The notes under the pieces were generated by a model. That model was not told the origin of the DNA and did not search any database. It saw only the letters and a program-made list of their open reading frames with translations. The position numbers and the translations under genes were made by a program. From IMG/VR virus record IMGVR_UViG_3300032280_000442, positions 192,001-256,000 of that record: a stretch of DNA of 64,000 nt, one strand, 5' to 3'. How positions within the stretch are numbered: position 1 is the first letter of the stretch; every line of letters begins with the position of its first letter. Below are positions 1 through 64,000 of this stretch, one piece after another. Source of the stretch: a virus. Lineage: Duplodnaviria > Caudoviricetes.

Positions 1-1197
1 TCCAACAGTTTTAGTTGCGGCTAACCCTAAACCTGTTCTATCCCCTAAACTATTAATTGCCGCCGCCACATCTTTTGTTGCACTTAATTGTTCTTTAGCC
101 AAATCCTCCATTGATTTTGGTGCGGTGTTGGCCATTTTCTCAATTGCCGCAACATCATCTTTACTTAATTCAGAAACCGATTTTTGTTGTTCATTACCTT
201 TTTCATCAGTAAATTTAACAGTATATTCCCCATTCGCACCCATTTCTGCCATATTGGCAATCATTTTCTTTTGGTCTTCGGGTACATCCGGAAATGAAAT
301 TTCTTTCATTTTCTTATCTAAATCCGCACTACCTAATGCCATTTTAGCTAAAGTACCACTAGCTAACCCCATAGCCTGTTCAACTTCTCTTAATTGTCGT
401 TTGGCACCCGGCATAATCTCAAAATGCCCATCTTTACCAAGTTGAACAAATTGTTTACTCATTTGAGCAATTTGATTTTGTAACTCAGCAGGGTCATTTT
501 GAGATAAATCCATTAATTTTAATGGGTCTAATAATGCACTCTGAGAAACACCTAATCGTTGCATTGCCGCAGCAACTTCAATAGCGCCTTCAGGATTAAA
601 TACTTTTTCAGCAAACTGTAATGTTTGTGACATATCAATCCTTAAAGATGTTGCTTGTGCCGCCATTTTAGCCAAACCTTCAACACCACCGGCAAAATTA
701 TATTTGTTAAGAGCCTGCATATTATCCAAAACTGTTTTAGAAACCGCTTGAGCATTTACACCCGACTCTCTCGCAACATTAACAACTTTTAACATTTCTC
801 CCGCAGCTTTTCCTGCACCAATACCTGCGTCAGCCATACCACCAACTATTTTACTTGTCTCTTGACCGGTAACTTTCATTGTTGCATATAAATCTTTGGT
901 TGTTTCTTCAGTTAACACAACGTTTCTACCTAATTCTTTAGACGCCTCTTGCTGAATTTTAAGAACATCAACAATATCCCCACCTAATTTTCTTACTGAT
1001 GTCACAGACTCAGCCATACTCATCCTCAATATATCGGACATTTGTTGACCTTGTCCAAACTGTTTGAGCATAGTACTTGCAGCCTCATCAAGTTTTAATA
1101 CTATTTTAGCAATCGATTCAGGATTAAAATTAGAACCAATTGCCTCTCCTAATCCTCTTGTGGTTGAACTATCTTCCGGTGTTACAGGGTCTGCCAT
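1..1197 (-). CDS. Tape measure-like tail protein (5' part; runs off the window's left edge)
   Basis: Not in ORF track. ATG at 1197; frame open to position 1 (MADPVTPEDSSTTRGLGEAIG...FAGGVEGLAKMAAQATSLRIDM...). Ala/Gln/Met-rich helical composition; lies downstream of sheath, tube and chaperone genes. Confidence 0.75.
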   Translation of the reverse strand, partial: MADPVTPEDSSTTRGLGEAIGSNFNPESIAKIVLKLDEAASTMLKQFGQGQQMSDILRMSMAESVTSVRKLGGDIVDVLKIQQEASKELGRNVVLTEETTKDLYATMKVTGQETSKIVGGMADAGIGAGKAAGEMLKVVNVARESGVNAQAVSKTVLDNMQALNKYNFAGGVEGLAKMAAQATSLRIDMSQTLQFAEKVFNPEGAIEVAAAMQRLGVSQSALLDPLKLMDLSQNDPAELQNQIAQMSKQFVQLGKDGHFEIMPGAKRQLREVEQAMGLASGTLAKMALGSADLDKKMKEISFPDVPEDQKKMIANMAEMGANGEYTVKFTDEKGNEQQKSVSELSKDDVAAIEKMANTAPKSMEDLAKEQLSATKDVAAAINSLGDRTGLGLAATKTVG

Positions 1198-1218
1198 ATT
1201 AAAATGTTTTTATAAATA

Positions 1219-1260
1219 AATACACCAAACATAGTTTTTAAATCACTAGTTTGGTGTATT
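1219..1260. terminator. Inverted repeat/hairpin between the chaperone region and the tape measure gene
   Basis: AATACACCAAAC (1219-1230) pairs with GTTTGGTGTATT (1249-1260); overlaps the TAG stop of the 1246-1374 ORF. Confidence 0.45.
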
Positions 1261-1374
1261 ATTCTCGATTAGTCTAGTTATTAGGTGTTTTCTAAAATAT
1301 GTTGGCATAGAATGAAAATCCGAATATGATACGTGGATTGATTGAGCCAAATACAAATATTCCTCAATCAACAT
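1246..1374 (-). CDS. Small 42-aa ORF, putative C-terminal (gpT-like / T4 gp51-like) part of the tail assembly chaperone
   Basis: MLIEEYLYLAQSIHVSYSDFHSMPTYFRKHLITRLIENNTPN; in the +1 frame relative to 1385-2140 and open back across that gene's stop codon. Confidence 0.65.
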   Translation of the reverse strand: MLIEEYLYLAQSIHVSYSDFHSMPTYFRKHLITRLIENNTPN

Positions 1375-1384
1375 TTGCCTATGA

Positions 1385-2140
1385 TTAGAAGAAAGGGCGA
1401 AAAAAGTCCACCCCAAAGGCAATCTCGAAAGATACCAATTCTCCTGATGGGGCGATTACACTTCTTTTTAAATCCAATGACGGCTCATTATCTTTTAAAA
1501 ACTTTCTTATGTATTTTGAATCCATAATTGGTAAAGTATCAATAAATAAACTTATTTTTGATTTATCTTGTTCACCATCAATTTCAACAATATGTTTTAG
1601 TAATTTCCAAGTAATTCTTGGAGCTTGTCTACCAGCAGGATATTGGTCAGCCATTTTATCTAACTCAATTGTATCATTAAAAGTTGTTGGTCTTAATTTA
1701 ACCGTAACACCTGTTTTTGGTAATTTAGTAGTAAATGTTCCGTCCTCATCAGGTTTAACTTCAGTTTTTCTAATATTTAATTCGTCTAATAAAATAGTAC
1801 CAACAAATGGTTTATCTGTTGCCGGGTCAATTAAATTTATACTATATTCCGGACCAAATGACGTATTTCTTAAAAATATTAAAATAGCCTCAACATCACC
1901 GTCTAAAAGTTCTTCAGGACGTAAGTCGTGTTCATACAATTTATTTCTTAATAATTTTAATATAATATTTTCACTACTACGACCAGCACCAATTAAATAA
2001 TTCTCGTCATTTGCCGTTAAGTACCCAATCTTAACCGACTTCTTTTTTGATTTGTAAAAAATACCACCTGTAGGTAATTGAACCATATCGTGAGGTAAAT
2101 TAAAATTTTGAGTTGCTGCATCAATTAAATTTTGTTCCAT
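1385..2140 (-). CDS. Tail assembly chaperone / T4 gp26-like baseplate hub assembly protein
   Basis: VQLPTGGIFY, LTANDENYL, LLDGDVEAILIFLR motifs, C-terminal DFFRPFF; located between tube and tape measure genes. Confidence 0.65.
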   Translation of the reverse strand: MEQNLIDAATQNFNLPHDMVQLPTGGIFYKSKKKSVKIGYLTANDENYLIGAGRSSENIILKLLRNKLYEHDLRPEELLDGDVEAILIFLRNTSFGPEYSINLIDPATDKPFVGTILLDELNIRKTEVKPDEDGTFTTKLPKTGVTVKLRPTTFNDTIELDKMADQYPAGRQAPRITWKLLKHIVEIDGEQDKSKISLFIDTLPIMDSKYIRKFLKDNEPSLDLKRSVIAPSGELVSFEIAFGVDFFRPFF

Positions 2141-2190
2141 ATAATTTTGTTTTTATTATAAATAATAGAATATGTTTTTTTAAACTAAAT

Positions 2191-2216
2191 AAAAAACCCA
2201 CTTAAAAGTGGGTTTT
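2191..2216. terminator. Intrinsic terminator-like hairpin (potentially bidirectional)
   Basis: AAAAAACCCACT-TAAA-AGTGGGTTTT. Confidence 0.7.
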
Positions 2217-2421
2217 ATCTAAAATATAATACACATATTTTTTTTTCGACTATTAATTTATTAATATACTCTACTCGAGTCATAAATTCTGTATTAATAT
2301 CCATATGTTCTGTTAAAGCAAGAACTTTTTTATAAAGTCTTGGTTCATTGGTTGAAAACCATTTTTCATTACTTAATGTTGGAGAATTACGAATTTTTTC
2401 AATTGTTATCCCTCGATACAT
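2215..2421 (-). CDS. Small hypothetical protein
   Basis: 68-aa ORF tightly following the tube gene and ending at a terminator hairpin. Confidence 0.45.
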   Translation of the reverse strand: MYRGITIEKIRNSPTLSNEKWFSTNEPRLYKKVLALTEHMDINTEFMTRVEYINKLIVEKKICVLYFR

Positions 2422-2422
2422 A

Positions 2423-2911
2423 TTAGTAAACTAAAATACATCTATCCATACGAATAGTTGTTGAAATACCCGCAATAGCATCATCCGCATATCCTAAACT
2501 ATCAAAGTTAACATCACTTAAAAAAGCACCTTCCAAAATCCATTTTTCAACAACAACTCCTGTTGGGTCTAACATCTCTAAATCAATGTTTTTCTTGTAT
2601 CCCGCAGCATACCCCATACGACCTGTTACTGACTCAGCACATAAACGAACCCATTCCATAAGAGCTTGTGACGCTGAAGGACCAATAGGGTCTCTAAATT
2701 TAACTTGAATTGTCCCCCAAGTAAAACGACCCGCAACATATGTTGAAGTGTTTAAAAAAGGTATCTCAATGTCTTTAATTGTTATATGTGGTCTTGCAGC
2801 CGTTTCTACGAACCATTCGTTAATCCCTAAAGTAGATGGAAATCGTACAATAAACCTATTTTTTCTTTTTGGTTCATACGGTATGGGCATTTTCATTAAT
2901 AAATCAGCCAT
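2423..2911 (-). CDS. Tail tube protein (T4 gp19-like)
   Basis: YEPKRKNRF, YVAGRFTWGTI, LMEWVRL, YKKNIDLEMLDPTGVVVEKWILEGAF motifs; 162 aa; downstream of sheath gene. Confidence 0.9.
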   Translation of the reverse strand: MADLLMKMPIPYEPKRKNRFIVRFPSTLGINEWFVETAARPHITIKDIEIPFLNTSTYVAGRFTWGTIQVKFRDPIGPSASQALMEWVRLCAESVTGRMGYAAGYKKNIDLEMLDPTGVVVEKWILEGAFLSDVNFDSLGYADDAIAGISTTIRMDRCILVY

Positions 2912-2983
2912 TTTTTAATTTGTTTTTAAATTTTATTGTTTTATCTTGTTTATTATAAATATAATCTATTTAATTTTTTTATC

Positions 2984-3012
2984 TTGACTTTTAGAATTAA
3001 AATTTGTATAAT
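2984..3012 (+). promoter_or_regulatory. Sigma70-type promoter consensus oriented antisense to the tail operon
   Basis: TTGACT (2984-2989), 17-nt spacer, TATAAT (3007-3012). Confidence 0.5.
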
Positions 3013-3090
3013 TCTAGAAATTCTAGTTTTTATATTAATATTTTATTAATTAGTTTTTTTATTAAATATTTTTTATTAATAATAATTAGT

Positions 3091-3909
3091 TTAATATTCT
3101 TTTTTAATGCCTCCTGCTGTTGAATATGTTTTAATAATATTCTCTGGGTCATCCTCAAAATGTTTCTTAACAACTTCCACATTTTTTAAATCGTCATCTG
3201 AAAAACCTATTTTAGGGACAAAATAATTGTTTATTTTATTTTTTAAGAAAGCTTTCTTTTGTATATGTTGAGACATTGCTTTGACATAACTAACAAATTC
3301 TTTTAAAGCTTTGATTTTACCTTCTTCGGGATTTGTTGCTGAACCTTCACCATAAGTAACCGGATAGAATTTACATAAATCTAAATACTCTCGAATCATT
3401 TCTCTTTTAGAAGTGTTTTCCTCATCAGCTAAATCTCTATATTTTTCTAAATTTTTAACTAACTCATCCGAATCAATACCATTAAGGTTTGATACAATAT
3501 AGTTGTAACAAGCTTCTTTAATAACTGATGGTGTATGTCCTCTAGCGGTCACAATTGAAAATATTGAACCGTTATTAATCGCCTCAACAAAATCATTCCA
3601 AGCAGGTCCCGGTTTTGCTAACATAGTATCAATAATGAACTGTCTATCACCTTTAACACCAAAGTATCTAAAAGGTTCATCAGCAAATCCAACTATTGTA
3701 TGTCCATCAAATTCAAACGGTTCTTTACCAATTTGTTCTCTATAAGTCGCAAAATCTTCAGTAGACATTCCAACCTCATCACCGTCTTCATCTTTTAATA
3801 TAATTTTGGTTGGCATTGAAACTATATTATCATCCCAATCAAATGCGTAATACTTTTCATCCGGAGCACCAAATTCATCAATACCCTCTACAATTTTATT
3901 TTTTAACAT
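3091..3909 (-). CDS. HAD-superfamily-like hypothetical protein
   Basis: YAFDWDDNI (motif I DxD), IVTARGH (motif II), GFSDDD (motif IV). Confidence 0.6.
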   Translation of the reverse strand: MLKNKIVEGIDEFGAPDEKYYAFDWDDNIVSMPTKIILKDEDGDEVGMSTEDFATYREQIGKEPFEFDGHTIVGFADEPFRYFGVKGDRQFIIDTMLAKPGPAWNDFVEAINNGSIFSIVTARGHTPSVIKEACYNYIVSNLNGIDSDELVKNLEKYRDLADEENTSKREMIREYLDLCKFYPVTYGEGSATNPEEGKIKALKEFVSYVKAMSQHIQKKAFLKNKINNYFVPKIGFSDDDLKNVEVVKKHFEDDPENIIKTYSTAGGIKKEY

Positions 3910-3927
3910 AATATTAAATTAAGGCTT

Positions 3928-3960
3928 AATTATGACCCACTATTACAATGGGTCATAATT
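3928..3960. terminator. 12-bp perfect stem-loop just downstream of the sheath gene
   Basis: AATTATGACCCA-(9 nt)-TGGGTCATAATT. Confidence 0.55.
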
Positions 3961-3967
3961 TTATTTA

Positions 3968-6900
3968 TTATATATTCTCGAAAGAAGCTCCGGTTGGAGT
4001 AATATAGAACGTAATATCTATAAATTCTAACGATTTGGTTGGTTTGATGTAAATCTTACCAGTCATTTGATTTCTGTCTAAATCAGCCGTATCTGATGAT
4101 ACTGTAACTCGGAAATCATATAAACCTCTGTCTCTTCTGATAGCGTCCAAGATAGGGTTAACCGCGTCTAAGAAGTCTTGTCTTACTTTTTGGTCGTTTT
4201 GTTCAAACAATAATCTTACAGATACTGCTGAAATCAATTTACGAGCTTGAAGTAATAATCTTCTTACATTAATTCTATCAAGAGCAGATTGTGCTACTTG
4301 TAGAGTTTTATTACCCCAAATTACTGTACCAACATCAGAGAAAGTTGCAATTGGATTAATACGTCCTTGATAAAGAGTGTCTCTATCCTCTTGAGTAAGT
4401 TTCTTTCTCGCTTTAACAGCGTTTACAATACCTCTTGTGTAACCTGCCGCCGCGAACCAAGGGAACGCAATGTTATCGGTTAACGCCAAGTTTCTTACAA
4501 CCTCAGCTGTTGGTGGTAAATAGATTTGTGTATTATTAACACTATCTCTAGTTAATACCCAAGGGTAATAAGTTGCTGTGTAGTTAGAGTCAATACCACT
4601 ATCTTCTAAAGTATTTACCGCCTCTTGTGGATAAACTAACTGAGTTGGGTCATAAGTTGGTAAAAGTAAATTACTATCAGCCGTTGTACAAATATACAAT
4701 GAGTCAGCTCTATTAAACTCAATCATTTCAATTGCCTCTTCCACTAAATCAGAGTTATTAGTATAATCAATACCTGGAGTCACAAATAAATTGATATTAA
4801 CTGCCTCAGGATTTGAGAATGTTTGTTGTCCTAATAAGTATGCGTAGTAGTCCGTGTTTGCCCAATCAACACTATTGTTTCCAACAGTAATTTTCTTGAA
4901 TGCACCCCAACCTGTTGCAGTTGGGTATTGAATATCTGAACAAGCCCCATTTAAGTAACCTCTTCGACCTAATTTAAATAAGTCACCATTTGTTCTACGT
5001 TCTGTATAGATATCCCATCCATCAAACCCTCCTTGAACTAATAAAGAGAATTTACGAGAATATATTCTGTAATAAGGACTAGCCTCACTTGAAGGGTCCG
5101 ATGTAAATGTTGCATCACCTACATAATAAGCCGGAGTTCCACTTGTTGTATATGCGTTTGAAATAGTAATACCACTAGCGTTTTTATCCATATGGAAACC
5201 TTTAGTTAACGTTAACCATTCAGCCGCGTCACTATCAATACATAAATTTAATGGTTTTTGTTTTCCTTTATATCGGAAGAAATCAACATCATATCCCGCA
5301 CCGTTTCCTGTAGAAATACCTAAATAAGTTCTACGAACATTATCACCCGGACTTAATGTAGCATCATTACTACCTGAACTTAATCCAAATGGTGGGTCAA
5401 ACACAACTTCACCAGGGTAATCGTATTTAGTTTTATAGATAGGGAATGGAGACCTTGACGAACCATATTGTCTAAATTTAAATCCTTTAAACCCACAAGG
5501 TAATGTATCAATAGGTGCGTCCTCATTCATTTCAACCATAATGTATTTTGAATTCAATGCGTATTCACCATCACTTGTACCAATTTTTTGAGCCACAAAT
5601 GAATTACTATTAGGGTCCATTGTACAATTTGTAAATTTCTCAATAACTACAGGATTATTATCAGTATCGTAGAAATCTCTAACTAACACGTCAAATGTTA
5701 AATTACCAAAAGACATATTTGCGATTGAAATTTTAACTTCTGTGTTAGCAGAATCTCCATCGGAAATAGTTGCAAATCTAAATAAGTCAAATACTTTATT
5801 ACCTCTTACCTCAGAAACAACCCACGGAGATACCGGAGTTTGATATTTTTCTAAATAATAAGCTATTGATGATGAGTTACCACCTGCAGCTCTTGGTAAA
5901 TCCAATAAATTACAATTTAAACCTCGAATATAACCTTTATTGTAACCATAGTTTAATAATGTTTGGAATCTTTCTTCAACAAACAATGGAACTGTAGTTC
6001 TTGGTTTAGCGAAATTTGAAGAACCAAATACTTTAGGTAAATATTTTGAATCCGATTCACTAAATGATGTTTCAAAGAAGAATGTATTACCATCGTAATC
6101 TGTCACATTAAGACCAAATGTTGAATATGGGTTTTTAGCAATATCAGAATATGTTGATGCTGTACAATTAATTGAAACGTCGGTTAATCCTGTTACTTCA
6201 TAAGCAGGTCCATCACTATTGGTACCATAAGTTGCAATACCTCTTGAACGAAGTGTTGCTATAACCATATCATCAAAATCAGTATACGAAACACCTGAAT
6301 ATGTGTAAATTTTACCACTTACCGTACCACTATAACAAGTTGTTAATATTCCCGTATTGCGAGTTCCTGTGTTACCTGTTGTAGAAGGATTACAAGGATT
6401 ATTTATAATTACATTAACTATCCAAGATTGTATATTAGAACCATCCTGAGATGTTAATACGTAAGTTTTAGTTCTCGCTGAAAAGTTTTGAGTAGTTCCT
6501 GTACTTTGTTGTGTAACACCACTAACTGTAACACCTGTTGTACAAGCACTAAATGTAACGGTTAACGCTGTTAATCCTGATGTCGGTGTGTTAGACGGTA
6601 ATACAACATCGATTGTGTTAGTATTATAATTTATACTACCTACAGTGTTTGAAACTGTTGCAGAACTCATAGATAACGAATAGAATGACGCACAATTTGA
6701 TGATGATGTTGTGGCTGTTAAAGTATTTACAACATTATAGAATGAGAAACCACTATATGAACCACTATTATTATCAAATAAAGAATAATACCAAGGGTCA
6801 TTGTTTGCATCCGTATAATCTGCATTAGTTGAACTTACACTATCAACACCATAAACATTAGTTGAGTTTGTGTAACCCGTACTTAACGTATTATAATCAG

Positions 6901-7555
6901 AACCTGAAATTGTTCCGTAATAATTTATAGATGTTGCTGAACTACTTGGTGTTGTAAGAACATTAAACAGTTGTGTTTGAATGTTATCTAAAATTCTTGA
7001 CGTACTACCATTGAAGGTTTCATACGTATCATTAATTTTATTTGATATTAATGGTGGTACGTTAGACACTTGAATTGTTTCAATACCACTATTACAACCT
7101 GTAAAAGTAAATGTAAACGGTGTTATTGTATAACCTGTACATACATTAGCACATAATGCTAAGTCATATGTAAAACCTGAACATTGGAACCCCACTGTTG
7201 ATTTATCTACGTTCGCAATTGTAGTAATAGACCAAGATGGTCCCGCGTCATATCCTGATAATCCCAAAATTCTTGTAACAAACAATTGATTAGATTGTTG
7301 TAAATAAGCCTTTGCGATATACGAAGCTTCATACTTCGGTATTTGTGTATTAATAAACTTTTCAGGGGATGTTCCTCCAAAAAAAGTTGAGAATTCATCG
7401 AAGTTACGTATAAAAATAGGTTCAAAGGCAGGACCTTTTTGTGTCTCACCTACAATACCTAATGTGGTTACACCCACACTCTGTGCTACGAAACTTAAAT
7501 CAACTTCGGAAGTATATACCCCTGGAGATACGAATACTTTGCTGTTTGTTGCCAT
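3968..7555 (-). CDS. Contractile tail sheath protein (T4 gp18-like) with large insertions
   Basis: N-terminal VSPGVYTSEVDLS...GETQKGPAFEP; C-terminal PWFAAAGYTRG, RDTLYQGRINPI, WGNKTLQ, LDRINVRRLL, IKPTKSLEFIDITF. Confidence 0.95.
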   Translation of the reverse strand: MATNSKVFVSPGVYTSEVDLSFVAQSVGVTTLGIVGETQKGPAFEPIFIRNFDEFSTFFGGTSPEKFINTQIPKYEASYIAKAYLQQSNQLFVTRILGLSGYDAGPSWSITTIANVDKSTVGFQCSGFTYDLALCANVCTGYTITPFTFTFTGCNSGIETIQVSNVPPLISNKINDTYETFNGSTSRILDNIQTQLFNVLTTPSSSATSINYYGTISGSDYNTLSTGYTNSTNVYGVDSVSSTNADYTDANNDPWYYSLFDNNSGSYSGFSFYNVVNTLTATTSSSNCASFYSLSMSSATVSNTVGSINYNTNTIDVVLPSNTPTSGLTALTVTFSACTTGVTVSGVTQQSTGTTQNFSARTKTYVLTSQDGSNIQSWIVNVIINNPCNPSTTGNTGTRNTGILTTCYSGTVSGKIYTYSGVSYTDFDDMVIATLRSRGIATYGTNSDGPAYEVTGLTDVSINCTASTYSDIAKNPYSTFGLNVTDYDGNTFFFETSFSESDSKYLPKVFGSSNFAKPRTTVPLFVEERFQTLLNYGYNKGYIRGLNCNLLDLPRAAGGNSSSIAYYLEKYQTPVSPWVVSEVRGNKVFDLFRFATISDGDSANTEVKISIANMSFGNLTFDVLVRDFYDTDNNPVVIEKFTNCTMDPNSNSFVAQKIGTSDGEYALNSKYIMVEMNEDAPIDTLPCGFKGFKFRQYGSSRSPFPIYKTKYDYPGEVVFDPPFGLSSGSNDATLSPGDNVRRTYLGISTGNGAGYDVDFFRYKGKQKPLNLCIDSDAAEWLTLTKGFHMDKNASGITISNAYTTSGTPAYYVGDATFTSDPSSEASPYYRIYSRKFSLLVQGGFDGWDIYTERRTNGDLFKLGRRGYLNGACSDIQYPTATGWGAFKKITVGNNSVDWANTDYYAYLLGQQTFSNPEAVNINLFVTPGIDYTNNSDLVEEAIEMIEFNRADSLYICTTADSNLLLPTYDPTQLVYPQEAVNTLEDSGIDSNYTATYYPWVLTRDSVNNTQIYLPPTAEVVRNLALTDNIAFPWFAAAGYTRGIVNAVKARKKLTQEDRDTLYQGRINPIATFSDVGTVIWGNKTLQVAQSALDRINVRRLLLQARKLISAVSVRLLFEQNDQKVRQDFLDAVNPILDAIRRDRGLYDFRVTVSSDTADLDRNQMTGKIYIKPTKSLEFIDITFYITPTGASFENI

Positions 7556-7672
7556 TAGTTTGTCTTGTTTATAATTTTATTTATATATAAATATTAAAAA
7601 AAAATCAAAATACTTTACTTCGTAGCAACTATTTATATTTTAGGTAGATTATTTTCTGCCTTTTTTCTACTT

Positions 7673-7837
7673 ATGGATAAAGACATCAAAAAGATTAAAA
7701 ATTTAAAGATATCAGTGGAGACACACGAGATTCTTAAAACTTATTGTGAAAAGAGGGGTATAAAAATGTATCGTTTTTTAGAAAGGTTAATTATTGAAAA
7801 ATGCAAACCTAAAAAAGATGTATATGGTGAGGATTAA
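7673..7837 (+). CDS. Small ribbon-helix-helix-like DNA-binding protein (54 aa)
   Basis: Below ORF-track cutoff. MDKDIKKIKNLKISVETHEILKTYCEKRGIKMYRFLERLIIEKC...; beta-strand-helix-helix pattern; TATTTATA at 7630-7637 upstream. Confidence 0.6.
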   Translation: MDKDIKKIKNLKISVETHEILKTYCEKRGIKMYRFLERLIIEKCKPKKDVYGED

Positions 7838-8868
7838 AATATCTTATCAATAAATTGAATAGTTGATTCTAATGATGGATTATCCTTAACTATTTCTAAT
7901 CTTAACACATCTCCTGAATTAATTTGTATTAATTCCAAATCAGAACCATAATAGTCATCATTAATGTAAACATCAAATGAATCAACATTAATAGTGTTAC
8001 CTATTTTAATGTCAACAACATAACTAAATAATTGAGTTAAACTTGTGTTACCTGATAAAAACAACGCCTGACTTCCGGGACCTTCCTCAATAGGTTTTTT
8101 CTTATTACGTCTTGTTGTCTTTTTTTCAAATTCAACAACTTGTAAAACTCTTGTTATAGCAGGTGACACTTCAAATTCATCTTCGTCAATTAAAAATCCT
8201 AACATTGTAAATTCATAACTTTGGATGTAGTATTTTCTTTTTTCAACCTCCATAACGGATTCGTCGGTAATATTACCCATAATGATTGGAATATAGTGTC
8301 CTTTGATAACCGCATAAGCTTGTCTTGATGCAAATTTTTCAAGAATAACTTGATTGAGTTTATTTAACTCCCTCATTCTATTACAAATAATTTTAATAGA
8401 GTAAGTAATATCTACAGGTACCGGTTGAGGTATTGTATAAACATCCATACCATTTCTTTGACCATCCCAAGTTGGAACTTGAGCATAAAAATATTGTCTT
8501 CTATTTGGTATGTTATATAATAACGAAGGGTTTGTCCCAAATTTAACTTCCGGATTTCTGATTGTTGTTATAAATGGGGGTTCAGCGTTTTTATCTATGT
8601 TTTGGAAATTCCAAGTTTCGGTAAAATTAGCCCAATTCTGAGTTGTAACAATAATATCCACAGTTGGAATTGTTTTACCTTCAACCACTACTTTTAACTC
8701 GTCTTTAACAAAATCTAAAAAACCTCTGTCTAAGTCGGCGTGCAATAAAGATTTTGGAAGATAAGTTCCATCTTTATTAATTTTTTCTAACAACTCTTTT
8801 CTTCTTGGTAAAAGAGTTTTTGTTTCTGTTAGGGGTAAATTTTTCTTTATTTTACTTGGTAAACCCAT
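7834..8868 (-). CDS. Putative tail completion/terminator protein (gp15-like)
   Basis: PQPVPVDITYSIKI, ELNKLNQ, YEFTMLGFL pattern; upstream of sheath gene. Confidence 0.5.
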   Translation of the reverse strand: MGLPSKIKKNLPLTETKTLLPRRKELLEKINKDGTYLPKSLLHADLDRGFLDFVKDELKVVVEGKTIPTVDIIVTTQNWANFTETWNFQNIDKNAEPPFITTIRNPEVKFGTNPSLLYNIPNRRQYFYAQVPTWDGQRNGMDVYTIPQPVPVDITYSIKIICNRMRELNKLNQVILEKFASRQAYAVIKGHYIPIIMGNITDESVMEVEKRKYYIQSYEFTMLGFLIDEDEFEVSPAITRVLQVVEFEKKTTRRNKKKPIEEGPGSQALFLSGNTSLTQLFSYVVDIKIGNTINVDSFDVYINDDYYGSDLELIQINSGDVLRLEIVKDNPSLESTIQFIDKIF

Positions 8869-8869
8869 T

Positions 8870-9316
8870 TTATTGTTTTGTTATAAATATTTTGTTTCTT
8901 GAATTTATCATTTTAACTTCACTGCTACGATATATTGGTTCTTCAGTATCTTTCATAACAAATGAATTATACTTATATGGGTTATAAGTCACAATATTGT
9001 TGTTAGGTTCACTTGGTATATTAATACAAGGGTAACTACAATAATCAACTAAATAACCAATAACAAATGAATGAACATTTTTTCTTTTGTCTTGTAATAC
9101 CTTATCTCTACCACCTTGTCTAACTCTAAATTCAACATCAACTAATTTAACATAATCTGCGTGAGTAATTACTCTACCGTTATAAGTTACTGAAAAAGTG
9201 TGTTTATGTAAGTTATAATAAACCATAACTTTATCACCAATATGTTGTTTTTCTTCATCATTGGTGATAGTTTCTAATAACTGTTTATATTGATTTTCTT
9301 TAATTATAATTTTCAT
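8870..9316 (-). CDS. Hypothetical phage protein with MKIIIKENQY N-terminal leader
   Basis: 148-aa ORF; KVMVYYNLHK...KRKNVHSFVIG...VTYNPYK. Confidence 0.75.
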   Translation of the reverse strand: MKIIIKENQYKQLLETITNDEEKQHIGDKVMVYYNLHKHTFSVTYNGRVITHADYVKLVDVEFRVRQGGRDKVLQDKRKNVHSFVIGYLVDYCSYPCINIPSEPNNNIVTYNPYKYNSFVMKDTEEPIYRSSEVKMINSRNKIFITKQ

Positions 9317-9722
9317 AATTGTAATATGTTGATAATGTTTTAACTGGTAAATAAAAATTATCTTGGAACCATTTTTTCATTGGTTCGTGCCAATGGTTAT
9401 CAAACATAGAGTCTAAGTGTCTTCCATACTCACCCAAAACTTCTAAAGTTGGTGATTTGTCTCTAAACGGTTTATGTGAAGGGTCATTTTTATCATAGTA
9501 GTCAACATCAAAATAATGAAAAACACAATCAGAATCTTCTTCACCTTCCCACTCACCTTTAAAGAAAATTAAAAAGTTTTCATTTTCCATATCAATATCA
9601 ACATATCCGTCATCATCTACACCAAGACCATAAACCCAATCCATATCATTTGAGTTAAAGGTTTCATCAATATATTTGTAGATTGAATTAAATAATCTAT
9701 TTTCTGTTATTACTACTTTCAT
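9300..9722 (-). CDS. Hypothetical acidic protein with MKVVITENRL N-terminal leader
   Basis: 140-aa ORF overlapping both neighbours. Confidence 0.7.
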   Translation of the reverse strand: MKVVITENRLFNSIYKYIDETFNSNDMDWVYGLGVDDDGYVDIDMENENFLIFFKGEWEGEEDSDCVFHYFDVDYYDKNDPSHKPFRDKSPTLEVLGEYGRHLDSMFDNHWHEPMKKWFQDNFYLPVKTLSTYYNYENYN

Positions 9723-10237
9723 TATAGACCTCTAAATTCGTTATTTGTAACCGGAGACGCCATAATAGTTCTATAAAACGGTTTGTAACCCCCAATTGTA
9801 TGCTTGTTATCTGAAGTCACCCTTCCATCGTTATTAACCGTATAATATCTAACTTTATCTTCCGTTTCATAGTATCCGATGTAATCACCATAACTAATAT
9901 CAATTTCTAACTCTTCTAAATCTCTTTGATAAACAGATACTTTCATATTACCCGGTTCCATTTGGTCTATTTTAGAATTACCTAAATATTTGTTTTCAGG
10001 TGCCATAATTTGAACGTAACCTTTGAATTCAACCGGTGGTAAAAACTTAATACCGTCAGATACGGTCTCACCATAGACATCATCCGTTTTGGTCTTATAT
10101 CTATCAACACGATATAGAACTAATGTAAAGTTCATATCCCCGTGTAACCATTCTTGTCCAAATGATAACTCTAAATTAAAATCTTCAGCCCCAAAAAATT
10201 TCCCAATTCTCGTGATGGGCACTTTTGAATTACTCAT
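9722..10237 (-). CDS. Putative head closure/neck protein (gp14-like)
   Basis: LYRVDRYKTKTDDVYGE...FLPPVEF, DISYGDYIGY; structural gene context. Confidence 0.55.
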   Translation of the reverse strand: MSNSKVPITRIGKFFGAEDFNLELSFGQEWLHGDMNFTLVLYRVDRYKTKTDDVYGETVSDGIKFLPPVEFKGYVQIMAPENKYLGNSKIDQMEPGNMKVSVYQRDLEELEIDISYGDYIGYYETEDKVRYYTVNNDGRVTSDNKHTIGGYKPFYRTIMASPVTNNEFRGL

Positions 10238-10247
10238 AGTGTTTTTA

Positions 10248-10276
10248 TTGATAAATATTATAAAATGTGTTATATT
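10248..10276 (+). promoter_or_regulatory. Sigma70-type promoter for the helicase gene
   Basis: TTGATA (10248-10253), 17-nt spacer, TATATT (10271-10276); implies the start is the in-frame TTG at 10295 rather than ATG 10265. Confidence 0.5.
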
Positions 10277-10294
10277 TCTACTAAAAGATTAAAT

Positions 10295-12070
10295 TTGGAA
10301 AACAATACATCTGAAAATTCTAATTTAACAATAGAACAACGAGCGATATCTCTCCTTGAAACTTATCAAGGGGCAAATAACTATATCCTTAAATTAAAAC
10401 ACCAAAAAGAGACCAATAAAAGATTCTTCCCTACAAGGTCTCAATGTGATTACATTATAAATTATTACGAAGTTACACCTAAGGTAGCCAAACGATGGGT
10501 TGATTTAGACCCCTACTTTGCCAAAAAAATTGCCGACGAAAAATTGTTACTTAAAATCCCCGAACAGGTATGGGTGGAAAAGCTATTAGTTGAGAAAGAA
10601 AAATCCTACCACGTTTGGGGGAAAGTATTAGATTCTGAAACTATCCACGATTTTTGGCTACCAAAAGGTGCTTTAATTAAAACACACACAATTAAGAATG
10701 TCGAAATTGATTATGAAAAATATTCTCATCGACCACCACTCGCACATCAAAAAGAGGCTATTGAGAAATTGGCGGGGTCCAAACGATTCATTCTTGCTGA
10801 CGATATGGGTCTTGGGAAAACAACTTCAACAATTATTGCTGCATTAGAGACAGGTGCGAAAAAAATATTAATTGTTTGTCCGGCATCTCTTAAGATTAAC
10901 TGGCAGAGAGAGATTGAGAATTATTCAGATAGAAGTGTTTATATCTCTGAAGGTAAGAATTTTTCAATTGAACACGATTTTGTGATTGTAAATTATGATA
11001 TTCTTAAAAACTTTTATGACCTTAAAGATAAGGACAATTCATTAATCACACAAGGTAATTTTGATTTAATTATTTTGGATGAAGCTCATTATGTTAGTAA
11101 TGGACAAGCGGCAAGAACAAAATTAGTTAATAGTTTTTCTAAAAAATGTGAGAGAGTATGGTTGTTAACGGGAACACCAATGACCAACCGACCAATGAAC
11201 TATTTCAACTTATTATCCCTAATTGAAAGTCCAGCAGCGTTAAATTGGATGGCTTATGCTATACGATATTGTGGTGGTTATCAATTTACCGCAGGAACTC
11301 GTAAAATATGGAATGTTGCAGGAGCAACCAATTTAGAAGAATTGAGAGACCGGACATCCCGACAAGTTTTAAGACGATTAAAGACAGAAGTTTTAGATTT
11401 ACCTGAAAAAATTATCACACCTGTTTATCTAAGATTAAAGTCAAAACTTTATGAAGGATTGATGGGAGAATACTACGATTGGTATAATAAGAACCCTGAT
11501 GAAAGTACCTCGTTGACGGTTCAGTTCAGTAAGTTAATGAAAGTTCGTCAGGTGATTGCTGAAGAAAAAATCAAAGACACTATAGAATTAGCTGAAAATA
11601 TTTTAGAACAAGACAAAAAAGTTATTATCTTTACCAACTTTACCGAAACATTAAATAGAATTGCCGACCATTTTGGAAAACAAGCGGTTAAATTAGATGG
11701 TTCGACACCAAAACCTCAACGACAATATGCTGTCGACCAATTTCAAGATAACGAAAAGATTAAAGTGTTTGTTGGTAACGTAAAGGCTTCTGGCGTGGGA
11801 ATCACATTAACCGCCGCTGAAGCCGTAATCATAAACGACTTATCATTTGTTCCGGGTGACTTAGCACAAGCAGAAGATAGAGCGTATAGATACGGACAAA
11901 AAAATTCGGTATCAGTTTATTACCCAATATTTGATAACTCAATTGAGGCAATCATCTATGATATGGTAAACCAAAAGAAACAAAACATTGGAACCGTGAT
12001 GGGTGACGATATAGATAATAGAGGTGATTTTATCGGAGAAATTATGAATAAAATAAACAATCGAGGTTAA
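10295..12070 (+). CDS. SNF2-family (SMARCAL1/HARP-like) DEAH helicase/ATPase
   Basis: ILADDMGLGKT (motif I), LDEAH (II), LTGTP (III), GVGITLT (V), QAEDRAYRYGQ (VI); start placed at TTG 10295 (ORF track uses 10265). Confidence 0.9.
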   Translation: MENNTSENSNLTIEQRAISLLETYQGANNYILKLKHQKETNKRFFPTRSQCDYIINYYEVTPKVAKRWVDLDPYFAKKIADEKLLLKIPEQVWVEKLLVEKEKSYHVWGKVLDSETIHDFWLPKGALIKTHTIKNVEIDYEKYSHRPPLAHQKEAIEKLAGSKRFILADDMGLGKTTSTIIAALETGAKKILIVCPASLKINWQREIENYSDRSVYISEGKNFSIEHDFVIVNYDILKNFYDLKDKDNSLITQGNFDLIILDEAHYVSNGQAARTKLVNSFSKKCERVWLLTGTPMTNRPMNYFNLLSLIESPAALNWMAYAIRYCGGYQFTAGTRKIWNVAGATNLEELRDRTSRQVLRRLKTEVLDLPEKIITPVYLRLKSKLYEGLMGEYYDWYNKNPDESTSLTVQFSKLMKVRQVIAEEKIKDTIELAENILEQDKKVIIFTNFTETLNRIADHFGKQAVKLDGSTPKPQRQYAVDQFQDNEKIKVFVGNVKASGVGITLTAAEAVIINDLSFVPGDLAQAEDRAYRYGQKNSVSVYYPIFDNSIEAIIYDMVNQKKQNIGTVMGDDIDNRGDFIGEIMNKINNRG

Positions 12071-12111
12071 TTCGGTTGTTTAGATATTTATCATAATAAA
12101 CACAAGCCTAT

Positions 12112-12996
12112 ATGAAAAATACAGAAAACAAAGTTAATCTTATTATTGAAGAGATTAAAAAAAATGAAACTGATAGAAAAGTAACCCTAATACTATCTGA
12201 ATCCAAAGCTGAGAAATGTTCAACATCCAAAGTTGAAGAAATTAGACAATTATTTAATAAAAACCCAAAAGTTAAAGATTTATTTAAATACGCAATCAAT
12301 AGAATATTAAGAGATGTCTTTCCTGACAATTACTACAATAGAGGTGCATATGGTGAAGGTGAAATGTCCGGAATATACGATTTAGAACAAGAAGGTCGTT
12401 CGGTGATTAACAAATTAAACACAAATTATAGTTGTTTTTGTGTATTACTTAGAGACGTTAACAAAGTGTTAAAATCTAAAAAACAACAACCAATATCATT
12501 TCAAAACATAACCGAACTAGAACAAATCAATCAAGTTAAACGATTTGTTAATATAATTGACCAATATAAATCAAGAGTCTTTAATCCTGAATCTTCAACA
12601 TTCCAATCTCTTATGATGGTGTTAGGTCAAACCCACGCTTGGGGTCAAAAAAGAGAAGACACAACAGTAGAAATACTTAAAAAACAATTTGGTGAAGAAA
12701 ACGTAAACGCAGTTGGAAAACTCGGAAGTAGTGAAGATATGATTGGTGGAATTGATTGTGAGATAATTGTTGATGGTGTAACCAAAACCGCACAAATTAA
12801 ACCTTTCGGGTCTATCAGCGAGGAACATCATTTTATAATTGTATTAGGTTCCGGTAATGTTAAAAAATACAATACTGACTGGTTAATTTTTTCTAAAAAT
12901 AATAAAGAAATTTTAATATTTGATAATAACAATACAACAATTGTTGGTGGTAATTTCGTTTTCCCTGAAAAAAGTTTAATTTATACTCTTAGCTGA
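12112..12996 (+). CDS. Hypothetical protein with C-terminal PD-(D/E)xK-like nuclease motif
   Basis: E...DMIGGIDCEI...TAQIKP pattern. Confidence 0.5.
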   Translation: MKNTENKVNLIIEEIKKNETDRKVTLILSESKAEKCSTSKVEEIRQLFNKNPKVKDLFKYAINRILRDVFPDNYYNRGAYGEGEMSGIYDLEQEGRSVINKLNTNYSCFCVLLRDVNKVLKSKKQQPISFQNITELEQINQVKRFVNIIDQYKSRVFNPESSTFQSLMMVLGQTHAWGQKREDTTVEILKKQFGEENVNAVGKLGSSEDMIGGIDCEIIVDGVTKTAQIKPFGSISEEHHFIIVLGSGNVKKYNTDWLIFSKNNKEILIFDNNNTTIVGGNFVFPEKSLIYTLS

Positions 12997-13021
12997 TATT
13001 TATATAGAAACACAAATCTAT

Positions 13022-14143
13022 ATGGCAGTTATCGCAGAACCGGAAAGAACCAAACTCTATACAAGAATTAGACACCTTTTAGGTGCTCCTCTTCGTTCAA
13101 TAGAAATTGAAGATGAGATGATGGATAGTTTATTAGAACTATCTATTAGTGACTATTCCCAATATGTTCAAGATTGGTTAATTGAATCACAATGGACTTC
13201 ATTATATAATCTTAATTTAGATACACAATCATTATCTCGAGCATTTATAACTAAAAGTTTAGATTATGAAACTCGTTACACATATGCTTATTCTAAAATT
13301 GTTGGACTACAAGCCGGTGGTGAGTGGGAACTTAAAAAAGATTATGTACAATTAGTTAAAGGACAACAAATTTATGAAATTCCTGCGGGAAGAGAAATAA
13401 ATGAAGTAATGTGGTTTACACCTGCAGAACTTAACAACCTATTATTTGACCCCTGGTCTTTTGGTTCATTAGGGGGTATTGGTCTTGGGGGTCCGGGAGG
13501 TTTCTCACAAATGGGTATGTCGGGTTCATATTTTATGATGCCGGCATTTGATATGTTATTAAGAATGCAAGAAACCAATATTCAAAGAAGAATTATTGCG
13601 GGTGATTTAACTTATAGAATTACCGCTTTACCTGAAGGAAAAAAGGCATTACATTTAATGAATACACCAGGTGGGAAATTTGATTTTGGAAATGCAACTA
13701 TGACTCGTGGAAAAGTATGGTATTGGTATTATGATATCGGACCTGAAGATAGAGACAAATGTTTAAAAAATAATCCCGATATTATTAAATTACCATCAGA
13801 TGTTCCGTTCGATGAGATTGATTGGGTTGATTTAAATAATCCAGCACAAGTTTGGGTTCGTCGTTGGTTTACCGCATATGTGAAAGAAACTTTAGCAAGG
13901 GTTCGTGGTAAATTCAGTGGAAACATCAAAACTCCGGATAGTGAATTAACAATGGATTATCAATCATTAGCAACAGAAGCTAAAGATGAAAAAACAAAAT
14001 TAATTGAGGAGTTAATTGGTGCTGAAGGGAGATTAACTCGTTTAAAACCTGAAAAAGTAATGGAACGAGAGGCACAAATTGCTGAGAATCTTAACAAACA
14101 ATTAAAGTTCAGAGCAATGCCAAGACAAATATACGTAATTTAA
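13022..14143 (+). CDS. Neck/head-tail adaptor protein (T4 gp13-like)
   Basis: RHLLGAPLRSIEI, WVRRWFTAYVKETLARVRGKF...ELTMDYQSL...EAKDEK. Confidence 0.75.
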   Translation: MAVIAEPERTKLYTRIRHLLGAPLRSIEIEDEMMDSLLELSISDYSQYVQDWLIESQWTSLYNLNLDTQSLSRAFITKSLDYETRYTYAYSKIVGLQAGGEWELKKDYVQLVKGQQIYEIPAGREINEVMWFTPAELNNLLFDPWSFGSLGGIGLGGPGGFSQMGMSGSYFMMPAFDMLLRMQETNIQRRIIAGDLTYRITALPEGKKALHLMNTPGGKFDFGNATMTRGKVWYWYYDIGPEDRDKCLKNNPDIIKLPSDVPFDEIDWVDLNNPAQVWVRRWFTAYVKETLARVRGKFSGNIKTPDSELTMDYQSLATEAKDEKTKLIEELIGAEGRLTRLKPEKVMEREAQIAENLNKQLKFRAMPRQIYVI

Positions 14144-14148
14144 TTTAT

Positions 14149-14493
14149 ATGACATTTATAACAAGAACAAAAACAGGTAAAAAATTATTTGGGACAATGT
14201 CCAATTTACCAACACAACCACCAATCAAAACAATTGTAATTCCAGAACATAGAACAAATGGTGAAGAATTTATTTTGGTTAAAGATGTTGATTATTGTAA
14301 GATACTTTTAGACCAAAATACTACTGAACATATTGTAATTAAAACATTAACAAAAGTGTTAATCCTACCAATGATGGGTCAAATAGATGAACAATACGAT
14401 GAAATCCTAATCGATAAAGGTGCCGCGGTTGAGTTCTTTAGAGTAGATGGGAATTGGTATATAATTTCATCTGATGGATTAAAATTAGAATAA
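14149..14493 (+). CDS. Hypothetical protein (possible structural beta-rich domain)
   Basis: 114-aa ORF; IDEQYDEILI...DGNWYIIS. Confidence 0.65.
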   Translation: MTFITRTKTGKKLFGTMSNLPTQPPIKTIVIPEHRTNGEEFILVKDVDYCKILLDQNTTEHIVIKTLTKVLILPMMGQIDEQYDEILIDKGAAVEFFRVDGNWYIISSDGLKLE

Positions 14494-14520
14494 AAAAAAA
14501 GGTGTCGTTAGACACCTTTT
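14492..14520. terminator. Bidirectional intrinsic terminator between convergent genes
   Basis: A9-GGTGTC-GTTA-GACACC-TTTT. Confidence 0.8.
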
Positions 14521-14524
14521 CTGT

Positions 14525-15172
14525 TTATAACATTTTACTTCCTTTTTTTAAATTATCTTCAGCCCATAATGGTTGTAGATTTGTATAATGACAAAGTTTA
14601 TAAATTTCTTCTTCGGTATTTGCCGATGATAATGGAACTATGTGGTCAATATGCCACTCACTTCTAGTATCCCAACTCATACCATCAATAAATTGTTTTT
14701 CTAAATATTCTTTAAGAAATTCCGGAGAACAACCTATAATATCAAATGTATTATTTTTTTTTGTAATATTATTTAGTAACGCGTATTTTCGTAATCTTGA
14801 TGATAAATTTATCTTTAATCTAAATAAAATATCTGTTTTATATTTATTTTTAATATATTTATTTCTTTTTTCTTTATTTTCATCGTCATATTTCTTTTTT
14901 TTTAATCTTATTTTTTCATTATTTATTTCTCGATATTTTCGCATATAATCCGGATTAGACTCTCTTCTTTTTTTTTGTTTTTCTTTATTTTCTGAATGGT
15001 TTTTATAATAACGTTCTGATGACTGTTTTTTTAGTTTTTCTGAATTTTCTAAATAATATTTTTTTTCACATTCTTTACATTGATAATTAAAACCATCTTT
15101 ATTTCTACTTTTTTTAGTGTATTCACAAATATTTTTTTCTTCTTTACACTTACCGCAAATCTTTGTTTCCAT
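14525..15172 (-). CDS. HNH (His-Me finger) homing-type endonuclease
   Basis: N-terminal CxxC...CxxC, basic helical linker, WHIDHIVPL...HYTNLQPLWAEDNLKKG. Confidence 0.85.
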   Translation of the reverse strand: METKICGKCKEEKNICEYTKKSRNKDGFNYQCKECEKKYYLENSEKLKKQSSERYYKNHSENKEKQKKRRESNPDYMRKYREINNEKIRLKKKKYDDENKEKRNKYIKNKYKTDILFRLKINLSSRLRKYALLNNITKKNNTFDIIGCSPEFLKEYLEKQFIDGMSWDTRSEWHIDHIVPLSSANTEEEIYKLCHYTNLQPLWAEDNLKKGSKML

Positions 15173-15308
15173 AATAATCTTTTAACAATTTTTCAATAAT
15201 ACGAGAAGGTTTTTCACCATCATTTTTCATCCGATAATATATCCCCTTATCTAAACTTATACTGAGGTTTATTTTTTTATCATTATAATCTTTTGTTGGT
15301 CTTCCCAT
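15150..15308 (-). CDS. Small RHH-like DNA-binding protein (52 aa) coupled to the HNH gene
   Basis: Below ORF-track cutoff. MGRPTKDYNDKKINLSISLDKGIYYRMKNDGEKPSRIIEKLLKDYYGNKDLR; overlaps the HNH start by 23 nt. Confidence 0.55.
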   Translation of the reverse strand: MGRPTKDYNDKKINLSISLDKGIYYRMKNDGEKPSRIIEKLLKDYYGNKDLR

Positions 15309-15361
15309 ATTTATAAATATCTGCTTTTTATGTAAAAATATTATTTTAACTATTTTTTAAC

Positions 15362-18148
15362 TTAATCAATATATTGTTCCCACCCTTCGGATGCCAAATC
15401 ATAAATATAATTTGGACTCATACCTCGTTTATCCCAATATTTAACTTCCCCATCAGATAAAGTTAATACTTCTTCTAACTTATCTTGGTCCCCATCATTA
15501 AATGGAACACCATTTATAAGTTCAGATTGTTCTTTAGTGAAAAACCCTCTATCTTCAGGATTTGTCACGATTAATTGTTCTCTAACTTCTTCTTTAAATA
15601 CAACTAATAACGGACCGATTCTTTTATTAAATGTTGCAATTGCTCTTGCCACATTATAATCACCTCTCATATCTGGATTGTTCTCAATCTCGGTTTGGTC
15701 TAACATATAACAATTAAGTTGTGTTGTTGAGGTTGATTTATCTTCAGGTTCCTTACCATTCGTTGAAGTAAATAAATCCAATTCTTTTTTGGTATAATTG
15801 TTTTTAGTAATCTTTTGAACATCCCCGTGTGAAGCTTTAATACCATTATTAACATAACTAATCACATCACCCAATGAAACTTTTAAATTGTGTTTGATTG
15901 CGAGTTCCATATGTGCCATTTTACTCATTAACGAACCCGCCTTTGTTTTTTGGCTACATCGTTTTTTATAATCATCAATAGATAATTTAACTTTAGCTCT
16001 CTGAGCAATCTTCATAAGTGGAATATCTTTATCATAGATTTTTTGTAGGTATTCATAATACCACTCAATAAATTCTTGTCCTTTACCTTCCAATAACATT
16101 TTAACCCCCTTGTCTAAGAAGTCCTCAATATATAATGGAAGTTTTTTAGATTTAATGGTGTTTCCGGTTAGTTTAATTTTACCACTCGCCTCCATAACAG
16201 CATAATTCTTACGAGCCAAGTTAATACACGAAGGCCAAGTACCATCGGTATCCAACGCCATCTCACCTCTCATAAACATATCGTTAAACTCGGCAACGTC
16301 AGCATCATCACCAGTGTATTCTTTACCCTCTTTAACTTTCCAATTCAAACCTTTACCAACATAACGTCTGTTCTCCCACCCCTCAGGTTTTGAGAAGTTC
16401 ACACCATCGGTATCCATTACAAGTGGTGTATATCCTTTCTTCATAAAGAACTTAATCATCTGACGAAGATATTGTCTTCCGGTACAAGTAATCTGTTCCC
16501 CCATAAACATATCCCCCCATTCATAAACGTGTGGAGCCGATAACGCCCCAAACATCGAGTTAATGAAAATCTTAATAGGTAATTGTTTTCGGTCATATGA
16601 TAAAGACTTTTTACGGTCAGTTTCATAATATTCCGAAGCCAAGTTTTTATACATAATACGAGAGTTACGGAAATAAGCTAACATACCTTTCATTCCACCC
16701 ATTACATCACACTCAGGGAACACGTCGTGTACCAACTGAATAGAGGGGTATAGAGAAGAGTAATCGAGTTTAAGTACATTGGTGGAGTAACCCACCCTAA
16801 GTAGTCGTGAGAGACCTCCTACGAAGTCAGTTTTATCTTCTTTAGCCGGAATTGCCAAATTGTTTTTATAGGACCAAGCCAACATAATCATTCTCCATAG
16901 AGTTGCAGTTCCCATAGTGGAAACTCTCTCGTAAGTTGTTGGTACCATAGATGCTAATAGAAACGTTCCTTGGTTGAATTCATCATCCACTGTCAACGTC
17001 TCCTCTAAATCGTCGTCAAGATATCTCTCCACAATATTATCTCCTGTAACCTTTAGATATTTACCCGGGAATCTTGTGTCTAAGTTATTAAAATCGGGAT
17101 TATCCGCTTTCTTATATTTTCCATTCTCAACATTTAACCAATATTCCTCTTTTTTAGCATACATTGGTCCAATCTCTAAGTGGTCAATATAAACTCGGTC
17201 GGGAGCCTCAGCTTTAATATATTGAGTAATATATTTAAGACCCGCCGATTTAATACTTGAATTGATTGCTTGAGCTCTACGAACTGAATGAATAATATCA
17301 ATAACATTATAACCCCACAATTGAGTTTGTGAGAATCTTTCTACTTCGTTAGCAAGTTTTAACATACCATCCTTTTGAGAGATAGGTCTTGCCGGGTTTA
17401 GTGATTTAGCAATCTTTTTGATGTCTAAGTTAAGTGCTTTACATCTCTCAAATATCCAAAACCAGTCAAAGTTTGCTGAATTATATCCACCAATGATTGA
17501 TGGTTTAAGTTCATCGATAATATTGAAGAACTCAACTAATCCTTTTCGTTCTTGGTCTTCATCGGCACACTCAATAACTTTTTGATATCCTTTATTGGTT
17601 TTAATTCCAATCATAAATATACGACCATCCTTTGGTTCCAAAGCGGTCGTCTCCAAGTCAAATCCGAGTCGGGTAATATCGTTGTATTCTTCATACCCTT
17701 TGAATAATCTTTTCTCTCTTGAGATAAGGAACTGTTCAACCGGTGGAAGAACCGTTAGTTTCCCTTTTGTTTTTTCACCCCAAGGGTCCACACCACCCTC
17801 TTTAAAGAATTGGATGAGTGAACGATAACCCTTCATTGATTTAACCATAAACTTAAGACCTTTCTCTAATCTTTCATTACCTTTGGTTTCTAACTTATCA
17901 ATGATGATTCCGTGTTTTTTCATTGCTTCTTTTTGTTGGTCTTTAGATTTTGAATAAAAATTCAAATCTCTAAGGTCTCCAACCCAAGCAAATGCCGTAA
18001 ATGTGTCTTTTTTGATTATCTTTCCCTGACCAGGGACTTCTTTGATTTTGTAGATTGCGTCGGTGACGTAATCATACTCGATAGCAACTATGTGCTCTTC
18101 GGGGTCATTCCCTTCAAGGAATGCCTTAATTTCTTCTTGTGTTACCAT
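15362..18148 (-). CDS. Family B DNA polymerase
   Basis: Exo motifs FDLETT and GYNSANFDW; polymerase motifs LDYSSLYPS, KIFINSMFG, MDTDG. Confidence 0.95.
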   Translation of the reverse strand: MVTQEEIKAFLEGNDPEEHIVAIEYDYVTDAIYKIKEVPGQGKIIKKDTFTAFAWVGDLRDLNFYSKSKDQQKEAMKKHGIIIDKLETKGNERLEKGLKFMVKSMKGYRSLIQFFKEGGVDPWGEKTKGKLTVLPPVEQFLISREKRLFKGYEEYNDITRLGFDLETTALEPKDGRIFMIGIKTNKGYQKVIECADEDQERKGLVEFFNIIDELKPSIIGGYNSANFDWFWIFERCKALNLDIKKIAKSLNPARPISQKDGMLKLANEVERFSQTQLWGYNVIDIIHSVRRAQAINSSIKSAGLKYITQYIKAEAPDRVYIDHLEIGPMYAKKEEYWLNVENGKYKKADNPDFNNLDTRFPGKYLKVTGDNIVERYLDDDLEETLTVDDEFNQGTFLLASMVPTTYERVSTMGTATLWRMIMLAWSYKNNLAIPAKEDKTDFVGGLSRLLRVGYSTNVLKLDYSSLYPSIQLVHDVFPECDVMGGMKGMLAYFRNSRIMYKNLASEYYETDRKKSLSYDRKQLPIKIFINSMFGALSAPHVYEWGDMFMGEQITCTGRQYLRQMIKFFMKKGYTPLVMDTDGVNFSKPEGWENRRYVGKGLNWKVKEGKEYTGDDADVAEFNDMFMRGEMALDTDGTWPSCINLARKNYAVMEASGKIKLTGNTIKSKKLPLYIEDFLDKGVKMLLEGKGQEFIEWYYEYLQKIYDKDIPLMKIAQRAKVKLSIDDYKKRCSQKTKAGSLMSKMAHMELAIKHNLKVSLGDVISYVNNGIKASHGDVQKITKNNYTKKELDLFTSTNGKEPEDKSTSTTQLNCYMLDQTEIENNPDMRGDYNVARAIATFNKRIGPLLVVFKEEVREQLIVTNPEDRGFFTKEQSELINGVPFNDGDQDKLEEVLTLSDGEVKYWDKRGMSPNYIYDLASEGWEQYID

Positions 18149-18211
18149 AATTATATTTTTTTAGATTGACATATTGGCTCCGACATAAGTCAGGTTTGTC
18201 TTGTTTCTATA

Positions 18212-18240
18212 AATATATTGGAAATCTTTGAGTAAGTCAA
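18212..18240 (-). promoter_or_regulatory. Sigma70-type promoter of the DNA polymerase gene
   Basis: Minus strand TTGACT (18240-18235), 17-nt spacer, TATATT (18217-18212); overlaps a TATTTATA motif. Confidence 0.55.
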
Positions 18241-18246
18241 ATGTAT

Positions 18247-18274
18247 AAAAAAACCCTCCTTTTTAGGGGAGGGG
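18247..18274 (-). terminator. Intrinsic terminator ending the appendage-protein operon
   Basis: CCCTCC...GGAGGG stem followed by a T-run on the minus strand. Confidence 0.65.
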
Positions 18275-18283
18275 TATGTTTTA

Positions 18284-20497
18284 TTAAATAAAATAAGTTG
18301 AGTTTTTATATAACAATGTGTTGGTGTTTAAATCATAACTAAAAATTAAAAGTGAGTCCCCATTATTAATAGATGTGTAAATATTATAAATATTTAATGT
18401 TGTTACTTCTGTACCATAAGTCCAAGCATATTTTACGTAACTTTTGACACCATAATACATACCAGTATATTTATAACTTGAAAAATCACAAGTTTGTGCG
18501 GACAATGATGGTATTATTGTGTAACTATCTCCCGACATTGGGATTGTGTCATTTACTAAATCGGTTAATCTTAAAAATGCTGACCGTTGTAGTAGTGTGG
18601 GACCTGAAGTGATTTTAACAAGTTTTGAGTAGTCAGAAATTGGATTTAATTTTTTCGCACCAACATTACTATAAAAGTTATATTGATTACCTGACGCTAT
18701 TGAAATATTATTAACAGCGTTAACTCCCGTCTCCGCATTACTTAAACATCTTAAATCACACTCATTAAAAGTAATTCCTAAAGTCATTAATGGCATAGTA
18801 ATGTTTAAAAAATAAAAATTACCCGTAATACCTGTTGTTACAACACTTGATGTGTGAATTGAATATTGAGCAACATTATTTGCATCAGAGGCACAAGTTC
18901 TATCAGGGTCATTAGATGGTATTATAGGGACAACTAAAGAAAAATAACGATAATAGTTAATATTTGTATTATCAAATGGGGTTCCTAATCCATATCTTAA
19001 AACGTTATTTAAATATGATTGATAATATAATTCTAAATCCGACAAATATTGAAATTGCATATTAATGTTTCCGGGCCCACCTACAGTGGCGTTTGTTTTA
19101 TTAAAACTAATGAACCCACCTGGTGCTCCATCACAATTATATGGAGATTGTGAACACGAGGAATTATCCTCAGCACAAACTGTATAATTACCACAAAACG
19201 ACGAACCACTACTATCAATCGAATTATAAGAAATTTGTCCATTCAGAGATGAACATATCCCATAAAATTCAGAGTTTAATGCTGCGGGTGCGGCTATTGA
19301 CGAACTCTGTGTTAAATATTTGAAAATATCACTACTTTCTAATACGCTATTAGTACATCCAGACAGATTCGAATTAAAACTATATTGACCACACACTAAT
19401 GAAGTTATACTCACACTTGAATCAATAAATTTATAAGGCGCTAATGAATCTAAACAGGTTTCACAATTAAAAGTGTTTAAACATCCAAAATATATTTCCC
19501 AATTAGTTCTACTTATGTTAGGGTTAGGTGTTATCTCAATTGTTAAAAAATCATTTTCAGTTCTTAATAATTTACTAATGTTTGTCACCTTTTTAAAAAA
19601 ACCGTTAGTAGCAACTTTTATTACTTTTGGGGTAACAAAAACATTAAAATCAGTAAATTCATCTCCGACAATATAATACTCTAAAACAATCGGTGTTGGG
19701 TAATTACCTCCATTAAAACTTATTTTTATAGTGTCACTAACAGTATATGCTCGGAATTGCCAAGCAAAATAATTAGTATTTATATCTAAATCAAATCCCA
19801 AAGATAATGATTCAGGGGGTGTATTAAACGCGGCAGTATTTGAAAAATAATAATTATTATATCCGGAGTAAAGATAAACAGGTTCTACCCTATTCCCTGA
19901 ACAAATTGACGGAAACACTTCAACTGTCTGATTCGACAAACAATTAATGTTTGCTTGGACAAATCCTGTCCCACCTGTTATTGAATAATTAATATTGTTA
20001 ATTCGTATTTGTCTAATCATTGGAATATAATATCCCGGTAAAGATATTCTATTAAATGGGTGTGTTTGTTGATAGGGTCCAAATAATGTTCCAAAACCTG
20101 AGGTAAAGGCGATTGTTGTATTATTCTCGGGTCCATACCAATCAATTAGGTAATCGGTTATATTTGCACCAACAGAGCTAACTAAAAGTCCTGCAATAAT
20201 TTGACTAACTGTTGTGGATGAAAAATTAGATAACTGAATTCCAAATAAATCACATAAGTTATTTGGTGATATTGGAAGGTTATAACAACAATGAGACACA
20301 ATATCTTGAAATTTAATTTCTGTAGTTCCGTCAGGTATATTAGTCAAAATATATGGACAATTTGATGTTAATAGAGAAAGAGATATATTTGTTTGAAACG
20401 GTACCGAGTAACTATCCGAGTTAGAATAAATATCTACACTACTACCTAATGGTAATGTTCCGGTATTAGTTAAACAAATTGATGATGAAAATGGCAT
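18284..20497 (-). CDS. Cys/Ser/Asn-rich putative virion structural protein
   Basis: 737-aa ORF, low-charge beta-rich composition, last gene of the appendage cluster. Confidence 0.65.
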   Translation of the reverse strand: MPFSSSICLTNTGTLPLGSSVDIYSNSDSYSVPFQTNISLSLLTSNCPYILTNIPDGTTEIKFQDIVSHCCYNLPISPNNLCDLFGIQLSNFSSTTVSQIIAGLLVSSVGANITDYLIDWYGPENNTTIAFTSGFGTLFGPYQQTHPFNRISLPGYYIPMIRQIRINNINYSITGGTGFVQANINCLSNQTVEVFPSICSGNRVEPVYLYSGYNNYYFSNTAAFNTPPESLSLGFDLDINTNYFAWQFRAYTVSDTIKISFNGGNYPTPIVLEYYIVGDEFTDFNVFVTPKVIKVATNGFFKKVTNISKLLRTENDFLTIEITPNPNISRTNWEIYFGCLNTFNCETCLDSLAPYKFIDSSVSITSLVCGQYSFNSNLSGCTNSVLESSDIFKYLTQSSSIAAPAALNSEFYGICSSLNGQISYNSIDSSGSSFCGNYTVCAEDNSSCSQSPYNCDGAPGGFISFNKTNATVGGPGNINMQFQYLSDLELYYQSYLNNVLRYGLGTPFDNTNINYYRYFSLVVPIIPSNDPDRTCASDANNVAQYSIHTSSVVTTGITGNFYFLNITMPLMTLGITFNECDLRCLSNAETGVNAVNNISIASGNQYNFYSNVGAKKLNPISDYSKLVKITSGPTLLQRSAFLRLTDLVNDTIPMSGDSYTIIPSLSAQTCDFSSYKYTGMYYGVKSYVKYAWTYGTEVTTLNIYNIYTSINNGDSLLIFSYDLNTNTLLYKNSTYFI

Positions 20498-20522
20498 AAA
20501 ATATTTTGTTAATTTTGTTTAT

Positions 20523-21782
20523 TTAGTTTAAATAAGGTGATAGTCCTACTTGCCAATATGTTTTACCATCGACAATAATTGTCTTATTAGGACTACCTCC
20601 AGGGGTTATTACTTTTTCAATAGTTGACACCGTATCTTTAGGTGTTCCATCCCAAGCTTGGATACCTAATTCAAAGGCAACATTATCTATTCTACAAGCA
20701 TATCCAAATTGACCAATTTGAGTTGTTGAACCGGGAACTTGAGATGACCCAGCAAAATTTAATCCAATTATTTTATAAACACCGTCAAAATCCGCAATAA
20801 GGACAGAACCGGAATCACCACCATAAATTGGGAAATTACAGCTCTCGCTTAATCTAGTAAACACAATTAAATCATTATACGAAATTACCCTACCAACACC
20901 TTGTAAAGGATACGAACCAACGTCCGCAGTTGCACCTAAAAGTTTTATTTTTAATCCACAATCACCAGATTTTACACCTGATGTTCTACCACTACTTAAA
21001 ATTGTTCTTTGGGTAACTAGTAAACTATCTATTTCAGCTGTTGTTGCAAATGGCATTGGTTGACTATAATTAATACCTAGTTGAGTAAAAGATGTTGTGT
21101 CACTAACAGTATTAGCACATAATGAAACTAATGCACCGTCTACAGTGTTTAATTCAGGTTGACTCTTTAATGGTACATATCGAATAACTTCACCAATTTG
21201 ATTACCAACAACAGGTGTCGATATTTCTCCATTTTGATACGCTATTGATTTGTATTCGTTTACAATTGGACCTGATAGATTTCTGGCACTAGTATATGAT
21301 GCGTCTTGAATAACTACGTGATTATTAGTTAGACCTACAAGTTTTTGACTTAAACTATCCACAACAATTAAACCTAATGTCCCAACAGACCCTAATAAAC
21401 GTTGAGCGGTTAATGATATACCACCAACTAATGGTCTAAGTGTGTTTCTATTAGGAGGGTTAACAGACCCTAATGGACTCCAAGTATAACAATTTGGGGC
21501 AATTAAAGGGTTATCACAAATAGGGTAATCAATCATTGGGACAACTTCTTCAATTTCAAGAACATCTGTTCTATAGATTGTTCCACTAATTTCAACAAAT
21601 TCCGGTAAACGTTCATCAAATGGAATCTCATTTAACGGTCTCTTTTTTGGAACTGTAAAAACAATTGATTTATCAGGTGTTTCAACACCCTTAATTGTTT
21701 TATGACCATACGCGACACCAACATAATTAGGTGTGTTTTGATATAATTCGTTTAATTTATTTTTTATCTCTTGTGTTAACAT
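20523..21782 (-). CDS. Trypsin-like (S1, Nal1-like) serine protease
   Basis: Catalytic triad motifs LTNNHV, VDGAL, GGDSGS; GSVGTLG and SGRTSG. Confidence 0.85.
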   Translation of the reverse strand: MLTQEIKNKLNELYQNTPNYVGVAYGHKTIKGVETPDKSIVFTVPKKRPLNEIPFDERLPEFVEISGTIYRTDVLEIEEVVPMIDYPICDNPLIAPNCYTWSPLGSVNPPNRNTLRPLVGGISLTAQRLLGSVGTLGLIVVDSLSQKLVGLTNNHVVIQDASYTSARNLSGPIVNEYKSIAYQNGEISTPVVGNQIGEVIRYVPLKSQPELNTVDGALVSLCANTVSDTTSFTQLGINYSQPMPFATTAEIDSLLVTQRTILSSGRTSGVKSGDCGLKIKLLGATADVGSYPLQGVGRVISYNDLIVFTRLSESCNFPIYGGDSGSVLIADFDGVYKIIGLNFAGSSQVPGSTTQIGQFGYACRIDNVAFELGIQAWDGTPKDTVSTIEKVITPGGSPNKTIIVDGKTYWQVGLSPYLN

Positions 21783-21800
21783 AATTAGTTGTTTTTTATA

Positions 21801-23759
21801 TTATTCAATATGAACCCATATTGTGTAAACTGTGTTATCCGGTGTATTTGTTGGTGTTGGTGTTGGTGTCCCTGTTGGTCTTGGTGATGGAAGAATTATT
21901 GGGTCCGATATTATATAAGTATATCCTGATATATTACAATTAATACACACCTCACCACTTGGTGAAGGAGTGATTGTTGGTGTAAGTGTTGGGGTTGAAG
22001 TATTTGTCGGTGTTAAAGTTGGAGTTTCTGTAACTGTTGTTGTAGGGGTAACTGTTGAAGTATTTGTTGGTGTTAAAGTTAGTGTTGATGTCGGAGTAAG
22101 AGTTGGTGTTGATGTAACTGTCGGTGTAGGTGTTACAGTTGGAGTTACTGTACTTGTTATAGTTGGGGTTGGGGTTGGGGTTGGACAAACTATAGAGTAT
22201 TTAACATTACAACTATTACAATTACCTTCATTATTTAAAATAATTGCCGTTGTATATCCTGTCGAAACCTGTGTCTCATTAATTGCACTTGTACATCCCG
22301 TATATCCAATAGTTTGTACATAATAAGACTCACCAACAGTTACTGGTTGAACCAATGAACCAATTTTAAATTTTATATTACTATCACAACAATCTTGGAA
22401 ATAACCAATAATTGGAGGTAATGGTGATGACGTAACAGTTGGTGTTGGTGTTAGTGTTGGTGTTTGTGTTACAGTTTGAGTTGGTGTTGGTGTCGTAGTT
22501 GATGTTTGAGTAACTGTTGGCGTTTGAGTTATAGTTTGAGTCGGGGTTTGAGTTATAGTTTGAGTCGGGGTTTGAGTTGGTGTTGGCGTTGATGTTGGCG
22601 TTGATGTTAATGTATTTGTAGGTGTTACAGTTGGTGTTACGGTAGCCGTTGGTGTTGGTGTTGGTGTTGGACAATCAATTAATCTTACACTAAAGTAAGT
22701 GTCTGTAGATAAACAAGTACATCCTGATGTTGGAGGTAGTGTTGAAACCCATTCGGTATAATCACCAACAGGATATTCCGAATTAATGAATAATTTAGAA
22801 CATTGTTCATTTGTGTCAGTATTTTTAACAACCCAACAAACTTGAATATTATCCCAATATAATATAAAAGGGTTACCATCAATTATTCCGGTCCAATATT
22901 TTTTACCATTAATCAATTCATTTCCTTGAGTAGGATAGTTATAAGTCCCACAACCAGATTCGTTAGTTATTTGTAAACAATAATTTGTTGCGGGTGTTTG
23001 AGTCATTGTTGGAGTTGGTGTTGGAGTTTGTGTTGGTTGAATACATTCACCGTTTACGGTGTACCTACCCGGACCGGATACTATCACAATACCATAATAA
23101 CATTCCGCACAAACGGTAAGAGTATTTCCAGGTATTGTATCTGTTACATCTATAAAAACGGTAACAGGTGTTCGTTCACCACAAGGAATGTAACTAAATT
23201 CAGTATATCCACGTCTACCTAAACCACCATCTAAGGTATAACTTTGACAACCTTTACAATTAGTTTGTGTTGGTGTTGGTGTTGGTAGAGGATTACAAGG
23301 ATAATCTTCCAAACATTTTTCACAACCTTCACCATATGAAATACCCGACCAAGTAAATGTTGGAATACTACCTTTCGGTGCAAAACCTGTAATTGTCATA
23401 CATAATTTACTTGTGGTTAATATAGTTTCCCCAATATTAAAAGTTGAGGGTAATATTATAACACCTGAAAGTCTACTACAACAAGATAATACATTGTAGG
23501 CCAAATTTCTTATTTTTGGCGTTGGCGTTGGTGTAGGTGTAGGTGTTGACGTTGGTGTTGGGCAAGGAATTACTAAGTCACAATATTTATCATATTTTAG
23601 TATGTAAATTTGAAATGTTCCATAATAATAATCATTATCATAATAATAAGGTAATATGACTTGACCTAGATTTATACTTCCCCCTGAACAAGGGAAAAAG
23701 GTAATGGCGGCCAATTGTCCGTTATAGTTTGTTGTCGTTATTTCTAAAAATATTCCCAT
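21801..23759 (-). CDS. Mucin-like Pro/Thr-rich, Cys-module virion appendage protein
   Basis: Multiple (TP)n/TQTPT tracts separating small Cys-rich domains. Confidence 0.75.
22522..22578. repeat. Exact 24-nt tandem repeat in a PT tract
   Basis: GTTTGAGTTATAGTTTGAGTCGGG x2 plus a partial copy. Confidence 0.8.
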
Positions 23760-23771
23760 ATTGTTTTATTA

Positions 23772-26700
23772 TTATGATTGTGTTGTTAAGCAAATAGCCA
23801 ATGTAATACCTGATAATTCACCAACACCCGCAATAGTTATTTGATTATATGGGGTGTTAGAGTTAACCGAAATTAACGCACTACCACCATTAGGTGTGTC
23901 ACTAACATAAGTTAATGATACAGAATTTCCATTTATTGTAACCCCACAAGACGTACCACAAATAGATAGTGTTGGAGTTCCCCCGTTAGTTCCAAAAGTG
24001 TATGTTTCAATACTACTTGGTTGAGAGGTACGACCACCTTGAGACATTAAAAATTTAATATTATTAACAGGTTGATTAAAATTTAAAGTATATGTAAATA
24101 ATCCAGGATTAAACCCTATTATTAATGTATTCGAAGGTGTAATATATGAGGTACAATTTGATTGTGCTGGTACGGTATTCAATGGTATTAATGGACCACT
24201 ATATGTGGTAGTAACTGTCAAACCATTAACTGTTAAACTACCTACACCACTATTAGGTAAAGCATATGTGATACAATAAGGACAAGTTTGTGTTGATGTT
24301 ATAAATGTTACGTTATTACAACTTGGTACCTGTGATGCACCTGACACTGCCCTTCCAATGTTATTAATTAATGTAATTGTATACGGGAATACCGTGTTTA
24401 TTCTATAAATGTCAGGTCCATTAGTAATATAAATACCACCATCTATTGTCGCAAGACCAAAAGGTGTTAGTGTTGGGATACTAATTTGTTTATCAAATTC
24501 TAATACCCAAGTATTACCATTTAAACTATATTGAGAAATGTATGAATTATAAACACCACTTGTATAAGTTGTTAAAATAATTTTACCATTTGTTGTGTAT
24601 AGTATATCCCCGGATATTAACCTTCCTGTAGGTAAAGTAAATAATGTTTCCGATGTGGCTATATTATTTGAATTTAATGTTAATTTAATTATTAAATTAC
24701 CCGTGCTACTAATTAGTTGTGTATCATTAATGGCAGCTAAACCATTTCCTAATGGAACACCTGAATTTATCGCTCTATTATATGTTTTAGTAAATGGACT
24801 CAAAGTTATGTTCCACTCATAAATAAGTAATCCCGCATATAACCATAATTTATTGTTGGTATGAGCAATATCTGAAGATGTAGATGGTTGAGGTGGACTA
24901 GGGTTAAATAATAATGTTGAAACATTAGTTGTTAAATTATAAGAATAAACTTTACCAATTTCTGGCTGATTTGGAGCATCAACATATATAACCGAACATT
25001 GAGGTACCACTATCGCACCTTGTGTTTGAGTAGGTGTTGGAGTTAGGGTAGGTGTTTTGGTTTGAGTTATTGTTGGAGTTTGAGTCGGTGTTAATGTTTT
25101 AGTTGTTGTTGGCGTAGGTGTTAGTGTTGTAGTTGATGTCGGTGTTTTAGTCGTAGTCGGAGTTGGTGTAACTGTTAGTCCAATAGTTCTTGTTGGTGTA
25201 GGTGTTTTGGTTTGAGTTATAGTGGGAGTTTGAGTTGAAGTTTTTGTTATAGTTGGAGTTTGAGTTGGTGTTTTAGTTGGAGTAACCGTCGGTGTTGTTG
25301 TTGGTGTTGAAGTTGGTGTAGGACTTAATGACACAGTTTCAAATTCAAAATCGCAAGACAATGATGTAACCGTCGGTGTTGGTGTAGTTGTAGGTGTTGG
25401 GGTTGGAGTTGGAGTAAGACAAAGAGTATCAGTATTATTAAAACAAGTATTACAATCTTCTTGTTTAATTAATCCAACATATGCGTAAGCTAAATTAGGT
25501 CTATTTTGCGGAACAATTACTGTCGCGCAACCATTAAAACCAGAACTTTGAATATAATACGTACCTTCATAAGCAATACCCAATGAAGGTGCTCCATAAA
25601 TAATAAAAATGTTTGACCTATCACAACAATCAACAAAAGATACCGGAATTGACGGTAACGGAGTCCCTGTCGGTGTTGGTGTATTAGTTCGTGTTGGTGT
25701 TGGAGTTCTAGTGACAGGTATAACATTATACGTTATTGTATTTGAAATAAATGAAGGACAATCATTACTAAACTGTTGAATATAAAAATATATTGTTGGT
25801 GGTAATGTACCCGGTATTGTAATACTTCTTGGTGATGAGCAACCTCCCGCACTACTATTCCAATTAACATTATCCACAGACCAATACACTAAAATTGTTC
25901 CACAAGGTCCTGTAACATTAAAATACAATAAAAATGTATTACCACCACTATTTAATACTGTTTGTAAAATCGGTGCTTGACAATTCTTTGTTTGTGTTGG
26001 TGTTGGTGTTGGAGTTATTAAACAAGGATTTGGTGTTGATGTTGGAGTTGGTGTTGGAGTTACTTGAATAACATTACACGGATATTTTGAAAGACAATAA
26101 CTACAGTTTTTATAAATTGACACATTAAAAGCTATAGTTTCTGTACATTCTAATACATTAAAATCTTGAATCACATAACATACACCATCACTACCTAAAA
26201 TACCTACTCCGACAGCCGCACCAATATTTGATGGGATTCCTGTCATACACTTTTGTTTATCGTCACAACAACTTATAACATTTGCAGACAATTTTCTTGG
26301 TCTTGGTCTTGGCTCTATGGGGTCAATAATAACAGGACCACCAATAACCGGAACATTATCATATTGTGAATCCCCATTATCTGTTAATATGATATCAGAA
26401 AATAATGTATATAAATTTAATCTATTAAAATCATCATCAATAATAAGTTCTGTTATACCCTCTTTACTACCAGTATATATTGAAACTGACGAATTTATTA
26501 TAATTGGGTCACCTGTAGTAACACCTAATACATTTTTAAATGTAACGGTAATGTCGGTATCCACAGGATATCTTGATGTTGCAGTATATAACACACCAAT
26601 AGAACTTGGATAATACTGAGGAACAATAGTAATTGTATTTTCATCAGGATTATCAACAATATTTGGATTCCCACAACAAGGGAATGTTGAGGTATAACAA

Positions 26701-27083
26701 GTGTTATATTCTAAATCGTCAGCAATAAACGATTCTTGTACATATATGTATAACTTTTCTCTAATTGGTAATATAACATTACCGTCAAATGTCTTAACTA
26801 AAAACTGACCCTCATATCTACCTTCAATACTAGTATCTTGTTTGGTAAATTGATAGTAAATATAATATTCTGGCTCAGCATTTGGGTCATCAAATATTTT
26901 TTCAACAAAACCTCCCGGTCTTGAAGTTATCTTAGGAATCCCTGTTTCAGAATTAACCATAGAAAAGAAAATTGTAGAAGTTTCCAATAATTCCATAAAA
27001 TTATTGTAATCACTTCTACCATCTTTTACTACTTGTAATTTTAATAGGGGTAAGGTTGCGTTTTTCTTTATAAAAAATTCCAT
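23772..27083 (-). CDS. Large appendage/fibre protein with BppU-like N-terminus, PT stalks and distal beta domains
   Basis: MEFFIKKNATLPLLK...YYQFTKQDTSIEGRYEGQF...ILPIRE N-terminus; long PT tracts; propeller-like and lectin-like C-terminal segments (inferred). Confidence 0.7.
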   Translation of the reverse strand: MEFFIKKNATLPLLKLQVVKDGRSDYNNFMELLETSTIFFSMVNSETGIPKITSRPGGFVEKIFDDPNAEPEYYIYYQFTKQDTSIEGRYEGQFLVKTFDGNVILPIREKLYIYVQESFIADDLEYNTCYTSTFPCCGNPNIVDNPDENTITIVPQYYPSSIGVLYTATSRYPVDTDITVTFKNVLGVTTGDPIIINSSVSIYTGSKEGITELIIDDDFNRLNLYTLFSDIILTDNGDSQYDNVPVIGGPVIIDPIEPRPRPRKLSANVISCCDDKQKCMTGIPSNIGAAVGVGILGSDGVCYVIQDFNVLECTETIAFNVSIYKNCSYCLSKYPCNVIQVTPTPTPTSTPNPCLITPTPTPTQTKNCQAPILQTVLNSGGNTFLLYFNVTGPCGTILVYWSVDNVNWNSSAGGCSSPRSITIPGTLPPTIYFYIQQFSNDCPSFISNTITYNVIPVTRTPTPTRTNTPTPTGTPLPSIPVSFVDCCDRSNIFIIYGAPSLGIAYEGTYYIQSSGFNGCATVIVPQNRPNLAYAYVGLIKQEDCNTCFNNTDTLCLTPTPTPTPTTTPTPTVTSLSCDFEFETVSLSPTPTSTPTTTPTVTPTKTPTQTPTITKTSTQTPTITQTKTPTPTRTIGLTVTPTPTTTKTPTSTTTLTPTPTTTKTLTPTQTPTITQTKTPTLTPTPTQTQGAIVVPQCSVIYVDAPNQPEIGKVYSYNLTTNVSTLLFNPSPPQPSTSSDIAHTNNKLWLYAGLLIYEWNITLSPFTKTYNRAINSGVPLGNGLAAINDTQLISSTGNLIIKLTLNSNNIATSETLFTLPTGRLISGDILYTTNGKIILTTYTSGVYNSYISQYSLNGNTWVLEFDKQISIPTLTPFGLATIDGGIYITNGPDIYRINTVFPYTITLINNIGRAVSGASQVPSCNNVTFITSTQTCPYCITYALPNSGVGSLTVNGLTVTTTYSGPLIPLNTVPAQSNCTSYITPSNTLIIGFNPGLFTYTLNFNQPVNNIKFLMSQGGRTSQPSSIETYTFGTNGGTPTLSICGTSCGVTINGNSVSLTYVSDTPNGGSALISVNSNTPYNQITIAGVGELSGITLAICLTTQS

Positions 27084-27119
27084 CTAAAGTTTTTATTATA
27101 AATACTTCATAATACGGAA

Positions 27120-28796
27120 TTAGCTTTCTTTTCTTAAAGAACCATCATAATGTTCAAATCGATTATGTTCCGTTGGTGTTAGTAATAACAAACCGGGTTT
27201 AATATTACCTTTAACAGTTTCCTGATAAGCGTAAGACATAAGTGTTTGTTCAAAAGGGTGAGCCCATTTAGTTTCTAAATAACATTTATAATTACCTTGT
27301 TTTGTTAAGACAATTGGCCAATTACATAAATAAATTTCACCTGATACATATGGTAATCCGTTATGAATATTAACCTCATTAAATTTTGTTCTTGGTGAAT
27401 TTGGGTCTAACCCTTGTACAGGTAGTTTTGAGTTATTAGGCCAATGTGATTGTCTAAAATCTTGAGGGACATTATACCAACTCCACTGAACACTATTATC
27501 ACCAAAAAATTCACTAAAATTTAATTTTAAAAAATCAAAATTTTCTTTATCAACAATCTCTAACGATTTTTGATATAAATTATCGACAAATCTTGGGAAT
27601 CCATTTCTACAAACTTCTCCTTTACTAAGATAAAATGCCATATCATCTTCAAACCACCAACAAAAATCTAAACCAGTTTCATCAAAATGTTCGGCAACAA
27701 ATACTCTACCTCCAACAATACCAATGTTATCTTTCTTAATATGTTCAAAACCATATTGTTCACATAACTCAATATATCTTGGCGTTGTAGATAAATCTGT
27801 TGAATTGTCCAATAAAAATTTTCTTGGTTTTTCAATAAAATCTTTATCATAATCTAACATTGATTGAATTAAAACTTCTAATTGTTTTGGTGAGTTAAAT
27901 GTTATAATATAAAGTCCAACTTTTGAATCATCCAAATTATTTATAACAACATCTTTTGACACCTCAGATTTAACTTCAACTGTCATATCTTTTAAATCTT
28001 CAAAAAATTTACCCATTAAACCATTACCCTCAATTTCAGAATAGGTAATAAGATTAGGATATTTGTATGTCATAATTGTAAATAAAGACTCTTCAGTTCC
28101 CATTAAACCATTTGAAAGAGTTTCATTCATTAGTCCGTAATAGATACTGTTAATTTCAGATATAACATTTTTTTTACCACCAAAGAAACCTGCTCGAGCA
28201 ACCATATTAACTTGTTTTCCGGCTAAATCACATAACTCTTGGTATTTGAATCCGTGAATCTCACTATTAGCTTCGTAAGGAAAACAAACAAAATGAAAGT
28301 TTTTAACTAATTGTGGTAATTTGTCTAAAACTTTGTCGTGTGTGAAGTATCCGGGATGGATTGTGTTTGTTAAACCTGCGTCAATCCAAAACATATATTC
28401 CGAATTAAACTTATCTAAAATTTTAGCATCGTGTAACAAATAAACTTTAGACATAACTAAAGGATTATACATCTCTAATTTAGCCTGTGTTGATTCTGTT
28501 AACCAACCAACTTGATTATACCAATCAGGATTAGTCCTAATTTTTTGTATTTTATCGTATAATTCATTATTCTTAAACCAAGATAAATCTCTACGAATAA
28601 ATTGTGTATTATCGTCGCGTCTATTATTAAAAACAAATTTTTCTAATTCTTCATCACCAAATATTATCATATTCACATCAACTTGTAATAGTTGTTGGAA
28701 TTTATCTAAATAATGTTGGAATGAACGAGACCACCCTTCTTGAAGGTCTCCTCTACCAATATCCCATAATCCGGTTACTAATGTTATATTATTCAT
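27120..28796 (-). CDS. Two-domain glycosyltransferase (HtrL/WlaTC-like + GT-A fold)
   Basis: ITLVTGLWDIGR, FWIDAGL, GFFGG, MGTEES; C-terminal domain with WWFEDDM. Confidence 0.7.
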   Translation of the reverse strand: MNNITLVTGLWDIGRGDLQEGWSRSFQHYLDKFQQLLQVDVNMIIFGDEELEKFVFNNRRDDNTQFIRRDLSWFKNNELYDKIQKIRTNPDWYNQVGWLTESTQAKLEMYNPLVMSKVYLLHDAKILDKFNSEYMFWIDAGLTNTIHPGYFTHDKVLDKLPQLVKNFHFVCFPYEANSEIHGFKYQELCDLAGKQVNMVARAGFFGGKKNVISEINSIYYGLMNETLSNGLMGTEESLFTIMTYKYPNLITYSEIEGNGLMGKFFEDLKDMTVEVKSEVSKDVVINNLDDSKVGLYIITFNSPKQLEVLIQSMLDYDKDFIEKPRKFLLDNSTDLSTTPRYIELCEQYGFEHIKKDNIGIVGGRVFVAEHFDETGLDFCWWFEDDMAFYLSKGEVCRNGFPRFVDNLYQKSLEIVDKENFDFLKLNFSEFFGDNSVQWSWYNVPQDFRQSHWPNNSKLPVQGLDPNSPRTKFNEVNIHNGLPYVSGEIYLCNWPIVLTKQGNYKCYLETKWAHPFEQTLMSYAYQETVKGNIKPGLLLLTPTEHNRFEHYDGSLRKES

Positions 28797-30459
28797 ATAT
28801 GTTGTTAAGTTCTGTTAATATTTTATAAAAACTTCTATTTTTTTTAACGTGTTCCGCCATATCAGTTCCGGCAATTCTTTCGTCTTCGTGCCACCAAGTT
28901 TCAAAATAATAATTGTAAAATAATTCAGGATGATTTCTAAACATTAATGTTATAATATCTTCCTCGTGGTATAATCGTTTATCGTGTTCAGAAACCGTAT
29001 AAACATAATTTCTAAATAATTCAATAATTGGGTCCCATAATTCTTTTCTACCACCAAACATTCCACCAATAATGTGAATACTTCGATTATAATCTATAAA
29101 ATGTATTGGATTTACCGTTCCTGACCAAAAATTTCGTTCATTCTCTTTTCCGATAAGAGTAAATTTGTCACCTGTAGTTTTAATTAAATTATTTAAAAAT
29201 AGATTATTAAATAATGGACTTTCATAATAACCTTGATTATGAGGTCCGGTTAGTGAAAGATGTTTATTTGGAATTAAACCACAGTGAGATAATCCAGCAT
29301 CAATCCAAAAATAGTAATCGTAAGATTTATCTTCATTTAAAAACCAAATAAATTTCATATATTGAATTTCAATACATCTATCTCCTCTCTTAATGCCTTC
29401 AATATCTTTATATTGATTAATTATTTCAGAAAATTCATTATCATATAGATTAAATTTAACTATTTGTAATTTTTCTCGACTAATATTATTTTCTTCGTAA
29501 AAAAATTGTTCTAAACCATCAAATTCCTCATCTGAAGTATAACAAATGAAATCGGCATTAGTCATTTTTAATATTGATAATAAACTCCATCGATAATGTC
29601 CGTGACGATTTGGTCTTCCACCTAATTCAGTTCCATATAAATTAGAATAAATTGCAGTAATAAATTTAACACTATACTCCGATTCAATATCTAATGATGG
29701 TAAATCAATTTCTAATGGTTGAAATATTGGTTTTAAAATTTTAGTTTCTTTTTTAATTAAATTTTCGGGGTATTTTTTTTCATTTTCACAATAACCCATA
29801 TCATAATATAAACCACTAATTTTGTTTTCAGTATATAAATTCCAATTATATGTAATCATATAATGATTATTATCGTTTGTTTGATTAATATCAGAAAAAC
29901 CACCTCTTTGAGTAATTACAGGTAATGACGTTGAATAACATTTAAAGTTTGAAAACACATCTTCATCAAGATATTGGTCTATTGCTTTTTGACTTTCTAA
30001 CTTGAATTTTAAGATTTCTTCACCAAATTTACGATTTATTATATAACACGCTAAATTATAAATCCCTCTATGATGAGGTTCTTTTTCAGGTAAATTAGAC
30101 AAATCCAATAAATTTTCAGAATAGTTGTTTACAGGTCTATTTAAACTAGGACCTAAATGAAAAAAATCCCATTCAATATTATTTAGTTCATTTAAAGATT
30201 TTTCTAATTGAGTTTTAGCATAAGGCATAAAGAAACAATCATCTTCGAGTATCATTATATATTCATCATTAGAATTTATAAAATCCTCAACAATTTTTAA
30301 ATGTGATAACGCACAACCATCATAACCTCCTTTATCAATACCTTCAAAAATTTCATAATCCCAACCAATATATTCCATTTCACGATTAAATTCTTCTAAT
30401 CTGTCTGTCCTACGTTTAAGATTTATTACAACTTTTCTAATATTATTAATGTCCACCAT
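28789..30459 (-). CDS. Two-domain glycosyltransferase (GT25 + HtrL/WlaTC-like)
   Basis: INLKRRTDR, GCALSH, MILEDD (GT25); C-terminal FWIDAGL...IIGGMFGG. Confidence 0.75.
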   Translation of the reverse strand: MVDINNIRKVVINLKRRTDRLEEFNREMEYIGWDYEIFEGIDKGGYDGCALSHLKIVEDFINSNDEYIMILEDDCFFMPYAKTQLEKSLNELNNIEWDFFHLGPSLNRPVNNYSENLLDLSNLPEKEPHHRGIYNLACYIINRKFGEEILKFKLESQKAIDQYLDEDVFSNFKCYSTSLPVITQRGGFSDINQTNDNNHYMITYNWNLYTENKISGLYYDMGYCENEKKYPENLIKKETKILKPIFQPLEIDLPSLDIESEYSVKFITAIYSNLYGTELGGRPNRHGHYRWSLLSILKMTNADFICYTSDEEFDGLEQFFYEENNISREKLQIVKFNLYDNEFSEIINQYKDIEGIKRGDRCIEIQYMKFIWFLNEDKSYDYYFWIDAGLSHCGLIPNKHLSLTGPHNQGYYESPLFNNLFLNNLIKTTGDKFTLIGKENERNFWSGTVNPIHFIDYNRSIHIIGGMFGGRKELWDPIIELFRNYVYTVSEHDKRLYHEEDIITLMFRNHPELFYNYYFETWWHEDERIAGTDMAEHVKKNRSFYKILTELNNIYE

Positions 30460-31706
30460 TATAAATTACCTGTTATTCTATCACACCAACCTTTTGACTT
30501 ACTAAATGGCCAAACAACCCAGTATTTTGGTTTATGAACTGTTTGGAAATCTCTCCAAACTTTACAATACCCATCAGGGTCATTCATCATCATATTGATT
30601 TCATTGATGTCAGCATCTTTTCTAAAGATTGTTTCATCATTTTCATCGTGAAATGCTACAACCCAAAAATCATAATCTTTTTCCGGAACTTGATGAAATC
30701 CAATATCAATACAGTGTTTAAAGATACTGGCATAACTTGCCAACCATTCTTCCTCAGTTTCAAATATTTGAGGGTTAGGTGCATAATGTTTATCTAAAGT
30801 ATATTGTTGAACAGCTCTATTTGAAAATTTAAGACCTGAATAAATTTCATAATCTCTTAAAGTTCTTTCAGTTCCAAAACCATAATAACTAAAATCCAAA
30901 GTAACTTCTTCTCCGTCCATACCAAATAATTGACGATTTTTCTTATGAGATAATTCATTTTTCTTACCCCACTCTTTATCATCATCCCATTGTTTAGTTC
31001 TACCCTTACGAGTATATTCGTGCCAAATAACGGTTTTGTGTGGATGGAATAAATCATATCCGTGAGTGAATGCCCTAACGGCGATAGATATTTCTTCTCC
31101 GTGAAAATAAAACTCAGGGTCGTGTTGAACCTCAACACTAAATTGTCCTAATGTAAATGCCATATGGGCAGAATAAAATCGTGAAGTAACCGGTTCGGTA
31201 AGTGTTTCCCATCCCGGAATTGTTTCAGGTAAGAAGAATACAGCACCTTCAGGAATGAATCTATCAAAAGCCATTCTCCAAGGCTCCTTAACTCTACCTG
31301 CCGGGTCATTGTCCGGGTCAAATGATGATACATATCCCGTCAATAAAGGTTTCTTAAATCCTTTCTTTTGAAGTTGTTTAATCATTTTAATTAAGGTATC
31401 GTCCCAATCCTTTTCAAATCTCATATGAGAATCAATTTGTAAAGTATATTCTTCACCTTTATATAATTGTTGAACTTGATTTCTTGCCCAACAAACACCT
31501 TTTGACTCTGTATATAAGACATCAATAACTCTAAAACGTTTGTCACCTTTGAATTCGTCTAAGTTATCAAACCCATCTTCAGGATGGTATTGACGACAAA
31601 TTCCGATTATTAAATTTTTTGGCTTTTTAGCATTTTCCAACATAGATTTAATTGTTGGGATAAGTTGGGGGTCACGATAGGACGCAATTTGGACAAATAT
31701 TTTCAT
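30459..31706 (-). CDS. GT60-like peptide alpha-GlcNAc transferase (Gnt1/Gnt2-like)
   Basis: IFVQIASYRDP, GVCWAR, LQIDSHMRF, FHGEEISIAVRAFTHGYDLFHP, WHEY. Confidence 0.8.
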   Translation of the reverse strand: MKIFVQIASYRDPQLIPTIKSMLENAKKPKNLIIGICRQYHPEDGFDNLDEFKGDKRFRVIDVLYTESKGVCWARNQVQQLYKGEEYTLQIDSHMRFEKDWDDTLIKMIKQLQKKGFKKPLLTGYVSSFDPDNDPAGRVKEPWRMAFDRFIPEGAVFFLPETIPGWETLTEPVTSRFYSAHMAFTLGQFSVEVQHDPEFYFHGEEISIAVRAFTHGYDLFHPHKTVIWHEYTRKGRTKQWDDDKEWGKKNELSHKKNRQLFGMDGEEVTLDFSYYGFGTERTLRDYEIYSGLKFSNRAVQQYTLDKHYAPNPQIFETEEEWLASYASIFKHCIDIGFHQVPEKDYDFWVVAFHDENDETIFRKDADINEINMMMNDPDGYCKVWRDFQTVHKPKYWVVWPFSKSKGWCDRITGNL

Positions 31707-31759
31707 TTAATATCTTTTTATTAAAAAAATAATATTTTTTATAAAAAGATAAATAGAAA

Positions 31760-34705
31760 TTATATACCACCGTCGGTTATTGTCCAAAATTTTGGTGCCG
31801 CTTGAAGTATTGCTTTTCCTGCCGAACCGGCTGCAGTATATTTAATTGTGTTAAAGGTAATATTTATTCCTGATTGAACAGATGGTAACGAACTCCAACC
31901 ATTGTATATCGCATTCAAGTTTGTTGTTGAATAATCACTAAACGTTTTATCCGCCATAAAATTGGTGAAATTTGTAACACCACTAACATTCCAACCACCA
32001 ATATTTTGATTGAATGAGAAATTTGAATGAAACATAGATTCCATATTAGTCACTTTAGAAACATTCCAACTTCCAATTGGTTGATTAAATGTTGATAATC
32101 TAAACATCCAATACATACTGACATTGGTTAAAGTATTAATTGTCCAAGCACTAATTGACGGTGACCCCCCATTATTAAATGATGAAACTACAAACATTCC
32201 ACCAAAATCATTAACTTTACTAACGTCCCAATTTCCAATGTTTTGGTTAAATGGTGTGGCGTTAAACATTCCAAACATACTAGTAACATTTGATGTTGAC
32301 CAACCACTTATTGATGGTGAACCACCATTATTAAATGAGTTAACCGATGGAAAACCTTGAAGCATCAACGACATATTAGTAACGTTTGAAACGTCCCAAC
32401 TTCCAATATTTTGATTAAATGATTGTGCGCTTCTGAACATATACGACATATTAGTGACACTACTAACATTCCAAGAATTTAAAGGTTGATTAAATGGTGT
32501 GGAACTAAACATATTATTCATATTAGTAACATTTGACACATCCCAAGAATTAATATTCTGATTAAAAGATGAAGTATTAAACGTATAACTCATATTCGTC
32601 ACATTTGAAACATTCCAACCGGATAATGGTTGGTTAAATATTGTTTGAGCAAACATACCCGCCATATTAGTAACATTTCCAACATTCCAATTATTAATAG
32701 GTTGATTAAAAGATGATAATTCAAACATTGATGACATATTTGTAACATTACTTACATTCCAACCGGATAATGGTTGATTAAAGATACTTGCAAATAAGAA
32801 CATATTACTCATATTAGTAACATTAAAAGTATTCCAATTTGATATAGTACTTGAACCACCATTATTAAATAAGAAAGCCGAATCAAACATACCCTCCATA
32901 TTGATTACATTACTCACGTCCCAATCACCAATATTATCATCAAATGATGACGCTACTTGGAACATATAAGACATATCAGTAACATTTGACGTGTCCCAAG
33001 AATTAATATAAGGGATATTTGTTATTGATGAACAACTTTCAAACATAAGGGATAAATTATTGACACCATTTAAATTTAAAACATCGTTCACATTTGATAA
33101 TGATAAATTGGTACAAACATAGAAATTACCACCACTATTACCTAATCTTAGACAACCCCATTGTAAAACTTCATATATTTTGGAAGCGCTGACTGAATTT
33201 ATTAAAAACGACCAACCAACTAATGTTCCGGTTATTGTTATCGTATAATCACCGGGAGTTACGTATATATGTGTTCGATTATCGTAAATATTTTCTGATG
33301 TGGTCCCATCACCCCAATCAATTGTTCCATAGTAAAACCCTGACGTTTCGTATGGCAATGTGATTGATGTGTTAGGTGATGTTGTTCTCCAAACAGAAAT
33401 AAATGATGGTGGTGTTATAGGTTCACAAGTTTGATATTTAATACATAACTCACAATCTATATATGTTGTTCCGTGATTCCAAAAATCGGTTACCCACGTT
33501 CTAATTTTAGATTCTCTAATTATCTCTAAACATTCTCCATATGAATTTACAATAGCCGTTCCGGGTAAAAATGTTGTCGGTAACATTATGTATTTTATGA
33601 TTTTTTTGAAACAACAAGATTGGACTTGAAATAAAGTATATTTAATCGGTGTTGTTGGTGTTGGAGTCGGTGTAAGTGTTGAGGTTGGTGTTGGTGTTGG
33701 ACACGCTCCCACAATACCATAACTTCCACTAGTGGTTAATCTATAAACACTATTACATTCCGCACATATATTTTGAGTAAACTCTGTACCAAAATCACTT
33801 CTTGGAATATTAATATTAATTGATAAATTACTTCCACAAGGCGTATATTGAAAGGTTGAATTTCCACCTTTACCTGAACCACCATATAATATATAATTTC
33901 TACAACCAATACAAGGTGTTGCCGATGGTGTTGGTGTTGGTGTTTTAGTTGGACAAGGGTAAATAAAATTGGCTCTTTGACAATGAACAACACTTGGTTG
34001 AGACCCCATTGCAATGAATGAATAAACATTATTAGTCGATGAACTTACTACATAAGTTGCACAACCAACAAAACCGTTACTCTCAATATAATAAGCCCCG
34101 GATAAAGGACTAAACGAACCCGGTATATTAGATAATGTAAATTGATTTAATGAGTTACAACTATCTTCAAAATATCCCACAATTGGAGGTAATGTTGGGG
34201 TTGGTGTTGGTGTCGGAGTCGGTGTAGGAGTCGGACCAGGACATTCGTCATTAATACAGATATCTGAAGATATGTTGATTGTTACACCACTATCAGCAAA
34301 TGGATTACTACCACAAACAAATAATGTTGTTGCGGAATATATTACACCATAAAAAGGTTCTCCACCACAATTTATGTAATTATAAGTTAAAGTTACCCCC
34401 GAAGTATTTTCGAAGGATATACAATTACACGGAGCTTTTGTTGGTGTTGGTGTTAGTGTGGATGTTGGTGTTTGTGAAGGTTTTGGGTCATCACAATTAT
34501 GATACTGAAGTTCTGAACAACCAAGAGAATCAGTAATTACAACTAATACTTCATCAACATTAATAAGTTCTACCGGAATGTTAATTGTCAATGGAGCCGA
34601 TGTAGCTCCTGAGACACCTAAATAACAATACGTGTTTGTAATATCACAAATTGTAATATCATAAGGAGAGTGTCCTGTTAAACTTGTGATTTGTATTACT
34701 TGCAT
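31760..34705 (-). CDS. Appendage protein: PT stalks + Cys modules + PKD-like + DUF285/BspA-like repeats
   Basis: IDWGDG...HIYVTPGDYTITITG; many FNQPxxxWNVSNVTNMxxMF repeats; C-terminal WTITDGGI. Confidence 0.85.
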   Translation of the reverse strand: MQVIQITSLTGHSPYDITICDITNTYCYLGVSGATSAPLTINIPVELINVDEVLVVITDSLGCSELQYHNCDDPKPSQTPTSTLTPTPTKAPCNCISFENTSGVTLTYNYINCGGEPFYGVIYSATTLFVCGSNPFADSGVTINISSDICINDECPGPTPTPTPTPTPTPTLPPIVGYFEDSCNSLNQFTLSNIPGSFSPLSGAYYIESNGFVGCATYVVSSSTNNVYSFIAMGSQPSVVHCQRANFIYPCPTKTPTPTPSATPCIGCRNYILYGGSGKGGNSTFQYTPCGSNLSININIPRSDFGTEFTQNICAECNSVYRLTTSGSYGIVGACPTPTPTSTLTPTPTPTTPIKYTLFQVQSCCFKKIIKYIMLPTTFLPGTAIVNSYGECLEIIRESKIRTWVTDFWNHGTTYIDCELCIKYQTCEPITPPSFISVWRTTSPNTSITLPYETSGFYYGTIDWGDGTTSENIYDNRTHIYVTPGDYTITITGTLVGWSFLINSVSASKIYEVLQWGCLRLGNSGGNFYVCTNLSLSNVNDVLNLNGVNNLSLMFESCSSITNIPYINSWDTSNVTDMSYMFQVASSFDDNIGDWDVSNVINMEGMFDSAFLFNNGGSSTISNWNTFNVTNMSNMFLFASIFNQPLSGWNVSNVTNMSSMFELSSFNQPINNWNVGNVTNMAGMFAQTIFNQPLSGWNVSNVTNMSYTFNTSSFNQNINSWDVSNVTNMNNMFSSTPFNQPLNSWNVSSVTNMSYMFRSAQSFNQNIGSWDVSNVTNMSLMLQGFPSVNSFNNGGSPSISGWSTSNVTSMFGMFNATPFNQNIGNWDVSKVNDFGGMFVVSSFNNGGSPSISAWTINTLTNVSMYWMFRLSTFNQPIGSWNVSKVTNMESMFHSNFSFNQNIGGWNVSGVTNFTNFMADKTFSDYSTTNLNAIYNGWSSLPSVQSGINITFNTIKYTAAGSAGKAILQAAPKFWTITDGGI

Positions 34706-34707
34706 TA

Positions 34708-34926
34708 TTACTTAATAATTAACTCATCTGTAGATTGTTTATCATAATTAATACCAAATTTTGATAGTTCAGTTACAAATTCTTCACGAATAGTTGTTGT
34801 AAACATATTAGGTTTTGGTGTTATCATATATTGACCGGATGTAACCTCACCATAATGAGGTAATGTTTCATAATCATCGTATGATATAAAATAAGTTGTT
34901 ACTGAGGGGTATTTAATTTCGTTCAT
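34708..34926 (-). CDS. Small hypothetical protein (paralog of 34957-35151)
   Basis: PHYGEVTSGQYMITPKP. Confidence 0.6.
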   Translation of the reverse strand: MNEIKYPSVTTYFISYDDYETLPHYGEVTSGQYMITPKPNMFTTTIREEFVTELSKFGINYDKQSTDELIIK

Positions 34927-34956
34927 ATTTTATAAGTATTTAGAAACTAATTTAAA

Positions 34957-35151
34957 TTAAACCTGTGATTGGTTTATTATTGGGGAATTTGATATATATT
35001 CTTGACCTAAATCAAGAACTCTATCAATTAATTCTTGTTCTGTATCGAAATACTCTAAAAATGGTTGTCCTGTTGTAACCACCTGTCCTTCTCTAAGACT
35101 TCCATAATGAAACACGGTAGTTTCGTTATGTGCTAAATAAAATTTGTTCAT
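34957..35151 (-). CDS. Small hypothetical protein (paralog of 34708-34926)
   Basis: FHYGSLREGQVVTTGQP. Confidence 0.6.
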   Translation of the reverse strand: MNKFYLAHNETTVFHYGSLREGQVVTTGQPFLEYFDTEQELIDRVLDLGQEYISNSPIINQSQV

Positions 35152-35174
35152 ATTATTATTATTTTAATTATTTA

Positions 35175-37430
35175 TTATATTCCTCCACCATCAACTATGG
35201 TCCAACCCCAACCTGTTTGAAGATACGCTTGACCTTCATCATAAATATATGGGTTAGAAAATGAACTACCAATTAAATCAAAAGTAAAACTATCTATAAC
35301 ATCTATAAACCAAACCCCATTAGCCTCAACTGTTCCATTAGATGGTGATACAGAAAGATATATTTTCATACCGCTATATAATATATCTCCAGGGTCATAA
35401 AGTAAATAAACTCTACATAAACCAGAACCATTATTAGTAATATCTGAAATAGGATAAATATTTGCTGGTCTACTAAGTAAAGCTCTACCTTCAAATGATA
35501 CTGATGTGGTATAATTTGCCGTTCCAAATGATATTGACTGATATGTTTGAATAAAAGTCAAATTAGACCACCCATTATAAATTGCATCAAGATTGGCAGC
35601 AGAAAACGTTGATGGTGTTTTAGTTGACATAAAATTTGAAAAGCTTGAAACAAACCCAATATTCCAATTACCAATGTCTTGATTAAACGCGACAGCACCT
35701 TGAAACATTTGACTCATATCAATAACGCCACTAACATTCCAACCACTCAACGGTTGGTTAAAACTTATTGAGTTAGAAAACATAAAATCCATATAATCAA
35801 CACTACTGACATCCCAATTACCAATAGGTTGATTAAAATTTGAAGCACTACTAAACATACCACCCATACTTGTAACGCCAGTAACATTCCAACCACTTAA
35901 AGGTTGATTAAAACTTGTTGCACCAGCAAACATAGAATTCATATTTGTAACACTACTAACATTCCAATTATTAATATTTTGATTAAAATTTGGAGTACTA
36001 TTAAGCATAGCATACATACTTGTAACTCTACTAACATTCCAACCACTTAATGGTTGATTAAAATTTGTTGCTTGTTGAAACATTTGAGACATACTAGTAA
36101 CTCCACTAACATTCCAATTATTAATATCTCTATTAAAAGATGTTGCTTGTTGAAACATAGAACCCATATTTGTAACATTACTAACATTCCAACCACTTAA
36201 AGGTTGATTAAAAGATGTTGCTTGTAGAAACATAGAATTCGCATTTGTAACACCACTAACATTCCAATTATTAATATCTTTATTAAAAGATGTTGCAGTA
36301 GTAAACATATTAGCCATATTTACAACTCTATTAACATTCCAATTACCAATATCTTGATTAAAAGATGTTGCTTGTTGAAACATAAAGGCCATATCTATAA
36401 CTCTACTAACATTCCAACCACTTAAAGGTTGATTAAAATTTGAAGCACTATTAAACATAAAAGCCGTATCTGTAACACCACTAACATTCCAATCATTAAT
36501 ATTTTGATTAAAATTTGAAGCAATATTAAACATACCCCTCATAGTTGTAACTCTACTAACGTTCCAACCACTTAAAGGTTGATTAAAATTTGAAGCACTA
36601 CTAAACATTGAGGACATATTAGTAACACCACTAACATTCCAATCATTAATATTTTGATTAAAATTTGAAGCACTATTAAACATAGTAGCCATATTTGTAA
36701 CATTACTAACATTCCAACCACTTAAAGGTTGGTTAAAGTTTGTTGCTCCTTGAAACAAAGCAATCATATTGGTAACATTACTAACATTCCAAGAATTTAT
36801 AGGTTGATTAAAATTTGGTGTTACACCAAACATTTGCTGCAAATCATTTACATTAGACAAATCCCAATTATTAATACCGGTAACATAATTAACGAGTGTG
36901 TTTGCAAAAAAACCAAACAAACTTAAAAGAGTGTTAGGTACTCTTGGTGTTAAATCAATTAAATCTTTTGTGTTATAAGTTAAATTAGTACACCCATTAA
37001 ATGGCCCTGACCCAACGGTAAGCTGTTTAAAAGTGCCCCATTGTATAATTTGAAGTATTTTTAATCTATCACCACCAGTATTAAATTGAAACCCATCAAT
37101 AATCCCTTTTATTTTTATAGTGTAAATACCGGCAGTTGCGTACGTATGTGTAATAGCCGCTGCGTTATAGGCTCTAATAATGTCTATACTTCCATCACCC
37201 CAATCAACGGTAAAATTATAATTACCGTTAATACTTAAAGGTAATCTAACTTGTTTGTTTGTTGATACACCAGCATTTCTTGTATTCCAAACGGTTATAA
37301 AGGACTTTCCATCTTCAGGTGTTTCATTGGAAATGTTCCCGCTATCCAAACCACTAAAGTAATTTGACAGAGTTCCAACACTATTTCCGTTAAATGTTAA
37401 TCCGTTATTTAAACCGTTGAATAATCCCAT
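35175..37430 (-). CDS. DUF285/BspA-like repeat surface/receptor-binding protein with PKD-like domain
   Basis: VDWGDG...HTYATAGIYTIKI; about 16 tandem 25-aa FNQPLSGWNVSxVTxMxxMF repeats; C-terminal WTIVDGGGI. Confidence 0.85.
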   Translation of the reverse strand: MGLFNGLNNGLTFNGNSVGTLSNYFSGLDSGNISNETPEDGKSFITVWNTRNAGVSTNKQVRLPLSINGNYNFTVDWGDGSIDIIRAYNAAAITHTYATAGIYTIKIKGIIDGFQFNTGGDRLKILQIIQWGTFKQLTVGSGPFNGCTNLTYNTKDLIDLTPRVPNTLLSLFGFFANTLVNYVTGINNWDLSNVNDLQQMFGVTPNFNQPINSWNVSNVTNMIALFQGATNFNQPLSGWNVSNVTNMATMFNSASNFNQNINDWNVSGVTNMSSMFSSASNFNQPLSGWNVSRVTTMRGMFNIASNFNQNINDWNVSGVTDTAFMFNSASNFNQPLSGWNVSRVIDMAFMFQQATSFNQDIGNWNVNRVVNMANMFTTATSFNKDINNWNVSGVTNANSMFLQATSFNQPLSGWNVSNVTNMGSMFQQATSFNRDINNWNVSGVTSMSQMFQQATNFNQPLSGWNVSRVTSMYAMLNSTPNFNQNINNWNVSSVTNMNSMFAGATSFNQPLSGWNVTGVTSMGGMFSSASNFNQPIGNWDVSSVDYMDFMFSNSISFNQPLSGWNVSGVIDMSQMFQGAVAFNQDIGNWNIGFVSSFSNFMSTKTPSTFSAANLDAIYNGWSNLTFIQTYQSISFGTANYTTSVSFEGRALLSRPANIYPISDITNNGSGLCRVYLLYDPGDILYSGMKIYLSVSPSNGTVEANGVWFIDVIDSFTFDLIGSSFSNPYIYDEGQAYLQTGWGWTIVDGGGI
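35650..36870. repeat. 75-nt tandem repeat array (25-aa DUF285 units) with 150-nt higher-order alternation
   Basis: Recurring CTAACATTCCAACCACTTAAAGGTTGATTAAAA alternating with CTAACATTCCAAT(T/C)ATTAATAT units; boundaries approximate. Confidence 0.8.
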
Positions 37431-37446
37431 TATTTAATATAAAATG

Positions 37447-37899
37447 TTATGCTTGATAATCCGCTCCGTGAGCAACAATCCAAGCGGCTCTTGAAGCGGT
37501 TAAGTTGGCAAGTGATGATGCTCTTAAAATATCATTACCTTGAAGAGGAATATATCTTTTACCCGTATTATCTAATGGTAATCCAAGAATGTTAATACCG
37601 TCAAGAAAATCGGTATTAAAACGAGCGGCGTTTGTATTACCGGCAGATAATGGAATGTTAACAAGTCCTACAGGAAGAACAATCGCTCCACGTAAGATAT
37701 AAACCCATATGTTAGTTGTGACGGTATCTGTGGTATAACCCATAAGTGAATATACTCTACCACCTAAAGAACCTGCGGTGTATATTGTTGTACCATTATT
37801 GTTCGTACCAAGAGCTCCGATAGTTGTACCCGATAATACCGCAACACCACTATTTGGTACGTTGGCTAAAACCGGTATTTGTCCATTTGTTAAAGGCAT
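37447..37899 (-). CDS. Hypothetical structural protein
   Basis: 150-aa hydrophobic beta-rich ORF ending GADYQA. Confidence 0.65.
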   Translation of the reverse strand: MPLTNGQIPVLANVPNSGVAVLSGTTIGALGTNNNGTTIYTAGSLGGRVYSLMGYTTDTVTTNIWVYILRGAIVLPVGLVNIPLSAGNTNAARFNTDFLDGINILGLPLDNTGKRYIPLQGNDILRASSLANLTASRAAWIVAHGADYQA

Positions 37900-37928
37900 T
37901 TTTTTGTGTTTTTAAATTTTATTTGTTA

Positions 37929-39575
37929 TTAATAATTATATAAATTTCTAAATGATGTCATAAGAAGATAATCAATATCTCCTCCAACTATTGTTGTTGC
38001 ACTAAAGGTATTTGCCGTTAGACCATTTGTAAAGGTTGTTGCACCTGAAACTGTTCCTCCACTCAAAGGTAATGATGGTAAATTTTGATATGTTGTTGCA
38101 GATATTGTAGTAGCCGTTATATTATTAGCTGTTAGATTATTATTACCTAAATTAACATTTGTAGTTGCTCCACTATATGGAACTAATCCAGCTATACTTA
38201 CACTAGCTACTGGTAGTTGTAATCTTGAATTGGTGGAATCATCGTAAAATAATGTAATATCACGATTTACACCACTTAATATATTTGCATAAATTTTAAC
38301 CACTAATCTATCAGTAGTCAATATGGTTACATTAGTAGGTAATAGTATGCTAACTGTTTGTTGAATTACTACGTTGGTTGCTATTACAGATGTCATATCA
38401 CTAGTACCAAGAAGAGTTTCTGTTCCAGCTAAGTTTCGTTTGTAAATTTCAGCAAAACATTCGTAAGTATTACTTCCTGTATTTTTTTGAGTTTCAAAAT
38501 GTACCGTTACAATTCCACTTGGAATTACGCTTGTATTGGGGTAATTAAGGTTTGTTGCAAAATTAGCTAATAACGTTGGTGAAGTTGAAACTGTTGTTAC
38601 AATTGAAGCAATAGCGTTTGGAACAAATAATGGTAATATAACCATTTGTTCATACCCCCCTATATCTGAATTATTTGAACTGAATATATATGAGTCACTA
38701 ACATTTGTTGGTAAACCCAAATATGTCGTTGCTGATATTGTTGTTGCTGATATTGTTGTTGATGTTAAACCTCCCGTAAAATTTGTTGCCCCCGATACTG
38801 TACCACCGGTAAACGATGTTCCTGTACTTGTACTAAAACCAGAGACACCAAATGTTCCTCCGCTATTATTTGTAAAAGTTGCGGTTCCATTATTATAAGT
38901 TCCTCCGGTTACAAATATGTCTTTAGGTAAATTCTGATATGTTGTTGCAGAAATTGTATTTGCCGTTAATCCACCTGTAAAGATTGTTCCACCTGAAACG
39001 GTTCCTCCGGTAAATGTTTCACCACCACCGGTCTGTAATACTCTCCAAGAAGCGTTTGTGTCGTTATAACCACCGATACCTGATATTGTTGAAGATGTCC
39101 AAGCACTTATAAACGCAATTCCGGCAGCTGAGTTATTCTTAACCGTTGTTCCATAATCTGAGATAACCACAGTTTGACCACCAGGTCCCGTGGCACCTGT
39201 TGCGTTATTCCATAAAGTATCATAATTATCAATTCTAAATTGATATATTTTATTGGTTTCATAAACATATACTAACATTCCCAATTTTCTTCTACCCGAA
39301 GAAATATTATCAGAATTTAATGTTAATACATCAGGGGAGAAAACCGAACCGGAACCTTTTACTAATTGAATTGGAACGGAGTTACCTGAAAATTCAATAA
39401 TTCCAGTTGTTGCCGGAGGTATCGTATAGGTTAATCCGGATAAATCATAAACCTCCATATATCCACCTGTTTGAAGGATACTGAAGTTTGTACCAAAGGT
39501 TGCGTTATTTGGGACAGATGGGTTACCAAATGATGTTATAGGAGAAACCGGTATTTTGTTTAAAAAATCACTCAT
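37929..39575 (-). CDS. Fibre-like protein with GGTVSG/TISATTY repeats
   Basis: RRKLGMLVYV motif; repeated FTGGTVSGxTxFTGGLTxxTISATTY. Confidence 0.7.
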   Translation of the reverse strand: MSDFLNKIPVSPITSFGNPSVPNNATFGTNFSILQTGGYMEVYDLSGLTYTIPPATTGIIEFSGNSVPIQLVKGSGSVFSPDVLTLNSDNISSGRRKLGMLVYVYETNKIYQFRIDNYDTLWNNATGATGPGGQTVVISDYGTTVKNNSAAGIAFISAWTSSTISGIGGYNDTNASWRVLQTGGGETFTGGTVSGGTIFTGGLTANTISATTYQNLPKDIFVTGGTYNNGTATFTNNSGGTFGVSGFSTSTGTSFTGGTVSGATNFTGGLTSTTISATTISATTYLGLPTNVSDSYIFSSNNSDIGGYEQMVILPLFVPNAIASIVTTVSTSPTLLANFATNLNYPNTSVIPSGIVTVHFETQKNTGSNTYECFAEIYKRNLAGTETLLGTSDMTSVIATNVVIQQTVSILLPTNVTILTTDRLVVKIYANILSGVNRDITLFYDDSTNSRLQLPVASVSIAGLVPYSGATTNVNLGNNNLTANNITATTISATTYQNLPSLPLSGGTVSGATTFTNGLTANTFSATTIVGGDIDYLLMTSFRNLYNY

Positions 39576-39579
39576 ATTA

Positions 39580-40620
39580 TTATGTTATTGTGTTACCCCT
39601 CATATAAATATTTTGAGTATCGGTTATCTTGAATATTGTATTAGGGTAAGTTGTATAAACTCTATATGTTATTGGAGGAATTGTTGCTCCGGTATATGTA
39701 AATGTATATGAATTTATTGTACTTTCGGTTCCAACACCCGTTAATAAATTAGGACTATTACTTGTGTTAATATCAATAATTGTCTGTTTCTTATTATTAG
39801 TCAACGAAACAGGTATTATCCAAGTATACCATCCACTACCATTAACATATCCTGCCGGTATTTTTGTTGTTAAGAAATTATAAGCAACAATTGAGTTATT
39901 ATATTGGTCCTCACCACCTGATGTTTGAGGAACAGTTTGTTGTATCAATGATGGGAATAAACCATTTGTCCAACCACTAAAATCAACATACTTATTCATA
40001 TCAATATTAAACTCAGTTTGATTTTGCGTCGGTTGAGAATAATTTGTAAACCCAAAGAAGTTTCTACCACTATTATACATCCATTGACCTATATTTGTTG
40101 AACCTGAAACTGGTTCGATAAATAAATATGCAAAATACGCCGGTGTAGGTGTAGGTGTTGGAGTTTTAGTCATTGTTGGTGTTTGACTTGGTGTGGTTGT
40201 ATTTGTCGGTGTAGGTGTTGGTGCATTAGGTGTTGATGTGTTTGTCGGTGTCTGTGTGTGAGTTGGGGTAATACTTGGTGTTGGCGTTGGTGTAGGGGAA
40301 ACATTACAAGGATTATATGTTGGTGTATTTGTTGGTGTACTTGTCGGTGTCGTTGTGTTTGTTGGAGTTTGAGTCATCGTTGGGGTTGGGGTTGGTGTAG
40401 GAACGGTTACATTCATAATTATTGGACAATCCGCACCCTCAATCAATATGGTATAAACACCATACACATCACGAGGAGGTGTTAATAATGACGGATTAAA
40501 CACATATGGTAATGATTGGTTTCCTAAATTAATAACCGCATTAACATTTACAGGTTTAAACAAAATATTTGCCACCTCACCACTATAATTTACGCTTTGT
40601 ATTGTTATTGTATTTGACAT
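39580..40620 (-). CDS. PT-stalk appendage protein
   Basis: N-terminal domain similar to that of 21801-23759; central (TP)n tract. Confidence 0.75.
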
Positions 40621-40637
40621 ATTTTATTTTTTTATTA

Positions 40638-43600
40638 TTAAGGTATACAATCCATTTCTGTTGTTACGGATTCAACCACACCTGAAGCATTTACATAAAC
40701 CCCATCATAAATAATAGCACCACTATTACATTCCCCATTTCTAAATAACGCACCAAAACCAGGACCATTACACGATACATATGATGTTAATTGTGGATTA
40801 TCATAGAACTGAGTTCCAACTACTATTGAAGGAGATAGTGAGTATACCGTTATTTCATCACAGTTGTATTGATAAGGTAGACAACATCCAAACAAATTAT
40901 ATGTGTAAACAGTTGGTCTTGTCGGTGTTGGTGTTCTTGTCGGTGTTGGAGTTTGTGTTCTCGTAAGTGTTGGTGTATTTGTTGGTGTGGTTGTTGGAGT
41001 TTGTGTTGGTGTTAATGTTGGTGTTCTCGTAAGTGTTGGTGTTGGGGTGTTAGTTGGTGTTGGACAAGCAAACGCGTTAACTGTAGGTGCCGGTAAAACA
41101 CCTAGTTCCGCTAATCCCCACGAGGTTTCCTGATAAGGATATTGTGGTGGAGGTGTAGTGTTACCATAATAATAAGTAGCCTCATCATCAGAGTTATATA
41201 TACTCCACACTGTTATTCCTAAAACTTCTTGAAGAATAATACTAAAAGCATTGTATACGTAGTATGGCCTATTGAATCCATTTAGTGTGTAATTACCAGC
41301 ATATGTGTACGTACCATTCGCCCCAACACTTCCAGCTCCACTAACACATACACTACCTGCAGGTGTTGTAGTTGGCGTAATTGTTGGTGTGCGTGTGAGT
41401 GTTGAAGTGTTTGTTGGTGTTAAAGTATTTGTTGGAGTTAAAGTATTTGTTGGTGTTACACTTGGTGTTGTTGTATTAGTTGGAGTTATAGTGTTTGTAG
41501 GTGTTACACTTGGTGTTGTTGTATTAGTTGGAGTTATAGTGTTTGTAGGTGTTATACTTGGTGTGACTGTATTTGTCGGCGTCACTGATGGTGTTACACT
41601 TGGTGTTGTTGTATTAGTTGGAGTTATAGTGTTTGTAGGTGTTATACTTGGTGTGACTGTATTTGTCGGCGTCACTGATGGTGTTACACTTGGTGTAGGA
41701 GTCACCGTTGGTGTAGGACCATTAATTGTAAATGTAAAATCATCCACAGGACAAAATTCTTCACCACAATCAGGACAATCCGGATTAAACATATTAAAAG
41801 TATCCTTTAATAAATTAAAATTATGTTTAACCTCAGGTGCGGATAATGGTGAGACATACATTCTGAATTGAGATATAGCCCCATCAAATGTTCCTCCAAA
41901 ATTTTGTTCCAATAATATATTTGTGGTTAACCCACTATACATAGTACCAACTAAATCATTTGTTGGTAAAGATTCGGGGTCTTGAATATATGTTGTTCCG
42001 GTTGTTGATGAGAATGTTAAATTTTCTCTTAAACCCTGTGTTCCACCACCCCACGAAATATTAAACGGAACACCAACTTGTTTTTCTTTATCTGTATTTA
42101 AACCTCTTGGAATAATCTCCTCAAAATTCTCTATAGTAAAAAATCTTCTACCATTAATATATATTTTTAGTCTACCTTTTCTATAATGTTTATCAATTAA
42201 CCATTTTTCGTTTAAATCAACTAATTCAACTTCACCCGGTGCTGGATATCCTACTTGAGTGTATGGAGGTGCGATTAATGACATTGAATTGTTAGCTAAT
42301 GATTCTAAAAGTTTTCTTTCAGTTATATCTCCTAATCCTCCACGATACCACAAATCACAAGTATCTAACCAAGTGTATCTTTCCCATACCGCATCAAGTT
42401 GGAACCAATGTTCTTCTTCCAAATACGCAGGATTTACATTCTCACAATAATCATATATTCCTGTTGGAGAACAATACTCAGTTATAGTATATCCTGTTTG
42501 ATAAGTTATCCCACTAGTCTCACAAGACCCTGTTGTAACACAATCACCAGTAAATCTTAATACTTTAACACCTATTGATGGATTATGTGGGTCACCACAT
42601 AATTTAAATGAAATCGCGTTGGATATTGAATCAAATAATGGGTCCGTTTCACAAGTTGATTGGACTGATGATTCACAAGTATGGTTTCTACATTCCCATC
42701 CACAGATATCATTTTCAAATGTTGGGCAACCACAAGATGAACAAACATAAGACGATGAATTACAACCACAAGTATTACAACCATAATTATGATGAGGGTC
42801 GTGGTCACCATTAATACTTCTTGGTGGATAAACATAGATACAACGACTATCTGTTACCCCTGTATTACAACAAGCACAAGTTTCTAACCCAACTAATCCG
42901 GAAGTAACTCGAGTATAAGCGGATATCCCACCCATAAATCCATCCGCGTGATGATAAAATTTATTCTCAGCACGAGTTCCCATATAAAAGAATATATTTT
43001 TATTTTGGGGATAAACAACATTTAATGTTGTTTCACCTGAAGATGGTGAGTATTCGTTATTTTCCGGAAATCTTGGTTTTAATAACATTTCAACAGACCA
43101 TCCTTTATTCATCCTTTCAGGGAATATCTCGTAATCATAACCAAATAACTTGTAAAATCCTTGATAAAATCCACCATATAATTGGTGGATGTTAGTTCCA
43201 CTAATTAAATCATACTGACTAATAACCTCATATAATATGGTTTTATTAAATCCTGTAAATCTAATATTACTACTAGTATATCCTGTAACTTGGAACATTT
43301 TAAATCGTCTATCAAACGATAATCTATCAAACTTAGTAAAATCATTAATCCCATTGGTAAATGTTATTGTTTGTCCGGTCATACCTGTAACCAATCCATT
43401 ATCAATTCCGGTTAAACCAATATCACAAGATGTGTTAGCGGTTAAACAACTTAAATCTAAATTATCAGGATTATAATAGTTTTTAGAAACAAAAACATTA
43501 TTAAAATTGTAATGTTTATAAATTAAAGAATATTGTTGGACAGAACTACTATCGTCAATATCAAAATAAAATGGTAATCTATTACCGTATGTTTGAGCAA

Positions 43601-43730
43601 TAAGATATGGTGAGAAAACAACTTCTTCATTAAAGTTTCTCTCATCGCTAACTAATGACATATCATTAGATTCTAACCCTAATTTTATACCCCAATTTGG
43701 TTTTGGAAATTGATTTATATTTTGACTCAC
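40638..43730 (-). CDS. Large structural protein with LamG/concanavalin-like domain and PT stalks
   Basis: GWSVEMLLK, GRLKIYING, FDGAISQFRMYVSPLSAPEVKHNF; Cys-rich insert; long PT tracts. ORF track start is a GTG. Confidence 0.7.
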   Translation of the reverse strand: MSQNINQFPKPNWGIKLGLESNDMSLVSDERNFNEEVVFSPYLIAQTYGNRLPFYFDIDDSSSVQQYSLIYKHYNFNNVFVSKNYYNPDNLDLSCLTANTSCDIGLTGIDNGLVTGMTGQTITFTNGINDFTKFDRLSFDRRFKMFQVTGYTSSNIRFTGFNKTILYEVISQYDLISGTNIHQLYGGFYQGFYKLFGYDYEIFPERMNKGWSVEMLLKPRFPENNEYSPSSGETTLNVVYPQNKNIFFYMGTRAENKFYHHADGFMGGISAYTRVTSGLVGLETCACCNTGVTDSRCIYVYPPRSINGDHDPHHNYGCNTCGCNSSSYVCSSCGCPTFENDICGWECRNHTCESSVQSTCETDPLFDSISNAISFKLCGDPHNPSIGVKVLRFTGDCVTTGSCETSGITYQTGYTITEYCSPTGIYDYCENVNPAYLEEEHWFQLDAVWERYTWLDTCDLWYRGGLGDITERKLLESLANNSMSLIAPPYTQVGYPAPGEVELVDLNEKWLIDKHYRKGRLKIYINGRRFFTIENFEEIIPRGLNTDKEKQVGVPFNISWGGGTQGLRENLTFSSTTGTTYIQDPESLPTNDLVGTMYSGLTTNILLEQNFGGTFDGAISQFRMYVSPLSAPEVKHNFNLLKDTFNMFNPDCPDCGEEFCPVDDFTFTINGPTPTVTPTPSVTPSVTPTNTVTPSITPTNTITPTNTTTPSVTPSVTPTNTVTPSITPTNTITPTNTTTPSVTPTNTITPTNTTTPSVTPTNTLTPTNTLTPTNTSTLTRTPTITPTTTPAGSVCVSGAGSVGANGTYTYAGNYTLNGFNRPYYVYNAFSIILQEVLGITVWSIYNSDDEATYYYGNTTPPPQYPYQETSWGLAELGVLPAPTVNAFACPTPTNTPTPTLTRTPTLTPTQTPTTTPTNTPTLTRTQTPTPTRTPTPTRPTVYTYNLFGCCLPYQYNCDEITVYSLSPSIVVGTQFYDNPQLTSYVSCNGPGFGALFRNGECNSGAIIYDGVYVNASGVVESVTTEMDCIP
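41453..41696. repeat. Exact 90-nt tandem duplication (30 aa) preceded by a 48-nt partial copy in a PT tract
   Basis: 41501-41590 is identical to 41591-41680; 41453-41500 equals the first 48 nt of the unit. Confidence 0.9.
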
Positions 43731-43742
43731 AATCTTTTTTAT

Positions 43743-43771
43743 GATAAATAGTCAGAAACGAAGTATTTATA
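43743..43771. promoter_or_regulatory. Back-to-back TATTTAT(A/C) motifs at the divergence point
   Basis: GATAAATA 43743-43750 (serves minus-strand gene 43730) and TATTTATA 43764-43771 (serves plus-strand gene 43786). Confidence 0.6.
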
Positions 43772-43785
43772 TATAAAAAGTTGAT

Positions 43786-44622
43786 ATGATTAATTTTAAT
43801 ACCGAATATTTTGGAAACAATTGTTACTTCTACATTAAAGATAGAGGTAATAAAATATCCCTTTATTATAATGTGGCGAACACTTTAACGGAATCAAGAA
43901 AATCTGACGATAAAATTGAGTTTGATAAAAAAGACGAAAAAAAAGTTAAAGGTGTGGTTTCTTCAGCATTAAAAACAAAATCTAAAGTTTCTAAAAAAGC
44001 TTTAGATAAAAAACTTAAAGGAATTAAATCCAAAGAAGAAATTGATGAATTAGTTGATGAGGACGGTAATATGTTAGGCTCAAGAATACCAAATCTTAGT
44101 CAAATATTAACACCTCACAAAACTATGGACCAAACAGTCGCAATGACTAGAATGACAAATGACCCTGTAACAAGAGGTTATAGAGTTTATTATGGTGAGA
44201 GTGAAGAAGGAACTGATGATGTAATTAACGAGGTCGATTATTCAGAAGCATTTGGATATGAGGAAACAAAAGATATGGATTATCACGATACCGTTAAAAC
44301 TCTTGAGGAATTGGGTGTTGAAAATGCTGAAGAAAGAGCCGACGAATTTGGTAAAATGCGAAAAGCAAAGAAAAAGAATGGTATATTAAAACAAAGATTG
44401 TCAGAAAAAGAAACATTAGAAGAACGTCAACATAGATTAATGAAAAAAATGGTTGAGGATATTTTAACTAAAAAATCAAAAGATAATTCTGATGTTATTA
44501 AAAACACCGGTGTTAGTAAAATATTAAAAAAAAATATTAAAGCAATAAAAAATATTGCAGACAAAGAAGGTATTAGTATCAATATGTTAATAAAAGCTTT
44601 AAAATCATCAGACGATGAATAG
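43786..44622 (+). CDS. Hypothetical charged protein (possible internal head protein)
   Basis: 278-aa Lys/Glu-rich ORF. Confidence 0.7.
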   Translation: MINFNTEYFGNNCYFYIKDRGNKISLYYNVANTLTESRKSDDKIEFDKKDEKKVKGVVSSALKTKSKVSKKALDKKLKGIKSKEEIDELVDEDGNMLGSRIPNLSQILTPHKTMDQTVAMTRMTNDPVTRGYRVYYGESEEGTDDVINEVDYSEAFGYEETKDMDYHDTVKTLEELGVENAEERADEFGKMRKAKKKNGILKQRLSEKETLEERQHRLMKKMVEDILTKKSKDNSDVIKNTGVSKILKKNIKAIKNIADKEGISINMLIKALKSSDDE

Positions 44623-45082
44623 TGAATTATACGGAAAAACTTATCCGGTTCCTCAAGATGTCATTGATTACTTACATCAATGTCATCAAGCTGTTGGTGA
44701 AGTCGATGAAACTACCGAAGGTTTTAAACGTAATAAAGATTTAAGAGAAAAAGGTGAGGTAACTTATCAACAATTAAAACGAATGAAAAATTGGTTTGAT
44801 AATTTCAATGGTCACCAAGATGAAATCTCTCACATATTAAATGGTGGTCACTATGTTAAAAATTGGGTTGAAAATATTTTGAAAGGAGATAGAGATACAA
44901 TAGACACTCGTAAACAATCAACTTCTGAAGTATTACCAAATCAACACATTAAACCTCACGAAAAAGATGGTATGATGAGTATGAATAGACCAAGTCAAAG
45001 TCATAATTCATCTATCAATAAATTTGATACAGCAATCACAGAAAGTTTAAAAAGAATAAACGAATTAATGAAAAAAATATAA
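44615..45082 (+). CDS. Hypothetical protein
   Basis: 155-aa ORF; VTYQQLKRMKNWFD...GG...WV; C-terminal ITESLKRINELM. Confidence 0.7.
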   Translation: MNSELYGKTYPVPQDVIDYLHQCHQAVGEVDETTEGFKRNKDLREKGEVTYQQLKRMKNWFDNFNGHQDEISHILNGGHYVKNWVENILKGDRDTIDTRKQSTSEVLPNQHIKPHEKDGMMSMNRPSQSHNSSINKFDTAITESLKRINELMKKI

Positions 45083-45087
45083 TAATT

Positions 45088-45384
45088 ATGGCAGTAAATG
45101 AACCATTAGATTTTGCACAACCGGATAATACATTATCATCAATAGCCGAGGCTCAAAGAAAATTATTATTCCCAAAAAATGACTTTAAAAAAACAGATAA
45201 CGAATATTCGTCAGTAAACCCTGATGCTCTTGCCGATGGTGATACTGATGGTAAAGGAACCGGTAACTTTTTAGATGTTTATAATGAACAAGCAGGTGCA
45301 ATCCAAGATATTTTAGAAAGAAAATCTGAAATAGTTTTAAACCAATACAAGTCAAACTCACCTTACACAACACCAAGTGCATAA
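45088..45384 (+). CDS. Hypothetical protein
   Basis: 98-aa ORF; NPDALADGDTDGKGTG. Confidence 0.7.
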   Translation: MAVNEPLDFAQPDNTLSSIAEAQRKLLFPKNDFKKTDNEYSSVNPDALADGDTDGKGTGNFLDVYNEQAGAIQDILERKSEIVLNQYKSNSPYTTPSA

Positions 45385-45782
45385 TGAAACTTTACAACAC
45401 ATTTAAATCTCTTATTTTAGAAGTAGCATCAATCGATTCAATTGTCGATGCTATTAAAAATAAAGATAAGATAATCATTTATTACGACGGTGATGAACCG
45501 GGAGGACGTGGTTTAAGAAATATTGAACCCGTTTGTTTTGGATATTCAAAAGCCGGAAACCCTGTATTAAGAGCTTGGGATGAAGAGGGAGCCTCTCACA
45601 CCGGTTATAAAGGTGAACAACCCTTACCAGGATGGAGATTATTTAGAGCGGATAAAATCCTTTCTTTTAAACCATCAGGTGAAAAGTTTAACGAACCAAA
45701 GCCCGGATACAATTTTAATGGGGATAAAAGTATGAACAGAGTTATCATAAACGCGGTTTTCGGACAAAACCCAACACAATAA
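45384..45782 (+). CDS. Stand-alone WYL-domain protein
   Basis: IIIYYDG...RNIEPVCFG...LRAWD...WRLFRADKI. Confidence 0.75.
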   Translation: MKLYNTFKSLILEVASIDSIVDAIKNKDKIIIYYDGDEPGGRGLRNIEPVCFGYSKAGNPVLRAWDEEGASHTGYKGEQPLPGWRLFRADKILSFKPSGEKFNEPKPGYNFNGDKSMNRVIINAVFGQNPTQ

Positions 45783-45791
45783 TTAAATTTT

Positions 45792-46424
45792 ATGACAAAC
45801 GAATTAAGTTTAATGGAAAAATTAGCGGTATCCAAAAAAATAATGGACGCCCATAATAGAATACCAACAGGTGGAGCATCACAATCAATGGGGTCTTATA
45901 ATACGCCTATGGTTGAAAATTACGAACCAGTAAAAGCTTCTTATAATATACCTCAAGAATTATTACAAGAATCTGAAATAAACCAACCATATTTATCATC
46001 AATACCAAAAACTCCATCTGCACCACAACCATTAACAAGTGATAGAGTTATGGCATCAAAATTACCTGACGCAATTAAAAGATTAATGATTGAACACCCT
46101 ATTGAAATTCCAAACTCAATGGGAGGTGGTGGTTCTGTATTATCAGATGAATTAGTTGAAAAAGCAACTAGATTGATGAATACAGATGCTAGAGGAAATC
46201 AAGTTAATCAACCAAAACAAGTTGTTAGAGAACAATCCCCTATACAACAACCTCAAGTTAATAATAAACAATTACGTGAAATGTTAAAAGAAGTTGTAGA
46301 GGAAGTCTTACAAGAAAACGGAATTTTATCAGAATCAGAACAAAAATCAAACGAAGTCTTTTCTTTTAAAGTAGGAAAACATATATTTGAAGGTAAGGTT
46401 ACTAAGATAAAAAAAATCTCTTAA
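45792..46424 (+). CDS. Hypothetical protein
   Basis: 210-aa ORF; SKLPDAIKRLMIEHPI; C-terminal FKVGKHIFEGKVTKIKK. Confidence 0.7.
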   Translation: MTNELSLMEKLAVSKKIMDAHNRIPTGGASQSMGSYNTPMVENYEPVKASYNIPQELLQESEINQPYLSSIPKTPSAPQPLTSDRVMASKLPDAIKRLMIEHPIEIPNSMGGGGSVLSDELVEKATRLMNTDARGNQVNQPKQVVREQSPIQQPQVNNKQLREMLKEVVEEVLQENGILSESEQKSNEVFSFKVGKHIFEGKVTKIKKIS

Positions 46425-46444
46425 CTTTATTTACTCTCAAGATT

Positions 46445-46474
46445 AACCCCTTTCTACCAAGATTGGGGTTTTTT
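46445..46474 (+). terminator. Intrinsic terminator
   Basis: AACCCC...GGGGTT followed by a T-run. Confidence 0.65.
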
Positions 46475-46533
46475 ATTTTAAAATAGTTTCCTTTTGATTA
46501 AACCGGTATATTTATATAATAAAAAATTATGTT

Positions 46534-47448
46534 ATGGATATTAAAACTGAAAAAAAAATTATCTCCGAATATAAAAAGGGAAAAAGTAGTTTAGACATTG
46601 TTAAAATTGTTGGTTTATCAAAACCTACAATCCTTAAAGTATTAAACAAACATAATCTCGTTAGAAAAAGAGATAGATGTTCCACATTAGATATTAAAAA
46701 AGAGGGGGAAAGATATTATATAACTCGTAAATGCCCTAAATGTAATAAAGACATTAAAACAACTTCAAAAGATAAAGTAATTGCGTGTAGGAATTACTTT
46801 AACGCAATTAATAGCCATCATAATTGTGTTAAATGTATGTCAGAATCATTTATTGGGGAGGGAAATCATTTCTTTGGTAAAACACATACCAAAGAAAGTA
46901 TTAAAAAAATGTCTAAAAGTAAAACAGGTCAATATACCGGAGACAAAAACCATATGAAACAAGAAAAATATCGTCAAATGAGTAGAGATATTATGAGGTC
47001 AAATTGGGATAACGGTATTTTAGATAGAAAAGTCATTTCAGAACAAATGAAACAAACTCAGAGAAGTGGTAAAATTAAATCCGGTATAATATCAAAAAGA
47101 GAAAAAGAAATTGTTAAAGAAATAAAACAATTGGGTTATAAACTAATTCATTCATATCGTGTTGATACTAAAATTTGTGATGTATACATACCATCATTAA
47201 ATTTAATTATCGAATATTTTGGTGACTATTGGCATTGTAACCCCAAAAAATACGAATCGGATTTTTTTAATAAAAAAAAGGGTAAGTTTGCTTGGGAATT
47301 ATGGGATTATGATAAAAAGAAACTTGAATTAATCAAAAGTTATGGTTATAATTTAGAAGTTGTGTGGGAGGGTGACCTTAAACTCAACAATAAATTAATA
47401 GAAATCATAATAGAAAACTATGTCACAAAACTCACTTCAACGCCCTAA
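46534..47448 (+). mobile_element. Free-standing homing endonuclease (HTH + Zn ribbon + NUMOD3 + Vsr-like/EDxHD-type nuclease)
   Basis: SLDIVKIVGLSKPTILKVL (HTH), CPKC...CVKC, GEGNHFFGKTHTKESIKKMS (NUMOD3), CDVYIPSLNLIIEYFGDYWH. Confidence 0.8.
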
Positions 47449-48681
47449 CGGTCAAGAAAAGATTAGCGTACTTGTACTGCCATCTGACCGTACGGGCGTT
47501 GGTTAAATCAAGGTAAATTTAGGTCAGTTGACCCCCACGTATTCCTACAAAACCTGTATCCGGATGACTTCCACGTAGATATTGACTACGAACCACAGAT
47601 AAATAATGTCGAATATTGGAAAAAATATCAGATAGTTCACGCTCACAGAACAATTGGGCAAGATTATAATATCGCACCTCAATTAATTGAATGGTTAAAA
47701 TCAATTGGTATTATTGTTATTATTGACCTTGATGATTATTGGTTACCAACTAAGGAACATCCAATACATAATATTATTGTTAAACATAAAATTGATGAGA
47801 AAATTAAGGCAAACTTAAAAGTTGCGTCATATGTAACAACCACTACGGATATTTTTGCAAATGAAATTAAAAAATTAAACAAAAATGTTATTGTATTTCC
47901 AAACGCAATTAATCCAAAAGAATTACAATTTAATCAACCAACACCTCCATCAGATAAAATTAGAGTAGGATGGTTAGGTGGTTCATCTCATTTACACGAC
48001 TTAGAATTACTTGGCGGGTTTGTACAAAAAAATCAAGATATTAACGATAAATTACAATACGTTATTTGTGGGTTCGATACAAGAGGGACTGTTACGGAAA
48101 TTAACCCACAAACAGGAGAAGAAAAACAAAGAGATATTTTACCTCACGAAACAGTGTGGGCTCGTTATGAAGAGATTTTTACCACTAACTATAAGACAAT
48201 CGATGATGACTATAAAAAGTTTTTATTAGAGTTTAAAGAAGGTGAATACAATTCAGGAAATAATTTACCATATGTTCGAGTTTGGACTAAACCTGTTACT
48301 ACTTATGCTATGAATTATTCAAAATTTGATATATCTTTGGCACCAATTAAAAACCATATTTTTAATGTAATGAAATCTCAGTTAAAAGTGATTGAAGCTG
48401 GATTTTATAAAAAAGCGTTAATTGCGTCTGAGATTGGTCCTTATACAATTGATTTAGTTCATTGTTTAAAAAATGGTGAGTTTAATGAAGAAGGTAACGC
48501 TATTCTAATTCCTGAAAATAGAAATCATAGTGATTGGGCTAAATCGATTAAGAAATTGGTTCAAAATCCTGAAATGATTAAAGTATTGGGTGAGAGATTA
48601 TATAATACCGTTAAGGATAAATACGATTTAAATATTGTAACAAAAAATAGAGCAGAATTTTACAAATCTTTAATAAAATAA
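47420..48681 (+). CDS. GT-B (GT4-like) glycosyltransferase interrupted by an 11-nt insert; predicted 416 aa if 47504-47514 is bypassed
   Basis: 47420-47503 encodes MSQNSLQRPNGQEKISVLVLPSDRTGVG then TAA; a second frame is open 47515-48681 (KFRSVDPH...DLDDYW...GWLGGSSHLHDL...FDISLAP...KSQLKVIEAG) with no ATG/GTG/TTG for 213 codons. Confidence 0.8.
47438..47514 (+). other. Candidate ribosomal bypass element: GC-rich hairpin + take-off GGT + TAA + landing GGT
   Basis: CAACGCCC (47438-45) pairs with GGGCGTTG (47494-501); ACGGTCA (47448-54) pairs with TGACCGT (47485-91); GGT 47501-03, TAA 47504-06, GGT 47512-14. Confidence 0.6.
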
Positions 48682-48683
48682 AA

Positions 48684-49385
48684 ATGATAAAAATACCTTT
48701 AAGTAAAATATTGTTTCTTGATATTGAAACAGTAGGTGGTTGTAAAAATTATACCGAGTGTCAAGTTAGTAATCCAAATGTTGCAAAACAATTTGAGAAA
48801 TATTTCGATTGGTTCCAAAAAAGATTTCCGGAAGATGCCGGTTTTTCTACCGATAAGGTTTTTGAAAAAAGAGCTGCATTAGTTCCGGAGTTTGCAAAAA
48901 TTGTTTGTGTTAGTGTCGCATTTGTTATGGACAACGGTGATATTAAAAAACAATCATTTTCAGGTGACGATGAAAAATCATTATTAAAAGAATGTCAATC
49001 ATTACTTAATCGTTGTGGTAAATTAGATTTTTATCTATGTGGTCACAATCTTAAGAATTTTGATATTCCAATGTTGGCAAAAAGAATGATTATAAATGGA
49101 TTAATGCCCCCATCAATCTTACCGTCATATGATACTAAGCCGTGGGAGATTAAAGCTATTGATACCAAAGAAATTTGGCAGTACGGAGCCTACACAGCAA
49201 TTGGGTCATTAGACCTAATGTGTTCTTGTATGGATGTCCCTTCACCAAAGGAAGGTGATGTTACCGGAGATAAAGTTCACGACGCATATTGGAATAAAAA
49301 TATGTTACCTGAAATCACAGCTTATTGCGAACGTGATGTATTGGTATTGATTGACGTAATAAAAAAATTAAAAGAATTAGAATAA
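48684..49385 (+). CDS. Stand-alone DnaQ-like 3'-5' exonuclease (PolB-exo type)
   Basis: LFLDIETV, GHNLKNFDIP, YCERDV. Confidence 0.85.
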   Translation: MIKIPLSKILFLDIETVGGCKNYTECQVSNPNVAKQFEKYFDWFQKRFPEDAGFSTDKVFEKRAALVPEFAKIVCVSVAFVMDNGDIKKQSFSGDDEKSLLKECQSLLNRCGKLDFYLCGHNLKNFDIPMLAKRMIINGLMPPSILPSYDTKPWEIKAIDTKEIWQYGAYTAIGSLDLMCSCMDVPSPKEGDVTGDKVHDAYWNKNMLPEITAYCERDVLVLIDVIKKLKELE

Positions 49386-49987
49386 TGGATAATTTTGACG
49401 AATTAGCAAAATTAAGAGATAGATTGCTTAATTTACAAGAAACTTTTTCATCTGAAACTGGTGAGATAAATTATGATGACATTTTAAATGAAATGGATGT
49501 TGATTTAAAACAAATTGAAGAAAATATTGTTGAAAATAACACTAAATTAGATTTACCTTATCAAATACTTCATCCGGACACAATCCATCCAAAATACAAT
49601 TACGATAGTGACTCAGGATTTGATTTACATTCAACAGAAGAGGTTACTATACCCCCATTTGGTAGAGCATTAGTTCCAAGTGGGTTAGCCTTTGATATTA
49701 GAGATGGTTTTGAAATTCAAGTAAGAACAAAAAGTGGTTTAGCTATCAATCAAGGTCTTATGGTTTTAAACTCACCGGGAACCGTAGATAATGGATACAC
49801 AGGAGAAGTTAAAGGAATTATATTCAACACAAACCCTACTGAGGTGACAATCCCAAAAGGTATGAAATTTGGTCAAGCAGTTTTATGTCCTGTTGTAAAT
49901 GGTGCTTGGGTTGATTTAAATCAAGTTGCAAAAATAAATAAAAAAGAACGAGGAGCTAACGGATTTGGTTCTACAGGTATATTATGA
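49385..49987 (+). CDS. dut: Trimeric dUTPase with N-terminal extension
   Basis: SGFDL, RTKSGLA, NSPGTVDNGYTGE, GQAV, RGANGFGSTG. Confidence 0.92.
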   Translation: MDNFDELAKLRDRLLNLQETFSSETGEINYDDILNEMDVDLKQIEENIVENNTKLDLPYQILHPDTIHPKYNYDSDSGFDLHSTEEVTIPPFGRALVPSGLAFDIRDGFEIQVRTKSGLAINQGLMVLNSPGTVDNGYTGEVKGIIFNTNPTEVTIPKGMKFGQAVLCPVVNGAWVDLNQVAKINKKERGANGFGSTGIL

Positions 49988-51378
49988 TTACAATAGTTTA
50001 CTCAACACATAAAGACGAAACTTATAATAACAAATTTAAACAACATTTGTTACAAACTGTTGGTTTAAAAAATGTTCAAATTTTAGAATACACAAACTAC
50101 AATCAATATAGTTTAACTGAAGTTTATAATAAAGGTTTAAACGAATCGGTTAATGATATTGTTGTATTTTGTCATAACGACATTATTTTTGAAAAAGAAT
50201 ATTGGGGTAAACGAGTTTTAGAACATTTTGTTAAAAAACCTGAATATGGTATATTAGGTGTTGCCGGGACATCATATTACCCTAGTTCTGGAAGATGGTG
50301 GGACATACAGGGTGAGATGATTGGTCAAGTTTATCACCAACACGAAGGTAGAAAATGGTTATCTGAATATAATAAACCATTTGGTAATAAAGTAATTGAT
50401 TCTATCATTGTTGATGGACTTTTCTTTGCGGTTAAAAAAAGTAATTTAAAAACTAATTTTGACGAATCATTTACCGGATTTCATTTTTATGATACTTCAT
50501 TTTGTATGAGTAATCATTTATTAGGCGTTAAAATTGGGACAATTTCAAATGTTGCATTAACACATCTTTCTATTGGTATGACTAATAATCAATGGGAACA
50601 GAATCGATTATTATTTTTAGAAAAATACAAAGAAAGTTTACCTATTAAATTAGAATCAAAATACCCTATAAGTAAAATTAATCCAAAATTACCTTTGGTT
50701 TCTATAATAATACCAATTTATAATTATGGGGTTCAATTTGAAAAGGCGTTACAATCAGTATTTAACTCTACTTACAAAAACATAGAGATTGTTATTGTCG
50801 ATGATGGGTCTACAAACACTTATGTTAAATTAAAATTAGATAGTATTAAAGACCATCCAAATGTTAAAATTATTCATCAAGAAAATCAAGGACCTTCTTC
50901 TGCAAGAAATAATGGAATTAAAAATTCTAATGGTGATTTAATATTACCATTAGATGCCGATGATATGGTTCAACCTGACTATATCCAATTATGTGTTAAC
51001 ATATTGAAAAACAATAAAAATATAAGTCCGGTTTATTGTGATACTCATCATATTGGGCAAACTCAAGGTATTGAGGTAAGACCTGAATGGTCATTAGAAA
51101 GATTAAATAAAGGACCATTTATTGTTAATTGTTCTATGTTTCACAGAGAGGCATTTGATAAATGTGACGGATATGATGTCGAATTAAAAGGGTGGGAAGA
51201 TTATGATTTATGGCTTAGAATGGGGATTAACGGATATGTAGGTAAAAGAATACCTAAACCTTTATTTATATATTTTCATCACGAAATTGATGGAACGGTA
51301 TCTTCTGAAGCTAACGTTAATCAAATTGAATTACACCAAAAAATATTAAACAAAAACTATAGTAATGAAATTATTTGA
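49984..51378 (+). CDS. Two-domain GT2-family glycosyltransferase
   Basis: VFCHNDI...VDGLFFA...FHFYD; second domain VSIIIPIYN, VDDGS, GPSSARNNGI, LDADD, WEDYDLWLR. Confidence 0.85.
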   Translation: MITIVYSTHKDETYNNKFKQHLLQTVGLKNVQILEYTNYNQYSLTEVYNKGLNESVNDIVVFCHNDIIFEKEYWGKRVLEHFVKKPEYGILGVAGTSYYPSSGRWWDIQGEMIGQVYHQHEGRKWLSEYNKPFGNKVIDSIIVDGLFFAVKKSNLKTNFDESFTGFHFYDTSFCMSNHLLGVKIGTISNVALTHLSIGMTNNQWEQNRLLFLEKYKESLPIKLESKYPISKINPKLPLVSIIIPIYNYGVQFEKALQSVFNSTYKNIEIVIVDDGSTNTYVKLKLDSIKDHPNVKIIHQENQGPSSARNNGIKNSNGDLILPLDADDMVQPDYIQLCVNILKNNKNISPVYCDTHHIGQTQGIEVRPEWSLERLNKGPFIVNCSMFHREAFDKCDGYDVELKGWEDYDLWLRMGINGYVGKRIPKPLFIYFHHEIDGTVSSEANVNQIELHQKILNKNYSNEII

Positions 51379-51994
51379 AAAATTTGACAAAGTATATTGT
51401 ATTAATTTAGACCGAAGACCGGATAGATTAGAAAATTTTACTAAAGAAGTCGAGAAACATAACTTAGGTGAATTTGAAAGATTTTCAGCATATGACGGTA
51501 AACAATTAAATTTAACTAATGAACATAATTTAAAACCAGGTGAGATTGGTGTAATAAAATCTAATTTAGATATTATTAAAAACGCAAAGAAAAATAATTA
51601 TAAGACCATTTTAATTATTGAGGACGATTGTGTGTTCAATGATGAGATTGTTAATTTTGAAGATTATTTTAATCAACTACCTAATGATTGGGATATGATA
51701 TATATGGGAGGTAATCACAATACTCATATGGGAGTTAATCCTCCTCAACAAATTAACGATAAAGTTGTAAAATTACACTCAACATACTCAGCACATTTTA
51801 TTGGGATTAAATCGTCTGTATTTGACCACATAGAAGTTTTATTAGAAAGAGGTCAACAACCGTTAGACGTTGAATACGTTAAATTACAAAAAATATTTAA
51901 TTGTTATTCTTTTACTCCAGCATTAACAAGTCAATTAGTTAATTTTTCAGATATTCAGGAATCAACAACAGATTATAACTGGTTAATAAAATAA
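51365..51994 (+). CDS. GT25-family glycosyltransferase
   Basis: YCINLDRRPDR, ERFSAYDG, GEIG, LIIEDD, WDMIYMG. Confidence 0.85.
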   Translation: MKLFEKFDKVYCINLDRRPDRLENFTKEVEKHNLGEFERFSAYDGKQLNLTNEHNLKPGEIGVIKSNLDIIKNAKKNNYKTILIIEDDCVFNDEIVNFEDYFNQLPNDWDMIYMGGNHNTHMGVNPPQQINDKVVKLHSTYSAHFIGIKSSVFDHIEVLLERGQQPLDVEYVKLQKIFNCYSFTPALTSQLVNFSDIQESTTDYNWLIK

Positions 51995-51995
51995 T

Positions 51996-52814
51996 ATGTC
52001 AGAAATAATATCAACAGCTTATTTAATGGGGGGACTTGGGAATCAAATGTTCCAAATGTCTCACGCATTATGTCAAGGTTGGAAAAATAATATCCCGACT
52101 AAATTTAGACCGTCATCGTATACTCCGATGCAAGCCAATCAACCAACAAAATATTTAGACAATATTTTCAGAAATGTTGAATTTACTAATGATATACCTG
52201 AGACAATACGAATTGAGTCAGGTTGGGGATATACACCACTTAATCCTTCTTGGTATACGTCTATAGAATTTTTTGGTTATTTTCAGAGTAATAAAAACTT
52301 TTTAGGTTATGATGAAAAAATAAAAGAATTATTCCAACCAACAGAGGAGTTCATCAATAAAGTAAAATCATTATATCCAGAAATTAATAATGATGGAACG
52401 TTATCTGTACACATTAGAAGAGGTGATTACACAACAATAAGTCACGTTCTTCCTGTTATAGATAAAACATATATCGATGAAGCAATCAGACAAAATGGTG
52501 ATTACTCAACGTTATTTATTTTTTCAGATGACGTTGATTGGATAAAACAAAATCTATCATATCCAAATCAAATTATTGTTACTGAATTAGAAGATTATGA
52601 AGAACTATGGCTTATGTCGTTATGTAAAAATAACATAATGTCAAACTCAACATTTTCTTGGTGGGGAGCGTTTTTAAATAATAACATAAATAAAAAAGTA
52701 TACACTCCAAGCCTTTGGTTTGGGCCTGCCGGAGAATATAATTTCCAAGACATATATTTAGATTCTTGGACAAAAATAAACGTAACCTATTCCGAAGGAA
52801 AATTAATTTTTTAA
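51996..52814 (+). CDS. GT11 alpha-1,2-fucosyl/colitosyltransferase
   Basis: GGLGNQMFQ, GYFQS, HIRRGDY, FSDD, NSTFSWWGA. Confidence 0.9.
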   Translation: MSEIISTAYLMGGLGNQMFQMSHALCQGWKNNIPTKFRPSSYTPMQANQPTKYLDNIFRNVEFTNDIPETIRIESGWGYTPLNPSWYTSIEFFGYFQSNKNFLGYDEKIKELFQPTEEFINKVKSLYPEINNDGTLSVHIRRGDYTTISHVLPVIDKTYIDEAIRQNGDYSTLFIFSDDVDWIKQNLSYPNQIIVTELEDYEELWLMSLCKNNIMSNSTFSWWGAFLNNNINKKVYTPSLWFGPAGEYNFQDIYLDSWTKINVTYSEGKLIF

Positions 52815-52817
52815 AAT

Positions 52818-53582
52818 ATGAATTATTTACAAGGACAAAAATTTAGAGAAATATACGATAACAATAAAATTTACTATTGTGATACACACGATGTAAATTC
52901 ATTTTTTGATAATATTAATTTTACACACGATTTTGTGTTGGTATCACACAACAGTGATGGTAATATAACAGATAACCCTATTAGACATTATGACGCTGAT
53001 GTTAAAAAAATCCCTAAAAATTTAAAAAAATGGTTTGGACAAAATCTTAATTACGAATCAGAGATTATTGAGTCATTACCTATTGGTTTAGAAAATTCAC
53101 AATGGTTTCCGGAAACAAGAAAAATTGAGAAGTTATTTAACATTAATTCAACACCAAAAAATATTAAAAATTTGGTTTATTTAAATTTAAACATATTAAA
53201 TAATCCGGGTGTTAGACAACCAATTTATGATATGTTAAACGATAAACCATATGTCACAACACAATATGGTAGAAATGGTTTGGGTTATGATGAATATCTT
53301 GATAACGTATACAACCATAAGTTTATGATTTGTCCTGAAGGTAATGGGATTGATGTCCACCAGCCTTGGGAATCTTTATACGTTAACACAATTCCAATTC
53401 AAAAGAAAAATATTAATAACAGTAATTGGAGGGAATTACCAATTTGTTGGTTAGATGATTGGGAACAATTAACTGATGAAAATTTTTTAATATCAGAATA
53501 TAAAAGAATATCTGAAACAAAATTTGATTTATCTAAATTAGATTTTGATTATTGGAAGAATAAAATACAAAATTCCATATGA
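52818..53582 (+). CDS. Exostosin/GT47-like glycosyltransferase
   Basis: LPIGLEN, KFMICPEGNGIDVHQPWESLY. Confidence 0.6.
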   Translation: MNYLQGQKFREIYDNNKIYYCDTHDVNSFFDNINFTHDFVLVSHNSDGNITDNPIRHYDADVKKIPKNLKKWFGQNLNYESEIIESLPIGLENSQWFPETRKIEKLFNINSTPKNIKNLVYLNLNILNNPGVRQPIYDMLNDKPYVTTQYGRNGLGYDEYLDNVYNHKFMICPEGNGIDVHQPWESLYVNTIPIQKKNINNSNWRELPICWLDDWEQLTDENFLISEYKRISETKFDLSKLDFDYWKNKIQNSI

Positions 53583-54628
53583 AAATAATAGTAATTGGTG
53601 CCGGTATTTTTGGTATTACAACGGCACTAACATTATCCGAAAATGGGTATGATGTGACATTAGTAGAATGTGAAAATGATATAATGACTAAAGCCAGTAA
53701 ATGTAACCACAATAGATTACATTTTGGGTTTCATTATCCAAGAAGTATTAAAACTGCAAAACAAAGTTTAGACGGATATGATTTATTTTATAATAATTTT
53801 TCAAATTCAGTATTAACTAATTTTCCAAATTATTATTTAATTGAGAAAAATGGTAAAATATCCGGTGATGAGTTTAAACTATTTTGCGATGAATTAGACA
53901 TATATTACAAAGAATCATCTCCCAATAATATTGAAGTGGATATGAGTAATATTACTTTATCAACAATAACTAATGAACCAATATTTGATTTTGAATCTAT
54001 TAAAATCGATTTATCAGAAAGATTAAAAAATTCAAAAGTTAGTCTAATTTTAAATAAAACAATAACGTCTGTTTCAGACTTATCCGGGTTTGATGTCGTT
54101 ATTAATACAACATATCGTAATATTAATAAAATTAATGAGTTGTTCAATATCGAACCCATAAAGTTAAAATTACAAGATGTTATTGTCCCAATATTTAAAA
54201 TGAATTCTGATAAGATTGGTTTAACAATTATGGATGGTGAGTATTGTACTATTATGCCAAAAGGGTTTGAAACGAATACTTTTTTATTATACCACGTAAA
54301 ACACTCGGTTCTTAAACAAATTGAGGATTATGTGATTCCAAATAATTGGGTTAATAATGACCCGGAGTATATTAATAACAAAATAAATGAAATATACGAA
54401 TCTTCAAAAACTTACTACCCATTCTTAAAAGATTGTGAGAAAATATCATATTGGAGAACAGTTAGAGCATTACCAATTAATGATGACGATGAACGTTTAA
54501 GTACGTTAACTCTTAATAACGTTGGTGATAAAAAAATAATAACATTATTGTCAGGTAAAATAACAACTTGTTGGTTAATGTCTGAAAAAATATTAAAAAT
54601 ATTAAATGAAAACACTACTAATAGGTAA
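53579..54628 (+). CDS. FAD-dependent oxidoreductase
   Basis: IGAGIFG, ASKCNHNRLHFGFHYPRS, SGKIT. Confidence 0.8.
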   Translation: MKIIVIGAGIFGITTALTLSENGYDVTLVECENDIMTKASKCNHNRLHFGFHYPRSIKTAKQSLDGYDLFYNNFSNSVLTNFPNYYLIEKNGKISGDEFKLFCDELDIYYKESSPNNIEVDMSNITLSTITNEPIFDFESIKIDLSERLKNSKVSLILNKTITSVSDLSGFDVVINTTYRNINKINELFNIEPIKLKLQDVIVPIFKMNSDKIGLTIMDGEYCTIMPKGFETNTFLLYHVKHSVLKQIEDYVIPNNWVNNDPEYINNKINEIYESSKTYYPFLKDCEKISYWRTVRALPINDDDERLSTLTLNNVGDKKIITLLSGKITTCWLMSEKILKILNENTTNR

Positions 54629-55373
54629 CGGATACTGGGGGTCGATAGTGCAGTCTAAATTAATAACTCAAACTGATTTACTCTACGTTGCAAACTCTAA
54701 AGATAATATTGACGATATTTTAAATAAGTTTGATGTTGATTATGTTTTTGTTTGCACCCCAACTGACACACACTACGATATTGTTAAAAAATGTCTTAAT
54801 CACCATAAAAACGTTTTTTGCGAAAAACCTTTTACCGGTGATTTCGATAAAGCAAAAGAATTATATGAAATATCTGAAAAAAATAATGTAAACATTTTTG
54901 TTGATAATATTTTTCTATATCGATATGAATTTATTAATATACAAAACACCGCATTCAGTAATATTAAATTTATATGGAATAAATACGAAAATATATTTAA
55001 CGAAAACTTATTAAACAGATTACTTTACCACGACTTATATTTATTATTGAATTTATCAAATAACGGGTGGAACATTAAATCGTGTAATATTTTTGATGAC
55101 AGATTATCATTATCGTTAATTAACAACGATTTAACTTCCGAATTTAATTATAATAGAAGTTGTAAAGATAAAAAAGAAAAAATATTAATTTTAGATAATC
55201 ACATCGTAGATTTTTCAGAACCGTTAAATGACCCATTATCAGAAATAATTAATAATTTACAAAATAATAAGATTAACCTTGAGGTTAATAAAAATATAAC
55301 CCTAAACACAATTAAACTTTTAAACAAAATACAAAATGAATGCTTACTACACACATCAAGACACATTAAATAA
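54606..55373 (+). CDS. Gfo/Idh/MocA-family oxidoreductase
   Basis: IGNGYWG, VCTPTDTH, VFCEKP, YHD. Confidence 0.8.
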   Translation: MKTLLIGNGYWGSIVQSKLITQTDLLYVANSKDNIDDILNKFDVDYVFVCTPTDTHYDIVKKCLNHHKNVFCEKPFTGDFDKAKELYEISEKNNVNIFVDNIFLYRYEFINIQNTAFSNIKFIWNKYENIFNENLLNRLLYHDLYLLLNLSNNGWNIKSCNIFDDRLSLSLINNDLTSEFNYNRSCKDKKEKILILDNHIVDFSEPLNDPLSEIINNLQNNKINLEVNKNITLNTIKLLNKIQNECLLHTSRHIK

Positions 55374-55875
55374 AATTTTAGAATCTTTCGATTATTCAAC
55401 ACCAATTCACTGCCTTGAATTTGGTTCAGGTGATGGTAGTTCTTCTGTTTTTCATACTTTTGCACAATCTAACCCAAATTTAACTGTGGATTGTTTTGAA
55501 CACGAGGAAAGTTGGTTAAATAGTATGTCAGAAAAATATAAATTAAACAATTATAATTTTAATGTAGTCGATTGGTCAACAATGAATTATGATGATTTAA
55601 AAATTAAAAATTATGATTTAATTTTTGTGGACCAGGGAGATTGGGATGCCAGATTAGTTACGATAGACAAAATGAAAAATAATGCTAAGTATATTATATT
55701 ACACGACTATTGTTATTATAATGGTTTTGGTCCCGGAATGGTACATTCGCCAGATATGGATTTTAATAACGTTGGTGAAGGTTCTTTTTTCCATAAATAT
55801 AGTGTTGATTTTGAAGTTACCGGTGTAACCGAATTATTCCCACCAACATTAATTTTAAAATCTAAAAATTTATAA
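55336..55875 (+). CDS. Class I SAM-dependent methyltransferase-like protein
   Basis: LEFGSGDGSS, YDLIFVD, IILHD. Confidence 0.7.
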   Translation: MNAYYTHQDTLNKILESFDYSTPIHCLEFGSGDGSSSVFHTFAQSNPNLTVDCFEHEESWLNSMSEKYKLNNYNFNVVDWSTMNYDDLKIKNYDLIFVDQGDWDARLVTIDKMKNNAKYIILHDYCYYNGFGPGMVHSPDMDFNNVGEGSFFHKYSVDFEVTGVTELFPPTLILKSKNL

Positions 55876-56687
55876 TGATATCGGTTTATTTAAATGGCCG
55901 GTTAGGCAATAACTTATTTCAATACGCTTTTTGTAGAATATCGTCAATTAAAAAAAATTGTAATTTTTACATACCAAAAAATCGAGAAGAATCAATTTCT
56001 TTTTATGGTTATTGTTCACAAAAAACATCTCAATATTTAGAGATGTCTTGTGAATCAAACCCACATTATTGGACCGGTGAAAAATTATTTACCATCGATT
56101 ATGGAATCAATGACGGACATATATATAAATCAATTGGTAACACAAATGTTGAAAACGTTACAGATGGAACATTATTAGTAGATTTTTATCAATCAGATTC
56201 ATATCTGTTAGAATATCGAGACATTATCTTGAATGATTGGTATAAATTTAATGAAAGTATTGTTGAAGAATCTAAAGAATTACTTAATAGGTACAATGTT
56301 GATGAATATTGTTATATACATTTAAGAGGTACGGATTACAAAACTATTCCACAATATTTTTTACCCATTAATTATTATTTGAAAGCAATCGACCATATAA
56401 AAGAATTGAACCCAAATATTAAATTTTTAGTTATAACCGATGATGTTGATGAGGGTAAAAAAATGTTCCCCGAATTTGAGGTTTTAAGTAACTCAACAGA
56501 AATTGATTTTTATTTAATTTCACAATCTAAATACAAGATAATTCCAAACTCATCTTTTTCTTGGTGGGCATCTTGGTTATCACAAAATAATAAAATAACA
56601 ATAGCGCCAAATAATTGGTTCAACTATAATAGTGGTGACACATTCTCACCACCCGGAATAAAAACATCTTTTTTTACTTATATTTAA
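55875..56687 (+). CDS. Second GT11 fucosyl/colitosyltransferase
   Basis: GRLGNNLFQ, HLRGTDY, ITDD, NSSFSWWASW. Confidence 0.85.
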   Translation: MISVYLNGRLGNNLFQYAFCRISSIKKNCNFYIPKNREESISFYGYCSQKTSQYLEMSCESNPHYWTGEKLFTIDYGINDGHIYKSIGNTNVENVTDGTLLVDFYQSDSYLLEYRDIILNDWYKFNESIVEESKELLNRYNVDEYCYIHLRGTDYKTIPQYFLPINYYLKAIDHIKELNPNIKFLVITDDVDEGKKMFPEFEVLSNSTEIDFYLISQSKYKIIPNSSFSWWASWLSQNNKITIAPNNWFNYNSGDTFSPPGIKTSFFTYI

Positions 56688-56688
56688 T

Positions 56689-57600
56689 ATGTTAATACTT
56701 ACACACATTGGACTTCAACTACCTGAGTATTTGAATACGTTTTTAACACAAGTTAGAAAATTTAATAATAACTATGATATCGTTTTTTTGGTTAACCAAG
56801 TTAATTGTGAAAACGAAATATTCAAAACACATAATGTTAAAACTTACCCAATTGAGGAATTAATTACCGATAGGGTTAATAATTTTATTAATAATTTTGG
56901 TTATGGTAACATTAATACTGTACACCAAAATATTCTTTATGGTGCCCCTGATTATTGGTGTGTTACCGCAGCAAGGTTGTTTTTTATTTATGAATATTGT
57001 TTAAGGAGCAATGTTAGTAAATTTTTTCATTTTGAAAATGACATTATGTTATACGAAAATTTAAATACTATTGAAAATTTAATTGTTAAAAATAGTTTGT
57101 ATCATAATCAAATTTCTATAACAAGAGGTACTAACAATAAAATTATGACCGGATTTATGTATGTGGATACTTTAGAATCTTTTAATCATTTATTGACTGA
57201 AATAAATCACTACTTAGAATCTAAATTAGATTTATTTTCGTTTGGTATCGACCATTTAAATGAAATGGGATTACTTCACATATATCAAGTAAACAACCCC
57301 GATAAATTAATTAATTTACCAATAGCCCCAAATAATAATTTAACAACAGATTTTGAATTTTATCAGTCCGTTTTTGACCCGGCCACATATGGTCAATTTC
57401 TTGATGGAACACCAGGGTCTCCGGGTGTTAGTCTAATACCGGATAGTATCATTGGGACCGAATTTAGTTATTCAAATATACCAATAACATTTGAAGTTAT
57501 TGATAATTTAAGAATACCATTCGTGAGTTATAATAACAATAGATATAAAATAAATTCTTTACATATTCACTCAAAAAGATTAAACTTATTTCTAAGCTAA
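56689..57600 (+). CDS. Putative glycosyltransferase-like protein
   Basis: RLFFIY, HFENDIMLY, FDPATYGQFLDG, SLHIHSK; glycan locus context. Confidence 0.55.
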   Translation: MLILTHIGLQLPEYLNTFLTQVRKFNNNYDIVFLVNQVNCENEIFKTHNVKTYPIEELITDRVNNFINNFGYGNINTVHQNILYGAPDYWCVTAARLFFIYEYCLRSNVSKFFHFENDIMLYENLNTIENLIVKNSLYHNQISITRGTNNKIMTGFMYVDTLESFNHLLTEINHYLESKLDLFSFGIDHLNEMGLLHIYQVNNPDKLINLPIAPNNNLTTDFEFYQSVFDPATYGQFLDGTPGSPGVSLIPDSIIGTEFSYSNIPITFEVIDNLRIPFVSYNNNRYKINSLHIHSKRLNLFLS

Positions 57601-57611
57601 AATAAATTAAA

Positions 57612-58376
57612 ATGAAAAACTACGACATAGTAATTGTATCCCACGAAAAAGATTTCAATAATATTAAATTTATTGTTGAGTATTCTCAAAAAAACTTAAA
57701 GTTTGATTCAATACACTTAATTTTAAGTGAAAGAAAAGAATTCACCGATTTAGAATTGATAAAAACTTTAACAGATAAACCTGTATTTTTACATTTAGAA
57801 AGTAATATTTTAAAGGTTGATAAATCAAGAATTAACCATAGACCAAATTGGATTTATCAAATGTTGTTGAAAATTTTCCAAGATGTTACATTAAACGATG
57901 ATTTTTTAATTATTGAGTCTGATTGTTTAATACTTAAAGAAATTAACTTTTTTGAGGAAGATAAAACAACTTTATATTTATGTCGAGACCAACACCACAC
58001 ACCATATTTTAACTTTAATAATTTATTAGGATTTGGAAGAGAATATAACCATTCATTCATTTCTGAATTTATGATGTATAATAAACAAATAGTAAAAGAT
58101 TTGTTAAATAAATCAAATTGTAAAGATGTTAATGATTTTTTAGAAATTATATATAATAATGTGAATGGGGATTGTTATCCAGCCGATTACGAATTATATG
58201 GTAATTTTTGTATTAAATATCATAGAGATAAAGTAGATGTGAAACATTTAAACTATAATTTTTTTGGGAGAGAATCCACACATAACCCATTTTGGACTGA
58301 CTCAGAAATAATTGAATTAATTAATAGTAATTTAGATAAAGAAGTTATAAGCTTCCATACTTGGGGAGAAAATTAA
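57612..58376 (+). CDS. Putative GT-A fold glycosyltransferase-like protein
   Basis: HEKD, WIYQMLLK, IIESD, SFISEFMMY, DYELYGNF. Confidence 0.55.
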   Translation: MKNYDIVIVSHEKDFNNIKFIVEYSQKNLKFDSIHLILSERKEFTDLELIKTLTDKPVFLHLESNILKVDKSRINHRPNWIYQMLLKIFQDVTLNDDFLIIESDCLILKEINFFEEDKTTLYLCRDQHHTPYFNFNNLLGFGREYNHSFISEFMMYNKQIVKDLLNKSNCKDVNDFLEIIYNNVNGDCYPADYELYGNFCIKYHRDKVDVKHLNYNFFGRESTHNPFWTDSEIIELINSNLDKEVISFHTWGEN

Positions 58377-58380
58377 AATT

Positions 58381-59166
58381 ATGACACTTAAACCTTCGTT
58401 AATAATAGGTAATACGTCTCAATTAAGTTATTATTTCCCCGATACTTTTGAAAAAATATCATCTAGAAATATTGAATTTGATAGAGTTTGTTCACAACAA
58501 TATGATAAAGTTTTTTTGTTGTTTGCAGAACAAAGGACTTTTTTAAATGAGTCTGAGGATTTTTTTGTAAAAACTAATGTTGATTATACTATAGAGGTTA
58601 TTAATAAATTTAAAGATATCTCAAATAAAATCATCATTTATTCAACATCAGAATTGTGGAACAAATATGATGGATGTATATCGTTAAAAGATAGTTACAA
58701 TTATAATTATTCCCCATACATTAAATCAAAAGAAATCCTTTGTAATTACATTAACAATAATAGAGACATTTATCCTAACGTAATTATTATATACCCATTT
58801 AATTTCAATTCAGTTTATAGAAAAGAAGGATTTCTTTTTGGTAAAATATTTGATTCAATATTAAATAATAAAAAAATATCTATCGGAGATATAAATTTTA
58901 ATAGAGATTTAACCCACCCAAAAAATATTGTAGACATTTCATTAAAGGTTAATGAGGATTGCATTATTGGTTCCGGAGAATTAATTAACGTCCAAAAATT
59001 TATTGAGGACATATTTGCAAAATTAAATAAAAACATTATAGATTACATTGAATATGATGATTCTAATAATCTAAAAACAAAAAGAGGTGGATATTATTGT
59101 TGTGATAAAACAATTGATTATGATGACCTCATTAACTTAACAATTAAAGACATATATGAGTATTAA
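58381..59166 (+). CDS. NAD-dependent epimerase/dehydratase-like (extended SDR, degenerate)
   Basis: YSTSE, YIKSK (YxxxK), PFNFNS, RDLTH, IGSG. Confidence 0.6.
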   Translation: MTLKPSLIIGNTSQLSYYFPDTFEKISSRNIEFDRVCSQQYDKVFLLFAEQRTFLNESEDFFVKTNVDYTIEVINKFKDISNKIIIYSTSELWNKYDGCISLKDSYNYNYSPYIKSKEILCNYINNNRDIYPNVIIIYPFNFNSVYRKEGFLFGKIFDSILNNKKISIGDINFNRDLTHPKNIVDISLKVNEDCIIGSGELINVQKFIEDIFAKLNKNIIDYIEYDDSNNLKTKRGGYYCCDKTIDYDDLINLTIKDIYEY

Positions 59167-60307
59167 ATTAGTAAAAGACACGATTGATTTTGATGATATC
59201 AACAAGTTAATAGAATGGTTAAAAACTAACCCAAGATTAACTAAAGGAGAATTAACTACGACTTTTGAAGATTTGTGGTCTAAATGGTTAGGTTGCAAAT
59301 ATTCGGTATTTGTTAATTCAGGGTCATCAGCTAATTTGGCTGCAATATATTCATTAATATTGTCAGGTAAATTAAAAAACAATAAAATTATTGTACCAGC
59401 AGTATCTTGGGTTACAACTGTAACACCTGCAATACAATTAGGTCTAACACCTATTATGTGTGATTGTGATATGGATAATTTAGGATTAGACATTAATCAC
59501 TTAAAAACTTTAATTAAAGAAGAAAATCCTTCTGTTATTATTTTAGTTCACGTATTAGGGTTTCCAAATCATATGTCTGAAATAATTGAATTATGTAAAG
59601 AAAATGATATTTTATTAATTGAAGACACTTGTGAATCAATAGGTTCAAAATATGATGAAAAACATTTAGGAACTTTTGGTGATTTATCTACGTTTTCTTT
59701 TTATTTTGGACACCATATGTCAACAATAGAAGGTGGTATGATATCAACTGATGACGAAGACTTATACCATATTTTACTATCCATTAGGTCACACGGGTGG
59801 GATAGAGACTTACCTATATCAAAACAAAAAGAATTACGTGAAAAATATAAAATTAATGATTTCAAATCATTATACACTTTTTATTATCCAGGATTTAATT
59901 TACGAGCAACAGACTTACAAGCATTCATTGGGATTCAACAAATGGGGAAATTAAATGATATTGTTGAAGGTCGAAATAAAAATTATTTGAGATATCAAGA
60001 AGGTATTAATAATAGTTTTTGGAATGTGAAACCAACAAGTAATTCTTATGTATCAAACTTTTCTTACCCAATAATCACAAAAAATCTTGATAAATTAATA
60101 TCTGAGTTACAAAATAATGATATTGAATGTCGACCTTTAATTTGTGGGTCAATAAATGAACACCCGTTTTGGTATGAAAGATATGGTAAACAAGAATTAC
60201 CAAACTCAAAATTAGTTCACGAATATGGTTTATACTTACCTAATAACCACCAAATGACTGAAGAAGAAGTGACTAAAGTAATTAAAATTGTTAACGAGAA
60301 TATATGA
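59156..60307 (+). CDS. colD: PLP-dependent DegT/DnrJ-family enzyme, ColD-like GDP-4-keto-6-deoxymannose 3-dehydratase
   Basis: VNSGSSANL, EDTCES, STFSFYFGHHMSTIEGG (His at the position of the usual PLP-binding Lys), RSHGWDR, PGFNLR. Confidence 0.7.
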   Translation: MSIKLVKDTIDFDDINKLIEWLKTNPRLTKGELTTTFEDLWSKWLGCKYSVFVNSGSSANLAAIYSLILSGKLKNNKIIVPAVSWVTTVTPAIQLGLTPIMCDCDMDNLGLDINHLKTLIKEENPSVIILVHVLGFPNHMSEIIELCKENDILLIEDTCESIGSKYDEKHLGTFGDLSTFSFYFGHHMSTIEGGMISTDDEDLYHILLSIRSHGWDRDLPISKQKELREKYKINDFKSLYTFYYPGFNLRATDLQAFIGIQQMGKLNDIVEGRNKNYLRYQEGINNSFWNVKPTSNSYVSNFSYPIITKNLDKLISELQNNDIECRPLICGSINEHPFWYERYGKQELPNSKLVHEYGLYLPNNHQMTEEEVTKVIKIVNENI

Positions 60308-61206
60308 GAAAATTATTAGTAACCGGTGGTAATGGTTTAGTTGGTTCTTCCATTATCTCTGATGTAAAAATTGGTAAACAATATGACTTAAGAAATATTG
60401 AAGAAACCAATAAAATGTTTGACTATTATAAACCAACTCACGTTATTCATTGTGCTGGAAAAGTTGGTGGTGTTAGTGCCAATATGGATTATAAAGGAGA
60501 ATTCTTTTATGATAACATAATGATTAATACTAATGTTATTGAATCGTGTAGATTACATAACGTTAAAAAATTAGTATCATTTTTATCCACTTGCGTATTT
60601 CCAGACAATATTGAATACCCTATTACAGAAAAAAAGATTCATTTAGGAGAACCTCACTTTTCAAATTATCCATACGCCTACGCTAAACGAATGGCTGATA
60701 TTCAAATCAGGGCTTACCGAGAACAATATGGGTTAAATTATGTTTCAGTTATACCAACAAACATATATGGACCAAATGATAATTTCTCACTTAATTCAGG
60801 TCACGTAATACCAATGTTACTACATAAAATGTATAACGCTCAAAGAGACAATACGGATTTTGTTGTTTGGGGTAGTGGAACACCATTAAGAGAATTTATT
60901 TATTCTAAAGATGTTGCTAAATTATCTGAATGGGCTTTAGACAATTATGATGAATCCGAACCAATAATATTCAGTAATTCTGTTGAAATTAGTATTATGG
61001 ACTTAGTTGACTTATTAGTAAAAGAATTTAACTTTAAAGGGAAGGTAGTATTTGATAACTCAAAACCGGATGGACAATTTAGAAAACCATCCGACAATTC
61101 AAAATTAAAATCATATTTACCTAATTTTGAATTTACCCCAATTGAAAAGGGATTAAAAGAAACAATAAATTGGTTTATAGAAAATTATGACAAAACAAGA
61201 AAGTAA
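60304..61206 (+). CDS. fcl: GDP-L-fucose synthase / ColC-like epimerase-reductase
   Basis: TGGNGLVG, AGKVGGV, LSTCVFP, YAYAKR, PTNIYGPNDNF, WGSGTPLREF. Confidence 0.85.
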   Translation: MRKLLVTGGNGLVGSSIISDVKIGKQYDLRNIEETNKMFDYYKPTHVIHCAGKVGGVSANMDYKGEFFYDNIMINTNVIESCRLHNVKKLVSFLSTCVFPDNIEYPITEKKIHLGEPHFSNYPYAYAKRMADIQIRAYREQYGLNYVSVIPTNIYGPNDNFSLNSGHVIPMLLHKMYNAQRDNTDFVVWGSGTPLREFIYSKDVAKLSEWALDNYDESEPIIFSNSVEISIMDLVDLLVKEFNFKGKVVFDNSKPDGQFRKPSDNSKLKSYLPNFEFTPIEKGLKETINWFIENYDKTRK

Positions 61207-62176
61207 AATAGCACTAATCACTGGGATTAATGGTCAAGACGGTTCTTATCTTGCAGAATTCTTATTAGAAAAAGGATATGAAGTTCACGGAACTTTAAAA
61301 CGAAATTCAGTATCAGAAAATCAAACATCAAGATTGGATAAAGTATACGATAAAGTTAAATTACATTACGCTGATTTAACCGACCTATCATCATTAGTAC
61401 GTGTTATTAGTGAGGTTAAACCGATTGAAATCTATAATTTAGCCGCTCAATCACACGTAAGAATATCTTTTGACCAACCATTATACACCGCAAATGTTAC
61501 GGGGATAGGAACTTTAAATGTTTTAGAGGCAGTCAAATTATTAAACCCATCTATTAAAATTTATCAAGCATCATCATCAGAAATGTTTGGAAATTCAATT
61601 GATACGGATGGATATCAAAGAGAAACTACACCATTGAATCCCGTATCACCTTACGGATGTGCCAAAGTTTTTAGTTATAATATTTGTCGTAATTATAGAA
61701 ATTCATATGGAATGTTTATTTCAAATGGAATATTATTCAACCACGAATCACCAAGAAGAGGTACTAACTTTGTAACTAATAAAGTTTGTAAAGAAGCCGT
61801 TAAAATAAAACTTGGATTATCCAATGAACTTAAACTAGGTAACTTAGATGCCACTCGAGATTGGGGACACGCAAAAGATTATGTTAAAGTAATGTGGGAG
61901 ATTCTTCAATTGGATAAACCTGATGATTTTGTATGTGCAACAGGAATATCACATTCAGTACAAGACCTATGTGAGTATGTTTTTGGAAAATTAGATTTAG
62001 ATTGGGAATTATATGTAAAACAAGACGAGAAGTTTTTAAGACCGGAAGAATTACATAATTTAAAAGGTGACCCATCAAAATTAGTAAAAGCGACGGGATG
62101 GACTCACGACTATACTTTTGAGAGTATGTTAGACGAAATGATTGAACATTGGTTAACATATTATAAACAACAATAA
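61187..62176 (+). CDS. gmd: GDP-mannose 4,6-dehydratase
   Basis: ALITGINGQDGSYLAEFLL, NLAAQSHV, QASSSEMFG, SPYGCAK, FNHESPRRG, RDWGHAKDYV. Confidence 0.95.
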   Translation: MTKQESKIALITGINGQDGSYLAEFLLEKGYEVHGTLKRNSVSENQTSRLDKVYDKVKLHYADLTDLSSLVRVISEVKPIEIYNLAAQSHVRISFDQPLYTANVTGIGTLNVLEAVKLLNPSIKIYQASSSEMFGNSIDTDGYQRETTPLNPVSPYGCAKVFSYNICRNYRNSYGMFISNGILFNHESPRRGTNFVTNKVCKEAVKIKLGLSNELKLGNLDATRDWGHAKDYVKVMWEILQLDKPDDFVCATGISHSVQDLCEYVFGKLDLDWELYVKQDEKFLRPEELHNLKGDPSKLVKATGWTHDYTFESMLDEMIEHWLTYYKQQ

Positions 62177-62183
62177 TTTTAAA

Positions 62184-62945
62184 ATGGCTGAACAGCGAAA
62201 AAGAAAACCAACAACAACTCCCACTCCGGAGGTAACAGGTAAACCGGTAAGTAAAAAAGATTTAATTACTCAGATTATTAAAAGAAAAACTAAAGAAAAG
62301 TTTTTAACTATAAATCAAAAAAAGTATTATGATACTTTAATAGATAGTGAAATAACAATTTGTTCCGGGCCAGCGGGTGTTGGTAAAAGTTACATAACAA
62401 TGAAAGCAGCAATTGATTTACTTTCGGACCCAAAAACACCTTACGAAAAAATAATTATTGTTAGACCGGCCGTTGAAGCCGAAGAAAAATTAGGTTCATT
62501 ACCAGGTAACGTAGAAGAAAAATTAGACCCATATATTTTCCCCTCTTATTATTTATTAAATAAAATTATTGGAAAAGAGTCTAGAGAAAAATTAAAAGAG
62601 ATTGAAGTTATCGAAGTATTTGCATTAGCGTTTATGAGAGGTATGAACATTGATAATTCTATTTTAATATTTGAAGAAGGTCAAAACGCATCTCCAAGTC
62701 AAATGAAACTTCTTTTAACAAGAATTGGGTTTAATAGTAAATTCTTTATTTCAGGTGATGTTGAACAATCAGACAAATATAAAAACAAAACCTTAAGTGG
62801 TTTATGGGATGCAATTGAAAAATTTAGAGATGATGATTATGTATCAACATTTGAATTTAAAGATAAAAATGATATTGTAAGAAACCCATTAATTAGTAAG
62901 ATATTACGTAAATACGACAACGAACCGGATGAGAATAGCAATTGA
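62184..62945 (+). CDS. phoH: PhoH-like ATPase
   Basis: GPAGVGKS, RPAVE...LGSLPG, FMRG, EEGQN, LLTRIG, SGDVEQSD, IVRNPLI. Confidence 0.92.
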   Translation: MAEQRKRKPTTTPTPEVTGKPVSKKDLITQIIKRKTKEKFLTINQKKYYDTLIDSEITICSGPAGVGKSYITMKAAIDLLSDPKTPYEKIIIVRPAVEAEEKLGSLPGNVEEKLDPYIFPSYYLLNKIIGKESREKLKEIEVIEVFALAFMRGMNIDNSILIFEEGQNASPSQMKLLLTRIGFNSKFFISGDVEQSDKYKNKTLSGLWDAIEKFRDDDYVSTFEFKDKNDIVRNPLISKILRKYDNEPDENSN

Positions 62946-63525
62946 GATTAATGGGGTGTTAAGAAACACATTGGATAAAATCCAACAAACCTATCAAAAA
63001 TATATGATAGATAAAACTGAGGGTTTAGATGACGACGAATCTTTTAAATACGAAATAACCCCACCATTAAACAGTTTAAATCTTAGAAACCATTTTAAAT
63101 TTCAAAATGATGAAGAATTATTTTCATTTTTATACGAAGAATTTCCAATGGAAATATTTGGTCATTCACAATCAACCGAATATTCTACATTCAACGACTT
63201 AAATGAAATATATTTAAATTTGAGAGATAATCACGATATACTGATAGTGTCCGATGAGATTGGTAAATCTAAACCAGCGTCTTTGTTTTTCTTATCAAAA
63301 TTTGGATGTTTGGTTGAAAAAGTAAAATTTTACAGTAATTCAACAATAAATTCGATGTGGGATGAAATAGATGTTTTACTTACATCAAACCCTGCTCTAT
63401 TATTAGAACATCCGGAAGATAAATTTATCATAAAATATCAAACGGAGTACAATAAACATATCAAATCAGACAATTCAATAACATCAATTAAAGAATTAGA
63501 ATTTGAATTAACAAAAATAAAATAA
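62929..63525 (+). CDS. 5'(3')-deoxyribonucleotidase-like HAD-fold protein with degenerate motif I
   Basis: MRIAIEINGVLR in place of DxDGVL; K...FLSK; YNKH near the C-terminus. Confidence 0.5.
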   Translation: MRIAIEINGVLRNTLDKIQQTYQKYMIDKTEGLDDDESFKYEITPPLNSLNLRNHFKFQNDEELFSFLYEEFPMEIFGHSQSTEYSTFNDLNEIYLNLRDNHDILIVSDEIGKSKPASLFFLSKFGCLVEKVKFYSNSTINSMWDEIDVLLTSNPALLLEHPEDKFIIKYQTEYNKHIKSDNSITSIKELEFELTKIK

Positions 63526-63803
63526 TGTTAAAAGTATTAGGGGAAAATTATTATTTGGATTTAGACAAAATAGATGATTACGTCCAAATTAAAGGTGAAA
63601 AAATTAATATAACCGGTGTTACAGAATCCGCGCATATCAGTATCATAAAATACGAAACAGTCAAATTAATGATGGAAATCATTATGGATGAGACGGAAGA
63701 AATTGATGAAACACTCGGAGTTAAAGGAACAAATAACATATCAATACCATTTAAAATTGCGTTTAATACGTTACTATATAAAAAATTACTAAACAAATTA
63801 TAA
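63525..63803 (+). CDS. Hypothetical protein
   Basis: 92-aa ORF; IPFKIAFNTLL. Confidence 0.7.
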   Translation: MLKVLGENYYLDLDKIDDYVQIKGEKINITGVTESAHISIIKYETVKLMMEIIMDETEEIDETLGVKGTNNISIPFKIAFNTLLYKKLLNKL

Positions 63804-63804
63804 T

Positions 63805-64000
63805 ATGAATCAAGAACAAATTTCAAAATTAGAGTTGTCAATTGAGAATATGAAAAATAAGAAATCTAAGATTTATCTTATCACTCAAGACACAAAAGGT
63901 AACGCCAAAGCGTCCATCGCTTATATCTATAGATTAGGTTTGGCATTATTAAACGCAGGATATAATCCAATTATTTTACACGAAACCCCTGATTATAAAG
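63805..64000 (+). CDS. Partial CDS, possibly a glycosyltransferase (runs off the right edge)
   Basis: ATG 63805: MNQEQISKLE...IYLITQDTKGNAKASIAYIY...GYNPIILHETPDY. Confidence 0.55.
   Translation, partial: MNQEQISKLELSIENMKNKKSKIYLITQDTKGNAKASIAYIYRLGLALLNAGYNPIILHETPDYK

Follow-up and report, generated by a model that had tools for sequence, protein, structure and literature searches.

Immediately upstream of a tape measure gene, the giant-phage sequence analysed here carries a 251-codon open reading frame (ORF) whose stop codon is followed, in another frame, by a nominal 42-aa ORF, and the question that this locus raises is whether the two are read as one protein through a programmed frameshift. 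The sequence-only reading of the window (the whole stretch of 64,000 nucleotides that was analysed) had proposed a +1 ribosomal shift at TTT_CGC in a tail assembly chaperone gene. UUU_CGN is the +1 motif of influenza PA-X and of amalgaviruses, and for phage Mu a −2 chaperone frameshift has been proposed. To our knowledge, bacteria and their viruses rarely use programmed +1 frameshifts, for which there is no accepted general motif. Our results support the +1 recoding of this gene through the conserved frame, the coding +1 extension, the non-conserved ATG of the small ORF and the kept TTT_C, and we consider it probable that a programmed +1 ribosomal frameshift at UUU_C makes a short and a long chaperone.

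Reading frames, gene order and protein family

The features of the locus, all on the minus strand, are the following:
1..1197, minus strand: tape measure gene, 5' part, running off the window (open-ended ORF; position)
1246..1248, minus strand: stop codon of the extension (sequence, ORF list)
1249..1398, minus strand: extension, 50 codons in the +1 frame (pN/pS, hhalign)
1372..1374, minus strand: ATG at which the nominal 42-aa ORF begins; within the extension it is an internal Met (non-conserved as start)
1385..2140, minus strand: ORF of the gp26/gp51 family, short zero-frame product of 251 aa (ORF list)
1388..1419, minus strand: interval in which the frame change must fall (opening of the +1 frame in relatives)
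1397..1405, minus strand: candidate shift site TTT TTT CGC, codons 246-248 (sequence, conservation)
1408..1414, minus strand: GGGGTGG, a G-rich tract separated by 5 nt from the shifting UUU downstream
2193..2216, minus strand: hairpin resembling a terminator, after the tube block and before the chaperone gene (hairpin prediction)
2423..2911, minus strand: tail tube protein (gp19-like), the upstream neighbour (phrog_4542, 4.4e-27; PF06841, weak)

A direct check of the sequence confirmed that the minus strand reads GGG GTG GAC TTT TTT CGC CCT TTC TTC TAA, with the zero-frame stop TAA at 1387..1385. As had been described, the +1 frame stays open past this stop (TTC GCC CTT TCT TCT AAT CAT AGG CAA ATG TTG) and ends at 1248..1246, and the −1 frame closes quickly, at a TGA 16 codons past the T-run. 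Skipping C1399 after codon 247 (TTT, 1402..1400) would give the 297-aa fusion that had been predicted, with the junction VDFFALSSNHR and a predicted tryptic junction peptide ending in ...FGVDFFALSSNHR. The first 4 codons of the extension form an overlap linker and the other 46 a T-like domain, and the tape measure ATG lies 48 nt downstream of its stop. Because many genes in the window overlap their neighbours in other frames, we gave no weight to how long the +1 frame is open. Four observations go beyond chance: the relatives keep the frame arrangement, the sequence ahead of the ATG has a coding signature, the codon following TTT begins with C, and the pattern recurs in distant lineages.

The upstream protein had been taken for a lambda-G-like one, and this assignment has to be replaced: it belongs to the T4 gp26/gp51 family (PF12322 T4_baseplate, 35.7 bits versus a gathering cut-off of 24.5, residues 30-222 on positions 10-194 of the 219 in the model) and matches phrog_150 at 1.8e-12. 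PF12322 is usually annotated as 'baseplate hub subunit'. Among 48,161 PDB chains, the top structural matches of an AF2 model of the 251-aa protein (pLDDT 85) were HK97 2ob9 (Z 5.5, rmsd 3.0, 73 aa) and YqbN 3klu (Z 5.3), with p2 ORF12 as a further, lower-ranked match; all three are tail assembly chaperones, and these matches are middling, all with Z < 8. A Foldseek search of the model against the PDB returned no match at E 0.001 or better (E 0.28, probability 0.89). The gene order of sheath, tube, (68-aa ORF), gp26-like gene, extension and tape measure is shared by this locus with SP-15, LIS04, GXN1, HSE3, immuto, Mel-JY01 and BRock, and the tape measure gene was assigned by its positional match to annotated genes in SP-15, LIS04, HSE3 and immuto. 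SP-15 has an annotated terminator at the position equivalent to the 2193..2216 hairpin. For the extension, Pfam and PHROGs contained no annotated family, giving only phrog_18291 (unknown function) and chance-level Pfam matches. In the best explanation of these data, the 251-aa protein of the gp26/gp51 family is likely to be the tail assembly chaperone of this phage.

Selection on the extension in close relatives

The close set consisted of 80 IMG/VR relatives with 76-98% identity, which represent 48 unique sequences. The 251-codon ORF, TTTTTTC and a 46-47-codon +1 extension are present in 80/80 of them, and none of the homologs (0/80) has a stop codon on the way from the shift site to the small ORF. 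The relative frame, on which the sequence-only reading depended, is conserved as well, being +1 in 80/80 relatives plus 10-11 distant lineages. Within the extension, pN/pS is 0.30 in the +1 frame and 0.72 and 1.54 in the other frames; purifying selection thus acts on the extension, and in the +1 frame only. The two frames overlap where the chaperone gene ends, and the second lacks a conserved start of its own; the synonymous divergence of the chaperone ORF is halved across its last 12 codons.

One could see in the overlap a by-product of gene packing with a functionless long form, as overlapping frames past stop codons are common in the window. The purifying selection just described, together with the fact that the +1, −1 and standalone forms of the extension are homologous and that it is maintained in >15 lineages (next section), leaves this explanation highly improbable.

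The close relatives also bear on an account without recoding, by which a separate small protein starts at ATG 1374 or at a TTG conserved in the +1 frame, or results from coupled reinitiation past the chaperone stop. ATG 1374 is present here and in the nearest relatives, and the TTG (ccT TTG GGg), which is conserved in the clade and would start a 56-aa protein, is the sole canonical start codon in the 1388..1419 stretch of the +1 frame; in many relatives this frame opens just 32 nt ahead of the zero-frame stop. What speaks against sole initiation at 1374 is the lack of an ATG at extension codon 4 or 5 in 32/48 unique sequences. The column of ATG 1374 itself holds ATG in 9/48, and otherwise ATA, CTA, TTA, GTA, GGT, TTT or CTT. 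Furthermore, the codons between the zero-frame stop and ATG 1374 are under coding constraint, with N/S, H/Y and R/K exchanges, an invariant Q and synonymous turnover among AGA, CGA and CGG, so that the coding signal which had been sought in the +1 frame upstream of this ATG was found.

The shift site and its counterparts in distant lineages

The candidate site TTT TTT C is invariant in 48/48 unique relatives. That TTT TTT never varies counts for little, TTT being this genome's default codon for Phe. Codon 248 is CGC, CGT, CGA, CGG or CTC and always begins with C. AGA is the usual Arg codon in this genome, and AGR makes up 192/240 (80%) of the other Arg columns versus 0/46 Arg sequences at codon 248; because of this absence, and because both Leu variants at this codon take the rare CTC, we conclude that the C after UUU is selected. 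A separate small protein does not predict the absence of AGA. CGC is used 4 times in 19,105 codons (0.2 per 1000), and an in-frame TTT_CGN occurs once among 47 long ORFs, at 1402..1397. The expected conservation of TTT_CGN therefore held in part: TTT_C is kept at the nucleotide level, but the universal element is UUU plus a pyrimidine and not specifically CGN.

The same nucleotides admit two other routes into this frame. In a −2 ribosomal frameshift on U6, tRNA-Phe would slide from the second UUU back two bases and then read UUC, giving a 298-aa product with one extra Phe (VDFFFALSS versus VDFFALSS) in the same downstream frame. T6 is invariant in 48/48 unique clade sequences with perfect −2 re-pairing, and UUC would likewise be the next codon read; the selected C after UUU, however, is explained by +1 re-pairing to UUC and is less clearly needed for a −2 slip. 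In transcriptional slippage, for which the T6 homopolymer offers a site, RNA polymerase would drop one U in U6 and produce a subpopulation of +1-frame mRNA, but a six-residue run is short for efficient polymerase slippage and a constraint on the base after the run is not expected.

Gly codon 243 is GGG in 48/48 sequences; the other conserved Gly columns vary and mostly prefer GGT, with the exception of codon 233 (GGA 48/48). The GGGGTGG tract to which codon 243 belongs may act as a Shine-Dalgarno-like stimulator. A terminator-like hairpin at 1414..1394 (GGGGTGGA/TTCGCCCT) was rejected as a signal, given that the GGGGTGG/CGCCCT pairing is broken in 26-28/48 relatives, where its central pair is lost with CGA or CGG and the same arm is disrupted by CTC. 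When the downstream RNA was examined for a stimulatory structure, the only helix from RNAalifold had 6 pairs and −3.5 kcal/mol and showed no covariation, and the single-sequence RNA fold at the site had a z of −1.25. Two further candidates were discarded: a shifty stop at TTC_TAA, which allows no +1 re-pairing and has a TTT_TAA variant in some relatives only, and a prfB-type shift, which would call for a stop codon in the A site and an SD-like element ~3 nt upstream, whereas here the A site is CGC, the stop lies four codons downstream and the G-rich tract is 5 nt from UUU.

Beyond the close set, 11 distant lineages with 22-43% identity (SP-15, LIS04, GXN1, HSE3, LR756508, a marine clade, L100, L105, immuto, Mel-JY01 and BRock/LuckySocke) have a homologous extension in the +1 frame behind an in-frame TTT followed by C or T. 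They come from hosts of the genera Bacillus, Listeria, Streptococcus, Streptomyces, Flavobacterium and Microcystis, or from metagenomes, and their site contexts include TTC TTT C, CTG TTT C, AAC TTT C and TTC TTT TGG. In six phages whose structural genes prefer TTC, the shift codon is nonetheless TTT. The site of LIS04 is TTT TTT AGT, so a slip there would have to use the first TTT. Several lineages have a non-rare A-site codon (CGT in HSE3 and GXN1, CAG in LuckySocke), so the site does not in general need a hungry codon.

In most of the distant +1 lineages the T-run is only T3-T4, which excludes both a −2 slip and RNA polymerase slippage in those lineages. Re-pairing by −2 fails in distant phages of the same architecture where a +1 slip works, and GXN1, HSE3, BRock, LR756508 and immuto, with T3 only, cannot make such a slip; we therefore consider a −2 frameshift at this locus improbable. 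Transcriptional slippage is plausible in RsoM2USA (T9) and XacN1 (T7), and for the locus studied here it seems very unlikely.

These lineages are also informative about independent translation of the extension. The +1 frame of the marine clade is open from only 20 nt ahead of the stop, and no ATG precedes extension codon 25 (in L088, a member of this clade, no ATG, GTG or TTG), even though codons 1-24 are strongly constrained, with a pN/pS of 0.115; pN/pS values for the extension in this second clade are 0.115-0.142. BRock, LuckySocke, immuto and L100 have no start codon ahead of the conserved extension core. On the other side, the homologous domain has its own ATG in LR756511, L098 and L104, but the slippery run was lost in two contigs of this kind, which read TTC TTG and TTC CTT. 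A separate small protein is thus, in our judgement, an unlikely explanation of the window's locus, and the +1 frameshift remains the preferred one. In six more lineages the same domain lies in the −1 frame behind a canonical U_UUU_UUY heptamer at the same FF motif. The extension of the window's clade matched those of distant phages in hhalign (92%, E 5.6e-7), and the distant +1 extensions in turn link it to the −1-frame and standalone forms (98.5%, E 2.5e-15). In GenBank, none of the 15 phage records inspected joins the two ORFs; the first is mostly annotated as a baseplate hub or baseplate protein and sometimes as hypothetical, and the second, where annotated, as a truncated hypothetical.

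Proposed mechanism and comparison with known systems

In the mechanism that we propose, the majority of ribosomes would stop at TAA 1387..1385 and release the short form. A minority would slip one base forward with peptidyl-tRNA-Phe on UUU 1402..1400 and the very rare CGC in the A site; the tRNA would re-pair from UUU to UUC, skipping C1399, and the outcome would be a 297-aa long form that has a small, conserved domain at its C-terminus. If the roles are as in lambda gpG/gpGT, the tape measure protein would be coated by the body common to both forms, and tail tube subunits would be brought in by the extension. For this phage, which is known from sequence alone, we infer that the shift is ribosomal and +1, and likewise its efficiency and the binding partners of the products.

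The slip itself resembles that of influenza A PA-X at UCC_UUU_CGU, in which Phe-tRNA re-pairs from UUU to UUC or UUU with a slow or rare codon in the A site. Schwartz and Curran reportedly found in 1997 that UUU-pyrimidine sites are shift-prone in E. coli. Bacterial +1 sites of this type are known from E. coli reporters and from the Yersinia YopN-TyeA hybrid (PMC4914553). Unlike the PA-X and bacterial sites, the one described here lies four codons before a stop and after a G-rich tract, and the translation system and upstream context differ.

Among chaperone genes the idea is not new. The HF1-group and HSTV-2 genes have been treated before (PMC7230728; PMC5009743), and a TTT-CGC +1 shift was already proposed for the HF1-group haloarchaeal myoviruses, including the comparison with influenza PA-X (PMC7230728). 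The view of TTT-CGC +1 recoding as a variant of chaperone recoding is thus supported at our locus, but it has this precedent. Both systems show a +1 relation of two chaperone coding sequences with TTT-CGC near the first stop, and we checked the HF2 junction, which reads GAG AAG TTT CGC AGA TAG. They differ in that the HF1-group has archaeal hosts and that its first coding sequence encodes a 156-aa acidic protein with no PF12322 match. The HF2 extension matched the extension studied here weakly (hhalign E 0.034). The frameshift of the HF1-group is a proposal, as is ours.

The protein family leads to T4, whose gp26 and gp51 are hub assembly chaperones (PMC3004832) and match PF12322 at 8.8e-64 and 3.9e-52, respectively. 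T4 gp51 consists of the PF12322 body plus a tail of ~45 aa. In hhalign this tail aligned, without a shift of register, to the profile of the −1/standalone extensions (77%, E 2e-5), so that T4 possesses both a short form and a long one. A direct profile comparison of the gp51 tail with the extension profile of the window's clade gave no match, so the link to this extension is only transitive. The single sequence of gp26 aligned colinearly to the family alignment at E 0.11, and its membership consequently rests on the Pfam model. T4 differs from the present phage in that genes 26 and 51 are separate, divergently transcribed paralogs, away from tape measure gene 29 and with no frameshift.

On balance we lean towards a wider reading, in which T4-type, jumbo and many other myoviruses would take their tail assembly chaperone from PF12322, with a universal short/long pair obtained by +1 frameshifting at UUU_Y (≥11 lineages), by −1 frameshifting at U_UUU_UUY, from a separate small ORF (few) or from the T4 paralogs 26 and 51. 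In this wider set, the +1 form is found on Bacillota, Actinomycetota, Bacteroidota and Cyanobacteria hosts or in metagenomes, and the −1 form in jumbo phages of Proteobacteria. We found no description in the literature of gp26 or PF12322 together with chaperone frameshifting. If true, these sites would form the largest class of natural +1 frameshifts that bacterial viruses have, with a switch of direction at one conserved Phe-Phe motif. A UUU_Y site kept across many unrelated hosts would offer a testable general +1 motif, and the coexistence of +1, −1, split and duplicated arrangements at a single homologous site would amount to a natural experiment on the evolution of recoding signals. A widespread annotation of PF12322 genes would be corrected, and T4 genes 26 and 51, long-unexplained 'hub assembly' factors, would be tied to the lambda G/GT paradigm.

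That paradigm is the gpG/gpGT pair of lambda, whose conserved chaperone frameshift (Xu, Hendrix, Duda 2004, reviewed in PMC5009743) is described as conserved in long-tailed phages 'except T4' (PMC5009743); in the wider reading T4 would no longer be an exception to the rule. As in lambda, the locus described here pairs a short and a long product with a common N-terminal body and a downstream frame without its own start, and the best structural matches of the model are chaperones of that kind. The differences lie in the shift, which is −1 at a heptamer in lambda and would be +1 at UUU_C here, and in the protein, which here is a PF12322 member of ~250 aa with two domains and an extension of ~46 aa, compared with a lambda-type body of ~140 aa. 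The arrangement is very probably lambda's classic G/GT scheme run in the rare forward direction.

Gene order and reading frames around the chaperone 3' end

The 251-aa chaperone ORF belongs to a block of tail genes with the following layout:

7555..3968, minus strand: tail sheath gene, 1195 aa
Between the tail sheath and tail tube genes, minus strand: 272-aa ORF
2911..2423, minus strand: tail tube gene
2215-2421, minus strand: 68-aa ORF, separating the tube gene from the chaperone gene
2193-2216, minus strand: terminator-like hairpin, AAAACCCAC-TTTT-AAGTGGGTTTT plus a T tail, located after the tube gene and 68-aa ORF and before the chaperone gene
2140..1385, minus strand: chaperone ORF, 251 aa
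Ending at 1246, minus strand: short +1-frame ORF (the extension), between the chaperone and tape measure genes
Starting at 1197, minus strand: tape measure gene, seen over window positions 1-1197

The hairpin would fit high expression of the tube and low expression of the chaperone, and a terminator is annotated at the matching position in Bacillus phage SP-15. The 68-aa ORF seems variable, being absent from several relatives (L008, L015, L030, L033 and L055) because the tube-to-chaperone gap is only ~105 nt there. The sheath protein is unusually long, and its central region, rich in Ser, Thr and Asn, probably represents inserted surface domains. Residues ~296-361 of the tape measure protein weakly resemble PF12322 and phrog_150 (E ~0.02), which may be noise or a segment common to the chaperone and its client. 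We found no Shine-Dalgarno sequence upstream of the chaperone (2140) or tape measure (1197) starts; this suggests a host not reliant on such pairing and makes the conserved G-rich tract ahead of the shift site harder to interpret.

The chaperone ORF ends in GGG GTG GAC TTT TTT CGC CCT TTC TTC TAA, as the sequence-only reading had given. On the minus strand the +1 frame is indeed open across this stop, while the −1 frame closes at a TGA 16 codons past the T-run, and skipping C1399 yields the claimed 297-aa fusion with the junction VDFFALSSNHR. Open alternative frames past stop codons are common among the tightly packed genes of the window, and the case for recoding therefore rests on comparative evidence.

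Constraint on the extension and the proposed shift site in close relatives

A scan of IMG/VR provided 80 close relatives (protein identity 76-98%; some contigs of 272 and 318 kb). All 80 keep the 251-codon ORF, TTTTTTC and a +1 extension of 46-47 codons, and none has a stop between the shift site and the small ORF, an arrangement that would have spoken against the proposal. Among the 48 unique sequences, the pN/pS of the extension was 0.30 when read in the +1 frame, compared with 0.72 and 1.54 in the remaining frames, and that of the chaperone body was 0.24. An overlap without function, for which the abundance of open frames might speak, is most unlikely.

Independent initiation at 1374 would also produce the extension peptide. 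An ATG stands there in 9 of the 48 sequences, one codon later in 7 and at neither place in 32, and the four codons that separate 1374 from the zero-frame stop vary as coding sequence does: Asn/Ser, His/Tyr, Arg/Lys (AGA 26, CGA 12, CGG 4, AGG 1, AAA 5) and an invariant Gln. Some free extension peptide may arise in the source genome by separate initiation at this ATG or at a conserved TTG, but such starts cannot account for the family-wide pattern, and as the main explanation we consider them improbable. Since the +1 frame opens just 32 nt upstream of the zero-frame stop in many relatives, the frame change must fall within CC TTT GGG GTG GAN TTT TTT CGN CCT TTY TTY.

The invariance of TTT TTT is uninformative by itself, since Phe is encoded by TTT as a rule in this genome; the following codon, 248, is more telling. 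Of the proposed conservation of TTT_CGN, the TTT_C part held throughout (48/48), and CGN in 46 sequences (CGC, CGT, CGA or CGG) but not in two, which carry CTC. AGA or AGG never occurs at codon 248 (0/48), yet AGR makes up 192 of 240 codons at the remaining Arg columns of the gene, and Arg columns of the extension switch freely between AGA and CGN. Selection therefore acts at the nucleotide level on the C after UUU, as re-pairing of tRNA-Phe from UUU to UUC requires. CGC is among the rarest codons of the window (4 of 19,105), and an in-frame TTT_CGN occurs once in its 47 long ORFs, at the shift site. Synonymous divergence was 0.21 over the last 12 chaperone codons vs 0.46 over codons 1-230. 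Gly codon 243 is always GGG and codon 233 always GGA, while the remaining conserved Gly columns vary, mostly favouring GGT. The GGG at 243 preserves the tract GGGGTGG, which lies 5 nt ahead of the shifting codon and is possibly a Shine-Dalgarno-like stimulator, possibly kept for the +1-frame TTG or for something else. A search for conserved RNA structure downstream of the shift site found none.

Alternative solutions at the homologous site

Distant lineages at 22-43% identity share this synteny and a homologous extension, which lies there in the +1 frame and is preceded by an in-frame TTT whose next base is a pyrimidine.

Proposed shift-site codons of distant lineages with a +1 extension
Bacillus phage SP-15: TTT TTT CAC
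Streptococcus phage GXN1: TTC TTT CGT
Bacillus phage HSE3: TTC TTT CGT
Streptomyces phage BRock: CTG TTT CGC
Streptomyces phage LuckySocke: CTG TTT CAG
Flavobacterium phage immuto: AGC TTT CTT
Microcystis phage Mel-JY01: TTT TTT TGG
Huge phage LR756508: AAC TTT CTA
Marine clade; locus L100; locus L105: TTC TTT TGG or TTT TTT TGG
Listeria phage LIS04: TTT TTT AGT (pyrimidine after the first TTT only)

Six phages use TTT at the shift codon although their structural genes favour TTC ~2:1. The +1 frame of the marine clade opens 20 nt upstream of the stop, extension codons 1-24 have a pN/pS of 0.115 at pS 0.76, and one member (L088) lacks any ATG, GTG or TTG ahead of extension codon 25. Profile comparison matched the window-clade extension to the other +1 extensions (92%, E 5.6e-7) and the +1 extensions to −1 or standalone forms (98.5%, E 2.5e-15). 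The two ORFs were joined in none of the 15 GenBank records inspected.

The homologous domain lies in the −1 frame in RsoM2USA, XacN1, Atu_ph07, Asteriusvirus A4 (E. coli), Vibrio 2.275.O and LR756511 (loci L113, L115, L116, L117, L118 and L085), which are jumbo phages of Proteobacteria and one huge-phage genome. Upstream of it, the same Phe-Phe motif is encoded there by a canonical U_UUU_UUY heptamer or by a T-run of greater length. These −1 frameshift candidates, whose PF12322 gene has U_UUU_UUY or a T7-T9 run at its end, are unannotated, and in several of them this gene does not adjoin a tape measure gene. In two marine contigs (L098 and L104) the domain forms an ORF of its own that begins with ATG and has a longer N-terminus, and the T-run upstream is lost in both (TTC TTG, TTC CTT). 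This pattern of +1, −1 and split forms is difficult to account for unless the T-run is the recoding site.

In the window clade, a −2 slip along the T6 run would reach the same frame with one extra Phe, and polymerase slippage could act on such a run as well. The T-runs of most distant +1 lineages are too short for either; we regard the −2 slip as rather improbable and transcriptional slippage as very unlikely. The original observation is real and its +1 interpretation is supported: the most economical reading, and very probably the right one, is a +1 ribosomal frameshift. Peptidyl-tRNA-Phe would slip from UUU to UUC, skipping C1399. In the window clade the A-site codon CGC, which is very rare, would aid the slip, and the G-rich tract may do so too.

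Probable chaperone identity and comparison with known systems

The 251-aa protein passed PF12322 (T4_baseplate) in Pfam with 35.7 bits vs a 24.5 cut-off and also matched phrog_150, 'baseplate hub'. AlphaFold2 gave a confident model from 23 sequences (pLDDT 85, pTM 0.79), and its best matches among 48,161 PDB representatives cover residues ~132-221: first the HK97 tail assembly chaperone 2ob9 (Z 5.5, rmsd 3.0 over 73 residues), then the B. subtilis prophage protein YqbN (3klu, Z 5.3), with a Vibrio PLE protein and a phage YuA protein also at the top and the tape measure chaperone ORF12 of lactococcal phage p2 lower down. The Z scores are middling, yet the modelled fold agrees with the gene position and is suggestive of a tail assembly chaperone. 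Two CxxC pairs of other clades (the marine clade, T4 gp26/gp51 and LR756508) are replaced by DPAT and APSG in the window clade (residues ~105-110 and 228-233), so that a probable zinc site has been lost. By analogy with lambda gpG/gpGT, the chaperone body would act on the tape measure and the extension would recruit tube subunits (PMC5009743).

The PF12322 members T4 gp26 and gp51 are listed as hub assembly chaperones (PMC3004832). They match the family over residues 1-206 (8.8e-64) and 1-201 of 249 (3.9e-52), respectively. Gene 26 has no extension and does not adjoin the tape measure gene. gp51 has an additional C-terminal tail of ~45 aa resembling the frameshift extension, and precomputed Pfam calls give its homologs a second domain, PF28602. 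Aligned gp51 tails matched in register with the extension profile of the −1/standalone forms (77%, E 2e-5), weakly with that of the +1 forms (E 0.017) and not at all with the window clade's own short extension; the link to T4 is thus supported transitively only. T4 may obtain its short/long chaperone pair from two paralogous genes, 26 and 51.

Programmed frameshifting is textbook knowledge for tail chaperone genes, and UUU-pyrimidine sites were reportedly found prone to +1 shifts in bacteria by Schwartz and Curran in 1997, a study cited in PMC4914553. Our literature search returned no account of the T4 gp26/gp51 family as a chaperone carrying such recoding, of the generality of UUU_Y across bacterial hosts, or of a single homologous site at which +1, −1, split and duplicated solutions alternate. 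A +1 version of the chaperone frameshift has been called very likely in halovirus HSTV-2 (PMC5009743), and exactly the TTT-CGC motif was already proposed for the HF1-group haloviruses (PMC7230728). We verified the HF2 junction with TTT-CGC in sequence; unlike the window chaperone, that of HF2 is not a PF12322 protein.

Follow-up and report, generated by a model that had tools for sequence, protein, structure and literature searches.

The phage analysed here probably sugar-coats its own Thr-Pro tracts, as judged from a block of genes in which a glycosyltransferase of family GT60 sits among genes for long Pro/Thr-tract proteins, and from the recurrence of this pairing in other phages and beside bacterial type VI spike genes. 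Most likely, the GT60 enzyme puts the first sugar on tract threonine residues in the cytoplasm and a variable cassette of neighbouring genes extends the glycan. We give rather better than an even chance to the full proposal, in which the phage encodes in this block a cytoplasmic system for mucin-type O-glycosylation of proteins, comprising an initiator and extenders, with the tracts forming brushes on the virion. The block lies in a 64-kb window (positions 192,001 to 256,000 of record IMGVR_UViG_3300032280_000442), and coordinates refer to this window unless marked as genome positions. The source record is a complete viral genome of 308,574 bp with direct terminal repeats. It encodes a T4-type Gp23 capsid protein, a tail sheath and a baseplate hub, so the label 'phage' given by an earlier sequence-only reading was correct.

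The proposed initiating enzyme is a 415-residue protein encoded at 30459–31706 (minus strand, as are all genes of the block), and its gene was also recovered by a six-frame search of the genome. The earlier assignment to GT60 had been made from the motifs IASYRD, QIDSHMRF and GEE, all three of which were present in the translation, and HMM analysis upheld it with a PF11397 match at E 1.4e-69 (235.7 bits; cut-off 21). The DxH motif, invariant in the GT60/PF11397 comparison, was also present. The protein consists of a GT-A catalytic domain (residues ~1–320) and a β-rich C-terminal domain (residues ~325–415), and its nearest solved folds were the mucin-type polypeptide GalNAc-transferases. With a GT-A fold, the DxH metal-binding motif and closest kinship to GT27 catalytic domains, it is a true member of GT60/PF11397. 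No hydrophobic segment was found (maximal 19-residue Kyte–Doolittle mean 0.76), and this predicted soluble topology matches the Gnt1 type, unlike the Golgi type II members of the family.

In protists, GT60/PF11397 comprises retaining polypeptide transferases that use UDP-GlcNAc to place α-GlcNAc on peptide hydroxyls, namely the mucin-type initiators of Dictyostelium and Trypanosoma cruzi as well as Gnt1, a cytoplasmic Skp1 hydroxyproline GlcNAc-transferase. The family lacks the ricin-like lectin domain that GT27 enzymes carry at the C terminus (PMC8724618). The phage enzyme resembles these proteins in its strong HMM match and invariant DxH motif, with acceptor-like Thr/Pro repeats encoded alongside it. 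Like Gnt1, it is predicted to be soluble and cytoplasmic, without the membrane anchor of the Golgi enzymes. However, it is encoded by a bacteriophage, it has an extra β-rich C-terminal domain of ~90 residues, and its activity, sugar and acceptor are putative. Unlike the Skp1 pathway, the phage has no prolyl hydroxylase partner; such an enzyme was searched for and not found. Compared with the GT27 polypeptide GalNAc-transferases of animals and Toxoplasma, the phage protein is only 12–16% identical and is not a secretory-pathway enzyme, and no ricin-type lectin domain was detected in it (residues ~325–415 gave no Pfam match at E≤1).

The five co-oriented ORFs in which Pro/Thr tracts had been noticed are all present on the minus strand, and provide the dense Thr/Ser/Pro tandem repeats expected of acceptor candidates in a mucin-type system. 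They contain 24 tracts with a total of 695 residues (T 42.7%, P 26.6%, S 5.9%; 338 Thr plus Ser), which are encoded by imperfect DNA tandem repeats, and the (TP)3-coding DNA pattern occurred 32 times in the genome compared with once for the reversed control pattern. Protein 1 (21801–23759, 652 aa; phrog_15511, of unknown function in the PHROG annotation) has eight tracts alternating with small Cys-containing modules, and its N-terminal 62 residues are 60% identical to a DUF285 protein encoded at genome positions 275272–276948, ~7 kb from the capsid gene. Protein 2 (23772–27083, 1103 aa) has a tandem β-sandwich 'anchor', eight tracts and a C-terminal globular region. The AF2 model of the anchor (pLDDT 77) showed three β-sandwich domains, and a fold search with one anchor domain returned generic Ig-like domains only; in 110 relatives the conserved anchor was joined to many different C-terminal domains. 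One relative (P0377) joins it to an HtrL-like domain, which does not fit a simple virion-anchor reading. Protein 3 (31760–34705, 981 aa), whose gene immediately precedes GT60 in transcriptional order, combines four tracts and Cys modules with a DUF285 region of BspA-like repeats on their C-terminal side (PF03382, E 2.2e-100). The gene at this position carried a tract in 58 of 70 close-relative loci, with product lengths ranging from 170 to 3315 aa.

Two proteins without a place among these five are encoded next. The product of 35175–37430 (751 aa) is a DUF285 repeat protein without a Pro/Thr tract (PF03382, E 2.6e-202) and a paralogue of the C-terminal part of protein 3 (41% identity over 640 residues). 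The product of 37929–39575 (548 aa), known from its translation as a Thr/Gly-rich repeat protein, is possibly fibre-like; atlas leads pointed weakly to phage tail-type proteins, and one tblastn match, also weak, was to an uncultured phage. Protein 4 (39580–40620, 346 aa) has a single 93-residue tract containing 39 Thr residues between a 69-residue N-terminal and a 184-residue C-terminal domain. Protein 5 (40638–43730, 1030 aa) has tracts of 98, 15 and 54 residues and a probable LamG/concanavalin-like N-region (Laminin_G_3, E 0.0053, sub-threshold; atlas lead 0.94–0.95), with a perfect 90-nt duplication inside one tract (tandem repeat at 41500–41696). No annotated relatives of the tract proteins were found in cultured phages, and signal peptides were absent from all of them. 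We infer that the tract proteins are virion appendages.

The GT60 gene had been described as the first of a three-gene glycosyltransferase block, and PF11397, GT25 and HtrL_YibB matches were indeed obtained in consecutive genes. The start of 28789–30459 shares 1 nt with the stop of the GT60 gene. Its product is a two-domain transferase of 556 aa with a GT25-like N-terminal half (PF01755, E 2.2e-15 over residues 48–127) and a C-terminal half that gave no Pfam match at E≤1 and carries an FWIDAGL motif, which is also found in the HtrL-like domain of the following gene product. The latter (27120–28796, 558 aa) combines an HtrL/YibB-like N-terminal half (PF09612, E 2.1e-20; TIGR02192, E 2.4e-21, below the TIGR02192 cut-off) with a GT-A-like C-terminal half, whose sole Pfam signal was a sub-threshold TAGT match (E 0.033). 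Both are proposed extension enzymes. In many relatives, a homologue of the 27120–28796 product (~556–560 aa) is again encoded downstream of GT60, and 118 architectures were observed in this downstream region among 162 loci. Methyltransferases (FkbM and others), HtrL, GT2, GT25, GT34, GT10 and GT11 were abundant in these cassettes, as were carbamoyl- and acetyltransferases. The idea that the neighbouring genes form a glycan-extension set therefore gained support in the form of a variable tailoring cassette of predicted function, and such diversity is consistent with one constant initiating enzyme and changeable tailoring. A second glycosylation island at 49984–62176 (plus strand), outside the coordinates of the original finding, contains a double GT2, a GT25, two GT11 and oxidoreductase genes, together with a GDP-mannose-dehydratase-like gene and DegT-family and epimerase genes, all with predicted soluble products. 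It is possible that this island supplies sugars and further extension steps.

GT25 and HtrL_YibB are best known from LPS-core gene clusters, and GDP-sugar enzymes with GT11, as in the second island, are typical of O-antigen loci. The transferases might accordingly remodel the host surface (LPS core, O-antigen or capsule), preventing superinfection or changing receptors, with the tracts as bare linkers placed in the same variable region by chance, since Pro/Thr linkers can serve as spacers without sugar. We consider this distinctly unlikely. A lipid-carrier surface-polysaccharide pathway would be recognized by membrane-bound priming or membrane-embedded transferases, whereas no membrane-spanning segment was found in any transferase of either island, the 28789–30459 product included, and the complete genome gave no match to the priming enzyme families Bac_transf (PF02397) and Glycos_transf_4 (PF00953), searches for which were positive in 9 and 12 of 14 control genomes respectively. 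Moreover, the solved folds nearest to the GT60 enzyme belong to transferases that act on polypeptides rather than on lipids or glycans, and the genome-level and genome-unique link between GT60 and (TP)n in phages and bacteria would be unexpected if the two were unrelated.

Co-occurrence of GT60 and tract genes across relatives, proposed as a check by the sequence-only reading, was strongly positive in phages and bacteria, although immediate adjacency was only partial. Among complete large phages, (TP)3-coding DNA was present in 11 of the 12 with GT60 (6–44 matches) and in none of the nine without it, a set that includes RaK2, GAP32, phiKZ, T4 and G (p 3.4e-5); the exception, G035, has only a TSTPEPTPEP-type tract. 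A tract protein was encoded within 10 kb of GT60 in 20 of 36 viral lineages, compared with 1 of 55 thyA-anchored control lineages (p 1.8e-9), and position −1 relative to GT60 was enriched for tract proteins (7/36). The other 16 lineages had no tract protein within 10 kb, and the GT60–tract link is stronger at the genome level than at the neighbour level. Co-inheritance of initiator and acceptor candidates, as expected of a mucin-type system, was thus seen in the phage genomes and in nine bacterial genomes. We found no paper describing the pairing of GT60 with Thr-Pro tracts.

In the Xanthomonas jumbo phage XacN1, at least two virion protein bands were Schiff-positive, which the authors ascribed to phage glycosyltransferases without naming a transferase family, acceptor proteins or tracts (Yoshikawa et al. 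2018; PMC5852040). XacN1 has two glycosyltransferases only, one of which is a GT60 homologue (48% identity), and its genome contains 29 (TP)3 DNA tracts, so that both features are common to the two phages. Unlike the tract-protein setting here, the XacN1 GT60 gene is followed by a carbamoyltransferase gene, with replication genes nearby. That position would suit transferases that glycosylate hypermodified bases of phage DNA against restriction, like the T4 and TET-associated glycosyltransferases, as would the sub-threshold TAGT signal and the DNA polymerase gene located a few kb from the present block and directly adjoining it in some relatives. Nevertheless, we regard DNA as a very improbable target. 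Base glycosylation would call for a hydroxymethylase or a TET/JBP oxygenase. No hydroxymethylase was found, and the sole thymidylate-synthase-family gene in the genome scores as a true thyA (TIGR03284, 180.7 bits against a cut-off of 108.35) with the dUMP-type GLPFNIASY motif; there was no Tet_JBP match either, an absence that is weakly supported as the control was silent too. The fold of GT60 is nearest to polypeptide transferases, and modification of DNA would leave its link to (TP)n tracts and to bacterial VgrG unexplained.

Returning to protein glycosylation, the following scheme sets out the acceptor and sugar that we infer, where in the virion the coat would lie and what benefit it would bring. 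Late in infection, the soluble GT60 enzyme would move the first sugar, by family analogy α-GlcNAc from host UDP-GlcNAc, from the nucleotide sugar onto hydroxyl groups of Thr (and of some Ser) within the (T-P-x)n tracts of modular proteins that the phage itself encodes. The two adjoining two-domain transferases would lengthen the glycan, probably aided by the second island. In the tract proteins, a conserved module at the N terminus is combined with extended Thr/Pro spacers and with exchangeable distal domains that resemble adhesins (DUF285, LamG-like), and the spacers of these putative virion appendages may thereby become stiff, protease-resistant glycan brushes.

Parts of this scheme have counterparts elsewhere. 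In Gram-positive serine-rich-repeat adhesins, GtfA/GtfB initiate with O-GlcNAc and variable enzymes carry out the extension. The proposed phage system shares with them a cytoplasmic initiator, strain-variable extenders and long hydroxy-amino-acid repeats, whereas the GT4 (GT-B) pair, Ser-rich acceptors and accessory Sec export do not apply here. Bacterial cellulases (e.g. of Cellulomonas) contain O-glycosylated Pro/Thr linkers, in which glycosylation guards against proteolysis. The phage spacers similarly extend between globular modules, but cellulases are secreted and modified outside the cytoplasm by membrane-bound mannosyltransferases. Phage-encoded protein O-glycosylation is already known as a kind, and we know of no involvement of GT60 in mycobacteriophage virion glycosylation. 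In mycobacteriophage Che8 and relatives, a glycosyltransferase encoded by the phage is reported to O-glycosylate one of its structural proteins within the host cell, much as proposed here (Freeman et al. 2023, as cited in PMC13445384 and PMC12801897). The acceptor given in these summaries is the capsid protein, whereas the candidates here are the long (TP)n spacers of modular fibre-like proteins.

Nine bacterial genomes, which together represent at least five phyla, had most or all of their (TP)4 DNA inside the 21-kb GT60 locus (for example 43/43, 54/58, 37/37, 14/14 and 13/13), with a binomial p of 5e-10 for this concentration over 66 loci; 25 of the 66 had no tract protein within 10 kb, even by a broad tract definition. 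The partner in eight Burkholderiales loci was a VgrG type VI spike with a repeat tail, and other partners included a Por_Secre_tail (T9SS) protein and a subtilase. The last two are non-phage proteins, the tract proteins are putative virion components, and one relative carries the anchor–HtrL fusion. GT60 might thus glycosylate Thr/Pro tracts of non-virion targets, namely intracellular or lysis-released phage proteins or Pro/Thr-rich surface proteins of the host, and would then serve some end other than fibre decoration. This appears unlikely to us, though less so than a role at the host surface: phage fibres and receptor-binding proteins typically have this layout of a conserved N-terminal module, spacers and exchangeable adhesin-like distal domains, one such module is shared with a protein encoded beside the capsid gene, the best-defined bacterial partner, VgrG, is a phage-tail-like spike, and XacN1 virions contain glycoproteins (PMC5852040).

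Extending the virion-brush proposal beyond this phage, GT60 enzymes may be a widespread family of cytoplasmic O-glycosyltransferases in prokaryotes and phages, dedicated to (Thr-Pro)n tracts, that coat exposed regions of contractile injection machines with mucin-like brushes; in phages these regions would be fibres or decorations and in type VI systems the tails at the C terminus of VgrG spikes, with a fast-evolving cassette setting the glycan; taken as a whole, we judge this evenly balanced between right and wrong. If true, mucin-type initiation would be a common trait of phage-tail-like machines, not a eukaryotic speciality. The repeats in the Burkholderiales VgrG tails were (TP)n, (TEPPP)n, (PSEEP)n or (EEPAASD)n.

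The 415-residue product of the gene at 30459–31706 (−), a putative initiating glycosyltransferase, matches PF11397 of family GT60 with an E-value of 1.4e-69. Alignment of 41 single-domain GT60 members (34–51% identity) revealed that Asp92 and His94 (the DxH inside QIDSHMRF), Glu204–Glu205 (GEE), Arg75 and His229 are invariant. The family is large, with 4,698 clusters at 50% identity (E≤0.001), and many of its clusters are multi-domain. The protein contains no hydrophobic segment and resembles Gnt1, the soluble cytoplasmic member, unlike the Golgi enzymes. It has an extra β-rich domain at residues ~325–415 with no family match. When PDB sequences were searched with the protein by phmmer no match was obtained, and the fold search alone was informative; the family, the fold and the soluble topology of the enzyme are all taken as observed.

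The gene belongs to a complete genome of 308,574 bp (window, bases 192001–256000) with direct terminal repeats and 31.5% G+C. The genome is that of a T4-type myovirus, with a major capsid gene of the Gp23 family at genome 267–269 kb (E 4.7e-66), a tail sheath gene at 3968–7555 and a baseplate hub gene at 1385–2140. A close-packed run of (−) genes spans 43730 down to 15362. First in the run is a 1030-residue protein with Thr/Pro tracts and a probable LamG-like N-terminal region (40638–43730), then a small tract protein (39580–40620), a 548-residue Thr/Gly-rich protein, a 150-residue protein, a DUF285 protein and a tract protein with DUF285 at its C-terminal end (31760–34705). The three-gene transferase block follows (30459–31706, 28789–30459 and 27120–28796), then two further tract proteins (23772–27083 and 21801–23759), a trypsin-like serine protease gene adjoining the downstream side of the latter (20523–21782; GDSG motif; phrog_20754 'protease'), and at the end of the run a 737-residue ORF and a family-B DNA polymerase. 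The LamG similarity of the 1030-residue protein came from a language-model atlas, as did weak matches for the 548-residue protein, and both were treated as leads. A 469-bp gap at 34706–35174 in the run contains no ORF of at least 80 residues. Scans for sigma-70 promoters and terminators gave counts at or below chance, so that no transcription units could be defined from them, and the T4 late-promoter motif TATAAATA was likewise at chance in the window (22 compared with 19.5 expected). Copies of TATAAATA nevertheless precede the first tract gene by 34 nt (43764–43771, −) and the tail sheath gene by 23 nt (7578–7585, −).

The sequence-only reading had described long Pro/Thr tracts in co-oriented genes on both sides of the transferases, and this proved right in every checkable detail, ORFs included. 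The five tract proteins contain 24 tracts with a total of 695 residues (T 42.7%, P 26.6%, S 5.9%), 338 of which are hydroxy-amino acids, and the genome contains 32 occurrences of the (TP)3-coding pattern compared with one of the reversed control. Approximately ten tract proteins are encoded genome-wide, those outside the window at 137–153 kb and 277 kb. The tract DNA consists of imperfect tandem repeats, and within one tract a 90-nt tandem duplication is perfect (41500–41696, 2.2 copies, 100% match); tract expansion seems to proceed through slippage or unequal recombination. None of the tract proteins has a signal peptide. They are mosaics of small shuffled modules, and four of them (within 21801–27083, 31760–34705 and 40638–43730) have 29–33 cysteine residues each, in small modules shuffled among the tract proteins with, for example, C-x2-C and CC motifs, which could be disulfide- or metal-stabilized beads between spacers.

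The link between GT60 and the tracts was examined at four levels: close relatives, viral lineages, whole records and bacteria. Among close relatives (77–96% identity), the gene immediately upstream of GT60 encoded a tract in 58 of 70 loci, with products of 170–3315 residues. When 161 viral GT60 proteins were clustered at 70% identity into 36 lineages, a tract protein lay within 10 kb of GT60 in 20 lineages, with position −1 enriched (7/36). As a control, 80 loci anchored on thymidylate synthase were taken from similar large freshwater phages; there a tract was found in one of 1,864 genes, or per lineage in 1/55 compared with 20/36 for GT60 (p = 1.8e-9). Since thyA does not mark a neighbourhood of structural genes, whole-genome comparisons were added. 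At least five (TP)3 matches were present in 21 of 22 GT60-positive records compared with 7 of 17 GT60-negative records, the latter seven all being incomplete and hence not scorable; three of them are fragments of a single species, other contigs of which carry GT60. Among complete genomes, cultured phages included, the co-occurrence that the sequence-only reading had put forward as a check was borne out, with tracts in 11/12 GT60-positive and 0/9 GT60-negative genomes (Fisher p = 3.4e-5). The cultured GT60-positive phages XacN1, Xoo-sp13 and RAS14 had 29, 26 and 19 (TP)3 matches respectively, compared with zero in each of the GT60-negative phages RaK2, GAP32, phiKZ, T4 and G. In the sole complete GT60-positive exception (record G035), a tract of the TSTPEPTPEP type lies near GT60. 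Thus GT60 and the tracts are inherited together.

The same association was found in bacteria, in a set of 80 GT60 loci from many phyla. Under a strict tract definition, a tract protein was encoded within six genes of GT60 in ~20 of 65 loci, and beyond that distance in none of 196 genes. As the VgrG tails of PSEEP and TEPPP repeats fall outside this definition, a broader Pro plus Ser/Thr definition was applied to loci and controls; tract proteins were then detected in 41 of 66 loci, and inner genes were enriched over outer genes (12.5% compared with 4.9%, p = 7.5e-4). Moreover, in 9 of the 17 bacterial genomes having any (TP)4-coding DNA, most or all of it lay inside the ~21-kb GT60 locus, which represents 0.14–0.5% of the genome (locus/genome counts 43/43, 54/58, 37/37, 14/14, 13/13, 10/17, 4/5, 3/3 and 1/1; binomial p 5e-10 over all 66 loci). 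For Ralstonia, Achromobacter, Paraburkholderia and Paraherbaspirillum, the tract protein was identified as a VgrG type VI spike, having Phage_GPD and gp5 C-terminal domains. In eight Burkholderiales loci (L129, L153, L158, L108, L132, L144, L147 and L161) a vgrG gene lies two or three genes away from GT60, and its product ends in a long Pro-rich tail of (TP)n, (TEPPP)n, (PSEEP)n or (EEPAASD)n; in three genomes essentially no (TP)4-coding DNA other than that of this tail is present in the entire chromosome set. Being a phage-tail-like protein whose assembly takes place in the cytoplasm, VgrG is in the same cell-biological situation as a phage fibre.

The other two proteins of the block have a GT25-like (28789–30459, 556 residues) and an HtrL/YibB-like (27120–28796, 558 residues) N-terminal half respectively, and no significant Pfam match was obtained for the C-terminal half of either. 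The genes after GT60 showed 118 architectures among 162 viral loci. A tally of 148 following genes included FkbM methyltransferases (12), HtrL (11), GT2 (8), GT25 (6) and another methyltransferase family (5), together with GT34, GT10, GT11, carbamoyl- and acetyltransferases, DegT and nucleotidyltransferases. A conserved putative initiator is therefore followed by a rapidly changing tailoring cassette, an arrangement also seen in O-antigen and serine-rich-adhesin loci. A second island at 49984–62176 encodes a double GT2, a GT25, two GT11, oxidoreductases and GDP-sugar enzymes, all soluble.

Two other roles for these transferases were considered and rejected. Glycosylation of phage DNA is hinted at solely by the C-terminal half of the 558-residue transferase (27123–27959, −), which gave a sub-threshold match to the TET-associated glycosyltransferase family PF20691 (E 0.033), probably a generic GT-A similarity. 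Against this, the only thymidylate-synthase-family gene scores as a true thyA (180.7 bits compared with a TIGR03284 cut-off of 108) and retains the dUMP-type GLPFNIASY motif; no Tet_JBP match was found in the phage, in a search whose control was also silent; and DNA glycosylation leaves both the tract link and the VgrG link unexplained. The thyA gene is split at genome 48.7–50.7 kb (locus L165: 2929–3258, 2168–2890 and 1243–2181, −) by a 240-residue ORF that looks like a homing-endonuclease insert, and both exons retain canonical ThyA motifs. Remodelling of the host surface through a lipid-linked glycan would call on a phosphoglycosyl-transferase priming enzyme, but none was found in the phage, although the controls gave signals in 9 and 12 of 14 genomes, and no transferase has a membrane-spanning segment. 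A hydroxyproline acceptor, in the style of Skp1 and Gnt1, is less likely, as no 2OG-Fe(II) prolyl hydroxylase family match was found in the complete genome by a search whose control gave a signal.

That the tract proteins are virion parts is the weakest link, and we infer it mainly from architecture. The N-terminal 140–330 residues of the 23772–27083 product are conserved in 110 proteins, in which this anchor is fused to DUF285, LamG, delta-60, RCC1, Fib_succ, P-domain, LRR and other distal domains, in most cases with Pro/Thr tracts in between. An anchor followed by tracts and varied distal domains is the classic architecture for a phage fibre or receptor-binding protein. The anchor is predicted to fold into three tandem β-sandwich domains (pLDDT 77), matching only generic Ig-like structures and uncharacterized tailed-phage proteins, one labelled BppU, with low TM. 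The first 62 residues of the 21801–23759 product share 60% identity with the beginning of a DUF285 protein whose gene lies ~7 kb from that of the capsid. The alternative that GT60 targets non-virion proteins carries real weight: three tract-protein domains gave no useful match among cultured, annotated phages when searched by tblastn against 50,697 phage records, and in one relative (P0377) the anchor is fused to an HtrL_YibB-like domain, so that either a transferase-like domain sits on an adhesin scaffold or the anchor is not a simple virion anchor. The one experimental lead comes from XacN1, which encodes two glycosyltransferases and has at least two Schiff-positive virion bands of unreported identity (PMC5852040); one of the two enzymes is a GT60 homologue.

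Returning to glycosylation of the tracts, we propose that during infection the soluble GT60 enzyme would use a host nucleotide sugar, by analogy UDP-GlcNAc, to modify newly made phage proteins, while these are in the cytoplasm, at threonine residues of their (T-P-x)n spacers. On this primer, short lineage-specific glycans might then be built by the neighbouring multi-domain transferases together with the second island, and the spacers would become extended protease-resistant stalks that keep the adhesin-like domains at a distance from the particle. If the tracts do carry glycans, one advantage could be protection from a protease such as the 20523–21782 product. Phage-encoded O-glycosylation of virion proteins is already known from mycobacteriophage Che8 (Freeman et al. 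2023, as cited in PMC13445384), and the XacN1 authors suggested phage-made glycoproteins (PMC5852040); neither report, that on Che8 as it is cited there, involves a recognized GT60 enzyme or Thr-Pro tracts. Our literature search found no description of GT60 in phages, PF11397 in prokaryotes or glycosylated VgrG tails, and the pairing of GT60 with Thr-Pro tracts in phages thus appears to be new.

If Thr-Pro spacers are indeed coated by GT60, the host-contact parts of many abundant freshwater jumbo phages would be covered by a variable glycan layer, affecting host range, protease resistance, slime adsorption and antibody recognition, and some type VI secretion spikes would bear one too. Phage particles are usually regarded as bare protein and, to our knowledge, virion glycosylation has been demonstrated directly only in mycobacteriophages. 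Relatives of mucin-type initiating enzymes would also sit firmly in prokaryotes and their viruses. The idea is directly testable, as cultures of XacN1, Xoo-sp13, CM1 and RAS14 exist and the small enzyme is soluble. Among records G001 and G015 and loci L213 and L247 there are phages with two tandem GT60 genes, as well as two GT60-bearing contigs that are labelled GVMAG, for giant-virus MAG, and are possibly misclassified jumbo phages.

Follow-up and report, generated by a model that had tools for sequence, protein, structure and literature searches.

The locus studied here raises the question of how a phage glycosyltransferase (GT) gene can be used when its reading frame closes after 28 codons. 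In the window, a 64,000-nucleotide stretch of phage DNA, codon 28 (the take-off codon) is followed by a short segment, the gap, which begins with a stop codon and ends with a landing codon matching the take-off codon. The rest of the GT gene continues from there. An endonuclease gene overlaps the GT start, and an earlier note on this DNA had proposed that endonuclease and insert form a mobile cassette comparable to mobA/gene 60 of phage T4, the insert disrupting the endonuclease target and a recoding signal rescuing the host gene. To our knowledge, T4 gene 60 and its homologues are the only established cases of programmed bypassing in phages, and shorter natural counterparts have long been expected. 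From comparison of sequences and predicted structures, we favor a homing cassette whose gap would be decoded by a ribosomal hop and would add to immunity against the nuclease, and we give this explanation as a whole a probability of about 0.78. The features on which it is built are listed in Table 1; every coordinate in the earlier note proved correct on direct re-reading of the sequence.

Table 1. Features of the endonuclease-GT junction (positions in the window)
Feature	Position	Strand	Remarks
Terminator-like hairpin and U tract of the upstream gene	46445-46478	+	Present in empty and occupied alleles
Whole mobile element (~1 kb)	46488-47514 (5' edge approximate)	+	Empty and occupied alleles part just after the terminator; similarity resumes at the landing codon
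TATTTATA motif, putative late promoter of the endonuclease	46509-46516	+	Upstream of 51 of 262 ORFs
Free-standing homing-type endonuclease ORF	46534-47448	+	304 aa
Sigma70-type promoter sequence (TTGAAT-17-TATAAT) within the endonuclease 3' end	47324-47352	+	Fixed synonymous sites
GT 5' ORF	47420-47503	+	28 codons; last codon is the take-off GGT (47501-47503)
Long RNA hairpin	47437-47502 (arms 47437-47454 and 47485-47502)	+	-27.3 kcal/mol, z -4.7
Wobble base -7, candidate nuclease-immunity position	47497	+	C in the window
Coding gap, 11 nt	47504-47514	+	Stop TAA, 5-nt spacer, matched landing codon GGT (47512-47514)
Rest of the GT-B (GT4-like) glycosyltransferase	47515-48681	+	388 codons

The window is part of a complete 308,574-bp virus record, a T4-like jumbo phage carrying a T4-type major capsid gene. 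Its genome encodes 19 tRNAs and leaves the Shine-Dalgarno sequence nearly unused (3 of 218 genes). A gene for ribosomal protein bS21 is also present (G000:C1:272389-272547). Since Bacteroidetes are the predicted hosts of freshwater bS21 phages in this size range (PMC9723584), the host here is likely a member of the Bacteroidota.

The endonuclease consists of an N-terminal HTH, CxxC zinc motifs, and NUMOD3 (PF07460; E, 3e-8), followed by a C-terminal Vsr-like (EDxHD-type) nuclease domain. Its top Foldseek match was I-Bth0305I (3r3p; E, 8.4e-4), and the fold of the nuclease domain resembled both Vsr (1cw0; Z, 11.9; rmsd, 2.9; 113 aligned) and 3r3p (Z, 10.9; rmsd, 2.8; 97 aligned). I-Bth0305I was missed when the nuclease domain was searched by sequence against the PDB and was recovered by fold comparison alone. 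Residues E190, D216, E227, D231, W233, H234, and D260 are invariant, and four of them (E190, D216, H234, and D260) are candidates for the catalytic Glu/Asp/His/Asp set. ORF, domain, and fold matches all agree with the description of a free-standing NUMOD3/Vsr-like endonuclease overlapping the GT start (ATG at 47420) by 29 nt. An N-terminal NUMOD/HTH part joined to a C-terminal Vsr-fold nuclease is also the layout of I-Bth0305I and other Vsr-like (EDxHD) enzymes, and, as described for fractured genes, the 3' overlap provides the start codon of the downstream gene (PMC3239194, PMC2677866). Unlike I-Bth0305I, the window enzyme comes with no intron or intein, contains NUMOD3 and zinc motifs, and shares about 22% identity in the catalytic domain.

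The GT 5' ORF is composed of an element-borne extension of about 10 codons and the element's own copy of the first host codons; it is 89 to 100% identical among close cassettes and 64 to 75% identical to empty alleles. An intact GT allele matched phrog_7162 (E, 3e-42), and its predicted model matched the GT-B enzymes GlgM, MshA, and BshA (E, ~1e-12 to 1e-11). The closest homologue in cultured phages reached only 34% identity, and the four full-length matches from the genome collection were all gap free. The GT body shows a pN/pS of 0.17, a low value that partly predates the arrival of the cassette.

In the window, the gap reads GGT-TAA-5 nt-GGT. The identical 11-nt gap was found in two other metagenome contigs (L245 and L281) with differing flanks, ruling out an assembly slip, and a genome-wide scan for a second site with the same anatomy returned the window junction alone. 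We retrieved 257 loci, representing 124 distinct junction contexts; because part of the gap alleles were retrieved with search patterns that favor gaps, these locus counts are not population frequencies. A gap was present in 45 of the 124 contexts, in all cases at the same codon. Every length from 5 to 13 nt occurred, in all three frames, and one gap measured 44 nt (L192). In 21 of the 22 gap types, the first codon is a stop (TAA, TGA, or TAG), the exception being L192, which has GCT and then TAA. Likewise, the landing codon specifies the same residue as the take-off codon in 21 of the 22 types (15 Gly/Gly and 6 Ser/Ser), with the third bases free. Five Ser alleles were retrieved by nuclease queries and not by the Ser pattern. 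Three alleles land on GGA from a take-off GGT or GGC, and in the short matched gaps no matched codon precedes the landing codon. The residues differ in a single allele, L132 (take-off AGT, landing GGC), for which first-position wobble is possible.

These gaps could be plain damage, which would inactivate the GT or leave it in two pieces through re-initiation. We regard this as very improbable: an ATG does lie 10 codons past the landing codon in many relatives, but the downstream part of the window GT has no ATG, GTG, or TTG for 213 codons, and L091 and L093 have none for more than 160. Furthermore, the break falls in the loop that connects strand 1 to helix 1 and would sever strand 1 of the GT-B fold, no further stop or other disruption was seen in the GT of the 45 gap alleles, even where the nuclease has decayed, and the covarying hairpin described below would be left unexplained together with the matched codons. 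Decoding by RNA-level excision, stop readthrough, or -1/+1 frameshifting is also unlikely, if less so. Readthrough would suffice for the 26 of 45 gap alleles that are in frame (6, 9, and 12 nt), and the landing frame of the window is open from 47488, where a -1 shift could join the frames. Against this, all three frames occur at one site, so no single frameshift or readthrough event accounts for the gaps. All three stop codons are used, and take-off and landing codons switch together from Gly to Ser while their third bases may differ. There is no slippery heptamer, gaps of 5 nt are too short for a ribozyme, and Rfam gave no match near the gathering score at the junction. Re-pairing of the tRNA, on the other hand, would explain all gap types but that of L132. 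Stops, matched codons, and use of three frames form the comparative signature of a ribosomal hop, in agreement with the proposal of a recoding signal, and we find it very probable that the gap is crossed in this way.

The 44-nt gap of L192 is of T4 size. It contains a C-rich/G-rich hairpin of high stability (-24 kcal/mol) that encloses decoy GGN codons, and its landing codon is GGT; the nuclease of this allele is a remnant. Three further matches to a 44-nt pattern (L286, L288, and L290) turned out to be unrelated genes. Regarding codon choice, GGC and AGC are rare in the genome (60 and 79 uses), yet they are common as take-off codons and are then always followed by TGA, and a take-off GGT is mostly paired with TAA.

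Directly upstream of the gap, the RNA is predicted to form a long hairpin whose 3' end lies in the take-off codon. Per-sequence folding anchored on the 3' arm gave energies of -22.8 to -35.4 kcal/mol for 38 distinct cassette alleles, compared with -1.5 to -14.7 kcal/mol for 72 others, and all 38 folded at z scores of -2.2 to -7.1. Compensatory changes were observed, with four pair types at position -7 and six at position -10. RNAalifold on a MAFFT alignment returned no consensus structure because the 5' arm of the hairpin shifts register between lineages. We consider the hairpin a conserved candidate stimulatory mRNA structure. When 12 nt behind the P site are modeled as hidden, the folding energy drops from -6.1 to -23.1 kcal/mol along the 11-nt hop of the window, and most of the hairpin energy would be freed within the next 15 nt. 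These energetics fit a model in which pairing of the exiting mRNA drives the ribosome forward during bypassing (10.1101/2024.12.09.627546). Downstream of the gap, barrier hairpins were not enriched (median, -4.1 versus -5.0).

The earlier note had also placed the endonuclease stop at the internal loop of this hairpin, 55 nt ahead of the gap, so that the endonuclease 3' end would supply the 5' arm. This is right for the window, where the first two bases of the TAA (47446-47448) fall within a 2x2 internal loop. A stop in the loop is confined to the window's own sub-lineage, and we rejected it as a conserved design. In other cassettes the nuclease stop ends 16 to 91 nt ahead of the take-off end and, depending on the lineage, falls before, within, or after the 5' arm. 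Because the stop varies around the arm in this manner, the arm belongs to the element-borne extension, and its overlap with the endonuclease 3' end holds for the window sub-lineage only.

In occupied alleles, the element takes the place of the host promoter and of about 18 codons at the GT start. The terminator just upstream, which the consensus scanner did not call, is host sequence immediately outside the element. Mismatch to the nearest empty allele is 0.31 to 0.39 before the junction and 0.15 over the next 15 nt, and then falls to background. The gap is thus located at the 3' boundary of the replaced tract. The position of this boundary at the junction also lends indirect support to the putative cleavage of the element-free allele by the window nuclease beside the insertion site.

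Two promoters appear to be carried by the element. The TATTTATA motif recurs genome-wide at a spacing of mostly 10 to 13 or 19 to 30 nt, and 44 of 52 intact endonuclease genes have TATTTAT close to their start, making the motif a probable late promoter of the endonuclease. The second one lies within the endonuclease 3' end and follows the pattern TTGA-nn-17-TATAAT. Its synonymous sites are invariant across all 33 distinct alleles examined, which are related and do not count as independent. CTT is used at 8 of 8 Leu codons there, compared with 13% genome-wide, and five nuclease deletions or replacements left this stretch intact. The promoter type lost to the element is TTGATA-17/18-TATATT. The internal sequence most likely serves the GT operon as a substitute promoter, and a probable replacement promoter of sigma70 type within a nuclease 3' end is new here.

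The distribution among relatives speaks strongly for joint inheritance of these parts. All 45 gap alleles have a 26- to 29-aa N terminus (the extension) and the hairpin, which is found in 0 of the 79 gap-free alleles. The gap-bearing contexts comprise 33 with an intact nuclease, 10 with a broken or partial one, and 2 without; the gap-free contexts comprise 53 without a nuclease, 19 with an intact one, 4 with a cut or broken one, and 3 not classed. On the nuclease-domain tree (105 columns), gap state changes 2 times, against a shuffled mean of 17.3; on the GT tree it changes 29 times (34.9 when shuffled), at least 23 of them forced by the starred branches, counts that cannot separate gain from loss. 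A single clade of gap-bearing GTs was rejected (p-AU, 3.7e-7), and independent pairs linked nuclease and gap in 12.7 same versus 0.1 opposite cases (p, 2.4e-4). L038 shares 100% identity with the window across the extension tract and 93% across the C-terminal half of the nuclease, compared with 77 to 79% for the flanking genes, and this step in identity points to transfer of the cassette. In addition, L271 (gap) and L018 (no gap) are 99.5% identical downstream, and the GTs of L253 (gap) and L254 (no gap) are near-identical. Because the gap tracks the endonuclease tree and not the GT tree, there is good support for co-mobility, and the cassette formed by endonuclease, extension, hairpin, and gap almost certainly moves as a unit.

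All gap alleles have the extension, and a nuclease, intact or as a remnant, accompanies 43 of the 45, whereas 19 intact nucleases at the site lack a gap. The gap-free enzymes form separate clades; a clade of 16 that branches within the gap-linked nucleases, together with 5 outgroup rows, occupies the same site with no gap, extension, or hairpin. The gap is not present wherever this nuclease family occupies the site; it is bound to certain nuclease lineages. Two gap-free alleles with long N termini (L208 and L216) were dismissed as carriers of the extension, being upstream-ATG artefacts without a hairpin.

Hairpin and gap remain after deletion of the nuclease. In L255 and L271 (1111-1770 in both), a 220-aa ORF replaces the Vsr-like nuclease, while hairpin, gap, and a promoter remnant stay in place. 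This ORF gave a weak HNH match below the cutoff (E, 0.019). It has its own terminator-like hairpin and was found in two host lineages and at no other retrieved locus. Short nucleases of 252 to 253 aa are encoded by L011, L012, L246, and L254. Their nuclease domain is that of the gap-free clade and their N-terminal half is close to that of the window enzyme (82 to 83% at the DNA level in L011 and L246), which suggests that they arose by domain swapping. In L011 and L012, the junction Gly is replaced by Ser (TCG).

The cassette has much in common with mobA/gene 60 (Manning & Atkins, 10.1101/2022.08.31.505936). In both, an element of about 1 kb carries a free-standing nuclease that overlaps an element-borne N-terminal extension out of frame, together with a copy of host codons, and the gap lies at an invariant Gly, with a stop after the take-off codon and a matched or wobble-matched landing codon. 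Both elements end at or just past the landing site, both have spread repeatedly among close relatives, and in both the nuclease decays or is replaced while the bypass is kept. The host genes differ, a topoisomerase II large subunit there and a GT-B glycosyltransferase here, and because the insertion lies at the gene start, there is no split ORF or C-terminal extension, unlike in gene 60. Gaps measure 5 to 13 nt (once 44) instead of the 20 to 50 nt of gene-60-type elements, in-frame hops are common, and Ser serves as take-off besides Gly. Moreover, all of the strong conserved structure is found on the 5' side of the stop, and the nascent peptide is just 26 to 29 aa long. The take-off stem-loop of the gene 60 type is not conserved: it amounts to 0 kcal/mol in most 5- to 6-nt gaps, to -0.5 to -6 kcal/mol in 7- to 13-nt gaps (-4.5 in the window), and to -24 kcal/mol in L192. 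A mini Shine-Dalgarno 5 to 7 nt before the landing codon is absent from the window and from all gaps of at least 10 nt. Finally, the nuclease here has a gap-free sister clade; of MobA, by contrast, all phages that carry it are reported to have the gene 60 bypass.

The other host gene, the much shorter gaps, and the lack of a split ORF, a take-off stem-loop, and a mini Shine-Dalgarno lead us to conclude that the GT cassette works like a mobA/gene 60 element without being a member of that group. Judged by these differences, its origin is likely independent. The earlier note had stressed the different nuclease family; the Vsr fold does differ from the HNH fold of MobA, but since GIY-YIG and Vsr-type nucleases (the latter in clade 11 of that study) replacing MobA are already reported in gene-60-type cassettes (10.1101/2022.08.31.505936), the nuclease family alone is not new.

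Similarities extend to synthetic stop-hops (Weiss 1987; PMC5009743), which are also short and have matched codons and a slow A-site codon, and our 6-nt alleles correspond to the "9 nt for one amino acid" stop-hop (PMC5009743). Unlike these, the present hops would be natural and conserved and are accompanied by a dedicated hairpin and a nuclease. The byps of Magnusiomyces are mitochondrial and 27 to 55 nt long, as opposed to 5 to 13 nt (once 44) in phage here, and the review in question, which also covers the Streptomyces phage Hau3 candidate, knew of no natural in-frame stop-hop in 2016 (PMC5009743). No report of this GT hop was found in a literature search covering mostly papers free of subscription. 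We think it likely, with somewhat more reserve than for the hop itself, that these alleles represent an independently evolved and widespread family of 5- to 13-nt hops, including in-frame stop-hops, which would be driven mainly by the zippering of a single upstream hairpin, unaided by a take-off stem-loop or a Shine-Dalgarno sequence, and spread by a homing endonuclease that rebuilds promoter and start of the host gene as well. Such a family would offer a graded natural series (5 to 13 and 44 nt; Gly and Ser) on a single scaffold, and the model of exiting-mRNA pairing becomes testable in a 100-nt cassette. If true, invasion of a conserved coding site by a nuclease plus a bypass arose more than once. 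Gap-bearing GT genes also get mis-annotated as truncated.

We propose that, in co-infecting phages, the Vsr-like homing endonuclease would cut empty GT alleles at their 5' end and that repair would copy in the ~1-kb element, deleting the host promoter and first codons. With the element would come a late promoter driving the nuclease, an early-type promoter that takes the place of the lost one ahead of the GT, a new GT start codon, an extension whose RNA would pair with the next host codons, and the stop-containing gap. Ribosomes would arrive at the take-off Gly codon and then pause at the stop.

The least certain step is the role of the gap in protection from the nuclease. Our reading is that the gap probably adds to immunity, jointly with substitutions in the replaced tract; that it is needed for immunity has about an even chance. 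Alternatively, cassette and hop could be real and immunity could come from the tract substitutions, chiefly loss of T at position -7, leaving the gap as a hitch-hiker at the cut boundary or as a translational attenuator of the GT. We hold this to be a serious alternative, albeit with somewhat less than even odds. T occupies position -7 in 76% of 52 empty alleles, in 1 of 34 cassette alleles, and in 0 of 18 gap-free endonuclease alleles, and 67 of the 68 alleles with a nuclease or gap (among the 124 contexts) avoid it. On the nuclease tree this position changes 7 times among A, C, and G and never to T, although GGT makes up 56% of Gly codons, and independent pairs gave 6 to 0 (median p, 0.03). 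Because both nuclease-bearing kinds replace the same tract, with the same boundary, and avoid T at -7, the substitution may itself give immunity. The persistence of the gap after nuclease loss points the same way. On the other hand, the one exception, L281, is an intact cassette with T at -7, consistent with protection by the gap, and in gap alleles this base also pairs in the hairpin. The gap-free nucleases form a clade of their own, whose specificity may differ. In addition, nicking by MobA is reportedly blocked by the insert and not by tract polymorphisms alone, as summarized in 10.1101/2022.08.31.505936. No allele keeping the extension and losing the gap after nuclease decay was seen among the relatives; a purely protective, costly gap might predict such alleles. 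The gap-free sister nucleases at the same site provide a natural control for the purpose of the gap.

The surroundings of the GT gene vary between relatives. An ORF of 149 to 151 aa with an FTAGNF motif lies between the GT and an exonuclease gene in L009, L026 to L031, and L034, and is not found in the window. In L142 and L143, a related nuclease is divergent to a GT homologue on the opposite strand, about 370 nt apart. In the window, the minus strand at 39580-43730 encodes two proteins (346 and 1,030 aa) with long Thr-Pro repeat tracts, near the glycosyltransferase cluster at 47420-54628, and these proteins are possible glycosylation substrates.

Follow-up and report, generated by a model that had tools for sequence, protein, structure and literature searches.

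There are very few systems in which programmed translational bypassing is established, and the force that moves the ribosome forward is still debated. In the best-known case, that of phage T4 gene 60, the bypass sits within the MobA homing-endonuclease element (bioRxiv 10.1101/2022.08.31.505936; 10.1101/2024.12.09.627546). The bypass insert blocks self-cleavage by MobA (bioRxiv 10.1101/2022.08.31.505936), and pairing of the exiting mRNA has been proposed to push the ribosome (bioRxiv 10.1101/2024.12.09.627546). A 10-nt bypass was described in the terminase gene of Streptomyces phage Hau3, with the junction peptide shown in E. coli (PMC10732093). The synthetic stop-hops (+5 and +6) of Weiss et al. 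1987, covered in a 2016 review, were low-level and unstimulated, and no natural in-frame stop hop was known to that review (PMC5009743). Vsr-like homing nucleases have been described as well (PMC2677866).

Here we describe a glycosyltransferase (GT) gene of an uncultured lake phage that is interrupted by a stop codon and eight bases that a selfish nuclease gene introduced. It lies in a window of 64,000 nt (positions 192,001 to 256,000 of IMGVR_UViG_3300032280_000442; window coordinates are used throughout unless noted) that belongs to a complete 308,574-bp phage genome. The first-pass annotation of this DNA had suggested a short programmed bypass and had named the comparison of homologs as a check. 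That comparison supports the suggestion through direct joins in intact relatives, variable gaps and matched codons in broken relatives, and a covarying stem. We consider it probable that the gene is part of a homing cassette and is read through by programmed translational bypassing, in the manner of T4 gene 60/MobA though with an unrelated gene, nuclease and RNA layout.

Results

A stop-containing gap in a glycosyltransferase gene

The gene starts at ATG 47420 and runs to the take-off codon GGT (47501-47503), which is followed by TAA (47504-47506), five bases, the landing codon GGT (47512-47514) and the codons for Lys-Phe-Arg. When 47504-47514 are left out, frames of 28 and 388 codons fuse into a single one of 416 aa, and the first ATG, GTG or TTG of the downstream frame lies 213 codons on. 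The layout, the joined frame and the 213 start-free codons were all confirmed as first described when the sequence was re-read. Because the identical junction recurs in three further assemblies (L036, L037, L073), with variants in dozens more, an assembly error is ruled out and the 11-nt insert is real. Stop-codon reassignment was rejected, since TAA, which ends 316 of the 389 long frames, is the main stop codon of the genome.

Comparison with homologs indicates that the enzyme requires both of its halves. In the nearest homologs, which are mostly 405-407 aa long, Lys-Phe-Arg comes immediately after Gly (or Ser), and natural intact proteins of 416 aa with an N-terminal extension exist. An intact homolog, modelled with a pLDDT of 91.6, has a fold that matches the GT4-type enzymes MshA, PglA and BshA; in this model, the first frame corresponds to the first core beta-strand and the break falls at the start of helix 1. 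Broken alleles are stored as fragments of 375-380 aa, which shows that gene callers cut such genes short. Cultured phages contain only distant relatives of the GT (33% or less). The features of the locus are collected in Table 1.

Table 1. Features of the interrupted glycosyltransferase locus in the window.
Feature	Position	Strand	Basis
Mobile cassette replacing the native promoter and the first 18 GT codons	46489..47514	+	blastn boundaries
TATTTATA motif, candidate phage promoter upstream of the endonuclease	46509..46516	+	TATTTAT enrichment; putative function
Putative free-standing homing endonuclease, 304 aa, with Cys motifs, NUMOD3 and Vsr-like C-terminal domain	46534..47448	+	
Cassette-encoded N-terminal extension, 10 extra codons, including the hairpin 5' arm	47420..47455	+	
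5' hairpin with a core of 9+7 bp, its 3' arm ending within the take-off codon	47437..47502	+	
Cassette copy of the first GT beta-strand and Gly loop	47456..47503	+	dN/dS 0.19; strand E5-10 in intact-homolog model
Take-off codon GGT (Gly28)	47501..47503	+	GGY or AGY in every broken allele
Coding gap of 11 nt, made up of the stop TAA (47504-06), five bases and the landing codon GGT (47512-14)	47504..47514	+	
Intact 388-codon rest of the glycosyltransferase (GT-B, GT4-like)	47515..48681	+	PHROG glycosyltransferase E 5e-41
Small 3' hairpin, outside the signal	47522..47533	+	12/49 broken vs 14/45 intact alleles

Variable gaps and matched codons at one position

Loci were fetched by the GT, the neighbouring nuclease and two DNA patterns, and were parsed into 50 distinct broken and 45 intact alleles. 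The landing site was placed by a downstream protein motif, independently of any codon match, and the alleles found by the DNA patterns are preselected for the stop and the codon match. Another four alleles fetched afterwards were all broken, with the hairpin in the three that were folded, and bring the total to 54 distinct broken alleles, all interrupted at the same GT-B codon. The gaps measure 5, 6, 7, 8, 9, 10, 11, 12, 13, 43 and 44 nt. Every frame is represented: of 50 gaps, 31 keep the frame, 15 shift it to +2 and 4 to +1. A near-identical sister of the window allele (L273) carries one extra A and hence a gap of 12 nt. A stop directly follows take-off in 49 of 50 alleles (TAA 26, TGA 21, TAG 2), among them all short-gap alleles.

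Take-off and landing codons of 49 alleles are identical at codon positions 1 and 2 in 98% and 100% of cases, compared with 49% at position 3 and 2-20% at the four preceding bases. In the window allele the two codons are fully identical (GGT/GGT), as pointed out earlier; across the family the match is confined to positions 1 and 2. Same-tRNA wobble pairs account for 42 of 50 codon pairs; the other eight (GGY to GGA, AGT to GGC) are not standard pairs of this kind, and seven of them are in frame. Since the landing codon is the ancestral Gly of the gene, a Gly-Gly match is partly expected, and the Ser alleles are the informative cases. Five of the six combine an AGY take-off with an AGC landing, in at least two lineages and from unbiased endonuclease queries, whereas intact Ser alleles use TCN codons instead. 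GGG is found at none of 44 landing sites, compared with 13 of 42 intact Gly codons.

The two long-gap alleles (L262:2971-3013, 43 nt; L278:2471-2514, 44 nt) consist of Gly, Ala, stop, a 10-bp GC-rich hairpin, an AU-rich spacer and GGT, and are more T4-like than the short-gap alleles. The Ala codon between Gly and the stop makes their take-off codon ambiguous, and the two hairpins differ in sequence with the pairing kept. Binding at the A site can be blocked by a hairpin close to the entry channel (PMC7282821), and the 10-bp hairpin, which lies just after the stop, could take over from it as the pause. Behind a related nuclease, a different glycosyltransferase family shows the same layout (L093:2365-2460), with a hairpin of -33 kcal/mol, the Ser codon TCT, a stop and an 8-nt gap. 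Its apparent landing triplet, ACC, matches at positions 2-3 only, an intact relative (L130) folds at -10, and the gene also seems to contain an intein.

A hairpin coupled to the gap

The arms of the 5' hairpin pair 47437-47445 with 47494-47502 and 47448-47454 with 47485-47491. Its energy in the window allele is -27.3 kcal/mol, with a z of -4.8 against synonymous recoding and of only -1.8 against dinucleotide shuffles of a 161-nt stretch. A GC-rich stem ending in take-off had been noticed before and stands, with 9+7 rather than 8+7 bp; it lies 5' of take-off, and the T4 take-off/A-site loop has no counterpart in it. The hairpin is present in all 49 complete broken alleles (-25 to -35 kcal/mol), in which codons of the extension pair with codons just upstream of take-off, and it ends at take-off. 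Mean z against synonymous recoding is -5.7 for broken and +0.4 for intact alleles, the latter with a mean fold of -8.4. The best control is provided by natural gap-free alleles that kept the extension, and in these the hairpin has decayed (-4.6 to -13.4 kcal/mol). The covariation in relatives that the first-pass annotation had proposed as a check was found, with 41 double-sided stem changes against 14.8 in shuffled data. A control slid by +1 gave 47 such changes against the 41 in the true register, which is attributed to a register shift in some alleles, and RNAalifold returned no consensus structure on the raw alignment (A2) of alleles.

A stretch of 11-23 nt after the AUG (17 in the window allele) is unpaired across alleles and would leave initiation free. 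The helix ends only 4-12 nt upstream of landing, so the hairpin is probably not fully zipped when the ribosome lands. The position of the helix end and the length of the gap are correlated (rho 0.57); the alleles are related, and the correlation is hence not counted as evidence. The small 3' hairpin, formerly read as part of the signal, does exist, but its frequencies in broken and intact alleles (Table 1) speak against that role; it is a by-product of the Arg-Ser-Val-Asp codons.

In the GGC-TGA-GGY subclade (L132-L149, L274, L276), the 3' arm of the hairpin can instead pair with post-landing bases at about -20 to -24 kcal/mol, possibly as a switch that is not general. A general T4-like gap-spanning helix was rejected, as it is strong in one subclade only and reaches a z of -0.9 for the window allele. 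Purifying selection on the loop codons likewise led to rejection of a longer hop, one that would leave from the Gln codon at the hairpin base and skip the entire hairpin.

A putative homing-endonuclease cassette at the start of the gene

In blastn comparisons with endonuclease-free intact relatives, similarity ends at 46488 and resumes at 47511/47512, which identifies 46489-47514 as the replaced segment. The putative endonuclease within it matches NUMOD3 (E 3e-8) and PHROG endonuclease families, source names read 'very short patch repair', and D216, E227 and H234 are invariant in 27 homologs. Its 3' end overlaps the GT start by 29 nt. The N-terminal extension occurs in 49 of 49 complete broken alleles and is absent from 44 of 45 intact ones; it combines low synonymous change with a dN/dS of 0.6 and little residue conservation. 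The copied segment, which resembles the 'homR' of MobA, differs at 9-23 of 48 nt from intact genes that are otherwise close, and the exact copy seen in the window also stands before a GT differing by 60% at synonymous sites (L077).

The nuclease adjoins 44 of 50 broken alleles; in five alleles it has been lost while the gap persists. Changes of the broken state number 22 on the GT tree (20 of them forced by strong branches) and 4 on the nuclease tree. The break travels with the adjacent nuclease. This endonuclease, which the first-pass annotation had omitted, explains the origin of the gap. Such a nuclease also adjoins 19 of 45 intact alleles, and the gap is therefore not the sole form of protection. 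A clade of shorter nucleases of about 253 aa lies at the same site beside intact genes (L009, L010, L011, L038, L046, L184-L197, L207). Near-identical GT genes carry either the ~253-aa or the longer nuclease cassette, which suggests that the two cassette types are competing homing elements.

Genomic context

Of the 2375 stops screened in the 308-kb genome, seven passed a loose screen for a matched codon, an open frame and a hairpin. The GT site has the strongest hairpin of the seven, and one other 11-nt look-alike among them is antisense to real genes. Neither the covariance model nor the screen of all stops revealed a second bypass element in the genome. GTDB genomes yielded distant nucleases only, and the covariance model found no element at those loci.

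Shine-Dalgarno-type motifs occur in only 4 of 202 genes, which is consistent with the Bacteroidota host that we infer; the motif TAnnTTTG shows a modest excess (23 vs 10). TATTTAT stands upstream of 78 of the 278 genes, against a mean of 15 and a maximum of 26 in shuffles. The genome has 19 tRNA genes, tRNA-Gly(TCC) among them. Outside the window, a 343-codon frame has a weak RNA-ligase-like match at C1:303936-304352 (- strand; E 3e-6, below the Pfam cut-off). In the window itself, 40638-43730 (- strand) encodes a protein of 1030 aa that combines Cys-rich segments with an extended region of Thr/Pro repeats; the glycosyltransferase cluster next to it may use this protein as a substrate. The GT gene is followed at 48684-54628 by overlapping genes for a 3'-5' exonuclease and a dUTPase, together with several further glycosyltransferase-like and oxidoreductase-like proteins.

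Alternative explanations

Each allele might instead be rescued by ordinary recoding, with read-through of the stop in the in-frame alleles and -1 or +1 frameshifts elsewhere; in the window allele a -1 shift would insert Leu-Asn-Gln-Gly before Lys. The downstream frame is indeed open back to 47488, and imperfect codon matches cluster in the in-frame alleles (7/31 vs 1/19, p 0.13). Such a mixture is nevertheless unlikely: it would place three mechanisms behind one hairpin, even in sister alleles one base apart, and would leave the Ser/Ser switching unexplained, while no slippery heptamer, no stop-to-sense revertant and, in 224 proteins, not one with extra residues at the junction was seen. It is quite improbable, too, that the gap is removed in the RNA, whether as an enzyme-cut micro-intron or through RNA polymerase skipping between short repeats. 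One register of the window allele reads GT...AG and the genome holds the weak RNA-ligase-like gene, but GT...AG is not kept in the 12-nt allele or in the Ser alleles, gaps shrink to 5 nt without shared ends, the three stop codons interchange, and the repeat is limited to codon positions 1-2 of the reading frame. The genome contains no RtcB or group I intron, the window has no Rfam hit, and with the gap ends of the alleles included, neither a ribozyme core nor conserved splice ends were found.

Split genes beside endonucleases are known (PMC2677866; bioRxiv 2022.08.31.505936), and many alleles have an ATG 9-13 codons past landing, as would suit a 28-aa peptide that associates non-covalently with a C-terminal chain started separately by re-initiation. 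We regard this as highly improbable, given that the first start ranges from codon 4 to codon 213, the latter in the window allele, that the break at the start of helix 1 directly follows a core strand, and that the matched codons would be unexplained. Selection also argues against it. Among close broken alleles, dN/dS is 0.19 in the copied strand, 0.08 in the first 32 post-landing codons and 0.11 up to the first possible start, so that selection is strong from the first post-landing codon and both halves of the broken gene are under purifying selection. The same values bear on whether the gene is dispensable and merely knocked out by the cassette. Glycosyltransferases of phages may have accessory roles, and broken alleles have near-identical intact neighbours; however, broken-only clades are deeply diverged with low dN/dS, and the hairpin is retained only together with the gap. 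The signs of decay that the first-pass annotation had named, a raised dN/dS and further lesions downstream, are both missing (0.08-0.11; no second lesion in the downstream frames of 50 broken alleles), and a pseudogene is hardly credible.

Discussion

We propose that the start of a GT-B gene was exchanged for the copy carried by a homing-endonuclease cassette, and that this copy ends in a spacer containing a stop. By analogy with MobA, the spacer probably breaks the target site of the nuclease. Translation would begin at ATG 47420; having opened the hairpin, the ribosome would pause when GGU 47501 is occupied by peptidyl-tRNA-Gly and the A site by UAA. Re-formation of the hairpin from the exiting mRNA would then push the ribosome forward, whereupon the tRNA would let go, slide 11 nt and re-pair with GGU 47512, and decoding would resume at Lys to give the 416-aa enzyme. 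For the family as a whole, we think it reasonably likely that widespread, independently evolved homing cassettes of large freshwater phages have as their entire bypass signal one hairpin, which re-forms behind the ribosome and moves it across a stop, over 5-13 nt, to the next matching codon. If so, they include natural in-frame stop-hops, of which none was known as of the 2016 review, and bypassing would be a third general route, after introns and inteins, for homing nucleases inside genes. The exiting-mRNA pairing model (bioRxiv 2024.12.09.627546) can be tested directly with this cassette of roughly 100 nt, of which nature supplies over 50 versions that vary in gap, stop, codon pair and stem, gap lengths included, as well as loss-of-gap controls. 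A literature search, with subscription journals outside its coverage, found no publication on the family described here.

The shortness of the hop, put forward as new in the first-pass annotation, is preceded by the published 10-nt hop of the Hau3 terminase (PMC10732093). Both systems have a short gap in a phage gene and a 5' stem-loop proposed as stimulator. Hau3, however, pauses on a hungry UUA, has an internal Shine-Dalgarno and is thought to be regulatory, in a paper that does not mention homing, whereas the GT alleles have a stop codon, a variable gap and a nuclease cassette. The Weiss stop-hops, as reviewed in PMC5009743, have matched codons flanking a stop, with 9 nt decoded as one residue, which is the exact form of the 5- and 6-nt alleles; the GT sites differ in being natural, conserved and hairpin-linked. 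The mitochondrial byps of Magnusiomyces, as bioRxiv 2022.08.31.505936 describes them, are likewise mobile inserts made harmless through bypassing and tolerate imperfect matches. They are 27-55 nt long, contain an unused codon instead of a stop and are read by yeast mitochondrial ribosomes, and no nuclease cassette is described for them.

Compared with T4 gene 60, the host gene is a GT-B glycosyltransferase rather than the topoisomerase II large subunit, and is not also split in two; the nuclease is NUMOD3/Vsr-like rather than the HNH MobA; and the gaps are mostly 5-13 nt rather than 20-50. The T4 take-off codon lies in the 5' arm with an A-site loop, whereas in the GT alleles it lies at the 3' base of the 5' hairpin, a single hairpin of ~65 nt wholly 5' of take-off. 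The mini Shine-Dalgarno about 6 nt before the T4 landing site is absent, the gap bases being A/U/C-rich; there is no conserved 3' barrier hairpin, broken and intact alleles being alike; and the nascent chain is only 26-29 aa, with a poorly conserved extension. The general marks of bypassing are nonetheless found, namely matched codons, an A-site stop in 49 of 50 alleles and resumption independent of frame. So is a MobA-like design: an adjacent free-standing endonuclease overlaps a cassette-encoded N-terminal extension, a homologous replacement segment has sharp boundaries, and the insertion falls at a conserved Gly with a stop after take-off. As in T4 gene 60/MobA, the element has been gained and lost repeatedly, the nuclease is sometimes lost while the gap stays, and a push by pairing of the exiting mRNA is proposed.
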